A model generated the notes under the pieces. The model did no database searches. It saw only the letters and a list, made by a program, of their open reading frames with translations, and had not been told where the DNA came from. Below are positions 1 to 64,000 of a stretch of 64,000 nucleotides of DNA, piece by piece. Positions within the stretch are counted from its first letter, which is position 1. Each line of letters begins with the position of its first letter. The stretch spans positions 1 through 64,000 of the IMG/VR virus record IMGVR_UViG_3300031834_000001. One strand, written 5' to 3'. This stretch comes from a virus. The position numbers and the translations under genes were made by a program.

Positions 1-159
1 ACGACCGCGACTTGCCGGATATGCGAGGAGTCCGGGGTCGGGCGGGTCGGGTGTTCGCGACGTGACCCGTGTAACACTCTGGGACGGTTGCAGAGCGAGT
101 GGAGTAGCTAGGAGCACCGGACCCGGCTCCCATGCGGGGCGAGGAGAACGAGAGGAGAG

Positions 160-423
160 GTGAACACCATGTGCGACCCGAAGCCGGGGGTACACTTGAG
201 GGCCGCCGGGAGGTGGGTCTCCGCGTTGACCGCGCTTACCGCGCAGGTCCAGGGAGCCAGAGACGCCTCGCGGAACCTGTTCAGCCAAGTGAACCATGAG
301 ACGAAGGGCGAGTCGTTCCACATTCATCTGGCCGACAAGACAAGCCTGGTCGAACTCCGTGACGGACTGAGGCGGGGCGTGGCCGACTTGGACGCCGCGC
401 TCGAATTGTTCGGCGAGGTGTGA
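160..423 (+). CDS. Hypothetical protein
   Basis: RBS GAGGAG/GAGGTG upstream; followed by a terminator-like hairpin. Confidence 0.6.
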   Translation: MNTMCDPKPGVHLRAAGRWVSALTALTAQVQGARDASRNLFSQVNHETKGESFHIHLADKTSLVELRDGLRRGVADLDAALELFGEV

Positions 424-444
424 GGAGGCACCCACGTCTCCCCC

Positions 445-477
445 GCCCGCCCTGTCCGCCGGGGCGGGCTTCTCTTT
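445..477 (+). terminator. Rho-independent terminator
   Basis: GCCCGCCC/GGGCGGGC stem followed by TTCTCTTT. Confidence 0.6.
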
Positions 478-611
478 CCCTCCTCCCCTGCCATCCGGCT
501 TCGGTGAAGTCGTCGACTCCAACAAACCCTTGGGGCTAATGAGGTTGAGGCCATCGGCCGTCTAGAAAAGGGGGAGTCTGTCGACCTGCATCTCCCGTCC
601 GCCTAGCCCTA

Positions 612-641
612 AAGGAACCTCCCTCTCCGCGCCTCAATGAC
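612..641 (+). promoter_or_regulatory. Recurrent bipartite promoter-like motif, copy 1
   Basis: AAGGAACCTC-N13-CAATGAC upstream of RBS GGAGG and the methyltransferase start. Confidence 0.65.
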
Positions 642-662
642 CAGGTAGCGGAGGTGGCCGGG

Positions 663-1751
663 ATGGTGACGCCATACTGGGAGGACCGCGAAGCGGGGTT
701 GACCATTTACTGCGGGGACTGCCTCACCATCCTCTCCTCCCTTCCCGCCGAGTCCGTCTCGCTCATCTTCGCGGACCCGCCCTACAATATTGGCAAGGCC
801 GCCTGGGACCGCATAGACGACTATCTCGGCTGGTCGGCCAGGTGGATAGCGGCGGCGTCCAGGGTGCTCAAGCCCAACGGGGCGTTTTGGGTAAGCCACA
901 CTAAACCGGAAGTCCTGATCGAGATAGGCCGCATGATCGAGCGGCACGGCCGGAAGCGGCTCAACTGGGTGACGTGGGACAAGTACAACGGAACGGGCGG
1001 CGGCAAACGGTACCTTCTGAACCGCACGAAGGTAGCTAACCCGAACGACAAGCGGCGGCTCGACGGTGACGCCGAATACCTCATCTACCACGCCGACGAA
1101 GGCGAGTGGGCGAACCAGACCGACCGGACGCGAGGGTTCATCTTCGAGCCGTTGAGGGCGTACCTAGACGGCGAGAGGGCGAGGGCGGGTGTGGGCAAGG
1201 TGGCCTGCAACGTGGTCTGCGGGTTTAGCGCGTCCCCGGGAGGCATGGCTTCCCGGCACTACTTCGGCCGTTCCCAATGGCAACTTCCGACCTGCGGACA
1301 CTATGAGGCCATGAGGCGACTCTTCAACGCCGGCGGGGGCGACTACCTCTCCCGAGATTACGAGCACCTGCGCCGGGAGTACGAGGACCTGCGCGAACAG
1401 TACCACCACCTCCGCTATACATTCAACAACCCCGGCAAGGCGTCCTCGGTGTGGCAGTTCGACCCGGCTCCCCGGAACGGCCACCCGACTCCGAAGCCCG
1501 TGGCCCTCCTCGAAAGAATCATCGCCACATGCACCGATCCCGGCGACCTCATCCTCGACCCCTTCCTCGGCAGCGGGACTACCCTCGTCGCCGCGAAAAT
1601 GCTGGGCCGTCGGGCTACTGGGGTGGAGGTTAGCGAGGAGTATTGTGCCCTCGCCGTCCGCAGGTTGGCTCAGGAGGTCCTGCCCTTTCACGTTCCCCGG
1701 GTGGCGAAGGCGACCCCGGCGGAGCAGCTCGCCTTCACCGCCCCAGGCTAG
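663..1751 (+). CDS. DNA methyltransferase, N4C/N6A beta class
   Basis: GDCL, DPPY catalytic motif, [20 protein letters not shown]-binding motif; YEHLR/YEDLR heptad insert. Confidence 0.95.
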
Positions 1752-1778
1752 CCCGCCCTTCCTTCGCCTCCCGAACTA

Positions 1779-2066
1779 GTGGCAGATGAGTGGCACAACT
1801 TTTTCCCCACGTTATCCGAAACGAACCCACGTTCGCCATTGGGGCAAGCGGCCCCAGACGCCCGTTCGCTACAAACCACCCTCTGTCTGCGGCTTCCCTG
1901 GCTGGTAGAAGAGACTGGTGGAGCCGATGGGGATCGAACCCACGGCCTCATGAATGCCATTCACGGGGCCGCCATTTCGAACGAACCCGGAATCCCTTGT
2001 ACCGCCTGGTTTTCAGGTCTCGCCGAACATACGTTCAGCCAAAAACAGAGGCAGAATGGTGGCACG
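1779..2066. other. attP attachment site (core plus arm-type sites)
   Basis: tRNA 3' half core at 1916-1965 flanked by GTGGCAGA-N3-GTGGCACA (1779-1797) and GAGGCAGA-N3-GTGGCACG (2048-2066). Confidence 0.75.
1916..1965 (-). tRNA. 3' half of tRNA-Ala(GGC), att core; not a complete tRNA
   Basis: Reverse complement CGTGAATGGCATTCATGAGGCCGTGGGTTCGATCCCCATCGGCTCCACCA has the GGC anticodon arm, T arm and CCA; D arm and 5' acceptor strand are absent. Confidence 0.88.
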
Positions 2067-2521
2067 GTTCAAAAGGGGTTCCGAGTTGACATAAGACCAC
2101 GGTAAAGGCTACAGAGCATTATACCACGTTGGAAGCGCACAATTTGTCGAAGGGTGTCGAGGACGGAGAAAGTGGGTCCGTGGCGGCCAACCCCCGGAAT
2201 CGACAGGGCCGAACTCGCCCACTGGCCCGGCTTGCCGCCCGCCCTCTCGCCCACGCTTCCGAATGGCGTTGCCGTCGCCACTCCCCGCTTCCACTACCTT
2301 ATCATTTTTCCGCACACCCTGATCGGGCAACTATCATTGGCCGATTTAGCAGGGACAACGCCGCAAAAGATGAGCACAAAGAGGAGTGCCTACCGGGGGT
2401 AATGCGAGGTTTCTTGAGTTGACGCAAGTCTGCCTCTGTGGGAAACTATCCACTAGATTACTAGGGACGACTGGGAGGTCTCCTTGGTTGCCAGAGTTTG
2501 TATGCTGAGGAGGAAAGCAGG

Positions 2522-2731
2522 ATGTCATCGAGTGAGACCGTTAAGGACCTGCCTGCGCTATGGAAGCCCGCCGACGCCGCCGCGTTCCTGGGCGTCCAAC
2601 CATCGACGGTCTACATGATGGTCCGAACCCGGACGATTCCCCATATCCGGGTCGGACCGCGCCTGATAAGGTTCGACCGCGAGACTCTGCGGAGATGGGT
2701 CGCTAAGGGCGGCTCCCCATCGGAGGCGTAA
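2522..2731 (+). CDS. Excisionase-like HTH_17 DNA-binding protein
   Basis: AAAFLGVQPSTVY...IPHIRVGPRLIRFDRETLRRW; near attP. Confidence 0.85.
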   Translation: MSSSETVKDLPALWKPADAAAFLGVQPSTVYMMVRTRTIPHIRVGPRLIRFDRETLRRWVAKGGSPSEA

Positions 2732-2839
2732 CGCGATGTCATTGGAGACACGGGAGACGGATCACAACGTCCTCTCCGACAATCGTTGCCCGATAGACCG
2801 AGAGGCCGTCCGCCCCCTCACTGAGAGCGGGGTGAGATA

Positions 2840-3820
2840 GTGGCCCGGCCCCGCAAGGCGACGGTCGATTACTTTCCACACGTGGTCGTCCACGGCCAGA
2901 CAATGTTCATCCTCGAATCCCGGTATGGGAATGACGGTTACTCCTTCTGGTTCAAGTTGCTCGAACTCCTCGGTTCCACGGAGGGCCACGTCCTCGACTG
3001 CAACAACTCGGCGACGTGGGAGTTTCTGATGGCGAAAACCCACCTGAGCGAGAGTTCCTGCTCCGGTATCCTCGACCTCCTGGCGTTACTGGCCGCCATT
3101 GACGCCGGCCTGTGGCGGGAACACCGCCTAGTCTGGTGCCAGAAGTTCGTCGACGGAGTGGCCGATGCGTACCGTAAGCGGCAGTCCGCAGTCCCCGAGC
3201 GGCCATGTCCGAAGGTTTCCGACGCCGGGAACGGGGAGCAGGTGGGGTTTCCGCTCCAGAAACCCTCGGTAGGCGGGGCAACAGACGACGGAAAGTCCCA
3301 AACGAAACTAAAGGATATTAAAAGAGAGGAGAGTAGTACTACTAGTGATCCCCCCGCCCCCCCCTCACTGACGCCTGAACCTCTTCTAACAGACGCGACC
3401 CCTACCGAGCGACAAATCCTCGCCGTCCTCAAGGCCATCGACGGTTACCCGTTCACCTATGCGCTAGACCTCGAAAAGGTGGTTCGCGGCTTTGCTGTCG
3501 ATTACCCCGCGATAGACATTCTCGCCGAGGTCAAGAAGTGGGCTGTCCACGTCATAGACAAGCCCCTCAAGCCGAAGGGCAATCCGCGACTCAGGTTCCG
3601 GAACTGGCTGACGAAGGCAGTTGAGATCGCAGAAGAGCGACGCGAAGGAGGAAGACGAAATGGCACAACTACTTCAGGAACTCCTCGACAAGCGGAGAGC
3701 GACTCCATTCGCCGGGATGCAAGAGATGAACCGGACTCCCGCCTCGACCGACTCAATGGCGGCATTATCCACCCTGACGGGAGCGTCGAGCCGTGGGTGG
3801 ACATTTCAGAACCTGACTGA
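2840..3820 (+). CDS. Phage replication initiator (Lin1244/DUF4373-like)
   Basis: N-terminal MARPRKATVDYFPH...YGNDGYSFWFKLLE; C-terminal RLRFRNWL; upstream of a DnaC-like gene. Confidence 0.85.
   Translation: MARPRKATVDYFPHVVVHGQTMFILESRYGNDGYSFWFKLLELLGSTEGHVLDCNNSATWEFLMAKTHLSESSCSGILDLLALLAAIDAGLWREHRLVWCQKFVDGVADAYRKRQSAVPERPCPKVSDAGNGEQVGFPLQKPSVGGATDDGKSQTKLKDIKREESSTTSDPPAPPSLTPEPLLTDATPTERQILAVLKAIDGYPFTYALDLEKVVRGFAVDYPAIDILAEVKKWAVHVIDKPLKPKGNPRLRFRNWLTKAVEIAEERREGGRRNGTTTSGTPRQAESDSIRRDARDEPDSRLDRLNGGIIHPDGSVEPWVDISEPD
3214..3350. repeat. Putative replication origin (iteron-like repeats plus AT-rich tract) inside the initiator gene
   Basis: GGTTTCCGACGCCGGGAAC and GGTTTCCGCTCCAGAAAC followed by an A-rich tract at 3300-3350. 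Confidence 0.45.
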
Positions 3821-4703
3821 ATTGCAGGTCACCGAGTGCGCTCGCATTCTTGAGAGGTTGTCGGAGTCTGATGCGAAATGCAAAGTCTGCCCCGGTCTCC
3901 GTCCTCAACCTCCAGAAGACGGGGTAATCCGAACTATGAGCCAGACGCCGTATTGGGAGGAGCCCGAACTCTGCGACGGCGTCCGGCGCGAAGCAGACCG
4001 CGACCGCTGGGGGAGCCTGGTGGAAACGTCGGTATACTGCGAACTTAGCCAGGCCGCCATGATCGAGGCGCACTACGTGAAACTGCTCCGGGGGGCAAGC
4101 ATCCCCGGAGGCACGGACCACATGACCCTGTCCAACTTCAAGGCGACGCGGGGCACGAAGGCCGCCTACCAATCCGCTTGCGACTTCGCCGAGGGCCGCT
4201 CCGAGCGAGGCATCGTCCTCTCCGGCCCCACGGGCTGCGGGAAGAGCCATCTGGCCATCGGGATTCTGCGGCGTCGGCTCGAACGGCACCAACCCGGCAT
4301 TTTCCGGACGGTCCCGGAACTGCTTGACACTCTCCGGGCCGCCCAGCGGTCCGACGATAACCGGGCCGACAAGATCATGGAGTTACTGAAGACTACCCCG
4401 CTCCTGTGCCTCGACGACTTCGGAACCGAAAAGGGAACAGAGTGGTCCGTCGAGCGGCTCTTTATCGTCCTCAACGCTCGGGAACTCAACGCTGGCCCCA
4501 TGGTGGTCACTACCAACTTCGCGAAACCGGGAGACCTCGCTAAGCGGCTCGGCGGCATCCCCGGAGAACGCATCGTCTCCCGGTTGCGGGGACTCTGTTC
4601 GTGGGCCCAGATGGACGCGCCGGATTACCGTGGTCGCCCGGTCGGGAAGGATGATGGGAAAGGCCAGGACCCCGGCCAACCCGGCGGCGGCTTGCCAGCG
4701 TAA
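3660..4703 (+). CDS. DnaC/IstB-like AAA+ helicase loader
   Basis: Walker A GPTGCGKS, Walker B LCLDDFG, VTTN, RIVSRL; start codon uncertain. Confidence 0.92.
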   Translation: MAQLLQELLDKRRATPFAGMQEMNRTPASTDSMAALSTLTGASSRGWTFQNLTELQVTECARILERLSESDAKCKVCPGLRPQPPEDGVIRTMSQTPYWEEPELCDGVRREADRDRWGSLVETSVYCELSQAAMIEAHYVKLLRGASIPGGTDHMTLSNFKATRGTKAAYQSACDFAEGRSERGIVLSGPTGCGKSHLAIGILRRRLERHQPGIFRTVPELLDTLRAAQRSDDNRADKIMELLKTTPLLCLDDFGTEKGTEWSVERLFIVLNARELNAGPMVVTTNFAKPGDLAKRLGGIPGERIVSRLRGLCSWAQMDAPDYRGRPVGKDDGKGQDPGQPGGGLPA

Positions 4704-4732
4704 GGCTCACACCTGGGCGCGGCGGGAGACAT

Positions 4733-5056
4733 CTAGGCTCTCGCCGCGCGTCGCCCCTTCGCCCCCCTCCCCATCCTCGCCCCGCACATCACACACACTC
4801 TCCTCGGTATCGCCGACGCCTCCGCGGCCAGCCCGGCGAACCCGGCTACCCCGAACCACGATGGCCGCCAGAACGCCCAGGCTATCCAGGCGCAGACGAC
4901 TGCCGCCGTGGCCCAGAGGAGGGCCTCCTCCCACCGGCTTACCTTCTTGACCGTGACACCCCGGCAGACCGGGCAAACGTACCCTCGCCGTTCTCCCATT
5001 CCAACACCCTCCCCCGTCACCCAGAATTTGTCTCCTATGCCCGCAAGGAGCGGCAA
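4733..5056 (-). CDS. Small membrane protein with CxxC pairs, downstream of the repressor
   Basis: CPVC and CVMC flank two hydrophobic segments; same strand as CI. Confidence 0.55.
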   Translation of the reverse strand: MPLLAGIGDKFWVTGEGVGMGERRGYVCPVCRGVTVKKVSRWEEALLWATAAVVCAWIAWAFWRPSWFGVAGFAGLAAEASAIPRRVCVMCGARMGRGAKGRRAARA

Positions 5057-5339
5057 CCCGGCAGTCCGCGTCGTCGGCCGGGGTTGTCTGCCGGTCCGGC
5101 TCCCCTCCCTCCCCCAGGGACATCCGGGGAGCCTGCCAGACCGCTCCTCTTCATCCTCCCTCGTTGTTCTGGCTCGTGGAACGTGTCCGCTTGGCTCGTT
5201 TCCTATTTGCGCCGCTGGCCCGGAGTAGGACGCTGTCGGGGGTAATTAGAGCTAGGATTGGGTACTTCAACCACGGAGTCCGCCGGATAACCGGCTGGTC
5301 GGATTGTTTTCTCGTCATAATGTCGGGCGCGGTCTTGGC

Positions 5340-5765
5340 CTATGGTTTCTTGGCTCTTATCAACTCCCGGCGGATCGTCTCCACTATGCTCTTCAGGGCC
5401 TCGGCGTCTAGCCCGGCGTCGGCGGCCTCCTTGGCGGCCAGGACGTAGGCTCCCGCTCCGGGGCCGACTACCCACTCCCTCACCTCGGGCGGATAGTGGG
5501 CCAGGTAGTCCTTGAGGTAAAGGCGCTTGCCCGAGTAGCCGGGTCTGTCGGTCAAGCCGAACAGATAATCAAGGGACACGTCCAGAATCTCGGCGAGCCG
5601 GACAAGCGTTTCCGTGTCGGGGTCCCTCTGGCCCTTCTCGTACCGGGTAATGGTCGGGCCGCCGAGGGACACCATTTTGCCGAGGTCCTTGGCGGTCAGA
5701 CCCCGCGATTCCCGCAACATCCGCAACCGTTCGCCGAACTCACCTAGTTCGCCCATCGGACTCAT
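5340..5765 (-). CDS. CI-like XRE repressor
   Basis: FGERLRMLRESRGLT...ITRYEKGQRDP...LAEILDVSLDYL; divergent from Cro. Confidence 0.93.
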   Translation of the reverse strand: MSPMGELGEFGERLRMLRESRGLTAKDLGKMVSLGGPTITRYEKGQRDPDTETLVRLAEILDVSLDYLFGLTDRPGYSGKRLYLKDYLAHYPPEVREWVVGPGAGAYVLAAKEAADAGLDAEALKSIVETIRRELIRAKKP

Positions 5766-5778
5766 CTTATCTCACCTA

Positions 5779-5879
5779 GTTCCTGCCGGGAATGAATTCG
5801 CCCCAGATGGCATCTCCCTCTTGACGTCGTTCCCGCCGGGAATGTATACTCGCATCAGAGGTAGTGCCTGGGAGGCATG
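5779..5879. promoter_or_regulatory. Lysis/lysogeny switch: operators plus sigma-A promoter
   Basis: GTTCC(T/C)GCCGGGAATG at 5779 and 5829; related CC-N5-GGCAT sites at 5802 and 5867; TTGACG(5821)-N18-TATACT(5845) brackets one operator. Confidence 0.8.
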
Positions 5880-5887
5880 TCAGAGAT

Positions 5888-6103
5888 ATGTTGAACCCCA
5901 TTGCCCTGCGTATGGCCCGCGAAGCCCGCGGACTCAAGCCCAGCCAGGCCGCCGATAGAGCCCAGGTATCGCGGGCTTACTGGCTGAACCTAGAGGCCGG
6001 GCGCAAGCACGGACCCTCTGGAGACGTTCTTGTCAGGCTCGCGGAGGCCGTTGGCGTCACCGTCGAGTCCATCGTGACTCGCAGGGATGTCATCGCCTCC
6101 TAG
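5888..6103 (+). CDS. Cro-like XRE regulator
   Basis: LRMAREARGL...VSRAYWLNLEAG...LAEAVGVTVESI. Confidence 0.88.
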   Translation: MLNPIALRMAREARGLKPSQAADRAQVSRAYWLNLEAGRKHGPSGDVLVRLAEAVGVTVESIVTRRDVIAS

Positions 6104-6152
6104 TCTTACGCTGGTGGCCCCCGGCTATACCACCGGGGCCTGAACGGAGGGG

Positions 6153-6425
6153 TTGGCCATGACGCTCCAGGCTACCGAGGACGACCACCTACCCGAGCAG
6201 TTCGGCACGGGCCTGGCCGCAAGGTTGCTCGGTTGTTCCCGGTCAACCGTGGTGGCCATGTGCCGTCGGGGAGAGTTGCCGCACCGGCTCGGGTACGGAG
6301 GCCGCTTCAAGTTCTCGGCGCGGACCTGGAGGCCGTGGTTCGCCACTCGGTTCGTCGCCCAGTTAGCCACGCCCGCCACCTCCTCGAAAACCCGGAAACG
6401 CAGTGTCCATCGGCCTCTAGCATAG
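6153..6425 (+). CDS. HTH_17/excisionase-like DNA-binding protein
   Basis: AARLLGCSRSTVVAMCRRGELP. Confidence 0.7.
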   Translation: MAMTLQATEDDHLPEQFGTGLAARLLGCSRSTVVAMCRRGELPHRLGYGGRFKFSARTWRPWFATRFVAQLATPATSSKTRKRSVHRPLA

Positions 6426-6479
6426 CATGGAGATTCATGCCAGTACAAGGAGTTAGTGCTACGGAAGGGAGGAGTTAGG

Positions 6480-7073
6480 ATGTCAGGGGCTACTATGAGT
6501 GCCGGGTTAACCGGCCTGATGCTACGCCGATGCAGGGAGAGGAGAGGCATGCCCCAGGCCGACTTCGGAGCCGAAACTGGCTATGGTAAAGCGGCCATCG
6601 GGCACGTCGAAACCGGCCGGCGGAACGGCGACACTCTCCGCATCGCCGGGGTGGCCGACGACGCCGGGGTGTTCCAGGCCATCCAAGCGGACGCCACGGG
6701 AGGAGTCATGGCCGACGCCATCCTGACGGGCCCGAAAGTCCGGTTGGATTGTCTCGCCGTGGCCACCAAGACCCTTGAGGAACTCCGGGAGGCCGTCACG
6801 GCTATCGAGGCCGCCATCCCGGACCTCATCAACGCCACGTCCGCCGAGGACATCACAGATACTGCTCGCTCCCGGATCGCCAGGGTCCTCCATGAAGCCC
6901 CGGAGGCCAAGACCGGCCTGGGGGCCCTCATCCGCTCGTTGTGCGAGACGTTCGAGTTCAGCCCGACCGCCCTCTACGCCGACCACCTGGCCGAACTCCG
7001 CGCGAAGGGCTTCGTCGCAAGCGGAACGGAGGTGGCCCGGCATGTCCATCGTGTCCGCCGTCAGTCGGCCTAG
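6480..7073 (+). CDS. XRE HTH protein (CII-like position)
   Basis: LRRCRERRGMPQADFG...AIGHVETGRR. Confidence 0.7.
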   Translation: MSGATMSAGLTGLMLRRCRERRGMPQADFGAETGYGKAAIGHVETGRRNGDTLRIAGVADDAGVFQAIQADATGGVMADAILTGPKVRLDCLAVATKTLEELREAVTAIEAAIPDLINATSAEDITDTARSRIARVLHEAPEAKTGLGALIRSLCETFEFSPTALYADHLAELRAKGFVASGTEVARHVHRVRRQSA

Positions 7074-7411
7074 CCGCCGAGTCGTCCTAACCCGGCCAGG
7101 GTGCTTCGCGCCGGAGCCGGTCGCCCAGCCCGCCCAGTCGGCCCATGTCGGCCCGAACATCGAGCAGGGGGCCGTCGGTTGGATGGAGGCCCTGACTCCT
7201 GGGGCGAGAGAGTTGGCCGAGTCGTTCCTCGCGGAGGTTATGGGTAGCCGGGGAATCCGGGCTTACCGGAGCCCGTGGTTCACCGTGGTCCGGGTGGGCC
7301 GCAAGTTCGAGGTGAGGGCGACCGATGCGGGCGCGAGATACATGGCGTTCGAGTCGGATCCGTTGGACGGGCGGGGGCTGGGGCAAATCATGAAGGGGCG
7401 GTGGGAGTGAG

Positions 7412-7894
7412 ATGGCGCAGGTCAAGGTAACCGCAGAGGCTACCCTGTTCGAGCACTACGAGAACGGGACCCTGGAAGAGGCCGTCATCAAGGCGGCGGC
7501 AGAACAGGTGCTCACCGGGATGCAGGACAAGGTCGATAGACAGGTGCTCGCTATGGTCAAGGGAGCCGCCGCCGCAGTCGTCAAGGCCCAGGTTCTTGAG
7601 GCGGTCAGGGGTCCCTACCGGCAGACCAACGCTTACGGCGAGGACGCCGGCAAGTCCATCACTCTCGCCGAGATGATCCGCCAGCAAGTCAACGCTCAGG
7701 TTGGCGGAGGCTACAACGAGCCCCGGCAGACCTTCCTGGAAAAGACCATCCACGATGCCGTCAAGGCCGCCCTCCAGAACGAACTCAAGGGCATGGCCGA
7801 CGAAGCGCGAGCCAAGTTCAAGAAGGCTCTCGACGATGTCGTTGTGGCCACTCTGCGCGACAACCTGAAGAAGGCGCTGGGCCTGCCTGACTGA
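7412..7894 (+). CDS. Hypothetical helical protein
   Basis: Clean 160 aa ORF with typical codon use. Confidence 0.75.
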   Translation: MAQVKVTAEATLFEHYENGTLEEAVIKAAAEQVLTGMQDKVDRQVLAMVKGAAAAVVKAQVLEAVRGPYRQTNAYGEDAGKSITLAEMIRQQVNAQVGGGYNEPRQTFLEKTIHDAVKAALQNELKGMADEARAKFKKALDDVVVATLRDNLKKALGLPD

Positions 7895-7965
7895 CAACCC
7901 AGGCCAGCGGGCGCGACTCGTTGGCCGGGACCTTTGAGGACACTTGTGACGCTGACAACCGAGTT

Positions 7966-8194
7966 TCGTCGATGGCAGCGACCAGGCGTAGCGCATCCGG
8001 CCAACATCACTACGCTAAATCGGGTTGGATAAGACCCAGTGTGCCCAAAACCGTAACGGGAGGGTAGCCGGAGCCGGGGCAGGACCGGCCGCCATCGACG
8101 ACTGGCTGGCGGGGCGGCGTGGTGACAAGTAGCGCACCTATTAGCGGCGGCCGCACAAGTGCCGGTGGTAGGCAATCCGGCCCCCGCCAGCCAG
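7966..8194 (+). ncRNA. Two tandem tRNA-like structured elements (putative ncRNAs)
   Basis: Closing stems 7966-7976/8091-8101 and 8102-8114/8182-8194, each with a GCCGG/CCGGC hairpin next to the 3' strand. Confidence 0.45.
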
Positions 8195-8198
8195 GACT

Positions 8199-8444
8199 TT
8201 GATAGCCTTTGTGGACGCGAGAGGGGGCGAGGAAGTGGATGACGGCGACAGGATTGTGAGGCTTCACCGGGACACCGCAAACGGCCGTTGGCGCGCGCGC
8301 CTAGACGGGGAGACGGAGATCGAGGGTTGGGGCGACACTATTGCGGATGCCCTAGATGGACTGATCGATGAGATCGAGATGGCCGAGGAAGCCGATGACG
8401 TTGAGGATGACGACGCGGCAACGGACGGCCAGCCAGGACTTTGA
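8199..8444 (+). CDS. Small acidic hypothetical protein (HicB-like GWGDTIADA motif)
   Basis: EIEGWGDTIADALDGL; flanked by a 17 bp direct repeat. Confidence 0.5.
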   Translation: MIAFVDARGGEEVDDGDRIVRLHRDTANGRWRARLDGETEIEGWGDTIADALDGLIDEIEMAEEADDVEDDDAATDGQPGL

Positions 8445-8585
8445 CGCCAACGAGGGCCGCCGGTAACCGTGGCACCCGGTTCGGACGGTGACGGCCCGTT
8501 GTGATAGGTAAGGCGGCAACACCCTGAGGCCGGGGCGGTTGAGCCGAGCCGGGGCCGCCCCGGTGAGCGGGAGAGGGAGGCTAAC

Positions 8586-8954
8586 ATGACCGACTGCTTC
8601 CGAGGTTACATGCCCGGAGTGTGCGTCTGCCTGGTGGCCGAAGAATGCCGGGCGGCCAAGTCGGATCCGACCGTCCCGCAGACCCTCGCAGGATGGGTCA
8701 TCCACTACCGCAACGGGTTGGCCGAGATGAGTGGCGCGGCGAAGTCGTTGGCCGAGTCTTTCGAGTCCGCCTACCTCATGTGCCACGGGTGCTTCCTCAA
8801 CCCCCACCGCGAGCCGTGCAACGGGAAACCGGTGGAGTGCAAGGCCCTCGCGGACGACATGTGGCAGGTTCATCTGGCGGCTCTCGGGGTGCTTGCGAGA
8901 CTCAAAAGCGATGCGGAGGCACAGGCCAAGGAGGCTAACCATGAACAAGATTGA
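8586..8954 (+). CDS. Cys-rich hypothetical protein
   Basis: RBS GGAGG; overlaps the next gene. Confidence 0.65.
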   Translation: MTDCFRGYMPGVCVCLVAEECRAAKSDPTVPQTLAGWVIHYRNGLAEMSGAAKSLAESFESAYLMCHGCFLNPHREPCNGKPVECKALADDMWQVHLAALGVLARLKSDAEAQAKEANHEQD

Positions 8955-9480
8955 CACCCTCTTCGACCGGGGCGACGACTTCAAGGCGACCTCCCATGTC
9001 CGCCTGGGCTGCGAGTGGGTCCTGGCTGGCGAGGGAGTGGCCACGGAGAAGTTGGACGGGATGAATGTGCTCATCATCGACGACCCGGAGGACGGTCTCT
9101 GGCCCTGCAAACGGCATGGCCCGAACAAGGAGGAAAAGGCCGCCGGAGTCGAGGCCACCAACATCCCCTGTGTCGAGGGCGACCCGTCCGACAAGTGGCA
9201 TTGGGACGCTTTCCACAGTACGCCCAACCTCCGGCCCGGCTATCACGAAGCGGTCGGCCCCAAAATCCAGGGGAACCCGCTGGGCCTACTCGCCCACGTC
9301 CTCGTGCGCATCGATGAGGTTCCCGTCTACGCCGACGTTCCCCGGACATACGAGGGGCTTCGCGACTACCTGGCCACCCTGGGCTCCCTCTACTCGCCGG
9401 GCCACCTGGCCGAGGGGATCGTCTTCCGTCACCCGGATGGCTGGATGGCCAAGATCAAGCGGAAGGACTTCGCGAGATGA
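8941..9480 (+). CDS. Minimal RNA ligase-like nucleotidyltransferase (DUF5565/RLIG1-like)
   Basis: Motif I TEKLDG, EAVGPKIQGNP, EGIVF, terminal AKIKRKDF. Confidence 0.8.
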   Translation: MNKIDTLFDRGDDFKATSHVRLGCEWVLAGEGVATEKLDGMNVLIIDDPEDGLWPCKRHGPNKEEKAAGVEATNIPCVEGDPSDKWHWDAFHSTPNLRPGYHEAVGPKIQGNPLGLLAHVLVRIDEVPVYADVPRTYEGLRDYLATLGSLYSPGHLAEGIVFRHPDGWMAKIKRKDFAR

Positions 9481-9941
9481 GCGAGACTCGCGCGGCCTAC
9501 GTGATGGACGGGTACTCGCCGCTCCTCTGCCCCTGGTGTCGCAAGACGCTGACGGTAGCCAACTCGGCCGCCAAGGGGAGCCAGGTTTACTGCAAGGGGT
9601 GCGAGTCCCGGTTGACCATCGCGAGGTGGCGGAGGAGTGGGGGCTACCGGCTTGTCGAGTTAAGCCGGGAGACGGATGGGAGCCAGGTGGCGTACATGGA
9701 GGGGGCGGGAGAGATTGGCAGACTCAACGACTAGCGGCGTGACCACGGAGGCCAAGTTGGACCGAGCGATTGGGTACCTGGTCGAGCGGGGCGAGACTGG
9801 ATGCCCACCGGGCATGTGGAACGGGGTCCGCTGGGGCAGTCACTGCGCGGAGTGCGAGACCTCCGGAGATAGGCGACGCTGCCATGACGCCTGGCTGGGC
9901 AGCGATGAGGCCAAGGAGTTCGGGAGCGAGGAGGCGCGGGG

Positions 9942-10433
9942 ATGAGCGAGACAACGATGAGGGAGAAGGCTGAGGCATTTGCCGAGGCGTTGGTCGGGCA
10001 CCGCTCAGACGCCAAGACTCACCTAGAGGCCGTGTTGGGTCTGCATGGGGTGCCCGATGTCGCGGATTTGGTTGATCGTCCGCCTTGCCCCATCGAAGCC
10101 CCGACCCTCAACGACTGCGTTCGGGGGCAACCCGGTGCCATGCTCGCCATGCGGCGTTGCACGGAGTACGCCATGTCCGGACCCCGGCCTGGCTGGGAAG
10201 CCCGGCGGGATGCCTTTCTCGACCTCCTCCAATCCTACGTGGACGTCCTGCGGCCGGAGGGTTACCCCACACGCCAAGCCCTCCTCGACCTCCTGGCCGA
10301 GTACGTCAGCCGGGATGGGGCGGCCAACCGAGTCGCTGACGGACCGCCGGACGCGGCCAGGATGGGCGAGTTGACCGAGAGGGCCAGAGCGGCGTTGGAG
10401 GGGCAGAGCAAAGAAAGGGAGGACCCAAAGTGA
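9942..10433 (+). CDS. Hypothetical protein
   Basis: RBS and overlap with neighbouring genes. Confidence 0.6.
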   Translation: MSETTMREKAEAFAEALVGHRSDAKTHLEAVLGLHGVPDVADLVDRPPCPIEAPTLNDCVRGQPGAMLAMRRCTEYAMSGPRPGWEARRDAFLDLLQSYVDVLRPEGYPTRQALLDLLAEYVSRDGAANRVADGPPDAARMGELTERARAALEGQSKEREDPK

Positions 10434-11035
10434 CGGTACCGGAGGGCAAGGACACGCAGGCGGTCGCCCTGGTGGATGAAGGGCGGACCATGGTGGAGCG
10501 GGCCGAGGCCATGCTTATCACTGACCAGGCAAGCCTCGCCGTGGCCGAGGAGACGTTGAGCGAAATCGCCCGGCTCAAGAAGAACCTTGAGGAACGGCGC
10601 GACTTCTTCGTCCGCCCGCTCAATGACCATGTGAAGAACATCAATGAGTGGATACGGGGTCTGGCGGCTCCGTTGGTCCAGGCCGACACCATCCTCCGAA
10701 ACAAGAAGCTCGCCTATGCCCGCGAGGTCGAACGCCAACGCCAGGAGGCCGAGCGAAGCCGGCGGGAGGCCGCCGCCAAGGTTGCGAGGGAAGCGGCGGA
10801 TGCGATAGCCGCCGGCCGGACTCCTGAGCCCGCGAAGCCGGTTTTCGTCCCGACCGCGCCCCCGCCCGTTAAGGGTATCCGGCGCGCCTGGGTCCATGAG
10901 GTCGAGGACCCGGACCTGGTTCCCCGCCAGTATTGCGGCCCCGACGACCAACTTCTCCGGGCCGCCGTGAACGCGGGAGTCCGGGAGATCGCGGGCGTCC
11001 GCATCTTCGAGCGGGAAGGCACGGTCCAACGGTAG
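10430..11035 (+). CDS. Coiled-coil recombination-module protein (Gp157-like)
   Basis: Coiled coil plus C-terminal EVEDPDLVPRQY...GVREIAGVRIFE. Confidence 0.7.
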   Translation: MTVPEGKDTQAVALVDEGRTMVERAEAMLITDQASLAVAEETLSEIARLKKNLEERRDFFVRPLNDHVKNINEWIRGLAAPLVQADTILRNKKLAYAREVERQRQEAERSRREAAAKVAREAADAIAAGRTPEPAKPVFVPTAPPPVKGIRRAWVHEVEDPDLVPRQYCGPDDQLLRAAVNAGVREIAGVRIFEREGTVQR

Positions 11036-11072
11036 CAAGTCAGGGATTCCGAAGCGGGAGGAATGACAGACA

Positions 11073-11924
11073 GTGAGTGACGAGCAGTTCAGCACAACCC
11101 AGATCATGCCTGCCGACGTGCCGGTCCTGGGCGGCGACAACCTCATCGCCATGGCCCAACAGGCCGAGATGCGGATTGAGGCCATCAAACGGATCAAGAA
11201 GGTCGCCCTAGCCGTGACCAATCAGCACGACTGGATAAACCAGCAAGGCAAGCCATATCTCCAGGTCTCCGGGGCCGAGAAGGTGGCCCGTCTCTTCGGC
11301 CTGTCGTGGCGGTTGAACGAGCCGACCGTCGATATGGAGCCCGACGGACACTACGCGTTTATCTACACCGGCGAATTCAGTCTCGGCACGGCCAGCATCG
11401 AAGCCGTCGGGTCAAGGTCTAGCAAGGACCCGTTCTTCCGCAAGCGCGACGACAAGTTGCTCGCGCCGGACGAGATCGACCGTTGCGACGTGCGCAAGTC
11501 GGCCTACACCAACTGCATCGGCAACGGTGTTACCCGGCTCCTGGGCATCCGGAATCTGACCTGGGAGGAAGTCGAGGAGTTCGGCCAGTTCAAGCGCGCC
11601 GAAGCCTCGCGGGTGGAGTACCAGAAGCGCGGCGAGATGTCCGAGGAGGCCAAGGGCCACCGCGATGAGATCCGGCGGATGATCCTGGAGATGTCCGGCG
11701 GAAAGGGCAACGCCGCCAGGGACCAACTCTTCAACCTGACCAGCTTCACGACCAAGGAAGGCAAGGACGTGCCGGGCAAGCGCCGGCTCGAGGACCTCTC
11801 CGAGAAGATGGTCGCGGTTACCTGCGGCAAGGTCAAGAAGGCGTACGAGGTATGGGTTGCGGCCGGCAGCAAGCCAACGGGAGGCGACGGCGATGTCGAT
11901 GGCATCGGCGACATCGAGTTCTAG
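11073..11924 (+). CDS. Putative single-strand annealing/recombination protein
   Basis: GKPYLQVSGAEKVARLFGL motif; lies between the coiled-coil gene and the exonuclease. Confidence 0.6.
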   Translation: MSDEQFSTTQIMPADVPVLGGDNLIAMAQQAEMRIEAIKRIKKVALAVTNQHDWINQQGKPYLQVSGAEKVARLFGLSWRLNEPTVDMEPDGHYAFIYTGEFSLGTASIEAVGSRSSKDPFFRKRDDKLLAPDEIDRCDVRKSAYTNCIGNGVTRLLGIRNLTWEEVEEFGQFKRAEASRVEYQKRGEMSEEAKGHRDEIRRMILEMSGGKGNAARDQLFNLTSFTTKEGKDVPGKRRLEDLSEKMVAVTCGKVKKAYEVWVAAGSKPTGGDGDVDGIGDIEF

Positions 11925-12915
11925 CGCAACCGGACTCCCGGACATCGTCGGGGCGGTCTATGAGGCCAAGCGGCGGAAGATTCGGAACTACCCGGCGAAG
12001 TCGAACCGGGCGTCAGAGTGCGGTCATCCGTGCGAAAGATTCCTGGTCCTGTCGCGCACCCGTTGGCAGGAGAAAGTCCTCCACGGTCCCGACCTGGAGT
12101 TCATCTTCGAGGAGGGCCGCATGATCGAGGATGCGGCCATGGCCGACCTGCGGGAAGCCGGGTTTGAAGTTATCGAGCAACAACGGCAGTTCGAGTGGGC
12201 GGCGCTGCAACTGACGGGGCACCTGGACGCCAAAATCCGGGTGCCCGACACCGGCCAGGTGTTCCCGGTCGAGGTCAAAGGTCTGGCTCACCACACGTGG
12301 GCCGCTACCGAGACCATTCAGGACATGCACAACTCAACGCGGCCGTGGATGCAAAAGTACCCCGCTCAACTGACGATGTACCTCCTCAACGCCGGCCATG
12401 AGCGGGGCCTGTTCTACCTAAAATCCAAGGCCAACTTCCGCCCCAAGGTCCTCTGGGTCGATCTCGACTACGCCTACGCCGAGACTATCTGCAAGAGGTT
12501 GGAGCGCGTCAACGCCCACGTCGCCGCCGGCACTCTCCCCGATCCCATCGACGAACCCGATGTCTGCGAGGACTGCGGATTCCTGGCGGTCTGTCTCCCG
12601 GAGGTCAGGGGGCGAGCCCTGGAGATCGCCGACAATCCGCGGCTCATCGAACTCCTGGCCCGGAGAGACGCACTTGCGGCCGCCCGGACTGAGTTCGAGA
12701 GCGTGGACAAGGAGATCAAAGACGCCGTCAGGGACCGGGAGAAAGTGCTCATCGGTGACTGGCTCATAACCGGCAAGGAAGTCAGGCGGCGCGGGTACAC
12801 AGTCGCCGACTCCGCCTACTGGCAGAGCAAAATCGTGAGGTTGGTCGCGGGGCGGTCTCGGCCGGCGTTGGAGTCTGGCTTCGGGATCGCAGAGGAGGTT
12901 GGGGAGGGTGAGTGA
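11893..12915 (+). CDS. Cas4-like PD-(D/E)XK exonuclease
   Basis: ASECGHPCER, GHLDAKI, EVKG, QLTMY, CEDCGFLAVC (four-Cys Fe-S pattern). Confidence 0.85.
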   Translation: MSMASATSSSSATGLPDIVGAVYEAKRRKIRNYPAKSNRASECGHPCERFLVLSRTRWQEKVLHGPDLEFIFEEGRMIEDAAMADLREAGFEVIEQQRQFEWAALQLTGHLDAKIRVPDTGQVFPVEVKGLAHHTWAATETIQDMHNSTRPWMQKYPAQLTMYLLNAGHERGLFYLKSKANFRPKVLWVDLDYAYAETICKRLERVNAHVAAGTLPDPIDEPDVCEDCGFLAVCLPEVRGRALEIADNPRLIELLARRDALAAARTEFESVDKEIKDAVRDREKVLIGDWLITGKEVRRRGYTVADSAYWQSKIVRLVAGRSRPALESGFGIAEEVGEGE

Positions 12916-14268
12916 GTTTCCCGCCGTCCGGGCTACCCAGTGCGCCACCTGTTGGGGTCGGCAATTCTGCGAGGCCAACGGGTTCGCGAATTGCTGGGGG
13001 TACCGCCGCGAACCCCGTTGCCCGGACCATCCCGATAAGCCCCTCGTCTCTCTTTCGGGCCACCGTGCCTACCACTGCCCCGAGTGCGGGGTTAGCGTCT
13101 GCTGGGCCTGCGGGCTCGCCTCAGATGCCCTGGAGGCCAAGGTGAACTGGTCCACCGGGCTCTGCCACACTTGCTCCCGGCATCGCGACGAGGCCCGGCA
13201 ACTCCACGCAAAGCGAGTCGCCCAGGCCGTAAGCGACTTCGCATGGGCCGCCGACAACATCCTGTCCGCCAAGACCGAGTGGGAGCTAGCGGTCCGCCTG
13301 GCCGACCTGGCCGAGAAGCGGCGCGAGTTGAGGGAGGCCGACGAGGGTGAGTAGCCTCCAAGTCTGCTACGTCCCAACCTGCAAGAACATCGCCACGCGG
13401 CGGTGCGCGGGTTGCATGAAGCCCATCTGCGATGAGCACTCCTGGTGGAACCACCATGCCCAGGCGGACCCAGGCGACATCGACCGCCGGTGCCCTGAGT
13501 GCTACTCGGCCTTCATGAGCCGCCGGTTCAGGGAGGCCACAGAGGAGCTCCAAGCCGCCCGTGCCGACCTCGCCAAGGCCAGGGTGGAAGTGGCGGCCAT
13601 GGCCAAGGAGGTTGGCCTGTGCATCCCGACGAGTTCGAGCGACGCCTTGACAACCCCATGACCCTTGGCCGCCTGGACGCTCCCTGCCGGGGCCCGTTGG
13701 ACCAGGACGCCCAGGAGTGCCGGGAGTGCCTGGTGCGGAGGGGCTGCGCCGAGGACTCCGGGCTGAACCTGGATGCCTACTGGCCGGAGTGCGCCGGGGA
13801 CTGCGATGGGTGCGGGTCGGAGAGGTGCGCCGACAGGGTGGAAGAGGAGGATGGCTAGCATGGACTGCCCATGTTACGACTGCGAGGACTGCCGGGCCGT
13901 TGAGTGTCCGGTCTGGCGGACCAGATTGGGTCAGGAGGTCGGGACGGATGGGTAAGGACGGGTGTCCGTGGCGGTCAGATAGGAAGACCTGTCGCCTCGA
14001 TCCCTTCGAGCATTCGTGGCGTTCGGGTCCGAAGATCCACTTCGACAAAGGCTTCAAGTCGTGCAAGGTCGCCGACGGCCAGGAGTGTCCGACCAGGGAG
14101 CGGCGGCGCGGCCGGGATTGCATGTTCAGCGGGGACCGACGGTGCGACGAGGGGTGCGTGGGGTGGCTGCCGGCCGAGCCTCGGTGCAAGTCGCTCCTGC
14201 CGGGCGAGGCGGTCCATGAGGACCTAGCCGGGCGCGGAGTCGTGCTGGTTGACTCGCTCAAACGCTAG
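12899..14268 (+). other. Run of small Cys-rich/Zn-finger hypothetical genes
   Basis: Overlapping short ORFs with many CxxC motifs (e.g. 12899-13354, 13347-13661). Confidence 0.6.
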
Positions 14269-14286
14269 GAAGAGGAGGTTCACACA

Positions 14287-14670
14287 ATGGACATTCCGAC
14301 CACGGTATCCCAGACGGTCGGGCAGCTACTGGATGAACTGGCTACCAGGTTCGGTGCGACAGCCGAGCACCTCTACGGCGTCCTGGTTCGCCAGGCGGTC
14401 ATTCACGGTTGGGTCACCATCGTTAGCGCGGTGGCTTTTCTCGCCCTGGCTGTCCTGGGCGTCCTGGCCTTCCGTTGGGGCATCCGCACGGGTCAGGCGA
14501 GCGACTGGGATGGTTCCGACATGTTGCCCTATTTCGCCGTCATCATCGGCGCGGTCGCCGCGATCATCGGGGGAATCCTGGCGGTTGCCGGTTTCATCGA
14601 TGGCGCGGCTCGCCTGGCTAACCCGGAATTCTGGGTGTTCGACTATCTCTCCAAGTTGTTGGGCGGCTAG
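14287..14670 (+). CDS. Membrane protein (2 TM)
   Basis: RBS GAGGAGG; two hydrophobic helices; RLANPEFW. Confidence 0.8.
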   Translation: MDIPTTVSQTVGQLLDELATRFGATAEHLYGVLVRQAVIHGWVTIVSAVAFLALAVLGVLAFRWGIRTGQASDWDGSDMLPYFAVIIGAVAAIIGGILAVAGFIDGAARLANPEFWVFDYLSKLLGG

Positions 14671-14712
14671 GCTTCACCGGGCCAACGCGCCCGAGACGGG
14701 AGGAAGCTAGAC

Positions 14713-14993
14713 ACGGAACGGCATCGACTGGCCGACCGACGGTAACGCTCAAGGTCAACGGTAAGGACCCCTTCGCCCTCAACGGGAAGGCGTACCGGAT
14801 TGAGGATTGGTGGGTGAACGTGGGCGGCAAGTCATGGATGGACTGCAAGGGCAACTTCGCCTGTCTGCAATACTCCATGCGATCAGTGGATGCCGGGCTA
14901 CCCCTCGATAACGAGGTCATCTACGGCAAGGTCGGGGGACTCGGCTACCTGGTCCACGAGAGCGAACTGGGCGAAGAGGACGCCACCGCCTAA
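14713..14993 (+). pseudogene. Disrupted phage hypothetical gene
   Basis: RBS GGAGG then ACG in place of ATG; frameshift near 14738; downstream frame reads YRIEDWW...SWMD...EVIYGKVGGLGYLVHESEL. Confidence 0.6.
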
Positions 14994-15132
14994 CCGGCTT
15001 CACCGTCGGGCCAACGCGCCCGGCGTAAACCACAACTTAATAGCCGGGCGGGCAGGGTGCGGGACGGCCTGCCCGGCGAGGTTAGAGGGGCTAAAATGGC
15101 CCCCTAGTTGACAAGAGAGGCAGGTTAGTTCA

Positions 15133-15333
15133 ATGAGGACGTTTGTTGTTTGTGCCGCAGCGGTGGCCCTTGTGGGCGGGATCGCTATCGGCATGGGTTG
15201 GCTGACCATGACGGTCTGGAACGCCATCCTCGTTCCCTGGCTCAACGCGCCCGCCCTGAATCTCTGGCTGGCCACGGCGGTCTACGTGGTCCTGATGGGC
15301 ATCTTCCAGGCCGTGCGCGGAAGCCGGAACTAG
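15133..15333 (+). CDS. Small membrane protein
   Basis: Two hydrophobic segments. Confidence 0.65.
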   Translation: MRTFVVCAAAVALVGGIAIGMGWLTMTVWNAILVPWLNAPALNLWLATAVYVVLMGIFQAVRGSRN

Positions 15334-15357
15334 GCTAGACGAACTGGAGAGGGGAGA

Positions 15358-15639
15358 GTGGCCAAAGTGAACTTCACCGATACGGGTATGGTTCGCCCAG
15401 TGGACGGACTTGGCCGCGTCGTCATTCCGTGTGGACTCCGGGAGGCGATGGGCATTGAGCCCGAGACACTCTTGAGCGTCTTCGCCGACGGGGCAGCCGA
15501 GGAAATCCTGCTCAAGGTGTACCACATAAAGTGCCTGTTCTGCGGGGCAGGCGAGGACCTGACGGACTTCTCGGGTCGCAAGGTATGCCGGAGCTGCGTC
15601 GCGGCCCTGGGCGACATGGCTTCCGAGGTGGGGCCATGA
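15358..15639 (+). CDS. abrB: AbrB-family transition-state regulator
   Basis: TGMVRPVDGLGRVVIP...CLFCG...KVCRSC, the Clostridia-type AbrB pattern. Confidence 0.9.
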   Translation: MAKVNFTDTGMVRPVDGLGRVVIPCGLREAMGIEPETLLSVFADGAAEEILLKVYHIKCLFCGAGEDLTDFSGRKVCRSCVAALGDMASEVGP

Positions 15640-16062
15640 CCACCGAGTCTACCGCTGCCGCAAAGTTGGACAGGCCCTCCCGGAAGGACAGGCGGGGGAG
15701 GCGGCCGGACCCATTGACCACGGACGACAAGCGGGGTCGGGCAAACCGGCTCGCTAGGCGGCGGACCAAGCGGGACGCGGCGGCTAGGGCGAGGAGGGGG
15801 AACCGGGGATGAGTGGACGACCACGGCTCCTCAACACGGATAAGGGTGAAGTGGTCCTCATGCTTTGGGAGTGGCCGCGCATCTGGCACGGTTGGGGTCA
15901 GCCAAAGGTCCAGGTCTTCCTGGCGGCCTTCGATTTCTGGGTCGGCGGCTACTGGAGCAAGAAGAGCCGGACCCTCTATATCTGCCCGCTACCGATGTTG
16001 GTCGTGGCTTTCAAGTTCGAGGCCCGGGCCGGAGGGCGGACATGAGCGAGGGAGGCGGACTT

Positions 16063-16347
16063 ATGACGGACATTGACACCCTGCAAGGCCGGGCCCTCGC
16101 GGACGCCGTGGCCATCGAAGTCATGGGGTGGTGGCTGTCGGATGGCGGACACTACTGGCTCCCCGATGAGCTGCCCCGCTATGACTGGCAGCCCCTTTCC
16201 TCTTGGTCCGACTTCGGGCGCGTGGTGGAGAGGATGGATGCGTTGGGCCTTCGCTTGGCGCTCCACGGGGACCCGGGGTCGGCGTTCCTTGAGACGGGTT
16301 GCCGGGCCGCCCTCAAGGCCGTCCGAGCGAGGGAGGGTTCAGCATGA
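16063..16347 (+). CDS. Phage ABA-sandwich-like domain protein (paralog 1)
   Basis: GRALADAVAIEVMGW...PLSSWSDFGRVVERM...CRAALKAV. Confidence 0.7.
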   Translation: MTDIDTLQGRALADAVAIEVMGWWLSDGGHYWLPDELPRYDWQPLSSWSDFGRVVERMDALGLRLALHGDPGSAFLETGCRAALKAVRAREGSA

Positions 16348-16739
16348 CGGACGTTGACAACCTGCCCATCGAGGAGTTGCGGGCGGCCCTGGCTGCCGAG
16401 GTGATGGGGTGGGAGCGGCGGCAGGCCCCGATCGAACTTGGTGGCCGCGCCGAGTGGTACGACAAGACCGACGACGGCTTTGTGGCCGTCGATGCATGGC
16501 GGCCCGATGAGAAATGGGGCCAGCACATTGGCCTGTTCGTCCGCGTCCACGAGTTGGGCTTCGAGACTCGGGGCGAGTGGAGCAGGGACGGCGCGGAGTG
16601 GTCATTACGGAGATGGGGCCACCTTGACGGCCAGGAGATCAAGGAACCCCTTGTCCGCCAACTGGGCCAGGACTACCGGCTGACCTTCTGCCTCGCGGCG
16701 TTGAAGGCGGCTAGGGCGAGGATGGTGGGCCATGAGTGA
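16344..16739 (+). CDS. Phage ABA-sandwich-like domain protein (paralog 2)
   Basis: LAAEVMGW...WRPDEKW...CLAALKAA. Confidence 0.7.
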   Translation: MTDVDNLPIEELRAALAAEVMGWERRQAPIELGGRAEWYDKTDDGFVAVDAWRPDEKWGQHIGLFVRVHELGFETRGEWSRDGAEWSLRRWGHLDGQEIKEPLVRQLGQDYRLTFCLAALKAARARMVGHE

Positions 16740-17239
16740 GACGGGAACCTGCCTGCTGCTGGAGGGCGAGAAGGTGCGGGAGTTGCTGGTGGCGATGTGC
16801 GCCAGGCATCGCGCCCAAGGTAAGGCGCTGGGTGCCGAGATCATCACAAAGGGGCACGCCCAGTTTAAGTCGGGCGATCCCGTGACGTTGGCGACGGCCG
16901 AAGCGGCTGTCTGCGCGACCATCAGGCACATCTACCGCGCCCTGTTCGGCGAGTCGATGCCGGAGGCGGTGGATCATGAGTGAGCGGATACCGTTCGAGG
17001 AAGAGGCAGTCAAGGCGTACCTGCGGGGCGTGTTTGACGAGTTCCGAGGTTCTGCCGTCGGGGCCGCGGTTGATGACCCCGATGCAATCGCACAGAAACT
17101 TGCCGACATTGGCCATCCAGTCGCCAGGGTGCTCCTCTTCTCCGCTGGCGCGACGGCCTTCAGTTATATCTACGCCGCCCTCTTCGGCGAGCCCCTCCTG
17201 CCCTCCGACTCCGCCCAGGAAGGGGATGCCGTCCAGTGA
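16732..17239 (+). other. Two tandem paralogous small genes (16732-16983, 16976-17239)
   Basis: Shared C-terminal IYRALFGE/IYAALFGE. Confidence 0.65.
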
Positions 17240-17947
17240 CCCCATCCACCGAGGTTTACGCCGCCCCACCCCGCCTACCCTGGCGGTTCATGGTCCGGTG
17301 GGCCGCCGTGGCCATCCTGACCGCCATGGCCGCCGTGATCTGCGCGTGGGCGAAGGGAGAGTGGGGAATGTGACGAGACCCTGGACCCGCCTGGCCACCT
17401 TCATCCACCTGGTTCCCTGGCTGATCGGGATAGTCGCGCCTCTCTGTTTTGCCTGGAAGCTCCTGACCTTCGCGGAAACCAACTACCCCGGCGACGGCTA
17501 CGGTCTCTGCGGACTAGGTTTCATCACCGGGGCTGTTGCTATGGGCATGGGCCTTGTCGGGCTCTCGGGAATCCTGGCAGTCCTGCGCCAGGCGAGGATG
17601 GCCAAAGAGACCGGGAAGGGAGTGGGCGACGATGAGGTTCAGGGTTAGCGAGTTGTTGCTCTTCGACTTGGCGGTCATCGGCTTCAACTGTTGGCTGGCC
17701 ATCCGGGAGGGCGCGTCCGATCATTTCTGGCTCTGCGTCGCTGGCGTGGCAATTGGTGTCGGCCTGGCTGGCGTGGTCGTCGAGGTCACAAAAGGCTTTA
17801 GAAGGGATGACCGCCCATGACCCCCACTGAACTCGCCGTCCGAATCGCCGCCAGGGAAGCCTTGCTGGCCGTGTGCGTCCGGACCGTCACGGAGGTCCTG
17901 GTCGAGTTAGACGAGTTGCGGAAACTGGCGGAGGGGGCTGAGACGAC

Positions 17948-18448
17948 ATGACCGCCGAGGACATCGGGGCATTGACGCTAGCTATCCTTTTGGCCGTGGC
18001 GGACCTCGCGGGGCCCGGTCGCCGCCGGGCCGCCCTGGCGAAACCGACATGGAGGGATCTCCTGAACGCCTGTGATGCCCAGGCTCAAGCGAGGGCAACA
18101 TGGGCCGCCGGGCGGTTCCTCCTGACCTTCCTGGGCGTCATGTTCCTCTATCTCGGCGTGGGTCGATGCGAGTCCGGGGACTTCCTGGTGGCCGGGATTG
18201 TCGCCGTCCACCCGGTCGCCATGGCGCTCAGAGCCTACCAGGCCCCCTCGCCCTACCTTGCCCCTCCCGCTCCCGCCGGGCTCCATTGGAGCGACATCGC
18301 CGCCAGGTGGATAGTGGGGGGCGTCTCTTGCGCGGTGGCCTACATCCTCTGTTCCACCCTGGGATTCTGGTGCGCGCTTGGCGTGGGCTTCGTCATCGCC
18401 GCCATTCTGGCTATTCTGGCCGCCCGTCGGAAGGGGGCATCCCGATGA
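17948..18448 (+). CDS. Multi-pass membrane protein
   Basis: Several hydrophobic helices. Confidence 0.65.
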   Translation: MTAEDIGALTLAILLAVADLAGPGRRRAALAKPTWRDLLNACDAQAQARATWAAGRFLLTFLGVMFLYLGVGRCESGDFLVAGIVAVHPVAMALRAYQAPSPYLAPPAPAGLHWSDIAARWIVGGVSCAVAYILCSTLGFWCALGVGFVIAAILAILAARRKGASR

Positions 18449-18662
18449 GCCAATGGTACGCCTGGTGCCCTACGACGGAAGGCGGGTGCGGGTACCTCGC
18501 CGGAGCCCAGGATACTCCCGAGGACCTGGTCGCCAAGGTGGTCGCCGACGGGGGCAAGTTGACCTCCGGTGACTGCTGGGACAACACGGAGGAGCCCGCC
18601 GCGCCGGGGCTCATTGTCCTAACCTGCCCGACCTGTCGGAAGACGTTGAGGAGGCGTGAGGG

Positions 18663-19061
18663 ATGAAGGCGTCCAGGTTGGCGACGCGGGCCATGCTCCT
18701 CCACTACCCCCATGTCCACTGCCGGGGAATCGGGTACGCCAAGCCGGGCCGCGATATCGCCCGGGCCCTGACTCGGCAAGCCATCGACGCCGGGCTCCCC
18801 TGGCGGTTCACGGAACGCCGGGTCAGAAAGCTGGTCGATGAAGTCCGGGATGAGCGGAACCCGGAACACCTGATCGGGTCGAGCACGGAGGCCCCACTGG
18901 GCTACTTCATCATCGAGACCACCGAGGAGTGGGAGCGAGTGTCGGCCCAACTGTGGCACCGGGTCACCGAGCAGAGGGAGACGGCCCAGGCGATGGAGGT
19001 TGCCGCCGGGCTCAAGTTCGGCGAGAGACAACTGAAAATCCGGTTTAGGGAGGTCAGCTAA
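18663..19061 (+). CDS. Winged-HTH phage protein
   Basis: ERRVRKLVDEVR...LIGSS...GYFIIET. Confidence 0.7.
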   Translation: MKASRLATRAMLLHYPHVHCRGIGYAKPGRDIARALTRQAIDAGLPWRFTERRVRKLVDEVRDERNPEHLIGSSTEAPLGYFIIETTEEWERVSAQLWHRVTEQRETAQAMEVAAGLKFGERQLKIRFREVS

Positions 19062-19255
19062 ATGGCCGTAGTTGACGCTTCCCACTACCGCGCCATGTCC
19101 AGACGGGCGGCCCAGACTGCCCGGCGAGTTAGGCTGGCCCTGTGGTTCGAGACGGCCAAGGAGTCATGGGTTTGCCGGATCGACCGGGCCTGTTCGTGGC
19201 TCATCGGCGGAGCCTGGCTCTACCTGGTGATCCAATACGTGAGGGAGTGTGCGAG

Positions 19256-19975
19256 ATGGTAGTAAGACACAAGTTGAAGCGCGAGGTAGTTCTGTACATC
19301 TACGCACTCGCCAACGAGGGTGGCCGCTTCAAGTCCACCGAGGCGAAGTTCTTTCCCGACCTCGCCGCCATGGACCGTTGGCTCGACACGGAGTTCCAGC
19401 CTCCCAAATACCCGGCAGGCTCTATGGCCCACCATGGGGACGAGAGGTACGAAATCCTCCCCGACACCGAGTCTGTCCCGGAACCCTGGCAGCGGCGGGC
19501 GGCCCTCGTTCGCAAGGTTGGCCTGGGGTGCCTGGCGGGCGGGGGATTCTGGCTCCTCCTCGGTCTCGCATTGGCTTCCCGTGGCGGCCTGGCCATCCTG
19601 GGCAAGGCGGGACTCTCCATGGCCTACCTGGGCGGCATCCTCTACGGGGCGACTTGGCTAGCCGGGCATCCGCTATCCACGGTGGCCATTGAGAAGAGGG
19701 TGGCTAAGTGGGCCGACGGGGTGGCGAGGACGGCCTGGCTCAGGTGGCGGTGGCGGCGGGAAGACGCGACCCTCTGGGGGATTGAGTGGCGCGGCCTGCG
19801 GGTCGATGCCGTCTACGTGGGCACCCGCAACGCAGACGGTAGCGTGAGGCGGAATTGGCACCTGCTACCCTGGGCCGGGCATGGCAATCTGTTGCCCAGG
19901 TTCCCCCGGCTCCCCCAGGCCATGCGGGCCGCCGAGGAGTGGCTTTGGAGCCAGGCGAGGGAGGTAGGGCGATGA
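19256..19975 (+). CDS. Membrane-associated hypothetical protein
   Basis: Two TM segments; C-terminal LPQAMRAAEEWL. Confidence 0.65.
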   Translation: MVVRHKLKREVVLYIYALANEGGRFKSTEAKFFPDLAAMDRWLDTEFQPPKYPAGSMAHHGDERYEILPDTESVPEPWQRRAALVRKVGLGCLAGGGFWLLLGLALASRGGLAILGKAGLSMAYLGGILYGATWLAGHPLSTVAIEKRVAKWADGVARTAWLRWRWRREDATLWGIEWRGLRVDAVYVGTRNADGSVRRNWHLLPWAGHGNLLPRFPRLPQAMRAAEEWLWSQAREVGR

Positions 19976-20132
19976 GGACCTTCTTGGGTTGGCTCGGCGT
20001 CACCGTCGGCGTGGCCATTATGGGCTTCGGCATGTTCATGTGCGGTTACACCTGGCCCGAGGGGCTTGGCTACGTGGCGATGGGGGCGTTCGGCTCCGCC
20101 GTAGCCGGATTGTCCTACGAGGAGGCAAGGCG

Positions 20133-20594
20133 ATGATGGCGCGGAGACTGCTCCACTCTCTGTGGGGTGCGTACTGTTGGTTTCTCGACGTTGTGGCGGG
20201 TTGGCTCGCCGTCGTCTGTGGCATTGGGATGTTGGCTTTTGGCGCGTTCACGCTAGGTCTGTCCTTCGTGGTGCCCGGTTGCCCCTGGTCCCTCAGACTT
20301 CTCTTCGTGGCCATGATGCCACTCGGCGGAGCCATGGCCGCGATGTGCTACGAGGGCATCCAAGGACGTCCGTCGATGAGCCCGAGGTGGAAACGGGTTG
20401 GCCGGGGCCTCTGGGAGATCAAGGGGTCTACGCGGTCGGGGTCCGTCGAGGATCGTGGCCGGAGTGGGTGGGCGTGGGGCGCATGGGGCAACTGGGACGG
20501 CAGTCTTGCTGGCGCGGGTTGGGCCCCCACCCTCCTCCTCGCTCAATTGGCCGTCGAGGAGTACGTGTGCGGACGGAGGGAGGGCGTATCGTGA
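20133..20594 (+). CDS. Membrane-associated hypothetical protein
   Basis: Two TM segments; C-terminal TLLLAQLAVEEYV. Confidence 0.65.
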   Translation: MMARRLLHSLWGAYCWFLDVVAGWLAVVCGIGMLAFGAFTLGLSFVVPGCPWSLRLLFVAMMPLGGAMAAMCYEGIQGRPSMSPRWKRVGRGLWEIKGSTRSGSVEDRGRSGWAWGAWGNWDGSLAGAGWAPTLLLAQLAVEEYVCGRREGVS

Positions 20595-21004
20595 CCAATC
20601 GCAACGTGTTTACCCCCTCAACCTACACGGTCGAGGAATGGAGGGCCGAGGCCGTCCGCAGGTTCGGGCCGGTCGAGGAGGGCAACTGGTCCTTCGTCTG
20701 CATGATCTGCGGCCATGTCCAGTCCCCGGCGTCCATTAAGGCCAGCGGCTACGGCGATCCGAACCGCGCCTACTCCGAGTGCTACGGGCGCGGAACTAGG
20801 AAGGACCTGTCCCGTGGACAGGGGAAGCGCGGCCGGCCTGGCGACTGCGACTGGAAGGCGTATGGGCTGATAGCGGGCCCCGTCAAGGTTATTCTGCCTG
20901 ACGGTGGGGAGAACTTCGCCTTCGACTTCGCGCCGGAGAAAGCGACGGTCCCGGAGGGCTTCGTCATGCCGACCCCGGTAGCCAAGGAGGTATCCCAGCC
21001 ATGA
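20591..21004 (+). CDS. VVA0879-family-like protein
   Basis: EEWRAEAVRRFG...WSFVCMICGHVQS...ECYGR...CDWKAYGL. Confidence 0.7.
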   Translation: MTNRNVFTPSTYTVEEWRAEAVRRFGPVEEGNWSFVCMICGHVQSPASIKASGYGDPNRAYSECYGRGTRKDLSRGQGKRGRPGDCDWKAYGLIAGPVKVILPDGGENFAFDFAPEKATVPEGFVMPTPVAKEVSQP

Positions 21005-24000
21005 CCCCCGCCCTCTTCGCGATCATCATCGCCTTCCAACTCCTCCATATCGCCACGGACATCCTGGCCGCCCGGTCGCTCAGTCGGTCCACGGTCCTCT
21101 ATGCCCGCGCCAGACTCGACGGGAACGAGGTTGTCTGCGGTTGCCGGTTGGACTCGGAGGATGGGGTTCCACCTTGCCGCACGGATTGCCAGGTCGTCCG
21201 GGTCATCGTGGATGGGAGGCGGAAGCCGTGACCGTCTACGTCCGATCCATCGACCAGCATGTCTACGCCCGGACTAGTCACGCCCTGGTCCAATTCTCTC
21301 GCCACGTTGACTTGCCGCCCGGCGCGGATCCCGAAGCCGCAATGTGGGCCGACGTGGCCACGTCCTGCCCGCTGTCCAGGGAGAGGGCCGCATCCCGGTA
21401 TAACGCGACGTGGCAGGAGGCCAAGACGTACCTGGAGGGCCGCCACGGTTTGTACATCGTCTGCGACTCGGCCCTTATGACTTTCATGCTGCCCAACGAC
21501 CGCCCGCTGACCGTGCCGATCCTGGCCGCCGTGAGGGATAAACGGTCCGTGGTCGCCGTGCTGGCCCGCGACTACCTGGCCGACAAGGCGAGTCTGCTTC
21601 GCATCCGGGCGGGCGTGGCCGACAGGGAGGCCGAGGTTATCGAGGGTGACGCCAGGCGGACATGGCCCTGGCGACGCCGCAAGTTGTCCCTGGCCGCCGA
21701 GAGACGCCGTGGACGGGCTGAGGGGCTGAGGCGGGCCGTCGAGGATTTGGAGACGGTGGGAGACCGGGAGGGAGAGGTTAGCGTTGGCGACTGAGGACAC
21801 CTGGAACGAGCGCAGCCGGACCCTGCCCGCCGGGTTGACCTGCGCCCACTGTATGAGCATGGTCTTCTGCGCGGACAAGTTCGACCGGACGCCCGAGGAC
21901 GCCACCTGTGTTTGGGAGCCTGGGCGCTTCCGAGTAAGGGTGGAGTTACACCTGGAGGCCGTGGCGGGACTGGCGGCTTACCGGGAGGCGTTGGAAAACG
22001 TAGGGCGCCGCACGTGCGGCAACCGTTGGGATGCTGGTTGCGCTGCATGCTCCTCCGTCGGTAACAAGGTTCCGCAGGAGTGGTGCGCTGCCGTTGACGC
22101 CTTGAGGGATGCCCTCGCCTCCCCCGACCTCCTCGCCGCGGTCCGTCGCCTCCAGTCGGAATTGGCCGCCATGAGGGACCGGCGGTGCGAGACGTGCGGG
22201 CGATGGGCCAGCCTCGCCCACCTGTTCCACTTGAGGGGCAAGGGCGAGTGCGTCCGCACTAGCGGCGACGATGGGGAGTCGGTCCACCTGTACGGCCTCC
22301 CCCGGTACATGGCCGCCGACCATCCCGGTTGCTCCCACTGGATTGCCCGGCAAACCACGAAGGACGGTGAGACCCCATGACCACCCGTCCGCCACGCTCC
22401 CCCAGAAGGTGTCTGGGCTTCGGGCCGCACGAAGGGTCCTGCGAGAACACGGCGGGCACGCCCTGGACGCCCTACTGGTGCCCCCGGTGCGACACGTTGA
22501 GGCGGGAACACCTGGACCGCCAGTTCGAGGCGTTGGCGGCCGAGTTCGGACTTGAGGACAAGGAGGCGACGCCCCATGCCTGACACCCCGAGCGGACTAG
22601 TCGCCAGGTTGAGACTGGCCAAGAAAGCCATCGACGCGGCCCGAGACCTACGCAGCGCCGCACGGTGGCACGTGGCCGGCGTCGTCGGCGATGCGGAACT
22701 CATGGCGGAGGCCGCCAGGTGCGGCAGGAAGACCGCCGCCTTCGACAAGGAGGCGGGCCGGGATGACTAAGCCCTCCCGCTCTCCCCAACTCCCCCTCTC
22801 TTTCGTGCCCCCGACGCCAGCCGGGTCAGCCAGGCCGGGTAGGGGTAAGCGGCCGGGGAAGGGTGTCCTGAAGGAACCTCCCGTCGCGGATCAGCATTCC
22901 CAACCGGCGGAGACTCGGCCACCATGCTACCAACTGGCCGCCCAGGATGGGGTTAAGGAGTGCCGGGCCTGCAATGAGGACCAGGTCCGCCGGGTGAATG
23001 GGCGATGCTGCCCCTACGTCCGGGATGGCCGAGGAGTTTGGACGTGCCGGAAATGCAAGGTGGATGAGTGCGCCGAGAGGGGTTGCCCATGACGACCATC
23101 GACGCTCGGCCATTTTGCCCCTACGAGGTGGCCACGCCTGCCTGGCTGGCCGAGCATTGCCACGCCGCCCGGAAGGGTGTCTGCATCGGGTCACGCCACC
23201 TTCGCCGGGAGTGTTGGGCGGAGTGGCTCAGTCACCAGGATGCCCGGACGGGCCAGTTTCCATGCGACATCAAGGAGGGGTCACAGTGACAGCCGATCAC
23301 GTCTTCTGCATCCACCACATCGCCACCGAGGAGAACCCGGCGGGCACGGACTGCTCCGCCCACATGATTGAGGCCAGGGTGTTCGCCTGCCCCTACACGT
23401 CCATCGAGGATGCCAAGGCGGACAAGTGCCCGTGCGAGGACGCCGAGGAGTTCACCGGGGACAAGGAGGTTGACCATGGCCATCATTAAGCCCCTGAGCG
23501 ACCGCGAGCTCCAGGACATCGAGGCGACATGGATGGACCAGGTCATCCCGTCTTCGGTGCTCTCCAATTCCGTCATGTTCGCCACTCTTACCCGCTACCG
23601 CCTGGCCCTCCACCGAGCCACGGGGGACCTCTGCTGGGAGCCGGATGAGTGCCCGCAAGCCGTTTACAACTGGGCGGCCTCGCCATGCCGGGGCGGCTCA
23701 TGTCCCCTGCCCGCCGGGGCCGACCATGGCCCACAATCCCGTCTGTGTTGGGCCGAGTACTACCTGCGGGAGGAGGTGGGCGACGGTGGCTAAGCCCGAC
23801 TCAACCGCCGCGCCCCGCAAGCCCGACTGGGGCATCTTCGGTGGCCGCCTGTTGGCCTTTGACGCCAAGTCGGTCGGGGCGATCAATCCGTGGGAGGACG
23901 CCAGGGTTCTCGGCTCGGCCAAGGTGTCCGAGGATGGGACGCTTACCGTGACCATCCAGGCCGAGGGGTTACTCCTGGTGGGCGATGCCCTCGGGGAAGT

Positions 24001-24061
24001 CCTGGACGACATGGCGCGCGGCGTGGCGGGCCAGGTGGGCCAGGGAAACGAGGTGGGCTAG
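21001..24061 (+). other. Run of coupled small hypothetical genes, many Cys-rich
   Basis: ATGA/GTGA overlaps with RBS (e.g. 21228-21794, 21784-22380, 22377-22583). Confidence 0.6.
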
Positions 24062-24063
24062 CG

Positions 24064-24558
24064 GTGGCTCTTAACGCCGGTCTCATGTCGTCGCACAAAG
24101 ACGACTGGGAAACGCCGTGGGACTTCTTCCGGCGGCTCGATGCCGTCTACCATTTCGACCTAGACGTTTGCGCCACGCCCAGTAACGCCAAGTGTCCCCG
24201 GTTCCTGACGCCGGAGGATGACGGCCTGGCGCAGACATGGGACGGTGTCTGCTGGATGAATCCGCCGTACGGGCGAAACATCGGACCTTGGGTGGCCAAG
24301 GCCCACGCCGAGAGTCAACGCGGAGTCACGGTGGTCTGTCTCATCCCGGCCCGCACGGATACCCGTTGGTGGCATCGGCACGTCATGAAAGCCACGTACA
24401 TAGCGGTTGTCCCTGGGCGCATCAAGTTTGTCGGGGCCAAACAGGATGCCCCGTTCCCTTCTGCGGTTGTGGTATTCGGGCCCGGCCCCAAGCCGCCGTT
24501 GCCCACATTGCTTCCCAGCCTAACCATCCCGGACGAAGGAGTTGACCACAATGTCTAG
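24064..24558 (+). CDS. Phage N6-adenine DNA methyltransferase (Dam-like)
   Basis: DDWETP, FDLDVCA, WMNPPYG, LIPARTDTRWWH, APFPS. Confidence 0.93.
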   Translation: MALNAGLMSSHKDDWETPWDFFRRLDAVYHFDLDVCATPSNAKCPRFLTPEDDGLAQTWDGVCWMNPPYGRNIGPWVAKAHAESQRGVTVVCLIPARTDTRWWHRHVMKATYIAVVPGRIKFVGAKQDAPFPSAVVVFGPGPKPPLPTLLPSLTIPDEGVDHNV

Positions 24559-25840
24559 GCTTACTCTGGAGTACGACGCAAGGACTCATAAATTCCGTTT
24601 CCTCCTCGAACGCGACGCCGAAATTGTCGCAGCTCGGCAGATTGACCTGCCCCGGTTGGCCAAGCGCCTCCTCGGCCGCCTGGCCTTCGTGGCGGCCCTG
24701 CTCATTATGGCTACCCACCCCCTCCCCTATCGGCATGTCTGGCAACCCGTGTCGGCGAGGGGTGGCCCGGCCATCATGTCCGCCGAAGCGGGTCCATCCA
24801 CCCTGCCCACCATGGCCTCCTCCCCCGTCGCCTACCACGGGGCCGCCAAGGGTGTCCTGCCAGCCTACGTGACCACGCAGGGCGACGAGCACCCCGTCCC
24901 CACTGTCGCCAACCTGCCGACGCCGCCCGACTCGCCCGGTCTGGAGCTCTGGACGTACCAAGCCGCCGGGGGAGAGACGCTGGCCAGGATAGCCCAGGCC
25001 GCCTCCGTGAGCCGGGAGTGCATCGACGCCCTCAACCCCGGGGTCACCCTGGCCGTTGGCGCGAGACTCCTTCTCCCCAGACCGGGTTGTGAGGTCATAG
25101 TCTACCGGGCCACCGGCGGGGAGTCCCTGTCCGACCTGGCCGCCTTCTGGAGCACGGAGAGAGTCGCCGCCTACCTTGGCCCCAATGGGAGCCCCGAGGC
25201 CGGGGCCATGACGGAACTCTGGTCCTCCCAGGAGGTCCGGGTGTTCCTCGCGACTCGGCCAGGGATGCGCGAGGTCACCCTGGCCCAACTGGTGGCCGAC
25301 AACGGGCTCGACCCCAGGGTGCCTCTGGCTCCCGGCCAAGTCGTCTACGTCCAGTTGACCCGGCCGTCAAAGGAACTCCAGGTGAAATCTGCGGCCGGGT
25401 GGACCTACATCGGTTGCAACATGGGGCTTCCCGTGGCAGGCACGCTCAGCCAGTCCTACGGGGGGGATGGGCGGGGCCATAGGGCCATCGACATCGCGGC
25501 TCCCGAGGGGACGCCGATAACCTGCGTCCGGGATGGGGTGGTCGTAGAGGTCGGCTACGATGACGGCGGCCTCGGGATGTTCGTCCGCGTGGTCCACGTT
25601 TTCGGCGAGGACGGCCTGCCGGTCCTGGAGACCATCTACGGTCACTGCTCCGGCTATAACCCGGCCGTCGGCGAGATCATCCCTGGCTTGGGAACCACGG
25701 TCCGCCAGGGGGACATGATCGGCAAAGTCGGCAACAACGGCAACTCGACGGGGAGCCACACCCATTTCGTGGTCAGGGTGAACGGGCAACCCATGCCGCC
25801 GCTGTGGTTTGTCGCGCCTTACGGGGGGCCGGGAGAGTGA
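24551..25840 (+). CDS. LysM/M23 peptidoglycan metallopeptidase
   Basis: N-terminal TM; LysM-like GETLARIA...LNP; M23 motifs HRAIDIA, YGH, GNSTGSHTHF. Confidence 0.88.
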   Translation: MSRLTLEYDARTHKFRFLLERDAEIVAARQIDLPRLAKRLLGRLAFVAALLIMATHPLPYRHVWQPVSARGGPAIMSAEAGPSTLPTMASSPVAYHGAAKGVLPAYVTTQGDEHPVPTVANLPTPPDSPGLELWTYQAAGGETLARIAQAASVSRECIDALNPGVTLAVGARLLLPRPGCEVIVYRATGGESLSDLAAFWSTERVAAYLGPNGSPEAGAMTELWSSQEVRVFLATRPGMREVTLAQLVADNGLDPRVPLAPGQVVYVQLTRPSKELQVKSAAGWTYIGCNMGLPVAGTLSQSYGGDGRGHRAIDIAAPEGTPITCVRDGVVVEVGYDDGGLGMFVRVVHVFGEDGLPVLETIYGHCSGYNPAVGEIIPGLGTTVRQGDMIGKVGNNGNSTGSHTHFVVRVNGQPMPPLWFVAPYGGPGE

Positions 25841-27291
25841 CCGATCTCACCGCCCCCGTCCTGCTCAACATCGACTGCCGCGAGGGCCTGGCCGGATTGG
25901 CGGGCGAGTCGGTGTCGTGCGTGGCGACTTCGCCTCCCTATTGGAATTTACGAGATTACGGCGGTTGGCGGATGCAACTGGTCTGGGACGGAACCTGGGA
26001 CGACTTCGCCCTCCCTCAACGTCCTAGCCGACGCCGGGTTGCCCGTCTTCGTTGGATGACCAGGGCCGCCCGGGAGGGTATCGTCTGGAGCCGGGGACGC
26101 AAGGCCCATATCTGCGCCCTGGGCATGGAGCCCGACCCATCCCTCTACGTCGCCCACCTGGTCTCCATCTTCCGCGAAGTCCGGCGGGTTCTCCGGTCCG
26201 ACGGGGTCCTTTTTGTGGTGATCGGAGACAGTTGCTGCTCTACCGCCCCCAATACATGGGGCGACCCCCTTCGTCAAGAGGGTATCCTGGCCGGCGTGCG
26301 AGATGCGACCGCTGCGGCACGCAAACGCTACAGACCGGCCGTGCCATCCGGCCTGAAGCCAAAGGACGCCGTCGGGATTCCCTGGATGCTCGCGTTCGCC
26401 CTGCGCGACGACGGGTGGTACCTGCGCCCGGAAATCATCTGGGCGAAGGGGGCATCCTTCGGGGCCTACGTCGGCAATCCCATGCCGGAGAGCGTGAAGG
26501 ATAGGCCATCCCGGGCCCATGAGTATGTCTTCCTGTTGACCAAGTCGGAGAGGTATTTCTGGGACCACTACGCAGCGAAGGAACCTGCTCGGGTCCACGC
26601 CGGGGCGGCTGGCACCTTTAGGCGGGAGCACTCCAAGCGGGCCGTGGCCATGCCTGGGCAAACGTACGGGACGCATCGTCCCGACCGCCCCGATACGGAG
26701 CAGACAGGTTCGCGCAACCTCCGCTCAGTCTGGACGATTCCTCCCGAGCCCTTTTCCGCCCGGTTCCTCATGGCCCACGGGGACGCCGAGTTCCCCGAGT
26801 CCGACCACTACGCCACCTTCCCCCAGGACCTCGTGAAGCCCATGATCCTCGCGGGGTGCCCGGAGAGAGTGTGCCCCGAGTGTGGGAAGCCGTGGGAGCG
26901 GTTGACCGAGAAGACACGGACATTCGAGAGTGGATCCGGTCGGGCTGGCCGTGCGCCGAAGGGTAAGCATCCCGGCGGGTGCCAGGGTGGCGGCGCGACT
27001 TTGGACGTTCGCCGGGGGCCAGTTGTTCACACTCGTACCCTTGGCTTCTCGCCCACCTGCCCCTGCGGCCGGTCCGACTGGCTCCCCGGCATCGTCCTGG
27101 ACCCCTTCTCCGGCACGGGCACCACGCTCCTTGTGGCCCACGCGTTGGGCAGGCGGTCCATCGGGCTCGACATGTCGGCGGCGTACTGCGAATTAGCCCG
27201 GCGGCGACTAGCCGGACCCCTGTTCGCCGCGGTGGCCGAACCTGTCATGCCGCCGGAGCCCACCCTGTTTGGAGAGGAGGCGACGACTTGA
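25837..27291 (+). CDS. DNA methyltransferase, N4C/N6A beta class
   Basis: TSPPYW, HYATFP, VLDPFSGTGTT; Zn-ribbon insert CPECG...CPC. Confidence 0.93.
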   Translation: MTDLTAPVLLNIDCREGLAGLAGESVSCVATSPPYWNLRDYGGWRMQLVWDGTWDDFALPQRPSRRRVARLRWMTRAAREGIVWSRGRKAHICALGMEPDPSLYVAHLVSIFREVRRVLRSDGVLFVVIGDSCCSTAPNTWGDPLRQEGILAGVRDATAAARKRYRPAVPSGLKPKDAVGIPWMLAFALRDDGWYLRPEIIWAKGASFGAYVGNPMPESVKDRPSRAHEYVFLLTKSERYFWDHYAAKEPARVHAGAAGTFRREHSKRAVAMPGQTYGTHRPDRPDTEQTGSRNLRSVWTIPPEPFSARFLMAHGDAEFPESDHYATFPQDLVKPMILAGCPERVCPECGKPWERLTEKTRTFESGSGRAGRAPKGKHPGGCQGGGATLDVRRGPVVHTRTLGFSPTCPCGRSDWLPGIVLDPFSGTGTTLLVAHALGRRSIGLDMSAAYCELARRRLAGPLFAAVAEPVMPPEPTLFGEEATT

Positions 27292-27902
27292 CGGCTGACC
27301 AGATCAAGCAGGCCCTCTATGCCCACTTTTCGGGTCCAACACTCGCCCTGTTCCCCGAACTCAGAACGGGAGTCGGGAACCACGAGGACGCCGGGAGGTT
27401 CATCGACCTTTGGGTGATGGATGTGCGCCCGTCGCGCCGCCTCATTCGGACCGCCGTGGAGATCAAGGTTAGCCGGAGCGACTTCTCCAACGAGATGCGC
27501 CATCCCGGCAAGCGGCGCATGGCCCTCCGGCACTCAAACGAGTTCTGGTTCGCCGCGCCGAAGGGGCTAATCCTGCCCACCGAGTTGCCCCCGGAGGCCG
27601 GGCTTCTTGAAGTGGGCGACGATGGCCGGGTACTTAAGACCGTCCCCGCACCGTTCCGGGAGACCCTGCCGCCCACCTGGCTCTTCATGGCTTCCGTGGT
27701 CCGCCGGGCGTCCAGGGTGGAGCGGGATGCCGTGGAGCGTCGGTGGCAAGCCGTCAGGGGCGTCCTGCGAGTGCTCGAAAAGGCGAGGGACGTCAAGGGG
27801 GCGGGGTGGCCGCGTCCGAGCACGATCACCATGTCTCGCGAGGAGTACGAGGCGGTCTTCTACGCCCTCCAGAGGCAATTCGACGAGGAGGTCGAGCCAT
27901 GA
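27288..27902 (+). CDS. MmcB-like PD-(D/E)XK nuclease
   Basis: RFIDLW...AVEIKVSRSDF...FWFAAPKGLI...ELPPEAGLLEV. Confidence 0.82.
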   Translation: MTADQIKQALYAHFSGPTLALFPELRTGVGNHEDAGRFIDLWVMDVRPSRRLIRTAVEIKVSRSDFSNEMRHPGKRRMALRHSNEFWFAAPKGLILPTELPPEAGLLEVGDDGRVLKTVPAPFRETLPPTWLFMASVVRRASRVERDAVERRWQAVRGVLRVLEKARDVKGAGWPRPSTITMSREEYEAVFYALQRQFDEEVEP

Positions 27903-28170
27903 CCGCCCATTTTCCCAGCTCGCCCAGAAATCCCGGCCCTCTACGCTGCCCCAGGACGGGCGATAACGGGCCGCTTAACCCTCCAGGACCTCCTGGGAAT
28001 TATCGTCGTTCCTGGGGCTTCCTAGAGCCTCACGGCAAACGGGGGTTTAGCAGGGACGGAAGGAGTTATGTGAACTCCGGGAGGGTTCGGGAGGGTAAAC
28101 GTGGGATAGGCCCGCGACAAAAGGCCAGGTAGACGACGTTTGGCGAGAACGAGGAAGGGGGACGTGGAGG

Positions 28171-28701
28171 ATGTTGCGTGCGCTGACAGTTTGGCAGCCC
28201 AACGCGAGTCTGCTGTGCATGCCCGACTTGAAGGGCGTGGAGAACCGGAAGAAGCGGACTCATTACAGAGGTGAACTGGCGATCCATGCCGGGCTCAAGG
28301 TGGACGAGGAGGCCATGGCGGGACTGTATGGACTGGTTATGCGGCTACGGAACGCCGACGGTCCCCTATCTTCCCTGTTCAAGCCGGGAGTTCGGGTGCC
28401 CGAGCCCGGCCGGACCACCATCGCCCTCGCCGATATCATCGACATGTGGAAGCGGCTACCCGCGCCGACGGCCAAGCCGTTCCACCTGGACCTGCCCCTC
28501 GAAGCCGTCGTCGGCGTCATCGACCTCGTTGACTGCGTGACGGAGTCCGGCTCCCCCTATTTCACCGGGCCATTCGGATGGGTGAGGGCTACCCCGCGAC
28601 TCCTGCCCACCCCGGTGCCGTGCAAGGGCATGCAAGGCATATGGTTCCTGCCGGACGAGGTTGAGGCGGCGGTAAGGGGACAACTCGAAGGGAGAGGTTG
28701 A
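28171..28701 (+). CDS. ASCH-domain protein
   Basis: ALTVWQPNASL...KGVENR...YRGELAIHAG...PCKGMQGIW. Confidence 0.88.
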   Translation: MLRALTVWQPNASLLCMPDLKGVENRKKRTHYRGELAIHAGLKVDEEAMAGLYGLVMRLRNADGPLSSLFKPGVRVPEPGRTTIALADIIDMWKRLPAPTAKPFHLDLPLEAVVGVIDLVDCVTESGSPYFTGPFGWVRATPRLLPTPVPCKGMQGIWFLPDEVEAAVRGQLEGRG

Positions 28702-29225
28702 CGTGAAGGTCATACTTGCCAGGCTATACCCAAGCCCCGAGATTGACCTCGTGTCCGAGAACATCTGGGACGACGAGGCGCTTAGACGCTACGTGGCCGA
28801 TGGAATCGCGATGGAAGCCCGGCTGCTGGTCAGTCTGGAGCATATGGCGCTACCCGTGGGACCCGAACCTCCCGTCAGGCTTCGCTTGACGGCTAGGGAG
28901 GTCAAGAAGGCCAAGCCGGAAGGGGGCGGCCCGGCATGACCGACCACGCCCTGCTCGACGTGTCCGGCTGGCCCGCCGTGTCGTTTGTTCCGGCCGGGGA
29001 GTACAACGGGGACGCGCTAATCCCGGCTCCGGTTCCGAACCTCTGCGCCGGCGTCTCCTTGGTGGGCCTCTATCGCGTGTCCCTCGACGACCTCCTGGCC
29101 GCCAAGGTTGCCCAGATACCGAAGACGATTACCTGCCCCGCCGGGGTGTTTGCGTGGCACCGGACGTCCACCTACGGCTTCTGCGCCTACTACGTCAGGG
29201 TAAGCGAAGAGGGGAGAGGTTGAGC

Positions 29226-29654
29226 ATGGATACCGACGCCGCCTATGCCGCCCGGCTCATGGCGGAGACCGATGAGGGCCTGGCCACCGAGGTCATGGGG
29301 TGGTCCCTCTCACCCACCGGGCACCACTGGTACGGCCCGCCCGATGAGAAGGGCCGGACGACATTGGTGGCCGCCGCCGAATGTTGGCACCCCTCCTCCG
29401 ACTGGGCCGACCTGGGCATGGCGCTCGACAAGGCGACCACGCCCGGCGAGGATGGCCAACGGATCGCGGGACGCTTCGTCGCCTGGCCGACGCCGGAAGG
29501 TTGGAGCGCCGAGGTGCCCGTGGCCAGGTCAGTCTACGCCAATGGCTATGGCCCCACGAAGAAGGCCGCATTGGCCATGGCCATCCTGAGCGCGGCGAGG
29601 TTGAGACGGAAGGAACGGGAGATGCAGGTTGGACCAATTGGAGGCGATGCTTGA
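29226..29654 (+). CDS. Phage ABA-sandwich-like domain protein (paralog 3)
   Basis: LATEVMGW...WHPSSDWADLG...ALAMAILSA. Confidence 0.7.
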   Translation: MDTDAAYAARLMAETDEGLATEVMGWSLSPTGHHWYGPPDEKGRTTLVAAAECWHPSSDWADLGMALDKATTPGEDGQRIAGRFVAWPTPEGWSAEVPVARSVYANGYGPTKKAALAMAILSAARLRRKEREMQVGPIGGDA

Positions 29655-30024
29655 CATGCCCGACATCGACACCCTGAGCGGCCAGGAGTTAGACGCCGCC
29701 GTGACCGAGGAGGTTCTCGGTATCTCGATTAGGGTTGTGCCGCCAGACATGGCCCTATCGCCCTCCATCTTCCCCACGAAGCCCAAGCCCATCTCCTCCG
29801 ACTGGGCAGCCCACGGACTCCTGGTGGAGAGGTTGGAACACCTGGGCTTCCTGTGGGCCATGGAGCAGACGCTCTGCGAGTCAAAGATGAGGTCCAGCAT
29901 CGTCTACGGCGTCCGGGTCCGAGTCTCGCCCGGCGTAAGCGGCTACGGCCACTCCCGGGACCTCCGGGAAGCCCTGGGCCGCGCCGCCCTCAAGGCCGTC
30001 AGAGCGAGGGAGGCTATGGCATGA
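29647..30024 (+). CDS. Phage ABA-sandwich-like domain protein (paralog 4)
   Basis: GQELDAAVTEEVLG...SSDWAAHGLLVERL...GRAALKAV. Confidence 0.7.
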   Translation: MLDMPDIDTLSGQELDAAVTEEVLGISIRVVPPDMALSPSIFPTKPKPISSDWAAHGLLVERLEHLGFLWAMEQTLCESKMRSSIVYGVRVRVSPGVSGYGHSRDLREALGRAALKAVRAREAMA

Positions 30025-30706
30025 AACGCACCTTGTGCGAGTGTGACGCCTGCGGGGCTCGGGACGCCCTGGAAGTCACGGTGGTCGTGGGCCGTTGCGC
30101 GGACCCCTCTGGCCACGGCTACGAGGCGAGCACGGACACCGTGGACCTCTGCCCCGCCTGTCTGGTCAGGGAGTTGCGGGGCGTACTTGGGACCCTGCAT
30201 TGGACCGCCGTCAAGGATTGGGTAGCCGAGATTCGCAAGAAGGGACGGGCGGCCGCCGATGGCTAGCGACACCTGCGGAACCTGCTTCACCTGGGCCGCC
30301 CGCAAACGCCGCCGCTACCCACGCGGACAATGGGGAGCCTGCCACCACTGTTCGACTAGGCGACACGGTTGGCTCTGGGCGGGCGAGAAAGCCTGCGAGC
30401 TCTGGGAGAGGAGGGCGGCAACGTGACCGAGGAGGACTTTGACGCCGCCGCTTTTGAGTGGCACCTATCCCTCTACCACCGCCTAAAGCCGGAGGACGTG
30501 GAGGTTACCGACGTTCCCGGCTACTGGCGCATGGTAATCCCGTGCGCCGGGCGGCCCGAGTGTGGGCAACCGATCCATTTGGCCATGTTCAACGAGGACC
30601 CCATGAAGCACACAGTTTACTATCTGGACCACGACCGCGACGGAAGCGGCAGGTTCCTCAGCCCTTACCGGACCTGGCGGGCGCTCTGGGAGAGGAGGGA
30701 GGCCAA

Positions 30707-31036
30707 GTGACCTTCTCCCCCGAGCACGTTGCGATGATCCTGGCTGGCCGGAAGACTGAGACGCGCCGGTTAGGCATGACGCCACCCCGCTACCGTGTCG
30801 GTCATGTCTACGCCGTCCAACCCGGCCGGGGTCGGGCCGCCGTGGGCCACATTCGCATCCTGGACCTCGACCGCCAAATGGTTCGCGAGGTGTCCAATCT
30901 CCAGGCGCGGGCCGAGGGGTATGACTCTGTCTTCGAGTTCTGGTCGGCGTTGAACACCGTGAACGGCCGGGAGGTCCGGGCCGACGAGTGGGTCACGGCG
31001 TACAAGTTCGAGTTGGAGGAGGAGACTACCCGGTGA
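30707..31036 (+). CDS. ASCH-domain protein
   Basis: MILAGRKTETRR...YAVQPGRG...ARAEGY. Confidence 0.82.
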   Translation: MTFSPEHVAMILAGRKTETRRLGMTPPRYRVGHVYAVQPGRGRAAVGHIRILDLDRQMVREVSNLQARAEGYDSVFEFWSALNTVNGREVRADEWVTAYKFELEEETTR

Positions 31037-31541
31037 GCGAGGTTACGAGGCTTGTCCTACTGAGACAATCCGTCCAGGCTGACGTGGATGCCTCTGAGGC
31101 CCTGCTCGCCTGGCTTACTCTGGAGCGCAACAAGACTCCCCGGTGGAGATTGCGGATTCGGTGCCACCTGGCCCGGCGGATCGACAAATGGAAACTGATG
31201 GCCCAGGTTTACGAGGGAGTCGTGCGGCGGATTGAGCAGACGCGATTGGACGCTCGGGCCGAGTCGGAGACAGAGGAGGATTCCCGATGACCGAGGCCAT
31301 GGGGCTCGGCCGACTGGAGAACGCCGTCCGGGCTAACCTGGCGGACGCCGAGAGGGTGGAGCGCCTTCTTCGCGAGAGGCTTGCCCTAACTCCTTGGTGG
31401 CAATGGGACCTCCGGCGAGCCAGAGGGAAAACGGCCACCCTGTACTTCGGGATGGTCAAGGGTTACAGGGTAGTCCTGGAGCTCATCGAGTGGACGCGCA
31501 TCCGGGACGCCCGGGCCCAGTCGGAAGCGAAGGGGAGTTGA
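31033..31541 (+). other. Two tandem paralogous genes (31033-31290, 31287-31541)
   Basis: Shared TP(R/W)W...IE(Q/W)TR..DARA.SE. Confidence 0.65.
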
Positions 31542-31787
31542 CCGCCCGCGGCCGCTCCATGCCCCATGACGAGTATGGGCTACCCCTCGTCACCCTGCCG
31601 CCAGGGGAGCGCGAGGTCCGCCTGCTGGAAATCCAGGCCCGCTTCTATGGACCGGGCCAACGGGGCATGGACCGCTTGGCCGACCTCATCACGGGGATTA
31701 ACGCTAACCTCCCGGCCGAGGAGAGGGAGCGGCGACGCCTGCTATTCACGGACCGTCCCAGGGGTCCGGGAAAGGTTAAGGTGGCCC

Positions 31788-32627
31788 ATGACTGACGCGG
31801 CGTTCGAGGCCCTACTAACTGAATCGCGCCCAATCCGTCGCCGTCTGTCGCGTCGGTTCTGGGTGCCCGGCATGGACCGCGAGGACATGGAGCAGATTCT
31901 GGCCCTCGCGGTCTGGCTGGCCATGGCGAACTTTGACCCGGCGCGATCCCCTCTCGGTTTTTACCTCCGAATGACCATGCTGCGGGCCGCCCAGAGCGTC
32001 GTCAAATCGGCATTTGCGGATGCCCGCCGGGCTCACGTCGGCATCCAGAGTCTTGACGAAATCCGGTCCGGCGAGGACGGCCATCTCCGCCGGGAGCCCT
32101 GGGCGCACGAATCCGGCTACCTCTCTCTGGAGGACGCCGACTGGCAGGAGGACCTCATCGCCGAGGCTCATCTGACCCGCCTGGAGCGCGAGTCGTTCCT
32201 GGGCATCCTCGGCAACCGCTACATCCCCGGCATCCTCAGCGAGATAGCCGCCGACCTCGGAGTCACGGCCGACCAGGTCGGCAATGCCTGGAGTCGGGCT
32301 CGCGGGAAACTCGGCGCGGTCGTGGCTCTCAGGGAACCCCATCGGATCCCGGAGGGCGTGAGAGTTCAAATCGGTTGGCGGCTTACGTCCGGCAAACTCT
32401 GCATGGACGGCCAATGGTACAAGCTTCGCAGGTGGAGCCGGGCCCAGCCGGACTGCTATGAGGCCGAGTCGGGCGGGCAAACGTGTCTCGTTAGGGCGGA
32501 CCGGGTAATCAGGATGGACGCGCGGGCTTGGGGCGGCCGGGCGGAACATGCGGTCGGCGTGGCTACCTGGCGCGGGCCGATGTGGGCGCAGGAGAGTTTC
32601 GGGTGGGAGGATGGCGAGGGTGGCTAA
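31788..32627 (+). CDS. SigH-like sigma-70 family factor with C-terminal extension
   Basis: Region 2-like PGMDREDMEQ...AMANFDPAR; region 4-like LTRLERESF...EIAADLGVTADQVGNAWSRARGKL. Confidence 0.82.
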   Translation: MTDAAFEALLTESRPIRRRLSRRFWVPGMDREDMEQILALAVWLAMANFDPARSPLGFYLRMTMLRAAQSVVKSAFADARRAHVGIQSLDEIRSGEDGHLRREPWAHESGYLSLEDADWQEDLIAEAHLTRLERESFLGILGNRYIPGILSEIAADLGVTADQVGNAWSRARGKLGAVVALREPHRIPEGVRVQIGWRLTSGKLCMDGQWYKLRRWSRAQPDCYEAESGGQTCLVRADRVIRMDARAWGGRAEHAVGVATWRGPMWAQESFGWEDGEGG

Positions 32628-33150
32628 GGCCAAGGCTGTCGGCAGGGTTTACGGCGAGCCCCGGTTATACGAGAAGAAGTTGGCGCGGGTTATGGAACGC
32701 CTGGGCGTCGAGGATTCCGACTTCAACTATGATCGCTTCGGGGCCTCCGTCCAATTTCGCTATAAGGGTTCCCTCTACGCCTTCGAGCACACGGTCGAGC
32801 GGGCCAAGCAACGCGGCCTGGGCATCGTCTACGGCTCCGACTGCTTCGCCCAACTCGTTCACGCCTTGGAGGACATCGCCCGCCTGGTCGAGCGGGGCAT
32901 CTATGACCTCCAGACTTGGGTGGTCGGCCTCAAGGCCCTGCCCGCCGCGACGAACCTGCCCGACTGGTGCAAGGTGCTGGGCCTGGCCGAAATCCCGGTG
33001 TCCTTCGACGACGTGAAAGCCAGGTACCGGGAGTTGTCGAAGGCGCGCCACCCCGACCAGGGCGGCACGGACTCCGAGTTCAGACTGCTCAACGAGGCTT
33101 ACGAAGAAGCCGAACGGAGTTTCGGGAAGGGAGACGGTGAGTGTGTCTGA
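32611..33150 (+). CDS. J-domain (DnaJ-like) protein
   Basis: VLGL...VKARYRELSKARHPDQGG...LNEAYEEA. Confidence 0.9.
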   Translation: MARVAKAKAVGRVYGEPRLYEKKLARVMERLGVEDSDFNYDRFGASVQFRYKGSLYAFEHTVERAKQRGLGIVYGSDCFAQLVHALEDIARLVERGIYDLQTWVVGLKALPAATNLPDWCKVLGLAEIPVSFDDVKARYRELSKARHPDQGGTDSEFRLLNEAYEEAERSFGKGDGECV

Positions 33151-33667
33151 CCAGAAGGATGACCGGCGGGCGCGGTGGGCGGCATGTCTCGCGAGGGGTT
33201 GGGTGTCCCTGGAGGATGAGCGTTTGCTTGACTCCGATTTCGTGTCCGCGCCCGGTGCCCCGTTACCAATATCCATCTTGCCCGGGTTAGGCGTCCTCGA
33301 CGACGTCCGGCAGACTCTCATCATGCGCATGGCCGCCGTCGAAATCGAGTGGGACCACGGCATGCTGACCGACGATGACTACCGCGCTCGCAAGGAGGAT
33401 ATCGTCGCCGAGGTGACCGGGCTGTTCCGGGACACGTTGGGGCGGACGTTGGGATTGGAGAGCGCGTGATCGCCGCCGACCCCGATGACCTGCGCGGCAT
33501 GGGCGACCATAACCGGCTTGATGCGCTCGCCCGATTAGTCGCCTTGGGTCTGCGCCGCAAGGTTAGCCACCTCCCCAGATGGGACGGGCCGAGGGTGGAG
33601 CGGCCGGTGGACTACCTGGTGCTACCGTTTCGCCTGACCATCGTGGTGGACAAGGAGGCCAACGAGG

Positions 33668-34303
33668 ATGGCTAGAGTAGAGAGGTTGCCCCTGTCCCGC
33701 AGGTTCGCTCGCGCTGCCCTGCGCTTCGCAGATTTCGCCCTGCGTCTCTTGGGTTTCCAACACATCTTCAGCACCTGCGAACCCTGCGAATACCCGGTCG
33801 GCCTGGTGACCCACCGGGGCAGGGTGGACATGGTTCTGCGGGCCGGAACGTTAGACCTGTTCGACCATGTGGAGGACCCGAGCCTGTCGGAGGACGCCGT
33901 CGTGTTCCCGCCGTCCCTTACGCGCCGGTTCGTCACCAAGGCCCACGCCCTCTACGAGGTTTGGGGGCGGCCATGCCGACTCCCCCGACCCCTGGCGGAC
34001 GTGACGTTGGCCGAGTTGGCGATGACCTGCATGGTCTGCCCGGCCCAGTGGGAGGGCAAGACGACCGGCGGGCGCGAGGTCTACATCCGCTACCGTCATG
34101 GGCGCTTCACGGTGGACCTGAATGGATTTCGATACTACTCCGCCAAACTCGGCGATGACTCCGCGTCCGACATGACCACCGAGGAGATGCTCGCCTACAC
34201 CGGGATGGCCATGGCTCCCGGAGTCAGCCCGACCGGCTGGGCGGATTGGATGAACGGCGAGACCGAGAAGCGGCAGGAAGGGGAGGTTGGCAAGGATGTC
34301 TGA
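33668..34303 (+). CDS. Hypothetical protein
   Basis: C-terminal TCMVCPAQWEG...YIRYRHG. Confidence 0.65.
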   Translation: MARVERLPLSRRFARAALRFADFALRLLGFQHIFSTCEPCEYPVGLVTHRGRVDMVLRAGTLDLFDHVEDPSLSEDAVVFPPSLTRRFVTKAHALYEVWGRPCRLPRPLADVTLAELAMTCMVCPAQWEGKTTGGREVYIRYRHGRFTVDLNGFRYYSAKLGDDSASDMTTEEMLAYTGMAMAPGVSPTGWADWMNGETEKRQEGEVGKDV

Positions 34304-34668
34304 TGAGTTGACCCGGCCGTGCCCGGACGCTAGGGCGGATGAGATTGCCGCCCGGCTAGCCAAGTATGGCGAAGCGGAAATGTTCACCTCGCCGAGTTGG
34401 GAGGACGTTTCTACCTTGATCGCCGACCGGGCTTGGGCGAACAAGAGACTCCACGGCCGTGGGGTAGGTTGGCTCGCTTATTCCCCCTCGTGGTACGTGA
34501 AAGCCCTGGTGGCCGAGACGACCCCGGAGGAGAGGGCTCGCTACGATGGCTACCGGCGCGGCCAGGGCGACTTCACCGACCGATTCTGTGCCGGGCTCGC
34601 CGAGTGTGCCTTGGGCGACAGGTTGGCCGAGGTCGTTGGTTATATCCAAACTCGCAAGGAGGCTCCCC

Positions 34669-35427
34669 ATGCTGACCAGAGTTGAGCGGCAAGCCCTGCG
34701 GGACAGGCTGGCCCCGGTGGAGGTGAAGTGGAAGAGTTATGGCAGGGATGCCTGGGAGGGGCGCTTCGAGCATTCCGGCGACTTCGTCTGTTGGCTATGG
34801 ATAGAGCATCGCGTCCCGCTCGGTTGGTGGTGGGGGGCGTATGTGGCCGAGAGTATCGCTGCGGGCCATTGCGGGCATTACAGCGTGATAGGTCATGCCA
34901 AGTCGTCCCTCCCTACCCTCGCCGCCGCCCAATCCGCCGCCTCCTCCTGGCTCACCTCCCACCTCCATCCCGACCGGGAGGCCATCCTCTCCCTGCTCGA
35001 CTGGGCGGATGAGGTGGATGCGCCTACGGAGGCGGCCACGTCTATACCCTTCCCGCCCGGATTGACGGGGGAAACCGTGGAAATTGAGGGTGACCTGGTC
35101 GCCACGCCGACCCCGGAGGCCGAGACTCTCCAGGCCATCCAGGAGTGGTTTGAAGCCATGCTGATGAAGACGCGGCCCTGGATGTCCTGGGACGTCGGCA
35201 CGGACGGGCCGTACCCGCCCCACAGGCCATTCGCTATAGGCGTCGAGACTCCGGCGGTTGGCTACGACACTATCCGCGACGGCGCGAGACTCCTGGGCAT
35301 CGAGGCCCCCGAGTGGGGCGCGGCGTATGCGTGGGCAAAGGCGAGGTTGGAACAGTGGAAGGAGGCCACGCGCCCGCAGGCCCTGGAGTGGGCGCGGGTC
35401 AGGGAAGCCGAGGAGGAGTCGCCATGA
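34669..35427 (+). CDS. Hypothetical protein
   Basis: RBS AAGGAGG; internal LPTLAAAQSAASSWL motif. Confidence 0.65.
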   Translation: MLTRVERQALRDRLAPVEVKWKSYGRDAWEGRFEHSGDFVCWLWIEHRVPLGWWWGAYVAESIAAGHCGHYSVIGHAKSSLPTLAAAQSAASSWLTSHLHPDREAILSLLDWADEVDAPTEAATSIPFPPGLTGETVEIEGDLVATPTPEAETLQAIQEWFEAMLMKTRPWMSWDVGTDGPYPPHRPFAIGVETPAVGYDTIRDGARLLGIEAPEWGAAYAWAKARLEQWKEATRPQALEWARVREAEEESP

Positions 35428-35780
35428 CCACCCTATCCCCCAAGGAAATCCTGGCCCTGCGTGGTCGGGAGTTGGATGCCGAGATAGACCGGATGCTGGG
35501 CAGGGACCCCTGGGCGGCGGCGGCCAGCTCGCCCGGTCGGCGCGTCCTTGAGGTTGTCGGCTTCATGTTGTCGAAGGGCTTTTCATTCACCCTGACCGTC
35601 GCGCCCAGCCCCATGCCCATGTTCCGCGCCGCTTTCCAACGTAGCCAGCCCTACGAGTCGGACGCCGACTCCACCTATCCCGCCGATGCTGTCTGCTGGG
35701 CGGCGCTGCTGGCGTGGAGTGAGGAGGGTGAAGGAACCTCCGGCTCCCCGGCCCAACTACCCCACCCGAAAGGAGAGTGA
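35424..35780 (+). CDS. Phage ABA-sandwich-like domain protein (paralog 5)
   Basis: GRELDAEI...AVCWAALLA. Confidence 0.6.
   Translation: MTTLSPKEILALRGRELDAEIDRMLGRDPWAAAASSPGRRVLEVVGFMLSKGFSFTLTVAPSPMPMFRAAFQRSQPYESDADSTYPADAVCWAALLAWSEEGEGTSGSPAQLPHPKGE
35731..35760 (+). promoter_or_regulatory. Recurrent bipartite promoter-like motif
   Basis: AAGGAACCTC-N13-CAACTAC just upstream of RBS AAGGAG and the start at 35777. Confidence 0.65.
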
Positions 35781-36986
35781 TGACCATGACCACCAAACTC
35801 CCCGTGCCCGTCCGTTCCGGCCTCCCTCACGGCTATGACTTCGATGTCCGCCTAGACGGCCGGTCCGTCACCGTCGAGCTAGTCCGAAGCACCCTCTTGG
35901 CGTCCAACTCGGTTGCCAGGAGACCCGCAAACTTCTTCGTTCCCATCGACTCCACCACACTTACCCCGCCCTCCTGGTTTGCCTGGCTATTTGGTGACCG
36001 CCTCCACCTCCGGGTCCGGCAGGCTGGCCGAGAACTCGCGAGGAGGGCCTGGGAGAGGGAGGCCGCCACGAAGCCCCCGCCGGATAGGACGCCCCGCAAG
36101 TACCGGGCCAACGACATCGTCAAGGGGTACCAGCCGACTGAGGGGATGGCTGAGGACGCCGAGCCGCCCAAGGGTGGCAGCGGGGTCAGGTATCCCGCGA
36201 CAGTCAAAGTAACCAAGGTGAGCCGGGGAACCCTCGACTCCCTGGTGGCCGAAGAAGTTGAGGTCGCCGAGGGCGAGTTGGGTGATCCGGCAGAGGAGGT
36301 CTCTCCGTGAGAACTAGATGGACATGGGGTTTCCGCGAGGACACGCCCTACACGCTGACCCGGCGTGCCGAAGGCCCCAACGTGGTCTTCGAGATTGACG
36401 GGCGATCCCGGTGGCGCCGTGTGGACTACCGGTATGGCTACTACTACCCCACCTGGCACTGGGTTGTCACGCCGTTCACCTGGGCTGGCACGCTTTGCGG
36501 GCGCGCCTTCGAGGAGAGAGTGGCCAAGGCTGCCGGGCAGGCCGAGAGGCTTCTGGCGTTGCTGAGGGCCGGGGATGACGAAGCGAAGCGGGCGCACGAG
36601 GAGGCCAAGAGGGTGGCGGGGCTAGTCGGAGATGACGGAGGCGAGGGTAAGCCATGACCTGCAGAGTGGTCGTCGAACCGCGAGGAGACGCCGTCGTTGT
36701 CAGGCTTACCAGGTGCCTGGCGAACTGCGCACCGATGATGAGCGGTTCTTGCGTCGAGGAAGAGGACCCGGAGGCGTGCTCCGAGCGTCGGCCTGTCTGG
36801 TGGGTCTACCTGCCCGGCTGGCTGGCCCGGTTGTTCGGAGCCACCCCCGAGTCCAGGGTTGCCCGCGCCCATCGGATAGCCGCAAGGCACGCCGAGAGGC
36901 TCAACGTCCAAGGTGAACGGTATGACCGGGCGTGCGAGCAGGCCAAGAGGGTAGCAATGTTGTGGGGAAGTGGCAAGGATGTCTAG
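35777..36986 (+). other. Three tandem paralogous genes (35777-36310, 36307-36657, 36654-36986)
   Basis: Shared W...L(F/C)G......RV..A motif preceded by Pro. Confidence 0.6.
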
Positions 36987-38757
36987 CCTAACCGGCAGGC
37001 CCACCTGTCCCCGGTTGGTGGCATTGGAGGTTACCGCCCATGGCGAGAAGGCCAGGGGGTATCGTTGCGCCAACGTGTTCTGCTTGGAGCGCCCGCCCAA
37101 CCCGTGCGACTGGAGCGAGCCATTCACCCCGGCAGACTCGCAACCTCTGCCGACGCCGCCAGCCAAGGCCCAGTCGCGGTTTTGTGACGCCTGCCAGGAG
37201 ACGGACTGGCGGAACGCGGATGGCTCCTGGCCGCGAGAGTGGAGACGGTGGTATCAATTCGGATGGGTTGCCAAGTTGGCCGGCCACATCCACCTGGCCT
37301 GCTACTCCGAGTGGGCCGCTAAGCATCCCGACCGGACCGGCGTTGCCGTGTGCGAGGCAGACGTCGATGACTAACCTTCTCCCGGCCACCTGGCTCGGTT
37401 GGCTGGCCTGGTGCGCGTTGCTTATCGCCAACTATTTCCTTTGGCGACTCCTCTCCCGCATGGTCGGCCTCGACGCCGGGCTCGGCAGACCGGCCACGGC
37501 TGAGGAGGTTGTCGTGTGGGGCCTGGGGCGAGTGGAGAAGCGGCTCGAATGGTGGAAGACGCATGGAGGTGTTGAGGATGGCTAGGACGACCACGGTAAC
37601 CTGCGACTACTGCGGGGCCGAGTTCGGAGAGGCGATGGAATTCATCAATGTGGCCGTGTCCGTCTTGGGCGTGCGGCGCGGCGAGATTCGCAGTGGATGG
37701 GCCCAGACGCTCGCCAGCCTCATCGTTCCGGGCGACTACTGCGACTGGCGGTGCCTGCTCAAACGGCTGGCCGAGTATGCCAAGGCGGACGGGCTCGACG
37801 TGAAGGACCCGCTGACCGAGGAGGCCCCCGTCATCCCCAATCCGCCCCAGACTCCCCCGCGCGGAGGTTGGATCAGGAAGGGCGGGATAGGCGAGGTTCC
37901 CACGTCAGCCAGGCCGCCACTGCTACCGGGGATTCCGAAGGAGGTTGGGCCATGAGCGACCACGTCTCCCGCGCCAGGATGCCCATTTCCCAGGACCTCC
38001 TCGCCGCCCTCACCCTCCGACCCTGGCAGGCGTTCCTTGTTCGCCTGGCAACCCTGGTCGGCATGGGCAAACGGCTGACCGACTACTTCCAGGGGCGCGC
38101 CCTGGTGGCCCATGTCCGCCGGAGGTTCAACGAGGATTTCCGGCGCAGGTGGGAAGAGGCGGAGCGGAAGGTGGAGGACGAAATCCTGTACGGCACAGGG
38201 TTCAATATCCCGATGGGTATCCTCGATAACCGCGATGACCGGGCGCTCAACGCTTATCAGGAAGACGAGGAGGTTGACCATGACTGACACGCGTACTATC
38301 ACCCTCCGGTTCGCCGTGGACATCGAGGTGGCCGTGGTGGATGGCCGGATAAGCCTGGACGGTGTTCGCGGGGCCGCCTTGGCCAACCTGGCTACCCAAC
38401 TTGAGAAACTCTGCTTGCCGGGCCGGACGCTCCTCGTATCGCCGGGAACGGTAACGCTGACCCTGGCTTCCATGCCCGGCGTGGGAGCCACGTTGTCCGA
38501 GGCTGGGCGGGGCTTCAGTTTCCTCCCAGCCGTATTGGCCGCTTTCCACGTCAAACCTGTCGGGCCTCGTGGGTTGGAGTGCCGGGAGATCATCATCGAC
38601 GAATTGAGCGAGAAGGCCCCATGACTCTCCCCCTCATCTTCCATGTCACCCGAGCCCTCCCGCTCGGACCGTCCTCCTGGCGTTCCGGGACGATACCCGC
38701 CGACTGCGGGCCGCCCAAGCCGGGTCAGGTGGTCATGGTGAAGATGGAGGCCGACTC

Positions 38758-39807
38758 TTGACCACCCTTACCGCTCCCCAACTGGTCTATCAAGCCGCCC
38801 TGGCTACCGGGTGGCCCGCTTCCGCCGTGGCCGACGTGCCCGACGGGACTTGCTGGCTCTGCCAGGGGGAGACCGGCGGCAGGGGTCGGCTGGTCGGCGG
38901 CATGTTGTCCGACACGTTCAACGACTCCAACCTGGCTCGCGGCGGGGGCCAGTCTCTCTGCCCGGCCTGCGTCTTCTGCCTGCAGGAAAGGGTTCGCGCC
39001 AAGGCGGGCGAGTCGGCCAAGTTGAGCCCGGATGAGCGAGCTGCCCATCGTCGAGCCATGAAGGACCCCGCCCAGGCGGCAAACGGCGTCCTCGGTCTCC
39101 GCATGTTCTCCTATCTTGCCACGTCCAACAGACTCCTCCTGCCCGACCGTTCCGAGTGGCGGGACATACTCCTCTCCCCTCCCGAGCCGCCCTGGACCGC
39201 CGCGATAGCCCTTTCCGGCCAGAAACACCTAGCCTTGCGCGGCAGGGTCAACTGGTCCAACCTGGCCCCCATCGTCCTTCTCGAAATCCAGCTTATCCAG
39301 TTCACCCCGGCCAACCTCGCCGCCGACCTGGCCATCATCGAGGACGGGATGACCGTGTTCTCCAAGACGGAACTGGAGACCGGAGATTACTCCATCCACC
39401 GGATAGGCCAGTTCGGACTCGACCGCTTCGAGGAACTGGAGGGACGCCTGGCGGCCATGCGTCTCCGGCGAAGCCAGTTTACCCTGGCCGTCTACGTGGC
39501 GAGGGAACCTCATGACTCCAGGTGTACTCGGCCCGTCCAACCTCGCCCGAACACCGGGGTATCCGTGCCCGCTTGCTTCCGCCAGAAGACCCCAACGGCC
39601 AAGGCGCAACAAGAAGTCTGGTTCGCCGACCCGGCCAACCGCGCCAAGTGGTCCATGCGGCCCGGCGCGTGGGAGTGTCACCCCGAGTGCCGGGTACTCC
39701 TGGCTCGGTCAGGCGGGCAGAAGGAACCTCGCCCGGCGGCTAGCAACTCCATGATAGCGAGGGAGGGTTGGGCCGATGGACTCTTCGGGGAGGCCAAGGT
39801 TCGCTAG
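38758..39807 (+). CDS. csf1: Type IV CRISPR-associated Csf1 (Cas8-like large subunit)
   Basis: CWLC...SDTFND...LCPACVFC Zn finger; LLSPPEPPW...SGQKH. Confidence 0.85.
   Translation: MTTLTAPQLVYQAALATGWPASAVADVPDGTCWLCQGETGGRGRLVGGMLSDTFNDSNLARGGGQSLCPACVFCLQERVRAKAGESAKLSPDERAAHRRAMKDPAQAANGVLGLRMFSYLATSNRLLLPDRSEWRDILLSPPEPPWTAAIALSGQKHLALRGRVNWSNLAPIVLLEIQLIQFTPANLAADLAIIEDGMTVFSKTELETGDYSIHRIGQFGLDRFEELEGRLAAMRLRRSQFTLAVYVAREPHDSRCTRPVQPRPNTGVSVPACFRQKTPTAKAQQEVWFADPANRAKWSMRPGAWECHPECRVLLARSGGQKEPRPAASNSMIAREGWADGLFGEAKVR
39721..39750 (+). promoter_or_regulatory. Recurrent bipartite promoter-like motif inside the csf1 3' end
   Basis: AAGGAACCTC-N13-CAACTCC upstream of RBS GGAGG and ATG 39776. 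Confidence 0.6.
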
Positions 39808-40903
39808 GCCGTTCTTCGTGACCCCGCACGCCGTGGACCAATTTCGCGCCAAGATAGCCGACCTCGCCCCGGCGGACGTGATAACCGAGGTCCAACGGAT
39901 GATGCAGGATAAGCGGCTGCCGCCAACCTGGACGCCCAAGGGGAGCCCGTCCGCCAAGGTTGCCTGTATCCTCCCCGTTGACGCCGAGTTGCGCGAGGGT
40001 GGCCTGACGCTTATCTATCTCGGGTGGCTCGGGAGCAACCCGGTGTATATTCCCACCCTGGCCCCCGACGGAGTTCATGGGGGCTGGCCGTCCGTGCCTA
40101 CCGTCATGGGCAAGGAGTCCAGGCTTCACAACGTTCTCGTCCGGGCGGCGGCGTGGAAGAAGCGGTGCGGCAGGTTCCCTCTGCGGCGATGGGTGGAGGA
40201 GGACGACCGCCTACTCGCGGCGCTAAGGGATGCCGGGTTCAGCATCCGGCAAGTGGCGTCCATCATGCGCCGGGGCCACCACACTGTCTGGCGGCACACT
40301 CGCCACCCACTGGATCGCCGACAAGACTGGCCCGCTGACGACGTCCAGGCCGCCGTGGCGCTAAGGGCGGGCGGCAAGTCCTGCCGGGAGGCCGGGCTCA
40401 TCCTGGGGCGCACATCGGGCGGCGTGGCCATGCGGCTCTACAGGTACCGCCGGGAACATCCGAGGGACAAGCGAGCCCGGACCACCGTGCCCGGCCCATG
40501 GCCGAAGGAGGACGTGACCCTCGCGGTAGCCATGCGGGCCGAGGGGAAGACGCTGGCCCGGATAGGCGAGGCCGTCCACCGGAGCCGGGCCGCCGTGAGT
40601 TGGCGGATTGTCCGGGAGAGCAGGAAGCCTCTAGCCCCCGAGGTTACCGGGCCGTGGACGGAGGCCGAGTTGGAGTTAGCCCACAACCTGCGGGCCAAGG
40701 GGAAATCGTGCCCCTGCATCGCTCGGAAACTCAAGCGGAGCGTGGGGGCCGTCTACCGCAAACTTGCCCTAATCCGCGAGAAGCGCCTGGCCGATCCGAG
40801 GGGGCGGGCCATCGCGGGGATGGTGGGCCGGATAATCAAGGTAGTCAGAAAGGAGGGCATCGAATGTCTACCGGAACCTTTCAGCCAGAAGAACGCTCCC
40901 TAA
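39776..40903 (+). CDS. Protein with four tandem Myb/GcrA-like HTH repeats
   Basis: W..ED-like...(L/M)R..G.(S/T)...R...V pattern repeated four times. Confidence 0.75.
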   Translation: MDSSGRPRFARPFFVTPHAVDQFRAKIADLAPADVITEVQRMMQDKRLPPTWTPKGSPSAKVACILPVDAELREGGLTLIYLGWLGSNPVYIPTLAPDGVHGGWPSVPTVMGKESRLHNVLVRAAAWKKRCGRFPLRRWVEEDDRLLAALRDAGFSIRQVASIMRRGHHTVWRHTRHPLDRRQDWPADDVQAAVALRAGGKSCREAGLILGRTSGGVAMRLYRYRREHPRDKRARTTVPGPWPKEDVTLAVAMRAEGKTLARIGEAVHRSRAAVSWRIVRESRKPLAPEVTGPWTEAELELAHNLRAKGKSCPCIARKLKRSVGAVYRKLALIREKRLADPRGRAIAGMVGRIIKVVRKEGIECLPEPFSQKNAP

Positions 40904-41388
40904 TTCACGGATTCTGGACGCGCCACGAAAGCCGGGCCATAGCGGCTTTGTTGGTCTACGGCATCTACCGCTCGCGAGACCAGGGCCGTTTCAAGGTCAC
41001 GCCCGACATGTGGGGCCGGATTGAGCGGGCGGTCAAATCCTGCGCCCTGAGCGCTCAGGACTTGGAGGAATTCATCGACCGCTTCAAGTCCAAGATGCAG
41101 TGTTCGACCATCCACCCCCGATACATGCGGTCCGACCTCGGCGTCGGCCAAACTCTTGTTGAGGACCGCAGGACCGGCGAAATCCTCGGTACCAGCGGCG
41201 ACCGCCGGGAATTCTGGGTGGAAATTCTGGAGGACGCCGACCACAAGGCCGCCCTGGACGCCCTGTACCGCCAGACAGGCGCGGTTGTCGCCTTGGTCCG
41301 TGACCGCCTGGAGCGCGAGAAACCCCTGGAAGCCATGATTGGAGAGGAGACGCGAAATGACGGCGACACCGACAACAAGGCCGAGTAG
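40864..41388 (+). CDS. Cas11-like small subunit of type IV-B
   Basis: About 175 aa, helical, between csf1 and csf2; ends LVRDRLEREK. Confidence 0.65.
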   Translation: MSTGTFQPEERSLIHGFWTRHESRAIAALLVYGIYRSRDQGRFKVTPDMWGRIERAVKSCALSAQDLEEFIDRFKSKMQCSTIHPRYMRSDLGVGQTLVEDRRTGEILGTSGDRREFWVEILEDADHKAALDALYRQTGAVVALVRDRLEREKPLEAMIGEETRNDGDTDNKAE

Positions 41389-42415
41389 TTCCTATAAAAC
41401 CTACTACTTGGAGGGCATCGTGACCCTCCTGTCCCCCCTGTCGCATATCGGGGAGAATCTCGGCACGACGACCCACTTTTCCCGGCAGGCCATCGTCGGC
41501 CCCGACGGGAAACGCGTGGAGTGCTTCGCCCATTCGGGCAACGGGTTCCGGGGTCACTTCCGGGACGATGGGGTGAAGCACCTCCTCCGCGCCCTGGGTA
41601 GCCCGAACCTGCCGCCCAAGCCGTTTCACCTGCTCTTCGGTGGCGGCACGATGACCGGGGAATTCGTGGTGGACATTGACCTCGCCCGGCGACTCCGGGA
41701 AGCCCTGCCTCTCCTATCTCTCTTCGGGGCCGCGACGGGCAATCACATCATGCCCGGCAAGTGGAACACGGGTATCCTGTGGCCAATCTGCGCCGAGACG
41801 CAACGGCTCCTCCCGGCCTATCTGCGGAACCCCGAGGCCCCGTCCTGCCGGACGTGGATAACCGAACTCAACTTCAGCAGAAAGGACGACGGGAAGGATG
41901 AGCGGCTAACCCGACACATGCTACCCGGCGCGACGGGCCAGTTGGCGTTAGGGGGAGCCGAGCCCACGCCGAAAAAGAGGGGCAAGGGCAAGCCTAGCGA
42001 CGACGGGGAGGCCGGGGACGAACCGGCCCAGCAGATGCGCTATACCGTCCAGGCCCTCGCGGCGGGCGGCGAACTCTTCCAACGCATCCACGTCCTCGAC
42101 GCCACCGAGTTGGAGTTCGGGGCTCTCATGTCCTGCTTCTCCGAGTGGTCCCAGGCCCCCTATCTGGGCGGCAACAACGCGAAGGGCCTGGGGCTCGTTG
42201 CGGGCGAGTGGACCTACCAGACCGGCGAGATGGACGAACCGGCCCCGCTAGTCTCCGCCGGGCCGGGGGAGTTCGCGCCGAAGAACGCGGGCAAGGAGGC
42301 CCTGGACCGCTACGACGCCTATCTCCTCGACGCCTACGAGAGGTACATTTCGGGCAACGCGCCCGAAATCAGGCAGGCCCTCGGGGTAAGCGGAGGGGTC
42401 CATGGAACCGCTTAG
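41357..42415 (+). CDS. csf2: Type IV Csf2 (Cas7-like RAMP backbone)
   Basis: TLLSPLSHIG, SGNGFRGHFRD, LFGGG, LSLFG, G-loop LGGNNAKGLG. Confidence 0.9.
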   Translation: MTATPTTRPSSSYKTYYLEGIVTLLSPLSHIGENLGTTTHFSRQAIVGPDGKRVECFAHSGNGFRGHFRDDGVKHLLRALGSPNLPPKPFHLLFGGGTMTGEFVVDIDLARRLREALPLLSLFGAATGNHIMPGKWNTGILWPICAETQRLLPAYLRNPEAPSCRTWITELNFSRKDDGKDERLTRHMLPGATGQLALGGAEPTPKKRGKGKPSDDGEAGDEPAQQMRYTVQALAAGGELFQRIHVLDATELEFGALMSCFSEWSQAPYLGGNNAKGLGLVAGEWTYQTGEMDEPAPLVSAGPGEFAPKNAGKEALDRYDAYLLDAYERYISGNAPEIRQALGVSGGVHGTA

Positions 42416-43088
42416 GGTGATCGCTACTCTCGAAACCGGCCAGGTGGCCACGTTCGACGGGAATCTCCCGCTCGATGGTATCATCGCGGCCGCCTGGATG
42501 CGCCGGTATCACCCGGATGCCTTCTGGACCGGCGCGCCGAACCGCATGGGCGAGGACTGGATTGAGCCTATCCTCCCCCTTGACCGGCGCGTGTCGGACG
42601 GGGAGTGGTACTGGGCTTCCTCGTTCGCCCGGTACCGCCAACTGTCCGAGGAGATCACCTACTGGCATAAGAGGTTCGACGACGACATGGAACACTTTCT
42701 CGACTTGGGCGGCCGGAGTGGTAGGATGAATGTGAAGTCGGGGCCATTTAAGAGTTACCGGATGCCCCTGGTCTACATGGTCACGCCGGAGCTAGTCTGG
42801 CACATCGTTGGCGACAGGGGGGAAGTGGCGAGCCTACTCGGCATGATACCCGCCGTCGGCAAGAAGCGCTCGGCCGGCTATGGTTTCGTGGCCTCCTGGG
42901 TGGTCGAACCCTGGCCGGTGGACCTCTCCTGCCATGATGAGCGCGGGAGACCGATGCGAGCCATTCCGACCAGGGACGGCCCGTCCGAATGTGGGGTCAG
43001 GCCGCCCTACTGGCATCCGGTGAACCGGGTTAGGTGCGAGATGCCTGCCCCGTGGGGAGGAACTGGGGAGTGGGAGAGACAGGGATAA
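42402..43088 (+). CDS. csf3: Type IV Csf3 (Cas5-like RAMP)
   Basis: LPLDGIIAAA, SGPFKSYRMP, VGKKRSAGYGFV, RPPYW. Confidence 0.9.
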   Translation: MEPLRVIATLETGQVATFDGNLPLDGIIAAAWMRRYHPDAFWTGAPNRMGEDWIEPILPLDRRVSDGEWYWASSFARYRQLSEEITYWHKRFDDDMEHFLDLGGRSGRMNVKSGPFKSYRMPLVYMVTPELVWHIVGDRGEVASLLGMIPAVGKKRSAGYGFVASWVVEPWPVDLSCHDERGRPMRAIPTRDGPSECGVRPPYWHPVNRVRCEMPAPWGGTGEWERQG

Positions 43089-43606
43089 TGTTTCCGTGCC
43101 TGGGGGTCAAGCTGGTTCCGGCGGACAAGGTAGTCTGCAACGGCTACAATCCCAACAAGGTGGCGCGGCGAGAGCTCGACCTGCTGGAACTCTCCATCAG
43201 GGAGGATGGGGTGACTCAGGCGCTCGTGGTCTACCATGATGTTGGGGCCGACAAGTACGTCATTGTGGACGGGTTCCACCGCTACGTCGTCCTGGTTCGC
43301 CTGGGGTGTGCCGAGATCCCGGTAGTCGTGATCGACAAGGACCTGAGAAACCGCATGGCGAGCACTGTCCGGCACAACCGGGCGCGGGGCAAGCACCAGG
43401 TGGACTTGGTGGCCGAGTTGGTCAAAGCGCTCCTCGCCAAGGGATGGGACGACGCGAGGATAGCGGAGCATCTCGGGATGAGCGCGGAGGAACTGCTGCG
43501 CCTGAAGCAGATCGTCGGTGCCGCCAAGTTGCTGGCTGGCACGGAGTATTCGGCGTCTTACGGGAGGGACGATGAGCCGGATGGGCAGGATTCATCTGAC
43601 AGATAA
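43088..43606 (+). CDS. IbrB-like ParB/Srx-domain protein
   Basis: NGYNPNKVA...SIREDG...IVDGFHRY...STVRHNRARGKH. Confidence 0.9.
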   Translation: MFPCLGVKLVPADKVVCNGYNPNKVARRELDLLELSIREDGVTQALVVYHDVGADKYVIVDGFHRYVVLVRLGCAEIPVVVIDKDLRNRMASTVRHNRARGKHQVDLVAELVKALLAKGWDDARIAEHLGMSAEELLRLKQIVGAAKLLAGTEYSASYGRDDEPDGQDSSDR

Positions 43607-44354
43607 CCACGATCAACTGGACCTGCCGAGAGGACGCGAGGCGGTCTGGCTCCATTCCGCAAAGGACCGCAGGCCGCGGGCGGAGCGGTGCGTCACGCTC
43701 CCGGAGTTCCTGGATGCCCCCTGGGAGAGCGTCAAGGGTGCGGACCTCCTCGTCGTTGTCGGTCTCGTTTCCCGCCTTTGCACTCCCGGCAACAGGGTGC
43801 GCCTGGGCCAGTATCTCACCGACCCCTGGAATGGCCCCGAGCGCGTCTCGGTAGACGACAGGTTGTTCATCGTCGATCCGTGGCGCATGTGGTGGCACTT
43901 TGGTTGCGTAGGCATCGACTTCGGGGGATGCTCCGTGAGTTATACCTTGGAGACTCGTTGGAACGGTTTCGTGGTGGGGATGAGGGAGAACCCCTGCACC
44001 CCTTCTGAACTCGACCGCTACGGCCTTGGCGTCATTGACGCCCGCGGAGCCTTCAAGTTCGAGCCGATCAACATTCACGTCGAACCCATGCCGGAGGAGG
44101 TTCGCGAATGCTACGCCGCCGAGAAAGAGGTCGCCTTCAACGAGGAGGCGACTCCGGCGGCGATCATCAAGCGCCTGGCCGCCTTCGCTTCATCGGTCTA
44201 CCCGTCCCGGTCGGTGCCTTCGTTTAGGGACATGTTCCGCAACCGCCACCTTGAGGTCCGGGCCACAGACCTTGGCGTGGACCGCTTCCTGGCGAACCAG
44301 ATTTCTCTCCGGGTTGAGTTGACCAACTACGCCGCCGAGAGCTTCGCCGTATGA
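43572..44354 (+). CDS. Hypothetical protein between the IbrB-like and IbrA-like genes
   Basis: 260 aa ORF overlapping both neighbours. Confidence 0.75.
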   Translation: MSRMGRIHLTDNHDQLDLPRGREAVWLHSAKDRRPRAERCVTLPEFLDAPWESVKGADLLVVVGLVSRLCTPGNRVRLGQYLTDPWNGPERVSVDDRLFIVDPWRMWWHFGCVGIDFGGCSVSYTLETRWNGFVVGMRENPCTPSELDRYGLGVIDARGAFKFEPINIHVEPMPEEVRECYAAEKEVAFNEEATPAAIIKRLAAFASSVYPSRSVPSFRDMFRNRHLEVRATDLGVDRFLANQISLRVELTNYAAESFAV

Positions 44355-45406
44355 ATGTCTACGAGGGGGCCGTAAACCGAATTAGGTTCATCTTCGCCGA
44401 GTTCCCGCGTGTGGTCGTCAGCGTCTCCGGCGGGAAGGACAGCACGTGCCTATTCTACCTGGCGGCGGCAGAGGCGGAGCGGCAAGGGCGGCGCTTCGAG
44501 GTGTTCTTTCTGGACCAGGAAGCGGAGTATCAGAGTTCCGTCGAGATCATTGAGGGGATGATGCGGCACCCGCTAGCGATCCCGCGTTGGTACCAGGTGC
44601 CCATCCATATGACCAACGCTACGAGTCACGCCGAACTCTTCCTCCACGCCTGGGGTGAGGGTGAAACTTGGATACGCGAGAAGAGCCCGCTGGCGATTCA
44701 CGGCATCCCCGAACCATACCCGAAGCGGTTCTACGACTTCTTCCCCTGGTTTGAGAGTCTGGACCGGGAGCCGACGGCGCACCTGGTCGGCCTGCGGCAG
44801 TTCGAGAGCCTAAACCGTCACCGGGCGGTCTACAAGGCCAATGGGTACAAGCACTATAAGTGGAGCACCCGATGCGCTCCAGGAAGCGCGAGTTACCGCT
44901 TCTATCCGATTTTCGACTGGCAATTCCGCGACGTGTGGAAGTGCATCGCCGACAACAGTGTCCCCTACAACAAACTCTATGACCGCATGTACGCCCGGAG
45001 CGGCGCGAACATGAGCACCATGCGCGTGTCGAACCTCATCCACGAGCGGGCATTCCGGGCGCTGGCGCAGGTGCAGGAGTTCGAGCCGGACACCTACGAC
45101 AAATTGGTCGCCCGGTTGGGCGGGGTGCATTGCGCCGCGCTCTACGCCGAGGACCGCTACATCTTTAGCGCCGACCGCCTGCCACCCGCGTTCAAGTCGT
45201 GGCGGGAGTACCGCGACTACCTATTGGCGACGACGCCGTCAAGCACGCAAAGCCGCTACCTCAAGCGCTTCGCCAAGCAGGACGCCGACGAGTCTGCCTG
45301 TCAGCACCAGGTCAAGCAGTTACTCCTCAACGACTGGGAAGGCAATCTTCCGATCACGCGGCAGAAGAGGCGGAAGGTCCGGGAGCAATGGTGGGACCTC
45401 CTATGA
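44351..45406 (+). CDS. IbrA-like PAPS-reductase-family PP-loop protein
   Basis: VSVSGGKDS, FLDQEAEY, VGLRQFESLNR, YPIFDW. Confidence 0.9.
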   Translation: MNVYEGAVNRIRFIFAEFPRVVVSVSGGKDSTCLFYLAAAEAERQGRRFEVFFLDQEAEYQSSVEIIEGMMRHPLAIPRWYQVPIHMTNATSHAELFLHAWGEGETWIREKSPLAIHGIPEPYPKRFYDFFPWFESLDREPTAHLVGLRQFESLNRHRAVYKANGYKHYKWSTRCAPGSASYRFYPIFDWQFRDVWKCIADNSVPYNKLYDRMYARSGANMSTMRVSNLIHERAFRALAQVQEFEPDTYDKLVARLGGVHCAALYAEDRYIFSADRLPPAFKSWREYRDYLLATTPSSTQSRYLKRFAKQDADESACQHQVKQLLLNDWEGNLPITRQKRRKVREQWWDLL

Positions 45407-45957
45407 CCGATATTATCATCAGGGCCTGCCGGGAGCGGCAAGCATGGGTGGACTATCTTCTCGACCGGCTACCGGGGGCCACGGTTGTCTACGATACCAC
45501 GCGCAACGCGATGAACACCTTCCTCGAAGCCCTGCGAGTTGCCGGCGACCGCCCGGTTATCCACATGGAGGACGACGTGCTCCTCGCGAAGGGGTTCGTC
45601 TGCAAGGCCGAGTCGGTGATAGGCGAACGTCCCGAGACGGCCATTCAGTTCTTCTCGATGCGCAAGCGGGACATCCAGGTTGGGTCTAGGTGGGAACCCG
45701 GAGGGACCTTCCTAGCGGGCCTATGCTTCTACTTGCCGGCCGGGATGTCCGAGCGGCTCCTGCGCTTCGACTGGCCCCGTCGGGAGGAGCATCCCACCGG
45801 CCTAGACTTGCTGGTCGCCGATTTCCTGCGGGCCAACAAGGAGAGGTACTGGCTACATGTCCCCAATCTGGCGCAACATCGGTTTGGCAAGAGTCTGATC
45901 GATTCCCGCCGCTCGCGCTATCGGCAGTCGTTGACCTTCGAGGACCCCGACGAATGA
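45403..45957 (+). CDS. Putative GT-A glycosyltransferase
   Basis: VIHMEDDV (DxD-like), DLLVADFL, PNLAQHR. Confidence 0.6.
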   Translation: MTDIIIRACRERQAWVDYLLDRLPGATVVYDTTRNAMNTFLEALRVAGDRPVIHMEDDVLLAKGFVCKAESVIGERPETAIQFFSMRKRDIQVGSRWEPGGTFLAGLCFYLPAGMSERLLRFDWPRREEHPTGLDLLVADFLRANKERYWLHVPNLAQHRFGKSLIDSRRSRYRQSLTFEDPDE

Positions 45958-46703
45958 CGGAGGACGAAATGGAGTTGTATCACCTCCATGCCCGGCTTCC
46001 CCGCGTCCGCCGTTTGACCGCGCAGGCCATGTCCGACCTTCGCGACTGGCGGGCCAACTGTTCCCGCCCTTACGTCGCTTGGTCCACCGGGAAGGACTCG
46101 ACCCTCTGCTTGTGGCTCGCTCTCCAGGTGGACCCGAATGTCGAGGCTATCTACCTTGACGCCGAGTCTTCCCTCCCGGAGACAGAGGAGATGCTCGACA
46201 CCCTGCCCGCCCAGTGGGGCTTCCGCCTCCGAGTAGTCAAGACACGGCCGCTTCTCGACATGCTGGCCCAGTATGGCTTGGACGACCCGCATATCGAGGA
46301 GCGGACGATGCAGGCAACCGTCCGGGAACCGATTAAACGGCTGAGACGCGAGGGATACGACGGCGTTGTCGTGGGCATTCGCGCCGATGAGAGCCGGGGC
46401 AGAATGAAAGGCATTAACCGCATGGGGCGACTTTTCTGGAGCAAGTCGTCCGGGATGTTGACCTGCTGGCCTGTGGCCCGATGGACAAGCCGGGATGTCT
46501 GGGCTTACACGGTGGCCAACGGGCTCCCCTATAACCGGGCCTACGACAAGCTCCTGGGTTGGCCACTTGAGGAGCGGCGAGTCTCCTACTGGGCGGGCGA
46601 GACCAACAGGGAATGCGGCCGCTACGTCTGGCTCCGGCGGTACCACCCCGACCTTTATGCCCAACTGGTTGCCCGACTCCCGCGAGTAGGCAACTTTGTC
46701 TGA
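45954..46703 (+). CDS. cysH: CysH-like PAPS-reductase-family protein of type IV-B
   Basis: VAWSTGKDS, VGIRADESRGR, PVARWTSRDVWAY. Confidence 0.88.
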   Translation: MTEDEMELYHLHARLPRVRRLTAQAMSDLRDWRANCSRPYVAWSTGKDSTLCLWLALQVDPNVEAIYLDAESSLPETEEMLDTLPAQWGFRLRVVKTRPLLDMLAQYGLDDPHIEERTMQATVREPIKRLRREGYDGVVVGIRADESRGRMKGINRMGRLFWSKSSGMLTCWPVARWTSRDVWAYTVANGLPYNRAYDKLLGWPLEERRVSYWAGETNRECGRYVWLRRYHPDLYAQLVARLPRVGNFV

Positions 46704-46721
46704 CCTGAACCCGCCGCCCTA

Positions 46722-46923
46722 AAGGAACCTCCCCGTTCCCGCCTCAACTACCACCCAGACCCTGAACGCTAGGAGGCCGACTCGCCGCCGTGTCCGACTC
46801 TCCATCCCCCGTCACCCTGCTTACCGGAGACTGCCTGGTGGCCAAGAGTAGGCAGAAGGAACCTCCCTTGTCCGCTCTCAACTACCAGATAGACCCTGAA
46901 AGCGAGGAAGCCCAGTCGCCGTG
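46722..46923 (+). repeat. Two imperfect ~70 bp direct repeats (promoter motif, leader, RBS, GTG)
   Basis: AAGGAACCTCCC-N10-TCAACTACCA-N3-AGACCCTGAA-N4-AGGA...GCCGTG at 46722 and 46856. Confidence 0.85.
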
Positions 46924-46924
46924 A
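46790..46924 (+). pseudogene. Probable remnant of a DNA methyltransferase
   Basis: RBS AGGAGG then MSDSPSPVTLLTGDCL, after which the frame runs into the second repeat copy. Confidence 0.5.
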
Positions 46925-47786
46925 AGATCATTGAGCACCTCGACGGCCGCTCCTACGCTGACGACCAGACTCTCCGCGAACTCCACTGGTCCGGCCTGCT
47001 CGACTTGCCGCGCCTGCTAACCTGGCTCAGACGGGAGCCCGTGGCGGGTTGTGAGTGTCCGGTCAACGTAGGAAGCGAGGAGTGCTGGGGGCTCATGCGG
47101 CCGCAGGGGGTCAGCGGGGGGAGGGTCGGGAGATGAAGGAAGCCTGGGACGCCATGATACGCAAGTTGCGCCGGGCCATTCTGAGGTGGCTATTCACGCC
47201 GGAACCCAAGCGGTGCCCGAAGTGCAAGTCGGCCAAGGTGGAGCATGCGACCGGCGGGATAAGCACCACCTTCAGTTTCACCTTTGAGGCCCGTTGCCGA
47301 GCCCGTGGCCACGAGTGGGCGGAGCGCCGCAGGGATAACAACTGGTCCGGCTGGTACGACCCGAACCGCAACCCGTACGACAGGGAGGCGGGGAAGACGT
47401 GAGCGAGCCCATTCGCCCATCAAGTGTCCCGGCTAACCCCTACTCCCTCTTCAACCTGGCGACCGTCACCTATGCGCCGCCCGACTGCGCCGTGGTCAAG
47501 ATGGGGAGCGACGCCTGCCTGCTCGACACGGCAACCGGGAAGGCCCTGGTGTTCAAGTCGGGCTGGGAGGAAGAGGTGTTCGGGCCGACCCCCGTGGACG
47601 ACTCAACGGACGAATCCTGCCCGGATTGCCCGCTCGACAAGTGTGTTAGGTACGACCCAAACGACCCCAGGTCATGCCCATGGGACCGCGCCACCGGGTA
47701 CGTCGGGGACTTCAAGGAGGGACACCCGAAGCGAGACGTGCTTGCCAAGGTTGTGCCGATGCGGACAAGGGAATGGGGGAAAGAGG

Positions 47787-48134
47787 ATGCTCGGGATGAG
47801 TGACGAGACCAGGGTGAGGGTAACCCATTTCGAAATTAGGGGCCGCCAATGCGTCTGCCTTGCCGCCCAGATTAATGACGATGGCCTATGGAACGACCTT
47901 GGCCCCCACTTCTATGTCGGCCCGCCAAATTGGTTTGAGCGGCTATGCGGGGTGACTCTGGGGGCCAAGATCGAGCGGGCGAGGGAGCGGCTAGCCTCGC
48001 GAGTCGCGGCGTCGGTCAAGATATACCAATCCGTGCGCGCCGCGTGCGGACCATGGTTGTCCGACCTGGGCGACACTGGCCCGGCTTCCATGGCGGGCGA
48101 CATCATCCCGCCTTCGCCAAGGAGGCCAGAGTAG
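47787..48134 (+). CDS. Hypothetical protein, paralog of the 35777-36986 family
   Basis: PPNWFERLCGVTLGAKIERA. Confidence 0.6.
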   Translation: MLGMSDETRVRVTHFEIRGRQCVCLAAQINDDGLWNDLGPHFYVGPPNWFERLCGVTLGAKIERARERLASRVAASVKIYQSVRAACGPWLSDLGDTGPASMAGDIIPPSPRRPE

Positions 48135-48393
48135 CCATGGAGCCCCTCGCCGTCCTCACCCGCCGCGCCGACGGTGGCTTCACCCTCTCCCCCATCCCGG
48201 ACACGGTTGCCGGGCGGCACTGGCTAGCCGAGGGCGGCAGGACGCCATGGACTAACTGGCCCATCGTGAGGGACTGGGGGCAGGCGGGGCCGGTGGGAAG
48301 CGGCGTGGATGACAAGGTGGAACCGGGCAGACCGGAAGTCCGGGGATTTTGGGCGAGGTTGGGGAGACGGCAAATGACTAAGGGGCGCGGACT

Positions 48394-49128
48394 ATGAGAT
48401 GGACCCAGGTAGTCAGTGGAGGCATCGACATCGGGGAAACCATGGGTTACAAGCTCCTCGCCGGCGGGCTCATTAAGCAGGCCCTCGACGATGTGGCCGA
48501 CGGTTGTCTTGAGGCCCTCCTCTTCCTCCTGCTCGACATGCGGACCGAGTCCCTCTGCGAGGACGTGCCGGACCCGCCTATCTTCGGCTACCACGAGGTT
48601 CGCAAGGAGGCCGCGAAAAAGTGGCGGGAGGCCAGGTTGACCAAGTCGGCCCTGCGATGCGAGGAACACTGGCCGTCCCCGTGCATGGTGGCCCCCACGG
48701 CTCCCTGCTTCACGGGGTCTGTCGGGGGGTGCCCGCTCAGAGTGTCTCGCGTTAGCGAACGCGGCAAACGGAAGCCAGTGGCTCCCCTGGTCGCCGAGGA
48801 CCCCTCGCCGGTTAGGGTCCTCATCTACGGCTCGGAGGGTTGGGCCGATGAGGTCGTTTTGGGGGCCGTGTTGGGGCGGTTTCCCCTGGACTCCGTGGTT
48901 ATCCACGCCGACCGAGCGGGCGTGGAACAAGTGGCGAGCAAGGTGGCCGGAAAGCTGGGGCTGGCGACGGAACTCTGGACTCCTGCGCGGGAGAGGTTCC
49001 CCAGGGCGGACGTGGCGTTCGGCTTCGTTGCGCGGGGCGAGCCGGACGCGAGGAGCCGGGCGCTAAGGGTGAGGCTAGAGAGATCGGGAATGCCGAACTG
49101 GATGTACAAGGGAGGCGGTAAGACGTGA
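48394..49128 (+). CDS. Protein with C-terminal SLOG/DUF2493-like domain
   Basis: RVLIYGSEGW...VVIHADRAGVEQVA. Confidence 0.55.
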   Translation: MRWTQVVSGGIDIGETMGYKLLAGGLIKQALDDVADGCLEALLFLLLDMRTESLCEDVPDPPIFGYHEVRKEAAKKWREARLTKSALRCEEHWPSPCMVAPTAPCFTGSVGGCPLRVSRVSERGKRKPVAPLVAEDPSPVRVLIYGSEGWADEVVLGAVLGRFPLDSVVIHADRAGVEQVASKVAGKLGLATELWTPARERFPRADVAFGFVARGEPDARSRALRVRLERSGMPNWMYKGGGKT

Positions 49129-49706
49129 ACGCCAACGCCGCGCCGGGAACCGTGACAACCGCCCAGGCCGACTGGATTCTTTTCAACCGGGTCGAACTGC
49201 GCGGCCTGGCTGAAGCTATCATGCCCAAGACTTCTACCTCCATCGTGGCGTTTGGGGTAACAGGGGGAGCCGATGAGTCGCCCATCGAGACCACGGCCAT
49301 CGAGAGGGCCCAGATTACCTATGTGCTAGATGAAGCGGACAAGGCCATCCGGGATCGCTGCGCCGGGTGGAGAGACCGCAAGAGGCGCAAGATGTTCCTG
49401 CGGATCGTGGCCCTTTGGTACGATGAGTGGAAGACGTGGAGGGAGATAGACCAGGCCATCTACTATACCCAAGTCCACTGTAGGCGCTTCCGGGGCATGG
49501 CGAGACAGGCGGTCAAGGAGAGGTTGGCGAGCCTGCCGGGCACGGCGATGAAGGACTTCTGGAAGGCCGCGAGGACACACACTTTGGGGCATGTTGAAAC
49601 TAATATTAATGAGAGGTTGGCGGAGGCTAGTCTAGCAGGGAGAACAGGGCAAAAGGCGAGGGCAAAGATGATCACTTTTGGAGGGGTTTCGGAGGTGACA
49701 CGATGA
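49125..49706 (+). CDS. Putative late transcription activator (ArpU/RinA-like)
   Basis: IVALWYDEWKTWREIDQAIYY HTH-like segment; last gene before the packaging module. Confidence 0.6.
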   Translation: MNANAAPGTVTTAQADWILFNRVELRGLAEAIMPKTSTSIVAFGVTGGADESPIETTAIERAQITYVLDEADKAIRDRCAGWRDRKRRKMFLRIVALWYDEWKTWREIDQAIYYTQVHCRRFRGMARQAVKERLASLPGTAMKDFWKAARTHTLGHVETNINERLAEASLAGRTGQKARAKMITFGGVSEVTR

Positions 49707-49852
49707 GCACATAGGCGTATTATGCGGACCAGGGGGTTCTGTCCTCCACTGCCCACTGAGGAAGGCTACCGCAGGCCGCCGGGTACGGCGGTCTTGTGAC
49801 GTACAGGGGAGGCCCAACCCCACGGGCCCGCCCAGACAGGAACCAACCCACC

Positions 49853-50236
49853 ATGCCCACCGCCCCACCCCACGCCTGCGCTAACCGAGCCTGCCCCGGC
49901 CTCGCCGCCAAGGGTCACCGCTACTGCCCGGCCTGCGAGGGCAAGGGCATGGGGCGCGAGGAAGCCAGGGTCTACGATGCCAGACGGGGGAGCGCGAGGG
50001 AACGGGGGTACGACGGGAGATGGGAGAGGTTCCGGGCTAGCATCCTGCGACACCGGGGTATCTGTGAGTACCGGGAGGACGGCGGTAAGCCCTGCGTTGA
50101 GCCAGCCACTGACGTGCATCACGTTATCCCCAAGGTTGACGGCGGCCCGGATACCGAGGAGAACGTCCAAGCTTTATGTGGCTATCACCATAAGGCGACT
50201 GAATCTAGAAGCGGCAGGCGGTGGGGCCATGCGTGA
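49853..50236 (+). CDS. Packaging-associated HNH endonuclease
   Basis: RGSARERGYDGRW...VHHVIP...NVQALCGYHHKA. Confidence 0.9.
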   Translation: MPTAPPHACANRACPGLAAKGHRYCPACEGKGMGREEARVYDARRGSARERGYDGRWERFRASILRHRGICEYREDGGKPCVEPATDVHHVIPKVDGGPDTEENVQALCGYHHKATESRSGRRWGHA

Positions 50237-51041
50237 CCTGGTCTGCGAGAGATGCCATGAACCCTTCCGATCAGTTAGGCCGCGCCAGTACTGCTCGCGA
50301 ACCTGTTCCAACAGGGCAACCTCGCCGGTGAGGGAGGACGCTGCCGCCCAGAAGAAGGCGGTCACCCTGTGGTCATGCGGGGGAGGCGTGCAGAGCGCAG
50401 CGGTGGCCGTGCTGATAGTGGAGGGCAAGCTGCCCAGGCCCGACCTGGCCGTCATGGTGGATGTGGGATACGAGACGGCGGCCACATGGCGCTATGTGGA
50501 CGAGGTCATCAGGCCGGGCGTTGGGGATGTTGGGGTAACGTTGGAGATCGTGAAGACCACCGACTGGGCGAGCAATGACCTGTTCGACAGGACTGGCCAC
50601 CTGGTCATTCCCGCCTACAAAGAGGACGGGGGCAGGTTGGCCACCCACTGCTCAGGGCCGTGGAAGGTCAGGGTGGTCAAGCGGTGGCTCAGGAGTCTGG
50701 GAGTAGAGAGGTGCGAGGATTGGGTGGGCATCTCGGCGGATGAGGCACAGAGGGCTAGGCCGTCGGGGAGCAGGTGGTTCAGTAACAGGTACCCGCTCGT
50801 TGAGGCGGGCATGACGAGAGAGGACTGCCTGTGGGCTATCTGTGGACACGGTTGGCCGAAGCCGATGAGGACATCTTGCGTCATGTGCCCACAGAGGAGC
50901 GCGGCGCAGTGGCGGGGGATGAAGGAGAGCCAACCGGACGAGTGGGACAGGGCGTGCGAGATAGATGAGGAGATTAGGGCGCGAGGCGCGAGGGCGTATC
51001 TGCACAGGTCGCTAAGGCCGCTCCGGGAGGCGTTGGGGTAG
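50229..51041 (+). CDS. Zn ribbon plus PAPS-reductase-like PP-loop protein
   Basis: CERC...CSRTC; WSCGGGVQS; VGISADE; YPL; SCVMCP. Confidence 0.8.
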   Translation: MRDLVCERCHEPFRSVRPRQYCSRTCSNRATSPVREDAAAQKKAVTLWSCGGGVQSAAVAVLIVEGKLPRPDLAVMVDVGYETAATWRYVDEVIRPGVGDVGVTLEIVKTTDWASNDLFDRTGHLVIPAYKEDGGRLATHCSGPWKVRVVKRWLRSLGVERCEDWVGISADEAQRARPSGSRWFSNRYPLVEAGMTREDCLWAICGHGWPKPMRTSCVMCPQRSAAQWRGMKESQPDEWDRACEIDEEIRARGARAYLHRSLRPLREALG

Positions 51042-51140
51042 GTAGGGGCGGTGGAAATCTGTGGGACCGACTGTGAGAGGACCGACAGGGTGGGAAGGAA
51101 GGCAGTCAACCCTCCCCGGTTCAAACGTGATTTTGCCGCA
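51035..51140. other. Candidate cos/packaging-site region
   Basis: G-rich tract and GGAAATCT between the HNH gene and terS, where cos lies in HK97-like phages. Confidence 0.35.
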
Positions 51141-51249
51141 AGAACAAATTGAACAGTCCGCTCAACCTAGCCTAGCTAGCGAAGAGGAGTCCTCCCACTC
51201 CCTGGTTGAGCGGGTTTCCATTTGGGAGACCGCGAGGGAGAGCGGAACC

Positions 51250-52206
51250 TTGATAACCGATCTGGGACCAGTCATTCGAGAGGCCCGACTGGCGGGCAGG
51301 GGCTACAAGGCCATCGCCAGAGAAACCGGATTCCCCCGAGATGCCATCCGCAATTACTGCAAGAGGAACGGCTTGGCCGGCGAGCGCGGTCCTCGACCAA
51401 AGGCTCGGGTAGAGACTAAGCCGCCCAAGCCAGTTCTCTGTCGGCGGTGCGGGAAGGAACTCCCGGTCCACGCTTCCACGGGACCGCCAGCCCAATACTG
51501 TTCGAGCGAATGCCGGCGTGCCTGGTGGGAAGAACACCAAGATCAGAGGCGGCAGTATGACCTTATCTGCAAGTGCTGCGGGAACTCCTTCAAGAGTGCG
51601 CGGCAAAGCCGGCAATTCTGCTCCCCTGGGTGTTCCCGCGCGGCCACAAGGCTTCTCCCTGACGGCGCGTGCGCGGTCTGCGGTAAGACGTTCAGACCTA
51701 GAAACACTCACCAGAAGTGCTGCTCCTGGCCCTGCGGGCAGACCGCGTCCAAGAGTGGCCGGCCTAAGCCGGTGGCGCGAACCTGCAAGCGTTGCGGGAA
51801 GACCTTTGTTCCCAAGCGGGCCAACTATGCTACCTACTGCTCGCGGGAGTGCGCGTTCGCGGACCGAGCGGTAGCAATCACCGAGGCGAGAGCGCGCAAG
51901 ACGGTGCCCTGGCGGTTCGGCGCCGGCGATGCGAGTTGCCGCCGCCGGGCGAGGCGATATGGTCGAGCGGTGGAGAGAATTGTGCCGCTTGAGGTCTACG
52001 AGCGTGACGGTTGGAAATGCGGGATCTGTGGAAAGAAAGTTGACCGGCGACTTCGTTGGCCCCATCCCATGAGCGCGTCGCTAGATCATATCGTGCCCCT
52101 CTCGCGAGACGGGGACCATGTCGCCACCAATGTCCAACTCGCCCACCACAGTTGTAACACACGGAGGCACGTTACCGGGGCGGCGCAGTTGAGACTGCTA
52201 CCCTAA
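51250..52206 (+). CDS. HTH plus tandem Zn ribbons plus HNH endonuclease
   Basis: GYKAIARETG HTH; four CxxC...CxxxC units; CGICG...LDHIVPLSRDG...NVQLAHHSCN. Confidence 0.88.
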   Translation: MITDLGPVIREARLAGRGYKAIARETGFPRDAIRNYCKRNGLAGERGPRPKARVETKPPKPVLCRRCGKELPVHASTGPPAQYCSSECRRAWWEEHQDQRRQYDLICKCCGNSFKSARQSRQFCSPGCSRAATRLLPDGACAVCGKTFRPRNTHQKCCSWPCGQTASKSGRPKPVARTCKRCGKTFVPKRANYATYCSRECAFADRAVAITEARARKTVPWRFGAGDASCRRRARRYGRAVERIVPLEVYERDGWKCGICGKKVDRRLRWPHPMSASLDHIVPLSRDGDHVATNVQLAHHSCNTRRHVTGAAQLRLLP

Positions 52207-52228
52207 GCGAAATCTGGAGGCTTTCCTC

Positions 52229-52564
52229 TTGTCCGACACGTCTCCCGTCAAGGCCCCCAAGCACCTCAAATCCGAGACGCGCCGGTGGTTCAAGGGTGTC
52301 TGCGCCGACTATGAGCTCGAACCCCACCATCTGCGTCTCCTGACCCTGGCCGCCGAAGCCTGGGACAGGGGCCAGCAGGCCCGCGAGGCCCTAGTTGACT
52401 ACGGCCTGACCTTCAACGACCGCTTCAACCAGCCCCACGCCCGCCCCGAAGTGGCCATTGAGCGGGACGCCCGGATCGCCTTCGCCCGGCTCCTCCGGGA
52501 ACTCGCGCTAGACGTGGAGCCCCCGAAGCAACCTGGCCGCCCGCCGACCATAGCGAGGCAGTAG
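52229..52564 (+). CDS. Terminase small subunit (P27 family)
   Basis: APKHL...W...GLTFND...ARPEV...LLRELAL; precedes terL. Confidence 0.85.
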   Translation: MSDTSPVKAPKHLKSETRRWFKGVCADYELEPHHLRLLTLAAEAWDRGQQAREALVDYGLTFNDRFNQPHARPEVAIERDARIAFARLLRELALDVEPPKQPGRPPTIARQ

Positions 52565-52567
52565 GCC

Positions 52568-54652
52568 ATGCCGCCCAAGAGACGCCGGGCCAAGGGGCGG
52601 GCCGCCGGGCTCGACTTCGACTCCTGGGTTGACCTTATGTACGGGCCGAACCCCTACCGCCCAGTCTACGCGAGTCCCTTTCTGCGCCGGGCGGCATGGG
52701 CTACCCACAAGAACAGTCTTCTCGCCGAGTGTCAGGATACCGCCCATCGACCGCAGGCGTGGTGGGAATATGACCTGGGCCGCCTGCCCGACTTCTCGAA
52801 GAACGAGTGCCAGGTTGAACTCCTGGTCGAGATTGGCCAGGCTTCCGAGGACGAACTCGCCACATTCCTGAAACTAGTCTACCTGGAACAGGAGAGCCTT
52901 CGTGAGCGCGGAGCGTATGCCCCCGCCGAGGAGACGGCCGCCTACCGCCGCCGGGCCATCCTGGCGAAAAAGGTTGCCGGGTGGGAGCCCGCACTACCCG
53001 TGCCGGGGTATGGCGAGTCCCGTTTCGCCGAACCGGCCAGGCCGCCCAAGGGGGTCAAGATAGACGAAGCCGCCGCCTTCCGGGCCTGCTTCTTCATCGA
53101 GAGTTTGCGCCACTGGGAGGGCGACTGGGCCGGGGTTCCCTTCATCCTCTCCCCCTGGCAACGGGAAGAGATAGTCCGCCCGCTTCTCGGGGCGCTCCGG
53201 TCCGACCGGACCAGGCGTTTCCGCAAAGCCTATATCTCCGTGGCTTGCAAGAACGGTAAGACGGCATTGATGGCGGCCGTCGCTCTTTACTTGTTCATGG
53301 CCGACGGCGAACCAGGCGGGCAGGTCTACTCCGCCGCCGCCGACCGCAAGCAGGCCGCGCTGATTTTCGACGCCGCCATTGGGATGCTTGAGCAATGCCC
53401 GTTCCTTCGTCGCCGGGTTGACGTTCTGACCGGGGCCAAGATGATCCGGTTGCCCGCCAAGAGTAGCCGGTGGCAGGTTCTCTCGGCAGACGCGCCCACC
53501 AAGCATGGCCTGAACGCCTCAGTCATCATCTTTGACGAACTTCACGCGCAACCCACCGACGCCCTGTGGAACGTCCTCATAACCCGCATGGGCGCCAGGC
53601 GGCAACCGCTCCTCATCGCCATAACGACCGCCGGAAACGACGAGACCTCCATTTGCCACCGCCAGTATGAGTACGCCGAGAAGATACTGGCCGGCGTCTT
53701 CCCCGACGAGAGCTTCTTCGCCTATATCCGCGAGGCTCCCAAGGACGCCGACTGGCGGGATGAGGCGGTCTGGTATGGGCCGAATCCCGGCCTCGGTGTC
53801 TTCCGCAACCTCGACGAACTCAGGACTTCGATACGCGAGGCCGAGCGAGTCCCGGCCAACCAGAACAACATCAGAAACCTCTACTTGAACCAGTGGGTTA
53901 AGGCTGAGTCCCGTTGGATTGACCTCTACGCCTGGGACCTCACGGCGGGCATGGTCGATGAAGCCGCCCTTGAAGGCCGGCCATGCTATGCCGGGTTGGA
54001 CCTCGCCGCGTCCCAGGACCTCTCGGCTCTGGCCCTGGTCTTCCCGATGGACACGGACCCCGTGGAGTACAAGATCATCTGCAGGTTCTGGCTACCCGAA
54101 GAGGGCCTGCTTGAGCGCCGCCGCCGAGACAATGTCTCCTACGACGTCTGGGCCGGGATGCCCGGAGGAGTGGCGAACGCCAGATACCCCAAGTTCATCG
54201 AACTGACCCCCGGCAACGTCATCGACTACAGCTACATCCGCCGGGCCGTCCGGGAACTCGCCAAAAGGTACCGGATAGTCCATATCGCCTATGACCCCTG
54301 GGGAGCGCGTCAACTCGCGCAAGAGTTCCAGGAGGACGGCGTCGGCGTGGCCGAGTTCAACCAGTGGCCCAGCAAGTTTGCCAGCCCGACTAGGGAGTTC
54401 GAGCGGCTAGTCCTCACCAAGCGCCTCCACCACGGGGGCAACCCGGTCCTGCGGTTTATGATGGACTGCTGCCAGGTGAGGTCCGACTCAAACGGCAACG
54501 TCCGCCCCGTCAAACCCGACCGCCAGAAATCACACAAGCGGATTGACGGCGTGGTAGCCACCATCATGGCCCTGGACGGGGCCTTGAGGAATGAGGCCGC
54601 CCAGCAGAAGTCCGCCTACGAGTCCCACGGTTTGGAAACGATCGGCTTCTAG
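52568..54652 (+). CDS. Terminase large subunit with N-terminal extension
   Basis: PWQ, KNGKT, IIFDELH, ITTAG, GLDLA, YDPW, RIDGVVA. Confidence 0.96.
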   Translation: MPPKRRRAKGRAAGLDFDSWVDLMYGPNPYRPVYASPFLRRAAWATHKNSLLAECQDTAHRPQAWWEYDLGRLPDFSKNECQVELLVEIGQASEDELATFLKLVYLEQESLRERGAYAPAEETAAYRRRAILAKKVAGWEPALPVPGYGESRFAEPARPPKGVKIDEAAAFRACFFIESLRHWEGDWAGVPFILSPWQREEIVRPLLGALRSDRTRRFRKAYISVACKNGKTALMAAVALYLFMADGEPGGQVYSAAADRKQAALIFDAAIGMLEQCPFLRRRVDVLTGAKMIRLPAKSSRWQVLSADAPTKHGLNASVIIFDELHAQPTDALWNVLITRMGARRQPLLIAITTAGNDETSICHRQYEYAEKILAGVFPDESFFAYIREAPKDADWRDEAVWYGPNPGLGVFRNLDELRTSIREAERVPANQNNIRNLYLNQWVKAESRWIDLYAWDLTAGMVDEAALEGRPCYAGLDLAASQDLSALALVFPMDTDPVEYKIICRFWLPEEGLLERRRRDNVSYDVWAGMPGGVANARYPKFIELTPGNVIDYSYIRRAVRELAKRYRIVHIAYDPWGARQLAQEFQEDGVGVAEFNQWPSKFASPTREFERLVLTKRLHHGGNPVLRFMMDCCQVRSDSNGNVRPVKPDRQKSHKRIDGVVATIMALDGALRNEAAQQKSAYESHGLETIGF

Positions 54653-54677
54653 CTCCCCGCCCTCCAAGGAGGCCCCC

Positions 54678-54986
54678 ATGTCTCGCCTAGCCACCTTTCG
54701 CCACTGGTTCTCGCGGTCCGCCCATCCCGCCCTGCTCCACCTCGCCCGCCAAGGACGCCGCGACTTTGGCCGCTTCATCGCCTGGCTCGACAGGTTCCTC
54801 ACGGCGAACAAGTTGGACCTGGCCTACTATGCCGGTCTAGCCCTAGTCGGAGTCGGCCTGACCCTCAAGTGGGGTCTCTGGCTGGGCCTCCTGGTCCCCG
54901 GAGCCGCCTCTTCCCTGGCCATCATCTACCTTCTGACCCAGAAGTCCGCGCCCCCCAAGTCCACCTCGCCCGCCCAGAGGAGCTAA
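54678..54986 (+). CDS. Small membrane protein upstream of the portal
   Basis: RBS AAGGAGG; two TM helices. Confidence 0.7.
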   Translation: MSRLATFRHWFSRSAHPALLHLARQGRRDFGRFIAWLDRFLTANKLDLAYYAGLALVGVGLTLKWGLWLGLLVPGAASSLAIIYLLTQKSAPPKSTSPAQRS

Positions 54987-54992
54987 CACCCC

Positions 54993-56654
54993 GTGGGTGT
55001 CCTAACTATCGAACGCCGCTCGGACGATGAGGGCCAGTGGAGGCCCCAGTCCCTCAAGGACCTCGACCTCTACCTGGATTCCCTGGCCTATGGCGGGCCT
55101 ACCATGTCCGGCCAGCACGTCGGGGAGGAGCAGGCTCTCAAGCTGTCCGCCGTCTGGGCCTGCGTCCGCCGTCTGGCCGAGCCCATCGCCGGGATACCCT
55201 TCCAGGTTTTCGAGGAGACCGACATCGGCCGGGAGAGACGCCGCCGCCACAACCTTGAGACCGTCCTGAACCGCATGGCTAACCCCGAAATGACGGCCTA
55301 CGAGTGGCGCGAGACGATGGTGGCCCACGTCAGCCTCTGGGGTAACCACTACTCCTACATCCAGCGGGATCGTCTGGACCGCGTGCGTGGCCTGATCCCC
55401 ATTCACCCCAGCCGGGTCGAAATCAAGCGCGAGCCGCCCATTCGTGGGAAGTTGGTCTACTACGTTTCCTTTTCCGATGGGCATAAGGAGCCCAACAAGC
55501 CGTCCGAGATCCTCCACATTAAGCTTTTCAGCCTCGACGGCGTCAACGGCGTCTCGTTCATCGGGTTCGCGCGCGAGGGCCTGGGCATCGGGCTCAGCCT
55601 GGAGGAAATGGCGGCCAGGTTCTTCGGGCATGGAATGCAACTTGCGGGGACGCTGGAGCACCCCGGCCCAACCCTCTCAGACGAAGCCAAGGAGAATCTG
55701 AGAAGTTCGATCAAGGAGCGGTTCGGCGGAGTTGGCAAGTCGCAGGGCCTCTTGCTGTTGGAAAACGGTATTAAGTACAATAAGATGAGCATCCCGCCCA
55801 ACGACGCCCAATTTTTGGAAAGTCGCGCGTGGTCGGTCACCGACATCGCCCGTTGGTTCCTGGTGCCCGCCCCGCTGATTAACGACCTTAGCCAAGCGAC
55901 AAACTCCAACATCGAGGAACAGGACCGCACGTTCATCACGCTTACCCTGGTCCCCGGTTGGTGCCGGCGCATCGAGTCCCGCGTGAACACCTCCCTTTTC
56001 CTGCCGTCGGAGACGGACTTCTATGCCAAACTTAACGTGGACGGCCTGCTCCGAGGTGACCCCGTGGCCCGCGCTACATCTCTCAAGATCAGACTGGACG
56101 CCGGAGCGATCAACGCTAACGAGTGGCGCACCCTGGATGAAATGAACTCCATCGGTCCCCAAGGTGACATCTACCGCTTCCCGCTCAACATGGCTTCCGC
56201 GCAGGACATCGTGGACGGGAAGGTTCAGCCGAACCCGAACGTCAAGGGCCCCGCCGACACCGCGCGGTCCCTCCTCGCCCACCGGGCCCTCCTCGAATCC
56301 CAGGCGGCCGTAGTCCTCCGGCGCGAGGAGCAGGAGGTTATCGCTATCGCCCGGCGCGGCCTGTCCGACCCGGCCTCCCTACGTACCCGACTGGAGTCCT
56401 GGTTCGCCGGTCACGTCTCCTTCGCCCAGGCCCACCTAAGAGACGCGGTTGCCGCCTGCGCTGCGGCCGCCGGGCAGGGTAACGTGGAACCCGACGCCTA
56501 CCTTGGGGAGGATGTCCTCCTCCAGAAGCCCGCCGTCCTGGCCTGTCTAGCCGAACCTGACCCCGTCGCCGCCCTCCGCTCACACTACGACGCCCGACGG
56601 TTGAGCTGGCCGGGCGAGGTTGCCGATAGCATCCTGTCCGCCCTGGAGGTCTAG
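54993..56654 (+). CDS. HK97-family portal protein
   Basis: SAVWACV, LWGNHY, EILHIK, DAQFLESR, NEWR. Confidence 0.95.
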   Translation: MGVLTIERRSDDEGQWRPQSLKDLDLYLDSLAYGGPTMSGQHVGEEQALKLSAVWACVRRLAEPIAGIPFQVFEETDIGRERRRRHNLETVLNRMANPEMTAYEWRETMVAHVSLWGNHYSYIQRDRLDRVRGLIPIHPSRVEIKREPPIRGKLVYYVSFSDGHKEPNKPSEILHIKLFSLDGVNGVSFIGFAREGLGIGLSLEEMAARFFGHGMQLAGTLEHPGPTLSDEAKENLRSSIKERFGGVGKSQGLLLLENGIKYNKMSIPPNDAQFLESRAWSVTDIARWFLVPAPLINDLSQATNSNIEEQDRTFITLTLVPGWCRRIESRVNTSLFLPSETDFYAKLNVDGLLRGDPVARATSLKIRLDAGAINANEWRTLDEMNSIGPQGDIYRFPLNMASAQDIVDGKVQPNPNVKGPADTARSLLAHRALLESQAAVVLRREEQEVIAIARRGLSDPASLRTRLESWFAGHVSFAQAHLRDAVAACAAAAGQGNVEPDAYLGEDVLLQKPAVLACLAEPDPVAALRSHYDARRLSWPGEVADSILSALEV

Positions 56655-56657
56655 CCC

Positions 56658-58160
56658 ATGCCCGCCTGCCCGAAGCACAAAACCGACACCGTTGACACCG
56701 CCTGGGACGCCGGGGCGAATGAGAAGCGCCTGCCTGACGACGCCGACAAGTCCACTTTGCAGAAGATGTACGCCTGGGTTCCCGAAGGCGACTCACCGAC
56801 CAAGAGCGCGTCGAAATTCCCGCACCATGAGGTCTCCGAGTCCGGCGTTCCCGGCGCGGCGAACCTCAACGGATGTCAGGCTGGCTTCGGCCGCCTCAAT
56901 CAATCCGACATTTCCGAGGGCGACAAGGACGGCGTCCATGCCCACTTGTCCGCGCACTACATGGACGCCGGCAAGGAGCCGCCGGAGAGAAGCGCGAGTG
57001 GGCCGATTGAGACCCGCGTGGGCAAGAAGCTCGGCAAGGCCAACCGGGAGAGGGTCGAGAAGGTTAGGGACCTCCAGAAGGATTTGCGGGGCCTAGCCAA
57101 GCAGGCGCATGACCTGGCTGAGGAAGTCCTCAACTCCGACAACAAGGACGACGGCGAGGAGGAAAGCAAGGGACGCGCCGCCCAGTGGTACCAGGCCGAA
57201 CCTCGCAAGCGGTCGGTTCCCCAGTCCCAAATTGAGTACCGGACCTTCCGCGTGGAGTACCGGACGGACCGGACGACCGGGAAGCCGCGCATAACCGGCC
57301 ACGCCGCCATGTTCAACCAGGAGACCGAGGTTTACGACTGGTGGATGGACGACACCTATATTGAGGATATCGCCCCCGGCGCGTTCGCCAAGACCATCAG
57401 GGAAGCCGACGTGCGGATGCTCTTCAACCATAACCCAGACTGGATTTTGGGGCGCAGCAAACCCGGCAAGGCCAGCACCCTGCGGCTCTCCGAGGACGCC
57501 GTCGGCCTCGCCATCGACAACGACCCGCCGGAAACTCAGTTGGTCAATGACCTGGTCCTGGTGCCCATGGAGCGCGGCGACCTAGACCAAATGTCCTTCG
57601 CCTTCCGGGTGATCCGGCATGAGATTATCGAACTCGGCAACCGCAAATTCAAGCGGAGACTGCTTGAGGTCGAGTTGTTTGACACGTCAATCGTGACTTA
57701 CCCGCAGTATGAATTGACCCATGCCGAGGTTGTCCACTCGGCTTTCGCGGACGCGGGAATTGACATGCGCAGCCTCGGCCCCGAGTTGATTCGTCGCATG
57801 GCGGGCCTCCCGGTTAACGCCGACGCCCTACGCTCCTCCCTGACCGCCCTTCGCTCCCTGCTCCCCGAGGGGGCCAAGTGCGGCTGCGGCCGCTGCAAGT
57901 CCGAGCCCGCCCCGGAGATTACGCCCGTTCCCCCTGTCAACCCTCCGACCGTGGAAGCCGAGGCCAGCAAGGTGGGCCCCACTCCCCCGGCCGATGTTAT
58001 ACCGCCTAGCCCCGCCGCTCCAACCCCCGACTCCGAGCCGGGCAATGACCACTCGGAGGATAAGCGCGAGACGCCGACACTGGCAGGCCAGCCGTCGGAG
58101 AAGCGTGCCAGGAGGTTGAAGATCGCCGAGGCCGAGGCGTACCTGCTCATAGGCAAGTAA
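56658..58160 (+). CDS. HK97-family prohead protease with terminal extensions
   Basis: ITGHAAMFN, EDIAPGAF, LFNHN, QMSFAF, ELFDTSIVTYPQY. Confidence 0.93.
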   Translation: MPACPKHKTDTVDTAWDAGANEKRLPDDADKSTLQKMYAWVPEGDSPTKSASKFPHHEVSESGVPGAANLNGCQAGFGRLNQSDISEGDKDGVHAHLSAHYMDAGKEPPERSASGPIETRVGKKLGKANRERVEKVRDLQKDLRGLAKQAHDLAEEVLNSDNKDDGEEESKGRAAQWYQAEPRKRSVPQSQIEYRTFRVEYRTDRTTGKPRITGHAAMFNQETEVYDWWMDDTYIEDIAPGAFAKTIREADVRMLFNHNPDWILGRSKPGKASTLRLSEDAVGLAIDNDPPETQLVNDLVLVPMERGDLDQMSFAFRVIRHEIIELGNRKFKRRLLEVELFDTSIVTYPQYELTHAEVVHSAFADAGIDMRSLGPELIRRMAGLPVNADALRSSLTALRSLLPEGAKCGCGRCKSEPAPEITPVPPVNPPTVEAEASKVGPTPPADVIPPSPAAPTPDSEPGNDHSEDKRETPTLAGQPSEKRARRLKIAEAEAYLLIGK

Positions 58161-58189
58161 CCGCTACCTATCCGCACCCGCAACCGAGG

Positions 58190-58216
58190 CCCGCCCACTG
58201 AGGCGGGTTTTGTGTT
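58190..58216 (+). terminator. Terminator-like hairpin between protease and capsid genes
   Basis: CCCGCC-CACTGA-GGCGGG followed by TTTTGTGTT. Confidence 0.55.
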
Positions 58217-58239
58217 GCCTCTGAAAGGAGCCACTCAGC

Positions 58240-59544
58240 ATGACCATCGACGAAACCAGCGCCCAGTACGCCCAGGCGTTCGCCGACATGAAGGCCGCCG
58301 ACGGTAAGGACGATGAGGCCGCCTTCATCGAAGCCGAGGGCCGCATGACCGCCGCTAAGACTAAGCTGATCCGCGCCGAGAAGTTGGGCACCGAGGAACG
58401 TTGGAGTAGCAAGCCCCCGGAGGACGACAAGCCTCCGACGGACGATCCAACGGCCCCGGAAGCCCGGTCCGAACCCCCGTGTCCCCGCCTCTACCGGAAC
58501 CTTGGCGAGCAACTGGTCGATGTGGTCCGAGCGGGCAGGGGCCACGCGCCCGACAAGCGCTTGCTCCAACTGAACGACTACGAGGCTCGCGTCTCCGGCA
58601 TGTCCGAGGGCGTCCCCGCTGACGGAGGCTGGATGGTCCAGACCGACTCCGCCACCGAGTTGATTAAGACGACCTGGGAGACGAACGTCCTCGCGGGAAG
58701 ATGCCGGACGTGGCAACTGTCCACCAGCGCGAATTCCATGAAGGTTCCCGCCGTGGATGAAACCTCCCGCGCCACCGGATCCCGTTGGGGTGGCGTCCAG
58801 GTCTACTGGGAAACCGAAGGCGAGTCAACGAGTGGCAAGAAGATCAAACTCTCCTTCGTCCGGCTGGAACTGAAAAAGATGAAGGGCGTCGCCTATCTGT
58901 CCTCGGAACTCCTGGAAGACGCGCCTCTCATGCAGGATTGGGTCAATCAGGCGTTCCCGGAGGAAATGGGCTTCATGCTCGACGACGCCATCTTCCGTGG
59001 CGACGGAGCCAGTCAGCCTCTCGGCTTCACCAACGCCGCTTGCTTGGTCACTGTAGCCAAGCGAACCAATCAGGTAGAGGACACCATCCTCGCCGAGAAC
59101 GTCATCGACATGTGGGCGCGAGTGGCTCCATCCTGCAAGCCTCGCTCCGTCTGGCTCATCAACTCCGAGGTTATGACGGAACTCCCCAAGATGACCATCA
59201 ACGTGGGCACCGGCGGCTCCGTCGTCTACATGCCCGCCGGTGGGTTGGCTGGCCTCCCCTATGGAACTCTCTACGGCCGCCCGGTCCTCGAAATCGAGCA
59301 GGCGTCCGCCCTGGGCGACGTGGGCGACATCTGCTGCGTCGATCTCACCCAGTACTACCTGGCCAGAAAGCGCGGCGTCCAGGCCGCGACCTCCATCCAC
59401 GTCAAGTTCGTCGAAGAGGAAACGGCCCTCCGGTGGTCCATGCGCGTCGATGGCCAACCCGCTTGGAAGTCAGCCCTCACCCCGTATAAGGCCAAGTCCG
59501 GCAACACCATCTCCCCGTTTGTCACCCTGGCCGCCCGCGCCTAA
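58240..59544 (+). CDS. HK97-fold major capsid protein
   Basis: DGGWMV, SELLEDA, AIFRGDG..QPLG, LYGRPV, RVDGQP. Confidence 0.95.
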   Translation: MTIDETSAQYAQAFADMKAADGKDDEAAFIEAEGRMTAAKTKLIRAEKLGTEERWSSKPPEDDKPPTDDPTAPEARSEPPCPRLYRNLGEQLVDVVRAGRGHAPDKRLLQLNDYEARVSGMSEGVPADGGWMVQTDSATELIKTTWETNVLAGRCRTWQLSTSANSMKVPAVDETSRATGSRWGGVQVYWETEGESTSGKKIKLSFVRLELKKMKGVAYLSSELLEDAPLMQDWVNQAFPEEMGFMLDDAIFRGDGASQPLGFTNAACLVTVAKRTNQVEDTILAENVIDMWARVAPSCKPRSVWLINSEVMTELPKMTINVGTGGSVVYMPAGGLAGLPYGTLYGRPVLEIEQASALGDVGDICCVDLTQYYLARKRGVQAATSIHVKFVEEETALRWSMRVDGQPAWKSALTPYKAKSGNTISPFVTLAARA

Positions 59545-59623
59545 CCTAGCTCCCCCGGCCCGGACCCCGACGGCCTAACCGCCATTTGGGTCCGGGTCTC
59601 CCAATTGAAAGGAGGCAAGCGTA

Positions 59624-60097
59624 ATGCCTGGTGACAGCATCTTCTACGTCTCTCAGATGGGCCATGTCGTCAACGTCCTGCCCCCGAAGGACATCACCGG
59701 CGGGGCCACCACGGGCGTCGTGTTCTCGATGGCGACCTACAGCCACGCCAGCGTCATCCTCCAGTTCGGCGTGACCGGCGCGGCTTGCACGGTGACCGTC
59801 GAGGAGTGCGACGCCTTCTCGCCGACGTCCCATCCCGACATCACCTTCAACGTCCACAAGGAGGAGACGGACTCCGGGGACACCCTGGGGGCTCTGGTCT
59901 CCGCGGCCACTCTGGCCACCTCGACCAACAACAGCATCATGTACGTGATCGAACTCGACGCCGCCCAACTCTCCGAGGGCTACCCCTACGTCCGGCTCAA
60001 CTGGTCCAACCCGGGCCAAGCGACCCTCGCGTCCGCCGTGGCCATCCTGTCGGGCGCGAGATACGCCTCCGACCAGTCCGCCACCGTGATCGCCTAA
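59624..60097 (+). CDS. Putative capsid decoration/structural protein
   Basis: Beta-rich 157 aa protein right after the capsid gene; YPYVRL. Confidence 0.65.
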   Translation: MPGDSIFYVSQMGHVVNVLPPKDITGGATTGVVFSMATYSHASVILQFGVTGAACTVTVEECDAFSPTSHPDITFNVHKEETDSGDTLGALVSAATLATSTNNSIMYVIELDAAQLSEGYPYVRLNWSNPGQATLASAVAILSGARYASDQSATVIA

Positions 60098-60191
60098 CCA
60101 CCTAGTTCCCCCCATCCGGGCGGGTCCGACCCCAGAAACCGGGCCCGCCCGGATCGCCCTACCCATCAGCCCAACCAGGAGGGACCCTGAA

Positions 60192-63100
60192 ATGGCTACT
60201 GGTTCTCGCTCTGCGCTGTCTTGGAGGAATGTCCCCGGAGGTATGCCCGCCGTCATCGACACCGGCCGCTACCCCGGCACTGTTTTCTGGGTTGACAGCA
60301 CCAACTCGAACGCCGGAGACACCTCCGGCCACGGGTCGGAGCCGGACGGCCCGTTCGCCAGCATCAACTACGCCGTTACGCAATGCACGGCCAGCAAGGG
60401 TGACACGATTATCGCCATGCCCGGCCACGTGGAGACAGTCACCGCCGCTGGCGGACTCGCCTTCGGCGTTATCGGCGTGAAGGTCATCTTCCAGGGCGAA
60501 GGGTCGTCCCGCGCCACCATCAACTTCACCACGGCCGCGTCCGCCGACATGGACATCACCGCCGCCAACGTGAGCCTCATCGGCCCCCGTTTCCTAGTCG
60601 GAGTGGACGCCCTCACTAACCCGATCCACATTGCCGCCGCCGACTGCCTCATCAAGGACGCCGAGTGGTACGACGCCCCGGCCAAGGCGGCCATCGACTG
60701 CGTGGTGGCCACCGCCGCCGCCTCTCGCCTGGTCATCGACGGTTGGAAGTTCTTCGCCTCGACCACCGGCACCCAGAAGCAGTCGAGCATCCAGGTAGGC
60801 GCGGCCGCCAACGTGGTTCTCAAGAACATCTGGATCGCGGGCGACTTCGGCACCGGTAACATCGAGAACGGCACGGCCTGGGCGAACGTCCTGATCGCCG
60901 ACGTCGTCCTGGAAAACACGAACGTCGGGCCTGTGCCGGGTATCACCCTGGCGGCCACCGCCACCGGGAACGTCGTCAACGCCAAGGTCACCATCGCCTC
61001 CGGCACGGTCCCCATCACGGCGAACAACGACATGCAGTGGTACGACTCCGGCTACAGCACGACCGACGCTTCGGCCTGGGGCACCATTGGCGTCATCCCG
61101 GCCGCTGGGCTTGAGGGCAAAGTGGACCTCGTCCTGGCCGACACGACCACCATCAAGCTGACTGCCGCTGACGCCAAGATCGACACGACCGCCGTTGCGG
61201 CCGCGCCAGTTCTCAACTCCCTGGGCCGTTTCATCTACTCTGGCGGCACGGCGCGCGGCACTCCCCTGGCCGACTCGAAGTCCTTGGTGGACGCTCTCGG
61301 CACGGACGGCACGACGATGTCGGACAACACCACCAGCATCGTGGGTATTCTCGGCGTGAACGACGCGGACAACGCTTTCGTCTCATCCGCCGTGGTCGCC
61401 AACGCTGACGGGTCCATCCTCGAACGCCTGGAGTTCGCGCAGAACCAGGCCAACAAGCTCGACGCCGTGACCCTTGCCGCCGCGCCGGTCGCCGGTTCCC
61501 TGGCTCGCTTCGTCGCCTCCGGCGGCACGGCCCTCGGCACGGCCCTGGCGGACTCCAAGTCCCTCGTGGACGCCTTGGGCAGCAACGGCACAACGGTCGC
61601 CGACTCGGCCACCTCGGTCCTCGGTGCTATCGGCGCGAACAACGCCGACAATGCCTTCACCTCGGCCGCCGTTGTCGCCAATGCCGACGGTTCCGCCCTT
61701 GAGCGCCTGGAGTTCGTCCAGACGAAGGTCGGCTCGCCCGTCGGGGCTTCCGTGTCCGCCGACATTGCCACCATCGACGCCCACACCGACAAGATTGACT
61801 CGGCGAGCCTGGCTGTCGCGCCGACCGCTGGCTCCTTGGCGACCTTCATCGCCTCTGGCGGCGTCGCGCTCGGGACGGCCCTCGGTGCGTCCAAGTCCAT
61901 CCTCGACGCCCTCGGCAGCAACGGCCTAGCGGTTGCGGATTCGGCAGTGTCCGTCCTTGGCGCGGTTGGCGCGAACAACGCGGATAACGCTTTCGGCTCG
62001 GCCGCCGTGGTCAGCAATGCCGACGGCTCCGTTCTGGAGCGCGCGGAGTACATCCAGGCCCAGGTGGCCTTGGTCAAAGCGGTCACCGATGTCGAGGCCG
62101 CCGCTCTAGGCACGAACGGCACGGCAGTCACCGACTCGGCGGTCTCGGTCCTCGGAGCCATCGGCGCGAACAACGCGGATAACGCATTCTCGTCCGCTGC
62201 CGTTGTCGGCAACGCTGACGGGTCTGTCCTGGAACGCCTGGAGTTCGTCCAGACCAAGGTGGGCTCGCCGGTCGGGGCTTCCGTGTCCGCCGACATCGCC
62301 ACCATCGACGCCAACACCGACAAGATTGACTCGGCGAGCCTGGCGGTCAACCCGACGGCGGGCTCTATGGCTCGCTTTGTCGCCTCTGGTGGAACCGCTC
62401 TCGGCACGGCCCTGGCCGACTCCAAATCCCTCGTGGACGCCCTGGGCACCAACGGTACCACGGTTGCCGACTCGGCCACCTCCGTCCTCGGCGCGATCGG
62501 CGCGAACAACGCGGATAACGCTTTCACCTCGGCGGCCGTGGTTGCCAACGAGGACGGCTCCGTACTGGAGCGCATCCAGTGGAACCAGGAGCAGGTTGCC
62601 GTTACCTACGCTGCGGCCAACAAAATCGACGGCGCTACCCTGGCTGTCTCTCCTGTCGCGGGTTCCATGGCTCGTTTCGTGGCCTCTGGCGGTACCGCGC
62701 TGGGCACGCCTCTCGCGGATAGCAAGTCCCTGGTGGACGCCCTGGGCACCAACGGGACCACCCTGGTTGACTCGGCGACCTCCATCGTCGGCATCCTCGG
62801 CGTGGATGATGCCGATAACACATTCGCCTCGACCAACGTCGTCGCCAATGAGGACGGATCAATCCTGGAACGCCAGGAGTTCGTCCAGTCGAAGGTGGGC
62901 ACGCTGGCCAACGCGGGCGGCACGGTCACTCTTGGCGGCATCTTCGGCGACGTGGCCAATATCAGCATGGCCACCCGGCTCGACTCGGCGACCAAGAAGA
63001 CCGTCATCGCCGACGGTACCGCGATCCCCAACAACACCCAGGCCGCCGCTGGCCTCCTGGCTACTGCGACCAACGGGGACTGCTACATCGAGGAAATCAT

Positions 63101-63395
63101 CTGGCAGCGCGGCGTGGACAACTTCGTCGGCCCGACGAACTATGAACTCACCACCGACAACGTCGCCGGACTCACCGGGGCCAGCGGTCCCAACGGGGTG
63201 GCCATCCTCGCCAAGTTCAACGCGGCCAAGACTGGCGTCCTCTCGCTCGACGGGACGACGAAGCAGGTTCCCTTCGTTCTAGAGGCCACAAAGAAACTGT
63301 ACATCCACGGCGATGACGCGGCGACCTCGGCTGGCGGCACCACCAACTTCTACATCAAGTACCGCCGGATGGCCGCGAACGCCTACCTCGCCTAG
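60192..63395 (+). CDS. Large repeat-containing structural protein (putative head fibre)
   Basis: Beta-helix-like N-terminus; six repeats containing ADN(A/T)F.S..VV.N.DGS.LER. Confidence 0.75.
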   Translation: MATGSRSALSWRNVPGGMPAVIDTGRYPGTVFWVDSTNSNAGDTSGHGSEPDGPFASINYAVTQCTASKGDTIIAMPGHVETVTAAGGLAFGVIGVKVIFQGEGSSRATINFTTAASADMDITAANVSLIGPRFLVGVDALTNPIHIAAADCLIKDAEWYDAPAKAAIDCVVATAAASRLVIDGWKFFASTTGTQKQSSIQVGAAANVVLKNIWIAGDFGTGNIENGTAWANVLIADVVLENTNVGPVPGITLAATATGNVVNAKVTIASGTVPITANNDMQWYDSGYSTTDASAWGTIGVIPAAGLEGKVDLVLADTTTIKLTAADAKIDTTAVAAAPVLNSLGRFIYSGGTARGTPLADSKSLVDALGTDGTTMSDNTTSIVGILGVNDADNAFVSSAVVANADGSILERLEFAQNQANKLDAVTLAAAPVAGSLARFVASGGTALGTALADSKSLVDALGSNGTTVADSATSVLGAIGANNADNAFTSAAVVANADGSALERLEFVQTKVGSPVGASVSADIATIDAHTDKIDSASLAVAPTAGSLATFIASGGVALGTALGASKSILDALGSNGLAVADSAVSVLGAVGANNADNAFGSAAVVSNADGSVLERAEYIQAQVALVKAVTDVEAAALGTNGTAVTDSAVSVLGAIGANNADNAFSSAAVVGNADGSVLERLEFVQTKVGSPVGASVSADIATIDANTDKIDSASLAVNPTAGSMARFVASGGTALGTALADSKSLVDALGTNGTTVADSATSVLGAIGANNADNAFTSAAVVANEDGSVLERIQWNQEQVAVTYAAANKIDGATLAVSPVAGSMARFVASGGTALGTPLADSKSLVDALGTNGTTLVDSATSIVGILGVDDADNTFASTNVVANEDGSILERQEFVQSKVGTLANAGGTVTLGGIFGDVANISMATRLDSATKKTVIADGTAIPNNTQAAAGLLATATNGDCYIEEIIWQRGVDNFVGPTNYELTTDNVAGLTGASGPNGVAILAKFNAAKTGVLSLDGTTKQVPFVLEATKKLYIHGDDAATSAGGTTNFYIKYRRMAANAYLA

Positions 63396-63413
63396 TTCCA
63401 CCTAGTCCGACAC

Positions 63414-63443
63414 GGAGGGCCTCGCTTCCGACGGAGGCCCTCC
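63414..63443 (+). terminator. Hairpin after the large structural gene
   Basis: GGAGGGCCTC...GAGGCCCTCC; no U tract. Confidence 0.4.
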
Positions 63444-63463
63444 CCTACCTGGAGGTCTGACCC

Positions 63464-63823
63464 ATGGCAACTCCCTTTGAGGAACGGGTCTCCCAGTCCG
63501 TCAAGGTTATCAAGTACAGTTGGACCTCCACCGCTGGCGGGGCCGCTTCGGACACCACCGCGAACGCCTACGACGGCAAGGTCCTCTGGGTAGTCACGGA
63601 CCCCGACGGAACCTCCGTCCCCTCGGACAACTACTCCCTCACAATCCTCAACTCCGACGGGGTGGACATTCTCGCCGGGGCTTGCCTGGCCAACCGGGAT
63701 ACCGCGAACACGGAGTATGTGGCCGAGGCGTCCCTGGGCTGCGCGGGCAACTCCAAGCTCACCTTCACCATTTCGGGGGCCGGAGACACCAGGAAAGGTG
63801 TGGTGTACCTTTATGTCCGATAA
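63464..63823 (+). CDS. Putative virion structural protein
   Basis: RBS GGAGG; beta-rich and Thr/Ser-rich. Confidence 0.7.
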   Translation: MATPFEERVSQSVKVIKYSWTSTAGGAASDTTANAYDGKVLWVVTDPDGTSVPSDNYSLTILNSDGVDILAGACLANRDTANTEYVAEASLGCAGNSKLTFTISGAGDTRKGVVYLYVR

Positions 63824-64000
63824 GGTCCTCATTCGCTTCGTCACCCCTCAACCTAAGGGTCCATCCCTCCCTGGCCGCCCGGAGTGGGTCAGCGAGTCCC
63901 AGGCCACCGCACTGGTCCGGGCGGGCCACGCTGAGTATGTGGACTCCACAACTCCCGAGACGGCCATGGTAGCCCCGGCGGAGAATGCCATGAGGCCGAG
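63813..64000 (+). CDS. Small head-region protein, truncated at the window edge
   Basis: MSDKVLIRF...ATALVRAGHAEYV, open to the end. Confidence 0.55.
   Translation, partial: MSDKVLIRFVTPQPKGPSLPGRPEWVSESQATALVRAGHAEYVDSTTPETAMVAPAENAMRP

What the first reader, a model, noticed from the sequence alone, without database searches (positions are those of the whole stretch)
612..46885. Dispersed AAGGAACCTC-N13-CAACTAC motif: candidate regulon of the phage SigH-like sigma factor
Seen: AAGGAACCTC followed after exactly 13 nt by CAA(C/T) at 612, 35731, 39721, 46722 and 46856. Looser copies lie at 22871 (N14-CATTCC) and 63608 (GGAACCTC-N12-CAACTAC). The five clean copies each sit just upstream of an RBS and start codon. 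Established: Bacillus sigma-H promoters are AGGA(A/T)-rich at -35 with GAAT at similar spacing. Inference: the sigma factor at 31788 reads a shifted version of this promoter and co-regulates the methyltransferase at 663 and the HTH-cas11-csf2-csf3-ibr-cysH block.
Basis: partly seen in the sequence, partly recalled or inferred. Interest (0 to 1): 0.78.

Follow-up and report, generated by a model that had tools for sequence, protein, structure and literature searches.

The report
Phage sigma factor's private promoters
An uncultured 93-kb temperate phage carries six near-identical two-box promoter-like signals in front of its DNA-modification, Cas-like and late gene blocks, most likely read by the one SigH/ECF-like sigma factor it encodes; this is the familiar phage trick of re-aiming the host RNA polymerase, in a new lineage.

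Summary
AAGGAACCTC-N13-CAAY occurs at all five stated coordinates, plus a sixth copy on the minus strand at genome position 91742, outside the window. A weight matrix scores the six at 35-49 bits. The next hit (22871) scores 18, and shuffled genomes reach at most 15. Each site lies 26-45 nt upstream of an RBS and a co-directional start, and none has a sigma-A -10 hexamer. The geometry, AGGA-N18-CAAY, equals published SigH promoters (AGGA-N17/18-GAAT).

The phage encodes one sigma70-family protein (31788-32627). Its sigma2 and sigma4 domains are modelled confidently, its best fold match is B. subtilis SigH, and it has a conserved C-terminal beta extension. It falls below curated family cut-offs.

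A mosaic relative from a metagenome (L199) keeps both boxes while the spacer and leader diverged, though it was found through those boxes.

The link between sigma and motif remains an inference; a host sigma is the main rival.

This is a new member of a known kind. Earlier unchecked notes of this scan describe similar SigH-type phage promoters on other DNA.

The parts
612..642 (+). Promoter-like site P1: AAGGAACCTC-N13-CAATGACC. It lies in a gap, 28 nt from box 2 to the ATG at 663.
   Evidence: (48.3 bits); a terminator-like hairpin lies upstream at 445-469
445..469 (+). Strong terminator-like hairpin (10-bp stem, 9 GC pairs, T-rich tail) that isolates P1 as its own transcription unit
663..1751 (+). 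N6/N4 DNA methyltransferase, the gene driven by P1
   Evidence: Pfam N6_N4_Mtase E 2e-44
31788..32627 (+). The phage's only sigma70-family gene (279 aa): sigma2 domain (residues 1-85), linker, sigma4 domain (117-182), and a conserved small beta-rich C-terminal extension (192-243)
35731..35761 (+). Promoter-like site P2: AAGGAACCTC-N13-CAACTACC. It lies inside the 3' end of ORF 35424-35780, 26 nt from box 2 to the ATG at 35780.
   Evidence: (39.6 bits); identical in the relative contig L191
35780..36310 (+). First gene of the P2 unit (176 aa, no family hit). The unit runs through small ORFs to the csf1-like ORF 38758-39807.
39721..39751 (+). Promoter-like site P3: AAGGAACCTC-N13-CAACTCCA. It lies inside the 3' tail of ORF 38758-39807, 32 nt from box 2 to the ATG at 39776.
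   Evidence: (35.4 bits)
39776..40903 (+). Multi-HTH protein (375 aa), first gene of the P3 unit
   Evidence: Pfam HTH_23 and HTH_38, weak Sigma70_r4_2; phrog_323 transcriptional regulator
41357..43088 (+). Csf2 (Cas7)-like and Csf3 (Cas5)-like genes of a type IV Cas-like module within the P3 unit. They are followed by a ParB_N protein and PAPS-reductase-like genes up to 46703.
   Evidence: TIGR03115 E 3.9e-9 and TIGR03116 E 1.6e-15, both below curated cut-offs
46722..46752 (+). Promoter-like site P4: AAGGAACCTC-N13-CAACTACC, in a gap 18 nt after the stop of the last PAPS-reductase-like gene
   Evidence: 47.3 bits; the boxes are kept in relative L199 while the spacer (8/13) and leader (7/18) diverged
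46790..46924 (+). A 44-aa remnant ORF with a methyltransferase-like N-terminus (LLTGDCL) that reads through P5. Relative L199 has a 403-aa ORF at this position.
46856..46886 (+). Promoter-like site P5, a tandem copy of P4 lying 134 bp downstream, 42 nt from box 2 to the GTG at 46921
   Evidence: downstream identity 0.73 with P4; 48.9 bits
46921..47136 (+). First gene after the tandem promoters. A + strand block follows, leading to HNH (51061), TerS (52229), TerL (52568), portal, protease and capsid, with no convincing + strand terminator in between.
22871..22880 (+). Orphan exact copy of box 1 without box 2. It is marginal and probably non-functional.
   Evidence: (18.3 bits)

Best explanation
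The six AAGGAACCTC-N13-CAAY(N)AC sites are promoters of a phage-specific class. Box 1 is an extended -35 element (AGGAAC core). Box 2 is a -10 element whose AA core sits exactly where SigH-type sigmas read GAAT. Transcription would start a few bases past box 2, giving short leaders of about 15-35 nt that carry the RBS. That gene lies in the long rightward operon downstream of the CI/Cro switch, has no copy of the motif in front of it, and would therefore be made first from host sigma-A promoters. The sigma then switches on five transcription units: the DNA methyltransferase (663); the unit starting at 35780; the multi-HTH, type IV-B Cas-like, ParB and PAPS-reductase block (39776-46703); the block behind the tandem promoters that leads into packaging and virion genes; and a leftward DUF1828 operon at 91.7 kb. 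What is shown: the motif, its placement, its SigH-like geometry, and the sigma fold of the protein. What is inferred: promoter activity, the start sites, the pairing of sigma with motif, and the timing.
For: The motif forms a discrete class well above chance. All six sites are co-directional with an RBS and a start 26-45 nt downstream, and none has a TANNNT hexamer that could serve sigma-A. Box 1 is identical in 15 of 15 pairwise comparisons, while upstream flanks are about 30% identical and spacers 15-77%. P1 follows a strong terminator. No sigma70-type signal exceeds the shuffle expectation across 27.6-47.5 kb. The geometry AGGA-N18-CAAY equals published SigH promoters (PMC12456013; PMC4754846), with 7 of 9 positions matched in the -35 element. 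The protein at 31788 gave 104 HMMER hits, and of the 40 aligned, 38 carry Sigma70_r2 and 30 carry r4_2. Its homolog profile hits PDB sigma-H 3mzy at 1e-36. TIGR02937 matches at E 3e-7. The AF2 model has confident sigma2 and sigma4 domains, and the top Foldseek hit is B. subtilis SigH at 1.3e-6, with every other hit a sigma factor. It is the only sigma70-family ORF in the genome. Mosaic relative L199 keeps box 1 (10/10) and box 2 (8/8) while the spacer is 8/13 and the leader 7/18. Published work says promoters of phage-encoded sigmas are typically highly conserved and low in copy number (PMC4331800).
Against: There are no transcription data. The sigma-motif link rests on co-occurrence in one genome plus a family-level match of geometry. 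The protein scores below every curated cut-off (Sigma70_r2 22.0 vs 24 bits; TIGR02937 30.2 vs 42.9). The only relative with a sigma homolog and enough sequence (G001, 30% identity) shows no equivalent motif. L199 was found by searching for exact boxes, so their conservation there is partly due to ascertainment. Several copies are related by duplication, which reduces the number of independent sites to about four. The host is unknown, so a host SigH-like or ECF sigma with this specificity cannot be excluded. Whether the tandem promoters really serve the virion genes 5-30 kb downstream is not shown.
Confidence: 0.6

Rival explanations
1. The sites are real promoters but are read by a host alternative sigma factor (a host SigH-type or ECF-type sigma). 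The phage sigma would then have other, unrecognised targets or act on host genes.
For: The geometry is that of cellular SigH promoters, and GGAAC at -35 is also typical of ECF promoters (own knowledge). LexA boxes, a CI/Cro switch and atlas neighbours in Bacillota are compatible with a host that has SigH. Phage sigma factors that act on host regulons are documented (PMC9429907).
Against: All six sites have C, never G, at the first -10 position, and four of six have C instead of T. The canonical pattern AGGA-N17/18-GAAT occurs three times in the genome and never upstream of a start. A 10-nt invariant -35 box is much more stringent than cellular SigH sites and is typical of a private phage specificity (PMC4331800). 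The phage keeps a sigma gene just upstream of the promoter-bearing region.
Confidence: 0.2
2. The motif is the operator of a phage DNA-binding regulator, for example the multi-HTH protein at 39776, which is itself behind a copy. It would activate or repress transcription from other promoters.
For: The 39776 protein has several HTH domains. Phage late activators that bind upstream of terS are well known, such as the RinA/Ltr families (PMC3152322, PMC3753634).
Against: The motif is bipartite, with fixed 13-nt spacing and asymmetric boxes. It is not a palindrome or a direct repeat as expected of HTH dimers. No sigma-A-type -10 lies between the motif and the RBS at any site. Its distance to the start codons fits a core promoter rather than an upstream activator site.
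Confidence: 0.08
3. The copies are merely a dispersed repeat spread by duplication or recombination (a mobile cassette end or recombination hotspot) with no regulatory role.
For: The units at 612 and 46722 share about 66 nt (score 58 against a shuffle maximum of 34). Sites 46722 and 46856 are a tandem duplication flanking a gene remnant. Sites 612 and 91742 share the spacer and the leader.
Against: Sites 35731 and 39721 share nothing with the others except the two boxes (spacer identity 0.15-0.6, flanks about 0.3) and sit inside unrelated coding 3' ends. All six have the same orientation and distance to a start codon. In L199 the boxes persist while the sequence between and after them diverged.
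Confidence: 0.05
4. The motif acts at the RNA level, for example as an anti-Shine-Dalgarno sequence (CCUCC) that pairs with the downstream RBS, or as a processing site.
For: At 612 and 91742 the predicted fold pairs AACCUCC with the GGAGG of the RBS.
Against: Folding z-scores are -1.3 to +1.2 and there is no common structure among the six. The fixed spacing to box 2 and the variable distance to the RBS are not explained by pairing.
Confidence: 0.02

Closest known systems
SigH (Spo0H)-dependent promoters and SigH of Bacillota
   Same: The -35 core is AGGA(A), the distance to the -10 core is the same (AGGA-N17/18-GAAT; RMAGGRWWW-N11-12-RRMGAAW), and the AA core of the -10 is kept. The sigma has the two-domain sigma2+sigma4 architecture, and its best fold hit is B. 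subtilis SigH.
   Different: The -10 reads CAAY, with C in 6 of 6 sites where SigH has G. The -35 is extended to an invariant 10-mer (AAGGAACCTC) in which CC replaces WW. The protein gives no hit to SigH equivalog models, has about 20% identity to SigH, and carries a roughly 100-aa C-terminal beta extension that SigH lacks.
Phage phiEco32 gp36 and Salmonella phage 7-11 sigma factors and their promoters (Guzina & Djordjevic 2015, PMC4331800)
   Same: A phage-encoded, ECF-like minimal sigma, with a small number of highly conserved private promoters upstream of middle and late genes, inferred from the genome sequence.
   Different: Those are lytic podoviruses of enterobacteria with an unrelated promoter sequence, and phiEco32 has been verified experimentally. 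Here the phage is temperate-style, has 65% GC, and lacks both a known host and experiments.
SigN (ZpdN) of the prophage-like plasmid pBS32 of B. subtilis (PMC6751061)
   Same: A sigma encoded on a mobile element, only weakly similar to ECF sigmas, that directs a regulon located on its own element. That element also uses LexA control.
   Different: SigN is autoregulated from a SigN-dependent promoter and is directly LexA-repressed. Here no motif copy precedes the sigma gene, and the LexA boxes lie elsewhere.
SPO1 gp28 and gp33/34, and T4 gp55: classic phage sigma cascades
   Same: Temporal switching by replacement of the host sigma on the host core polymerase.
   Different: They have different sigma subfamilies and promoter sequences and belong to large lytic phages. 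This comparison rests on my own knowledge plus PMC13401047 (abstract seen).
Ltr superfamily late activators (RinA, ArpU and others) of Gram-positive temperate phages (PMC3152322, PMC3753634)
   Same: A single phage factor turns on the late operon from a site upstream of terS in temperate siphoviruses.
   Different: Those are described as activators binding one promoter region. Here a full sigma2+sigma4 protein is paired with six dispersed core-promoter-like sites that also cover non-late genes.

Membership tests
sigma70-family sigma factor, two-domain (group 4 / SigH-like) type | Sigma region 2 domain | tested here: met
   Pfam Sigma70_r2 at residues 12-70, E 1.4e-4, though at 22.0 bits it is below the gathering score of 24. 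The AF2 model has pLDDT above 90 for residues 1-85, and all top Foldseek hits are sigma factors.
sigma70-family sigma factor, two-domain (group 4 / SigH-like) type | Sigma region 4 helix-turn-helix domain | tested here: met
   The alignment to CnrH spans both domains. TIGR02937 covers residues 5-175. The model has pLDDT 85-97 for residues 117-182. Pfam Sigma70_r4_2 alone is only E 0.014.
sigma70-family sigma factor, two-domain (group 4 / SigH-like) type | Score above the curated family cut-off | tested here: not met
   TIGR02937 scores 30.2 bits against a cut-off of 42.9.
sigma70-family sigma factor, two-domain (group 4 / SigH-like) type | Binds core RNA polymerase and directs promoter-specific initiation | not testable with these tools
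   Needs in vitro transcription or in vivo reporters.
SigH (Spo0H) equivalog | Match to the SigH equivalog models (TIGR02859, NF006145-8) | tested here: not met
   The phage protein gives no hit at E <= 0.01. Only its distant relatives P0004-P0008 hit these models, far below cut-off.
SigH (Spo0H) equivalog | Closest structural or profile neighbour is SigH | tested here: inconclusive
   Top Foldseek hit is 9a4r_A (B. subtilis SigH model) at E 1.3e-6. The homolog profile's best PDB hit is 3mzy sigma-H at 1e-36, but ECF sigmas follow closely.
SigH-type promoter (RMAGGRWWW-N11-12-RRMGAAW) | -35 element RMAGGRWWW | tested here: met
   Seven of nine positions match in all six sites (R-A-A-G-G-A-A). 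The two W positions are CC.
SigH-type promoter (RMAGGRWWW-N11-12-RRMGAAW) | Spacing between the -35 and -10 cores | tested here: met
   AGGA-N18-CAA in 6 of 6 sites. This equals the 17-18 nt spacer of PMC12456013 and the N12 variant of PMC4754846.
SigH-type promoter (RMAGGRWWW-N11-12-RRMGAAW) | -10 element GAAT/GAAW | tested here: not met
   The sites read CAAC (4) or CAAT (2). G is replaced by C in all six, and only the AA core is kept.
ECF-type promoter (GGAAC -35, about 16-17 nt, CGT-containing -10; consensus from my own knowledge) | GGAAC at -35 with 16-17 nt to the -10 | tested here: met
   GGAAC-N16-CAAY in all six sites.
ECF-type promoter (GGAAC -35, about 16-17 nt, CGT-containing -10; consensus from my own knowledge) | -10 element of the CGT type | tested here: not met
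   The -10 box is CAAYNAC with no CGT.
Private promoter class of a phage-encoded sigma | Few, highly conserved copies upstream of phage genes, co-directional, lacking a host sigma-A promoter | tested here: met
   the criterion is as described in PMC4331800.
Private promoter class of a phage-encoded sigma | Transcription start sites downstream of box 2, dependent on the phage sigma | not testable with these tools
   No transcriptome or biochemical data are available.
Private promoter class of a phage-encoded sigma | Motif and sigma co-vary or co-occur in related phages | tested here: inconclusive
   Relatives L191 and L199 keep the boxes, but the contigs are too short to show a sigma gene and were found through the boxes. 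G001, with a 30%-identical sigma, shows no equivalent motif.

The most novel reading that the evidence does not exclude
The phage sigma belongs to a small, undescribed clade of SigH/ECF-like sigmas with a conserved C-terminal small beta-barrel domain. With a specificity insulated from host SigH (C instead of G in the -10, and a 10-nt -35), it places a phage-borne array-less type IV-B Cas-like effector and DNA-modification genes (methyltransferase, ParB/PAPS-reductase module) in one regulon with the late genes. This would make a Cas-like module part of a sigma-timed phage developmental programme. The extra domain might contribute to promoter recognition or to control of the sigma.
Probability: 0.25. 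Interest if true: 0.6.

Novelty: new member of a known kind. Interest (0 to 1): 0.45.

Why it matters
If correct, the finding gives a complete and directly testable transcription map for an orphan temperate phage lineage: host sigma-A promoters under CI/Cro and LexA control first, then one phage sigma and six private promoters. It also gives a sequence-defined specificity for a very divergent SigH/ECF-like sigma, which could serve as an orthogonal sigma/promoter pair. Finally, it indicates when and how a phage-borne type IV-B Cas-like module and DNA-modification genes are expressed, a question that is open for type IV-B systems. The principle itself, a phage sigma re-aiming the host polymerase, is textbook, so the value lies in the new specificity and the content of the regulon rather than in a new mechanism.

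Tried and rejected
1. The scan of viral contigs with a pattern of 14 specified bases gave only single, chance-level hits.

2. Close relatives of the sigma were absent from IMG/VR, from the 5.8-billion-protein index, which returned only the protein itself, and from cultured phages. TerL relatives reach only 43% identity on short contigs.

3. De novo motif searches in G001, the only sizeable relative with a sigma homolog, found nothing equivalent. Its top two-box pair lies inside genes. Its CCTAGCACCACC repeat is an unrelated intercistronic element.

4. The genome-wide 6+4 dyad scan and raw 10-mer counts do not single out the motif, because they are dominated by coding periodicity.

5. The competing two-box family CGTTGTTCGCGCC-N10-AGGAC turned out to be protein repeats inside gene 60243-63395.

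6. GCCTAGC enrichment in gaps is explained by TAG stop codons.

7. Host identification through the tRNA-Ala(GGC) 3' half failed. The 31-nt core matches Binatia, Myxococcota, Bdellovibrionales and a Firmicutes MAG equally, with no extension of the match.

8. The RNA-structure reading was rejected.

9. No anti-sigma factor was recognisable next to the sigma gene.

10. The C-terminal domain gives only weak matches to small beta-barrels of Tudor/SH3/KOW type, Z <= 4.8.

Full report
CONTEXT. The window is the first 64 kb of a 92,858-bp IMG/VR virus record with 65% GC and a 31-bp terminal repeat. Almost all genes lie on the + strand. The genome has a CI-like repressor (5340-5756, -) and a Cro-like HTH gene (5888-6103, +) flanking a sigma70-like promoter at 5821-5850. 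It has four LexA (Cheo-type) boxes, all in gaps, and a tRNA-Ala(GGC) 3' half that looks like attP. A long early region is followed by TerS, TerL, portal, protease and capsid from 52.2 kb. It is therefore a temperate-style siphovirus-like genome. Its TerL is at most 43-44% identical to any catalogued phage, so the lineage is an orphan and the host is unknown.

THE OBSERVATION. AAGGAACCTC followed after exactly 13 nt by CAA(C/T) is present at 612, 35731, 39721, 46722 and 46856. A sixth copy lies on the - strand at genome position 91742, outside the window. The consensus is R-AAGGAACCTC-N13-CAAY-N-AC.

SIGNIFICANCE. The 10-mer alone is not exceptional by count or by observed/expected ratio, and a blind 6+4 dyad scan is swamped by coding periodicity. 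The two-box structure is exceptional. Six of the seven copies of the 10-mer carry CAA at +13, a rare triplet in this genome. In an unbiased anchored two-box search the motif ties for first place, and the only comparable family is a protein repeat inside the 1067-aa gene. A 35-column weight matrix separates the six sites (35-49 bits) from everything else: 22871 scores 18.3, nothing else exceeds 12, and the maxima of 20 Markov genomes are 8-15. Leave-one-out scores are 16-41.

PLACEMENT. Every site is co-directional with an SD-like sequence and a start codon 26-45 nt after the start of box 2. With my approximate gene map, about 1.8% of positions would meet this criterion by chance. Four sites are in gaps. 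P1 follows a strong terminator-like hairpin at 445-469. P4 starts 18 nt after a stop codon. P2 (35731) and P3 (39721) lie inside the last 50-90 nt of the upstream ORFs, which corrects the impression that all sites are intergenic. No TANNNT hexamer usable by a sigma-A holoenzyme lies between box 2 and the RBS at any site. The 27.6-47.5 kb stretch has no sigma70-type signal above the shuffle expectation.

INDEPENDENCE OF THE COPIES. Box 1 is identical in all 15 pairs, while upstream flanks are about 30% identical and spacers 15-77%. P4 and P5 are a tandem duplication, with 73% identity in the leader. P1 and the 91742 site share the spacer and the leader. P1 and P4 share about 66 nt (local score 58 against a shuffle maximum of 34). 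Between P4 and P5 lies a 44-aa ORF with a methyltransferase-like LLTGDCL N-terminus that reads through P5. Promoter cassettes have therefore been copied, and the number of independent contexts is about four. P2 and P3 share only the two boxes with the rest.

COMPARATIVE EVIDENCE. A metagenome scan with AAGGAACCTC-N13-CAACTACC found 14 contigs. Two of them, from one sample, are mosaic relatives of this phage. L191 carries the P2 region virtually unchanged. L199 carries the P4 region with the following identities: upstream coding sequence 86%, box 1 10/10, spacer 8/13, box 2 8/8, the 18-nt leader 7/18, RBS to start 22/22. This is the footprint expected of two functional boxes. One caveat applies: the contig was found through exact boxes, so their identity is partly ascertained, and the informative part is how much the sequence around them has changed. 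In L199 the single promoter precedes a 403-aa ORF whose N-terminus has methyltransferase motifs (GDCL...DAPY; BLASTP E 9e-5 against the 663 enzyme, no Pfam hit). Our phage keeps only the stump of that ORF.

WHAT KIND OF PROMOTER. Published SigH promoters have AGGA at -35 and GAAT at -10 with a 17-18 nt spacer (PMC12456013). In full, the consensus is RMAGGRWWW-N11-12-RRMGAAW (PMC4754846). The phage sites read R-A-AGG-A-A-CC, then 15 nt, then CAAY. That matches 7 of 9 positions in the -35 element, has the spacing of the N12 variant, and keeps the AA core of the -10. The first -10 base is C instead of G in all six sites, and the fourth is mostly C instead of T. The same sequence can be read as GGAAC-N16-CAAC, an ECF-like -35 and spacing without the ECF-type -10 (the ECF consensus is from my own knowledge). 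The canonical pattern AGGA-N17/18-GAAT occurs three times in the genome and never upstream of a start.

THE SIGMA FACTOR. ORF 31788-32627 (279 aa) has an RBS-preceded ATG, and the same 279-aa protein is on record.
- Family models: it hits Pfam Sigma70_r2 below threshold (E 1.4e-4), TIGR02937 at E 3e-7 (30 bits against a cut-off of 42.9), and the ECF sigma CnrH across both domains at E 0.014.
- Homologs: exhaustive HMMER found 104 relatives. Of the 40 aligned, 38 carry Sigma70_r2 and 30 carry r4_2. Their profile hits PDB 3mzy 'sigma-H' at 1e-36, followed by ECF and other sigmas.
- Structure: AlphaFold models a confident sigma2 domain (1-85), a disordered linker and a confident sigma4 domain (117-182). 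Foldseek's best hit is a B. subtilis SigH model at 1.3e-6, and all other hits are sigma factors.
- C-terminal extension: a roughly 100-aa extension is conserved in the four closest relatives (27-30% identity). It is predicted as a small beta domain that matches Tudor/SH3/KOW-type barrels only weakly.
- Uniqueness and neighbours: it is the only sigma70-family ORF in the genome. No motif copy precedes it, and no anti-sigma is recognisable next to it.
- Classification: it is not a SigH equivalog. 'SigH/ECF-like two-domain sigma' is the defensible label.

THE REGULON. The sites head the following units:
- the N6/N4 DNA methyltransferase;
- a unit of unknown small genes from 35780 up to the csf1-like ORF;
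- the multi-HTH protein, then Csf2- and Csf3-like proteins (E 4e-9 and 1.6e-15, both sub-threshold), a ParB_N protein and PAPS-reductase-like genes;
- the tandem pair ahead of a + strand block that runs, without a convincing + strand terminator, into HNH, TerS, TerL, portal, protease and capsid;
- a leftward operon starting with a DUF1828 protein.

MODEL AND RIVALS. The most likely model (0.6) is as follows. After induction or infection, host sigma-A transcribes the early rightward operon, which includes the sigma gene. The phage sigma then redirects core polymerase to the six private promoters, switching on DNA-modification and Cas-like functions and the late block.
- Main rival (0.2): a host SigH- or ECF-type sigma reads the sites. 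The invariant C in the -10, the very stringent -35 and the absence of canonical SigH sites argue against it, but the unknown host prevents exclusion.
- A regulator operator (0.08) does not fit the asymmetric, fixed-spacing, core-promoter-like anatomy.
- A functionless dispersed repeat (0.05) does not fit sites P2 and P3 or the L199 footprint.
- An RNA element (0.02) is not supported by folding.

NOVELTY. Phage-encoded sigmas with a few highly conserved private promoters are well known: phiEco32 and 7-11 (PMC4331800), SPO1, T4, and SigN of pBS32 (PMC6751061). Surveys of phage sigmas exist (PMC9429907). I found no paper describing a phage SigH-like sigma with AGGA-N18-CAAY promoters, but the library does not hold the whole literature. 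Earlier unchecked notes of this scan report similar SigH-type phage promoters on other DNA (e1-5840498, e1-5336954). I therefore class this as a new member of a known kind. Its points of interest are the altered -10, the extended sigma clade, and a regulon that includes a type IV-B Cas-like module.

LIMITS. There is no transcription evidence and no host. Comparative data come from only two short relative contigs.

Noticed in passing
window 1822-1835 and 2024-2037; genome 78304 and 82458 (outside the window): Four LexA (Cheo-type, CGAAC-N4-GTTCG) boxes with 0-1 mismatch, all in gaps. The one at 2024 lies about 50 nt upstream of a TTGACA. This suggests SOS-controlled sigma-A promoters and a host with a Gram-positive-type SOS box.
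   Followed up: partly
window 1914-1960 (-): The 3' half of a tRNA-Ala(GGC) (anticodon arm, T arm, acceptor, CCA), which looks like an attP core. Its 31-nt core is identical in MAGs of Binatia, Myxococcota, Bdellovibrionales and one Firmicutes bacterium, with no further extension of the match, so it does not identify the host.
   Followed up: yes
window 5340-6103: Divergent CI-like (HTH_3, - strand) and Cro-like (HTH_31, + strand) genes around a sigma70-like promoter (TTGACG-18-TATACT at 5821-5850). This is a lambda-style immunity switch.
   Followed up: partly
window 46790-46924 and L199:392-1603: The 44-aa ORF between the tandem promoters is the remnant of a methyltransferase-like gene that a metagenomic relative still has as a 403-aa ORF. 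The deletion junction coincides with the second promoter copy, which suggests recombination between promoter cassettes.
   Followed up: yes
window 41357-46703 and 49977-51041: Csf2- and Csf3-like genes (type IV Cas7 and Cas5, sub-threshold NCBIfam hits) are followed by a ParB_N protein and two PAPS-reductase-like genes. A third PAPS-reductase-like gene lies at 49977. No CRISPR array was seen by the repeat tools I ran.
   Followed up: partly
window 61643-62510 (inside gene 60243-63395): Four exact copies of GGCGCGAACAAC with conserved flanks, spaced 195-336 nt apart. They are internal protein repeats of the 1067-aa structural protein, not a regulatory motif.
   Followed up: yes
window 32325-32624 (sigma residues 180-279) and P0003-P0006: A roughly 100-aa C-terminal extension conserved in a small clade of viral or metagenomic sigma-like proteins. 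It is predicted as a small beta-barrel (pLDDT about 64) with only weak Tudor/SH3/KOW-like matches (Z <= 4.8).
   Followed up: partly
G001 (IMGVR_UViG_3300032053_000139) 7150-8195, - strand: Three to four copies of CCTAGCACCACCGCCCG just after stop codons, each followed about 50 nt later by an RBS and a start. This is an intercistronic repeat in the 46-kb phage that encodes the closest sigma relative, and it is unrelated to the motif studied here.
   Followed up: no
genome 91332-91691 (-), outside the window (L006:1117-1476): The gene behind the sixth promoter copy encodes a DUF1828 protein (Pfam E 7.5e-17). It heads a four-gene leftward operon, one of the few stretches transcribed leftward.
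   Followed up: partly
window 51061-52206 and 52229-52564: An HNH endonuclease gene lies immediately upstream of the small terminase subunit, the arrangement common in HNH-dependent cos packaging.
   Followed up: no

What the first reader, a model, noticed from the sequence alone, without database searches (positions are those of the whole stretch)
38758..46703. Phage-borne, array-less type IV-B Cas effector in one operon with an IbrAB/glycosyltransferase modification-like module
Seen: ten overlapping or coupled genes in the order csf1, 4xHTH, cas11-like, csf2, csf3, IbrB-like ParB/Srx, unknown, IbrA-like PP-loop protein, putative glycosyltransferase, cysH. No cas1, cas2, cas6, dinG or CRISPR array is visible in the 64 kb. 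Established: type IV-B loci lack arrays, carry a cysH-like gene and have no known function; the PAPS-reductase-family proteins DndC and SspD act in DNA phosphorothioation. Here a four-gene block sits between csf3 and cysH, giving two PP-loop enzymes. Inference: a Cascade-like RNA-binding scaffold may be coupled to nucleic-acid modifying chemistry (RNA-guided modification or phage DNA protection), or it may sequester host crRNAs as an anti-defence device.
Basis: partly seen in the sequence, partly recalled or inferred. Interest (0 to 1): 0.92.

Follow-up and report, generated by a model that had tools for sequence, protein, structure and literature searches.

The report
Phage type IV-B Cas with IbrAB enzymes
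A complete 93-kb sediment phage carries a guide-less type IV-B CRISPR protein complex with four predicted nucleic-acid-handling enzymes inserted into the same operon, and this pairing recurs in unrelated phages where it seems to replace an SNF2 DNA motor, giving a testable clue to what type IV-B systems do.

Summary
Window 38758-46703 has ten overlapping + strand genes on a complete 92.9-kb tailed-phage genome: csf1, a fusion of a conserved N-terminal domain with four HTH repeats, cas11, csf2, csf3, ParB/Srx (IbrB-like), X, PAPS-reductase+DUF3440 (IbrA-like), Y and a CasCysH-type gene. PADLOC profiles confirm all four Csf/Cas11 subunits (E 1e-23 to 1e-59). The genome has no CRISPR array, Cas1, Cas6e or DinG-type helicase.

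New here:
- X has a degenerate SNF2-like fold without a conserved Walker A motif.
- Y has a GT-A glycosyltransferase fold with an E-D-D motif.
- Among 78 viral IbrA loci, 14 carry csf genes within 10 kb. They fall in at least five places on both the IbrA and Csf2 trees, and in two loci the cassette lies between csf subunit genes.
- An X-like gene sits directly upstream of ibrA in 77 of 78 loci. A full SNF2 ATPase accompanies 47 of 64 csf-less loci and 0 of 14 csf-linked ones.

Functional coupling is therefore well supported. The chemistry is inferred: probably adenylation-based DNA modification, not phosphorothioation.

Type IV-B on phages is already published. I found no paper on the IbrAB link, but this scan has reported the pairing before on at least eight other genomes.

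The parts
38758..39807 (+). csf1 (type IV Cas8-like large subunit). It has four zinc-ribbon cysteines (C32, C35, C68, C71) and a C-terminal tail of about 100 aa not shared with relatives.
   Evidence: PADLOC typeIV_Cas8 1.5e-23. TIGR03114 2.4e-8, below cut-off. The cysteines are invariant or nearly so across 30 Csf1 sequences. RBS GGAGG lies before the TTG start.
39721..39747 (+). Promoter-like motif AAGGAACCTC-N13-CAAC inside the 3' end of csf1, 29 nt before the start of the HTH gene.
   Evidence: Five copies in the window against 0 expected in 100 shuffles.
39776..40903 (+). Fusion protein: a conserved Csf-associated N-terminal domain (about residues 4-125, motifs TPHA and WPxVPT) followed by four HTH repeats.
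   Evidence: HTH_23 2.4e-9, HTH_38 2.2e-8. phrog_323. The N-domain occurs as a stand-alone gene of about 120 aa beside csf1 in 8 loci and is fused to Csf1 in L034/L036. It has no Pfam or PDB sequence match.
40864..41388 (+). cas11 (type IV small subunit).
   Evidence: PADLOC typeIV_Cas11 1.1e-33 on residues 135-281 of the long ORF. The ATG at 40864 follows AAGGAGGG.
41357..42415 (+). csf2 (type IV Cas7 backbone).
   Evidence: PADLOC Csf2_0_IV 1.8e-59. TIGR03115 3.9e-9. phrog_22746 1.7e-44. Relatives are named Csf2 by JGI.
42402..43088 (+). csf3 (type IV Cas5).
   Evidence: PADLOC Csf3_0_IV 2.2e-49. TIGR03116 1.6e-15.
43088..43606 (+). IbrB-like ParB/Srx-fold protein with a DGFHR motif at residues 61-65.
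   Evidence: ParB_N 1.2e-8. phrog_2159 1.4e-54. It is the only ParB_N in the genome. Sequence read.
43572..44354 (+). X: degenerate SNF2-like protein with no conserved Walker A motif.
   Evidence: AF2 model pLDDT 96.5. In VIA-align the top 20 chains are all SNF2-family ATPase cores, Z 11.4-8.1, with 220-242 of 260 residues aligned. Foldseek is weak (best E 5.8e-3). Invariant residues are R75, W104, S123, E127, Y181, F189, and there is no GKT. An X-like gene lies directly upstream of ibrA in 77 of 78 loci.
44351..45406 (+). IbrA-like PP-loop ATP pyrophosphatase (PAPS_reduct + DUF3440) with motif SVSGGKDS at residues 24-31.
   Evidence: PAPS_reduct 1.3e-17, DUF3440 1e-12. phrog_2302 1.2e-87. 44% identical to proteins annotated IbrA in Flavobacterium phages. 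The PP-loop is at least 95% conserved in 72 sequences, and no cysteine is conserved at that level.
45403..45957 (+). Y: small GT-A-fold putative glycosyltransferase with an E56-D57-D58 motif.
   Evidence: AF2 pLDDT 94.2. Foldseek PDB hits are GnT-I, mimivirus R655 and POMGnT1, E 4e-5 to 1e-4, TM 0.54-0.61. E56 and D58 are invariant in 35 sequences. Atlas leads point to Glyco_transf_25. The Hendrix gp154 homologue lies beside a glucosyltransferase and an IbrA.
45954..46703 (+). CasCysH-type PP-loop protein (cysH-like) with motif STGKDS at residues 44-49.
   Evidence: PAPS_reduct 1.3e-19. In 76 csf-linked CysH sequences S44, G46, D48 and S49 are invariant and K47 is 99% conserved; G141, E146 and R150 are invariant, R143 is 99% and S147 86%. 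Window C221, which sits in an ECG context, is not conserved.
46722..46921 (+). Two 66-nt copies (79% identical) of the promoter-like motif plus leader, just after the cysH stop. They mark the end of the unit and are not a CRISPR array.
   Evidence: Each copy ends in an RBS-like AGGAGG or AGGAAG.

Best explanation
This is an array-less subtype IV-B CRISPR-Cas effector operon (Csf1, Cas11, Csf2, Csf3 and CasCysH) on a tailed phage. It has taken in the conserved core of a widespread phage enzyme cassette. That core is an IbrB-like ParB/Srx protein, a degenerate SNF2-like protein (X) and an IbrA-like PP-loop ATP pyrophosphatase. An optional GT-A glycosyltransferase (Y) comes with it here.

Shown: the gene identities, their tight coupling in one operon-like run, and the recurrence of this pairing on several independent branches. 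Also shown: free-standing cassettes usually carry a full SNF2 ATPase, while csf-linked ones in this sample never do.

Inferred: the Csf ribonucleoprotein stands in for the SNF2 motor as the part that engages and opens double-stranded DNA. The ParB/Srx protein and X hold the enzymes on the nucleic acid. The two PP-loop enzymes (IbrA, CasCysH) use ATP to adenylate a position on the exposed nucleic acid. A group is then transferred to that position, here probably ending in a sugar added by Y. On a phage, the most likely purpose is to mark its own DNA, or to mark or silence a competitor's DNA, in conflicts with host defences or other mobile elements. The HTH fusion protein is probably a Csf1-associated subunit that doubles as a DNA-binding regulator or targeting part.
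For: Gene identities.

Coupling: every junction overlaps or abuts. A promoter-like motif, five copies against 0 expected, brackets the HTH-to-cysH run at 39721 and 46722.

Recurrence:
- 14 of 78 IMG/VR IbrA loci carry at least two csf core genes within 10 kb. By contrast, the pattern scans confirmed csf2 in only 115 stretches of the 2.9 million viral contigs.
- The csf-linked rows need at least 5 changes on the IbrA tree and 5-6 on the Csf2 tree.
- The single IbrA+X clade that holds the window pairs with Csf2 proteins scattered across the Csf2 tree, so the cassette has moved between IV-B lineages.
- The cassette is interleaved with subunit genes in L099 (csf2-parB-X-ibrA-Y-cysH-csf3) and L105.

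SNF2 exclusivity: an X-like gene lies upstream of ibrA in 77 of 78 loci. A full SNF2 lies within 6 kb in 47 of 64 csf-less loci and in 0 of 14 csf-linked loci (naive Fisher p 2.6e-7). The phage genome has no SNF2-rel_dom at all.

Folds: X is SNF2-like (Z 11.4). Y has a GT-A fold with an invariant E-x-D.

Chemistry: the PP-loops are intact in both enzymes and no cysteine is universally conserved.

Precedent from the literature: ParB-like proteins partner DNA-modifying enzymes in Dnd (DndB with DndC) and in Dpd (DpdB with DpdA) (PMC12839542). CasCysH has been proposed to AMPylate substrates (PMC13676074, PMC8175902).
Against: No experiment or structure shows contact between Csf proteins and the cassette. 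No modified base is known for any IbrAB phage.

The SNF2/csf exclusivity rests on few independent events: 4-6 contrasts, and the sign test cannot reach 0.05. Some csf-less, SNF2-less loci are short contigs.

One close relative, L103, keeps parB-MTase-MTase-X-ibrA with no csf genes within 7 kb, so the cassette can stand alone.

The only solved IV-B complex bound heterogeneous RNA with no guide specificity (PMC7937560), so targeted action is unproven. DNA rather than RNA as the substrate is an inference from the SNF2, ParB and methyltransferase neighbours.
Confidence: 0.5

Rival explanations
1. These are two independent systems that happen to sit together in a phage accessory-gene hotspot. Under this reading, IV-B with CysH does one thing, the IbrAB cassette does another (for example self-DNA modification against restriction), and neither needs the other.
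For: IbrAB cassettes are mostly free-standing: 64 of 78 loci, and 213 phage records carry IbrA. Most IV-B loci lack them. L103 keeps the cassette without csf genes.
Against: The cassette lies between csf subunit genes in L099 and L105. In the window, L106 and L011 it separates csf3 from cysH. The start and stop codons overlap. The pairing arose at least five times. Csf-linked cassettes consistently lack the SNF2 gene.
Confidence: 0.17
2. This is a signalling or protein-AMPylation device. Under this reading, the Csf complex senses an RNA or DNA, and CasCysH and IbrA then make a nucleotide second messenger or AMPylate a protein target. They would not modify nucleic acid.
For: The literature proposes that CasCysH AMPylates substrates or makes messengers (PMC13676074, citing PMC8175902). 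Both enzymes keep the ATP-binding PP-loop and lack the reductase cysteine.
Against: The constant partners are DNA-oriented: ParB/Srx, SNF2-like proteins, DNA-methylase-like genes in L004, L011 and L105, and a glycosyltransferase. No messenger-activated effector was recognised in the operon.
Confidence: 0.15
3. This is a crRNA or small-RNA sponge, that is, an anti-CRISPR device. The Csf filament would soak up host guide RNAs, and the enzymes would be unrelated passengers or would modify the captured RNA.
For: The IV-B Csf complex assembles on heterogeneous RNA of uniform length (PMC7937560). The sponge idea is discussed in PMC7038947. The element is a phage with no array of its own.
Against: PMC7038947 itself judges so complex an anti-CRISPR unlikely. 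The idea does not explain the near-invariant CysH. It also does not explain the recurrent IbrAB cassette or why that cassette excludes SNF2.
Confidence: 0.08
4. This is a Dnd/Ssp-like DNA phosphorothioation system, with IbrB and IbrA as counterparts of DndB and DndC.
For: The domain pairing is the same (ParB-like plus PAPS-reductase family). There are weak DndC and SspD profile matches.
Against: DndC TIGR03183 scores 24.6 bits against a cut-off of 290. No cysteine is universally conserved in IbrA or CasCysH. The phage has no cysteine desulfurase, although the host's could be used. No DndD/E or SspB/C was recognised.
Confidence: 0.05

Closest known systems
Subtype IV-B CRISPR-Cas (csf1-cas11-csf2-csf3 plus cysH-like). 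The reference complex is from the Mycobacterium sp. JS623 megaplasmid (PMC7937560). Surveys: PMC7038947 and PMC8175902.
   Same: It has all four effector genes and a CasCysH-type gene with an intact PP-loop and no conserved catalytic cysteine. It has no array, cas6, dinG or adaptation genes. It sits on a mobile element.
   Different: Four extra genes (ParB/Srx, SNF2-like X, IbrA, GT-A) lie between csf3 and cysH. A further gene between csf1 and cas11 fuses a conserved small domain to four HTH repeats. The carrier is a complete 93-kb tailed phage rather than a plasmid.
Free-standing phage IbrAB cassettes (SNF2 ATPase, SNF2-like protein, IbrA, IbrB). Examples are IMG/VR loci L130 and L122, and the IbrA/IbrB genes of Flavobacterium phages (PMC4541368).
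   Same: The core is the same: an X-like gene directly upstream of an IbrA with PAPS_reduct+DUF3440, next to a ParB_N protein. A Y-type GT-A gene is an optional extra (L163, L169, L171, Microbacterium phage Hendrix).
   Different: There is no full-length SNF2 ATPase anywhere in the genome. The gene order is parB-X-ibrA rather than X-ibrA-parB. The cassette is embedded in a Cas operon.
Virus-borne type IV-B of Bathyarchaeia 'Fuxiviridae' (PMC10848311), and the unannotated compact set in Skermania phage SPI1 (KR011061, Orf40-44).
   Same: A type IV-B gene set with cysH on a viral genome.
   Different: Those loci are the plain five-gene form (for SPI1). Fuxivirus also has a mini-array. Neither has the IbrAB cassette.
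Dnd (DndB with DndC) and Dpd (DpdB with DpdA) DNA-modification systems.
   Same: In both, a ParB-like protein works beside an ATP-using or base-exchanging DNA-modifying enzyme.
   Different: There are no equivalog-level matches to DndC or SspD. There is no desulfurase, no TGT and no restriction partner. These systems offer a working analogy only; this locus is not a member.

Membership tests
Subtype IV-B CRISPR-Cas | Csf2 (type IV Cas7) | tested here: met
   PADLOC Csf2_0_IV 1.8e-59. TIGR03115 matches only below its cut-off.
Subtype IV-B CRISPR-Cas | Csf3 (Cas5), and Csf1 (large subunit with zinc-ribbon cysteines) | tested here: met
   Csf3 2.2e-49 and Csf1 1.5e-23. C35, C68 and C71 are invariant and C32 nearly so.
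Subtype IV-B CRISPR-Cas | Type IV Cas11 small subunit | tested here: met
   PADLOC typeIV_Cas11 1.1e-33.
Subtype IV-B CRISPR-Cas | Associated cysH-like gene of the CasCysH type: PP-loop kept, reductase cysteine not conserved | tested here: met
   PAPS_reduct 1.3e-19. The alignment of 76 csf-linked CysH sequences keeps the SxGKDS motif (K47 at 99%). The column of window C221 is mostly Y, H or Q.
Subtype IV-B CRISPR-Cas | No CRISPR array, cas6/csf5, dinG, cas1 or cas2 | tested here: met
   No repeat array in 92.9 kb. No Rfam hit in the window. No Helicase_C_2, Cas1 or Cas6e family hit. Cas2 and Csf5 were not searched separately.
Subtype IV-B CRISPR-Cas | Assembly into an RNA-containing Csf filament | not testable with these tools
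   This needs expression and purification. The precedent is PMC7937560.
IbrA/IbrB phage cassette | IbrA: PAPS_reduct domain followed by DUF3440 | tested here: met
   phrog_2302 1.2e-87. 44% identity to proteins annotated IbrA.
IbrA/IbrB phage cassette | An adjacent ParB/Srx-fold IbrB | tested here: met
   ParB_N 1.2e-8. phrog_2159 1.4e-54. A parB gene is paired with ibrA in 77 of 78 viral loci.
IbrA/IbrB phage cassette | A degenerate SNF2-like gene directly upstream of ibrA | tested here: met
   Fold match Z 11.4 to SNF2 cores. An X-like gene holds this position in 77 of 78 loci. Direct profile similarity between X and the L130 counterpart is weak.
IbrA/IbrB phage cassette | An accompanying full-length SNF2 ATPase | tested here: not met
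   No SNF2-rel_dom in the genome. It is absent from all 14 csf-linked loci and present in 47 of 64 others. This is therefore a variant of the cassette.
Dnd/Ssp DNA phosphorothioation | A DndC- or SspD-type sulfurtransferase with conserved cysteines | tested here: not met
   TIGR03183 scores 24.6 bits against a cut-off of 290. No cysteine is universally conserved.
Dnd/Ssp DNA phosphorothioation | A cysteine desulfurase (DndA or SspA) | tested here: not met
   No Aminotran_5 in the phage genome. A host enzyme could substitute.
GT-A glycosyltransferases (for Y) | GT-A Rossmann-like fold with an acidic DxD-type motif | tested here: met
   Foldseek matches to GnT-I, R655 and POMGnT1, E about 4e-5 to 1e-4, TM 0.54-0.61. 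E56 and D58 are invariant. Nucleotidyltransferases share this fold and are not excluded.
GT-A glycosyltransferases (for Y) | Sequence membership in a curated GT family | tested here: inconclusive
   No Pfam hit for Y. The Hendrix homologue matches Glyco_transf_25 only at E 0.0085. Atlas clusters carry that family in 12-17% of members.
SNF2 ATPases (for X) | Walker A/B and the SNF2 helicase motifs | tested here: not met
   There is no conserved GKT. Invariants are R75, W104, S123, E127, Y181 and F189. No Pfam SNF2-rel_dom hit. X resembles the fold but is not filed as an active SNF2.

The most novel reading that the evidence does not exclude
Type IV-B Csf complexes are the nucleic-acid-engaging module of a natural, CRISPR-derived DNA-modification writer. 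In this reading the Csf ribonucleoprotein replaces an SNF2 translocase. It opens DNA, whether RNA-guided or merely RNA-scaffolded, so that the PP-loop enzymes (IbrA, CasCysH), a ParB/Srx clamp and a glycosyltransferase can install a bulky base or backbone modification.
Probability: 0.25. Interest if true: 0.9.

Novelty: new variant of a known kind. Interest (0 to 1): 0.78.

Why it matters
Subtype IV-B is the main CRISPR-Cas subtype whose biological function is still unknown; a September 2026 paper says so (PMC13676074). The field has pointed to the CysH-like gene as the key but has had no further handle.

A recurrent, operon-level union with a defined enzyme cassette is a concrete, testable lead. 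So is the observation that this union excludes the SNF2 motor that the cassette normally carries. It predicts which proteins should co-purify, that the substrate is DNA, and that a modified nucleoside should be detectable. It also assigns a context to the IbrA/IbrB cassette, which occurs in hundreds of phages and has no known role.

Microbacterium phage Hendrix is an isolated phage that carries the Y-GT-GNAT-IbrA set, so it offers a culturable system for the chemistry.

Tried and rejected
I therefore got gene neighbourhoods from the search for related loci instead.
- Near-identity DNA searches of the phage and plasmid collections found nothing. A single-sequence Csf2 scan of the viral contigs also found nothing until an alignment was used.
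- Complex prediction on Csf1 (residues 1-250) with the N-terminal domain of the HTH protein returned 'no answer'. This is not evidence either way.
- No RNA holder was listed among the public runs. The contigs laid on the region show only that the phage is abundant in one sediment sample, probably its source, and present at low depth in three other sediment studies.
- Rfam found no family in the window. The consensus promoter/terminator scan gave nothing above chance.
- The 66-nt duplication after cysH was checked as a possible mini-array. I rejected this: there are two copies, each with the promoter-like motif and an RBS.
- The N-terminal domain has no match in Pfam, in PDB sequences (best E 0.29) or in the word-indexed protein search.
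- hhalign of the X family against the L130 X-like protein gave only a short local match (probability 3.9). Homology between the two X groups therefore rests on position and fold, not on sequence.
- The independent-pairs test of csf against SNF2 on the IbrA tree is underpowered (4-6 pairs).
- TerL is at most 44% identical to known phage TerL proteins, so I assign no host.

Full report
**What is there**

The window is the first 64 kb of a 92,858-bp IMG/VR virus record with terminal repeats and CheckV completeness 100. It is 65% G+C, and nearly all genes are on the + strand. Large terminase, portal, head protease and major head protein lie at 52.5-59.5 kb, so the element is a tailed phage. Its TerL is at most 44% identical to known phage terminases. 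Public runs place it in sediment metagenomes. I do not assign a host.

From 38758 to 46703 there are ten + strand genes, each overlapping or abutting the next. After checking in-frame starts and ribosome-binding sites, the coordinates are:

| Gene | Coordinates |
|---|---|
| csf1 | 38758-39807 |
| HTH fusion gene | 39776-40903 |
| cas11 | 40864-41388 |
| csf2 | 41357-42415 |
| csf3 | 42402-43088 |
| ParB/Srx gene (ibrB) | 43088-43606 |
| X | 43572-44354 |
| ibrA | 44351-45406 |
| Y | 45403-45957 |
| cysH | 45954-46703 |

A promoter-like motif, AAGGAACCTC-N13-CAAY, occurs five times in the window against none expected. One copy lies inside the 3' end of csf1, 29 nt before the HTH gene. Two copies lie right after the cysH stop. 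The run from the HTH gene to cysH therefore looks like one transcription unit, with csf1 at the end of the unit before it. This is an inference from the motif positions.

**Identities**

PADLOC profiles confirm Csf1 (1.5e-23), Cas11 (1.1e-33), Csf2 (1.8e-59) and Csf3 (2.2e-49). The NCBIfam equivalogs match below their cut-offs. Csf1 keeps the four zinc-ribbon cysteines.

- **IbrB.** The ParB/Srx gene matches ParB_N and phrog_2159.
- **IbrA.** It has PAPS_reduct plus DUF3440 and matches phrog_2302 at 1.2e-87. It is 44% identical to proteins annotated IbrA in Flavobacterium phages.
- **CysH.** The last gene is a PAPS-reductase-family protein. I aligned 76 CysH proteins from csf-linked loci. The PP-loop SxGKDS is kept: S44, G46, D48 and S49 are invariant and K47 is 99% conserved. 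G141, E146 and R150 are invariant, R143 is 99% and S147 86%. The cysteine that the window protein has in an ECG context is not conserved. This matches the published description of CasCysH (PMC8175902).
- **Y.** It folds with pLDDT 94 into a GT-A fold. The best Foldseek hits are GnT-I, mimivirus R655 and POMGnT1, with E about 4e-5 to 1e-4 and TM 0.54-0.61. It has an invariant E-x-D motif.
- **X.** It folds with pLDDT 96.5. Foldseek is weak. In the exhaustive VIA-align search, however, the top 20 chains are all SNF2-family ATPase cores (CSB, SWR1, Chd1, ISWI, the Sulfolobus SWI2/SNF2 core, ZorD). Z is 11.4-8.1 over 220-242 of 260 residues for most of them. The family has no conserved Walker A motif, so X has an SNF2-like fold but is degenerate.

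**Absences**

The whole genome has no CRISPR-like repeat array. It has no Cas1, Cas6e, DinG-type helicase domain or SNF2-rel_dom, and no cysteine desulfurase. Rfam finds nothing in the window. The 66-nt duplication after cysH is two promoter/leader copies, not an array.

**Is the pairing more than neighbourhood?**

A Csf2 profile found 115 relatives in IMG/VR, of which the best 80 were kept, and 15 in GTDB genomes. Nearly all of these loci have the plain csf1-(cas11)-csf2-csf3-cysH set. A few also had ibrA and parB next to it.

The reciprocal scan with an IbrA alignment was more telling. It confirmed 214 relatives and kept the best 80, giving 79 distinct loci; one of these is the earlier locus L012, so 78 new loci (L099-L176) were mapped. 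Of those 78, 14 carry at least two csf core genes within 10 kb.

The arrangements differ:

| Locus | Gene order |
|---|---|
| Window | csf1-HTH fusion-cas11-csf2-csf3-parB-X-ibrA-Y-cysH |
| L106 | csf2-csf3-parB-X-ibrA-Y-GNAT-cysH |
| L099 | csf1-cas11-csf2-parB-X-ibrA-Y-cysH-csf3 |
| L105 | csf2-csf1-(methylase-like)-parB-X-ibrA-cysH-csf3 |
| L101 | csf1-csf2-csf3-cysH-parB-X-ibrA-Y |
| L004 | csf1-N-domain gene-cas11-csf2-csf3-cysH-parB-MTase-MTase-X-ibrA |
| L011 | csf1-cas11-csf2-csf3-Xlike-ibrA-parB-MTase-cysH |

In L099 and L105 the cassette lies between effector subunit genes.

On an IbrA tree of 72 sequences the csf-linked rows need at least five changes. On a Csf2 tree of 101 sequences the IbrAB-linked rows need five to six. 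The window's IbrA belongs to a nine-row clade (SH-aLRT 94) in which every member has X and eight of nine have csf genes. The Csf2 partners of that clade are scattered across the Csf2 tree. The cassette has therefore been exchanged among IV-B lineages rather than simply inherited with one of them. One close relative, L103, has the cassette without csf genes.

**The SNF2 observation**

In free-standing cassettes such as L130 and L122 the order is as follows:

1. a full SNF2 ATPase of 470-480 aa (SNF2-rel_dom plus Helicase_C);
2. a second protein of 275-345 aa;
3. ibrA;
4. parB.

A gene of the second kind, or X itself, lies directly upstream of ibrA in 77 of 78 loci. A full SNF2 lies within 6 kb in 47 of 64 csf-less loci and in 0 of 14 csf-linked loci. 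The naive Fisher p is 2.6e-7. With only 4-6 phylogenetically independent contrasts, the corrected test cannot reach significance. Several csf-less, SNF2-less loci are also short contigs.

Direct sequence similarity between X and the L130 counterpart is weak. Their equivalence therefore rests on position and fold.

**How it most likely works**

The invariable core is an SNF2-like adaptor, a PP-loop ATP pyrophosphatase and a ParB/Srx protein. It is normally served by a dsDNA translocase, and it often travels with DNA-methylase-like, GNAT or glycosyltransferase genes. I infer that it acts on DNA. I also infer that, in the csf-linked form, the Csf ribonucleoprotein takes over the SNF2 motor's job of engaging and opening DNA.

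PP-loop enzymes adenylate their substrates. Neither IbrA (72 sequences) nor CasCysH (76 sequences) has a universally conserved cysteine. Dnd-type matches are far below cut-off. I therefore favour adenylation followed by group transfer over sulfur chemistry, ending here in glycosylation by Y. ParB-like partners of DNA-modifying enzymes are known from Dnd and Dpd systems (PMC12839542).

Everything beyond gene identity, coupling and co-occurrence is inference. No contact, substrate or product has been shown.

**The HTH gene**

The part shared with other IV-B loci is the N-terminal domain of about 110 residues (motifs TPHA and WPxVPT), not the HTH repeats.

- It is a stand-alone gene of about 120 aa beside csf1 in L003, L004, L006, L010, L035, L083, L086 and L090.
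- It is fused to HTH repeats in the window, L094 and L095.
- It is fused to the N-terminus of Csf1 in L034 and L036.

The Csf1 fusion suggests a Csf1-associated subunit. The domain has no Pfam or PDB sequence match. A complex prediction gave no verdict.

**Comparison with what is known**

Type IV-B on plasmids, prophages, some lytic phages and archaeal viruses is published (PMC7038947, PMC10848311). Skermania phage SPI1 carries an unannotated compact set. As of September 2026 the function of IV-B was still described as unclear (PMC13676074).

I found no paper in the held library that links IbrA or DUF3440 to type IV-B. Subscription journals are not covered by that library.

Within this scan the pairing has already been reported by follow-up agents on at least eight other genomes. 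One of them also noted that the cassette appears where an SNF2 helicase would be. I re-derived both points independently here.

**Verdict**

- It is a new variant of a known kind.
- It is of high interest because it makes the IV-B question testable.

Noticed in passing
window 39776-40165; L003, L004, L006, L010, L034-L036, L083, L086, L090, L094, L095: A conserved domain of about 110 aa (TPHA...WPxVPT, invariant H18, W104, T109) with no known family recurs beside csf1 in one clade of IV-B loci. It is fused to Csf1 in L034/L036 and to HTH repeats in the window, L094 and L095. It may be an unrecognised IV-B subunit.
   Followed up: partly
window 612, 35731, 39721, 46722, 46856: The motif AAGGAACCTC-N13-CAAY occurs five times against 0 expected, each copy just upstream of an RBS and start codon. 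It looks like a phage-specific promoter family.
   Followed up: partly
window 49977-51041 and 51061-52206: A third PAPS-reductase-like gene (phrog_424, 1e-32) has an N-terminal Cys-rich extension and no Pfam PAPS_reduct hit in the genome-level search. An HNH endonuclease follows it, just before the large terminase.
   Followed up: no
L079 10981-11565 and 12389-13486: An IbrAB-linked IV-B locus on a 113-kb 'viral' contig has a Cas6e-family gene (CRISPR_assoc, 2.1e-9) between csf2 and csf3. It has no cysH in the stretch held, and a flagellin gene lies next to it.
   Followed up: no
L098 (Microbacterium phage Hendrix, NC_047977) 5914-10037: This isolated phage carries a Y homologue (gp154), a glucosyltransferase, a 331-aa protein annotated as a methyltransferase, a GNAT and an IbrA (gp158, 38% identical, PAPS_reduct+DUF3440) at its right genome end. 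It is a culturable model for the cassette.
   Followed up: partly
L120, L121, L149, L156: Some viral contigs carry two ibrA-parB pairs in tandem.
   Followed up: no
L088 7114-12400: A Saccharibacteria-labelled MAG contig has csf1-cas11-csf2-csf3 followed by a second csf1-csf3-cysH set.
   Followed up: no
window 42757-43480: In the probable source sample, a minor variant contig (depth 7.6 against about 170) differs at 74 of 724 positions across the csf3/ibrB junction. A related strain therefore co-occurs.
   Followed up: no
window 25804-27291: A large DNA methyltransferase (phrog_67, 4.6e-47) lies in the early region of the same phage, next to a peptidase-domain protein at 24542-25840.
   Followed up: no
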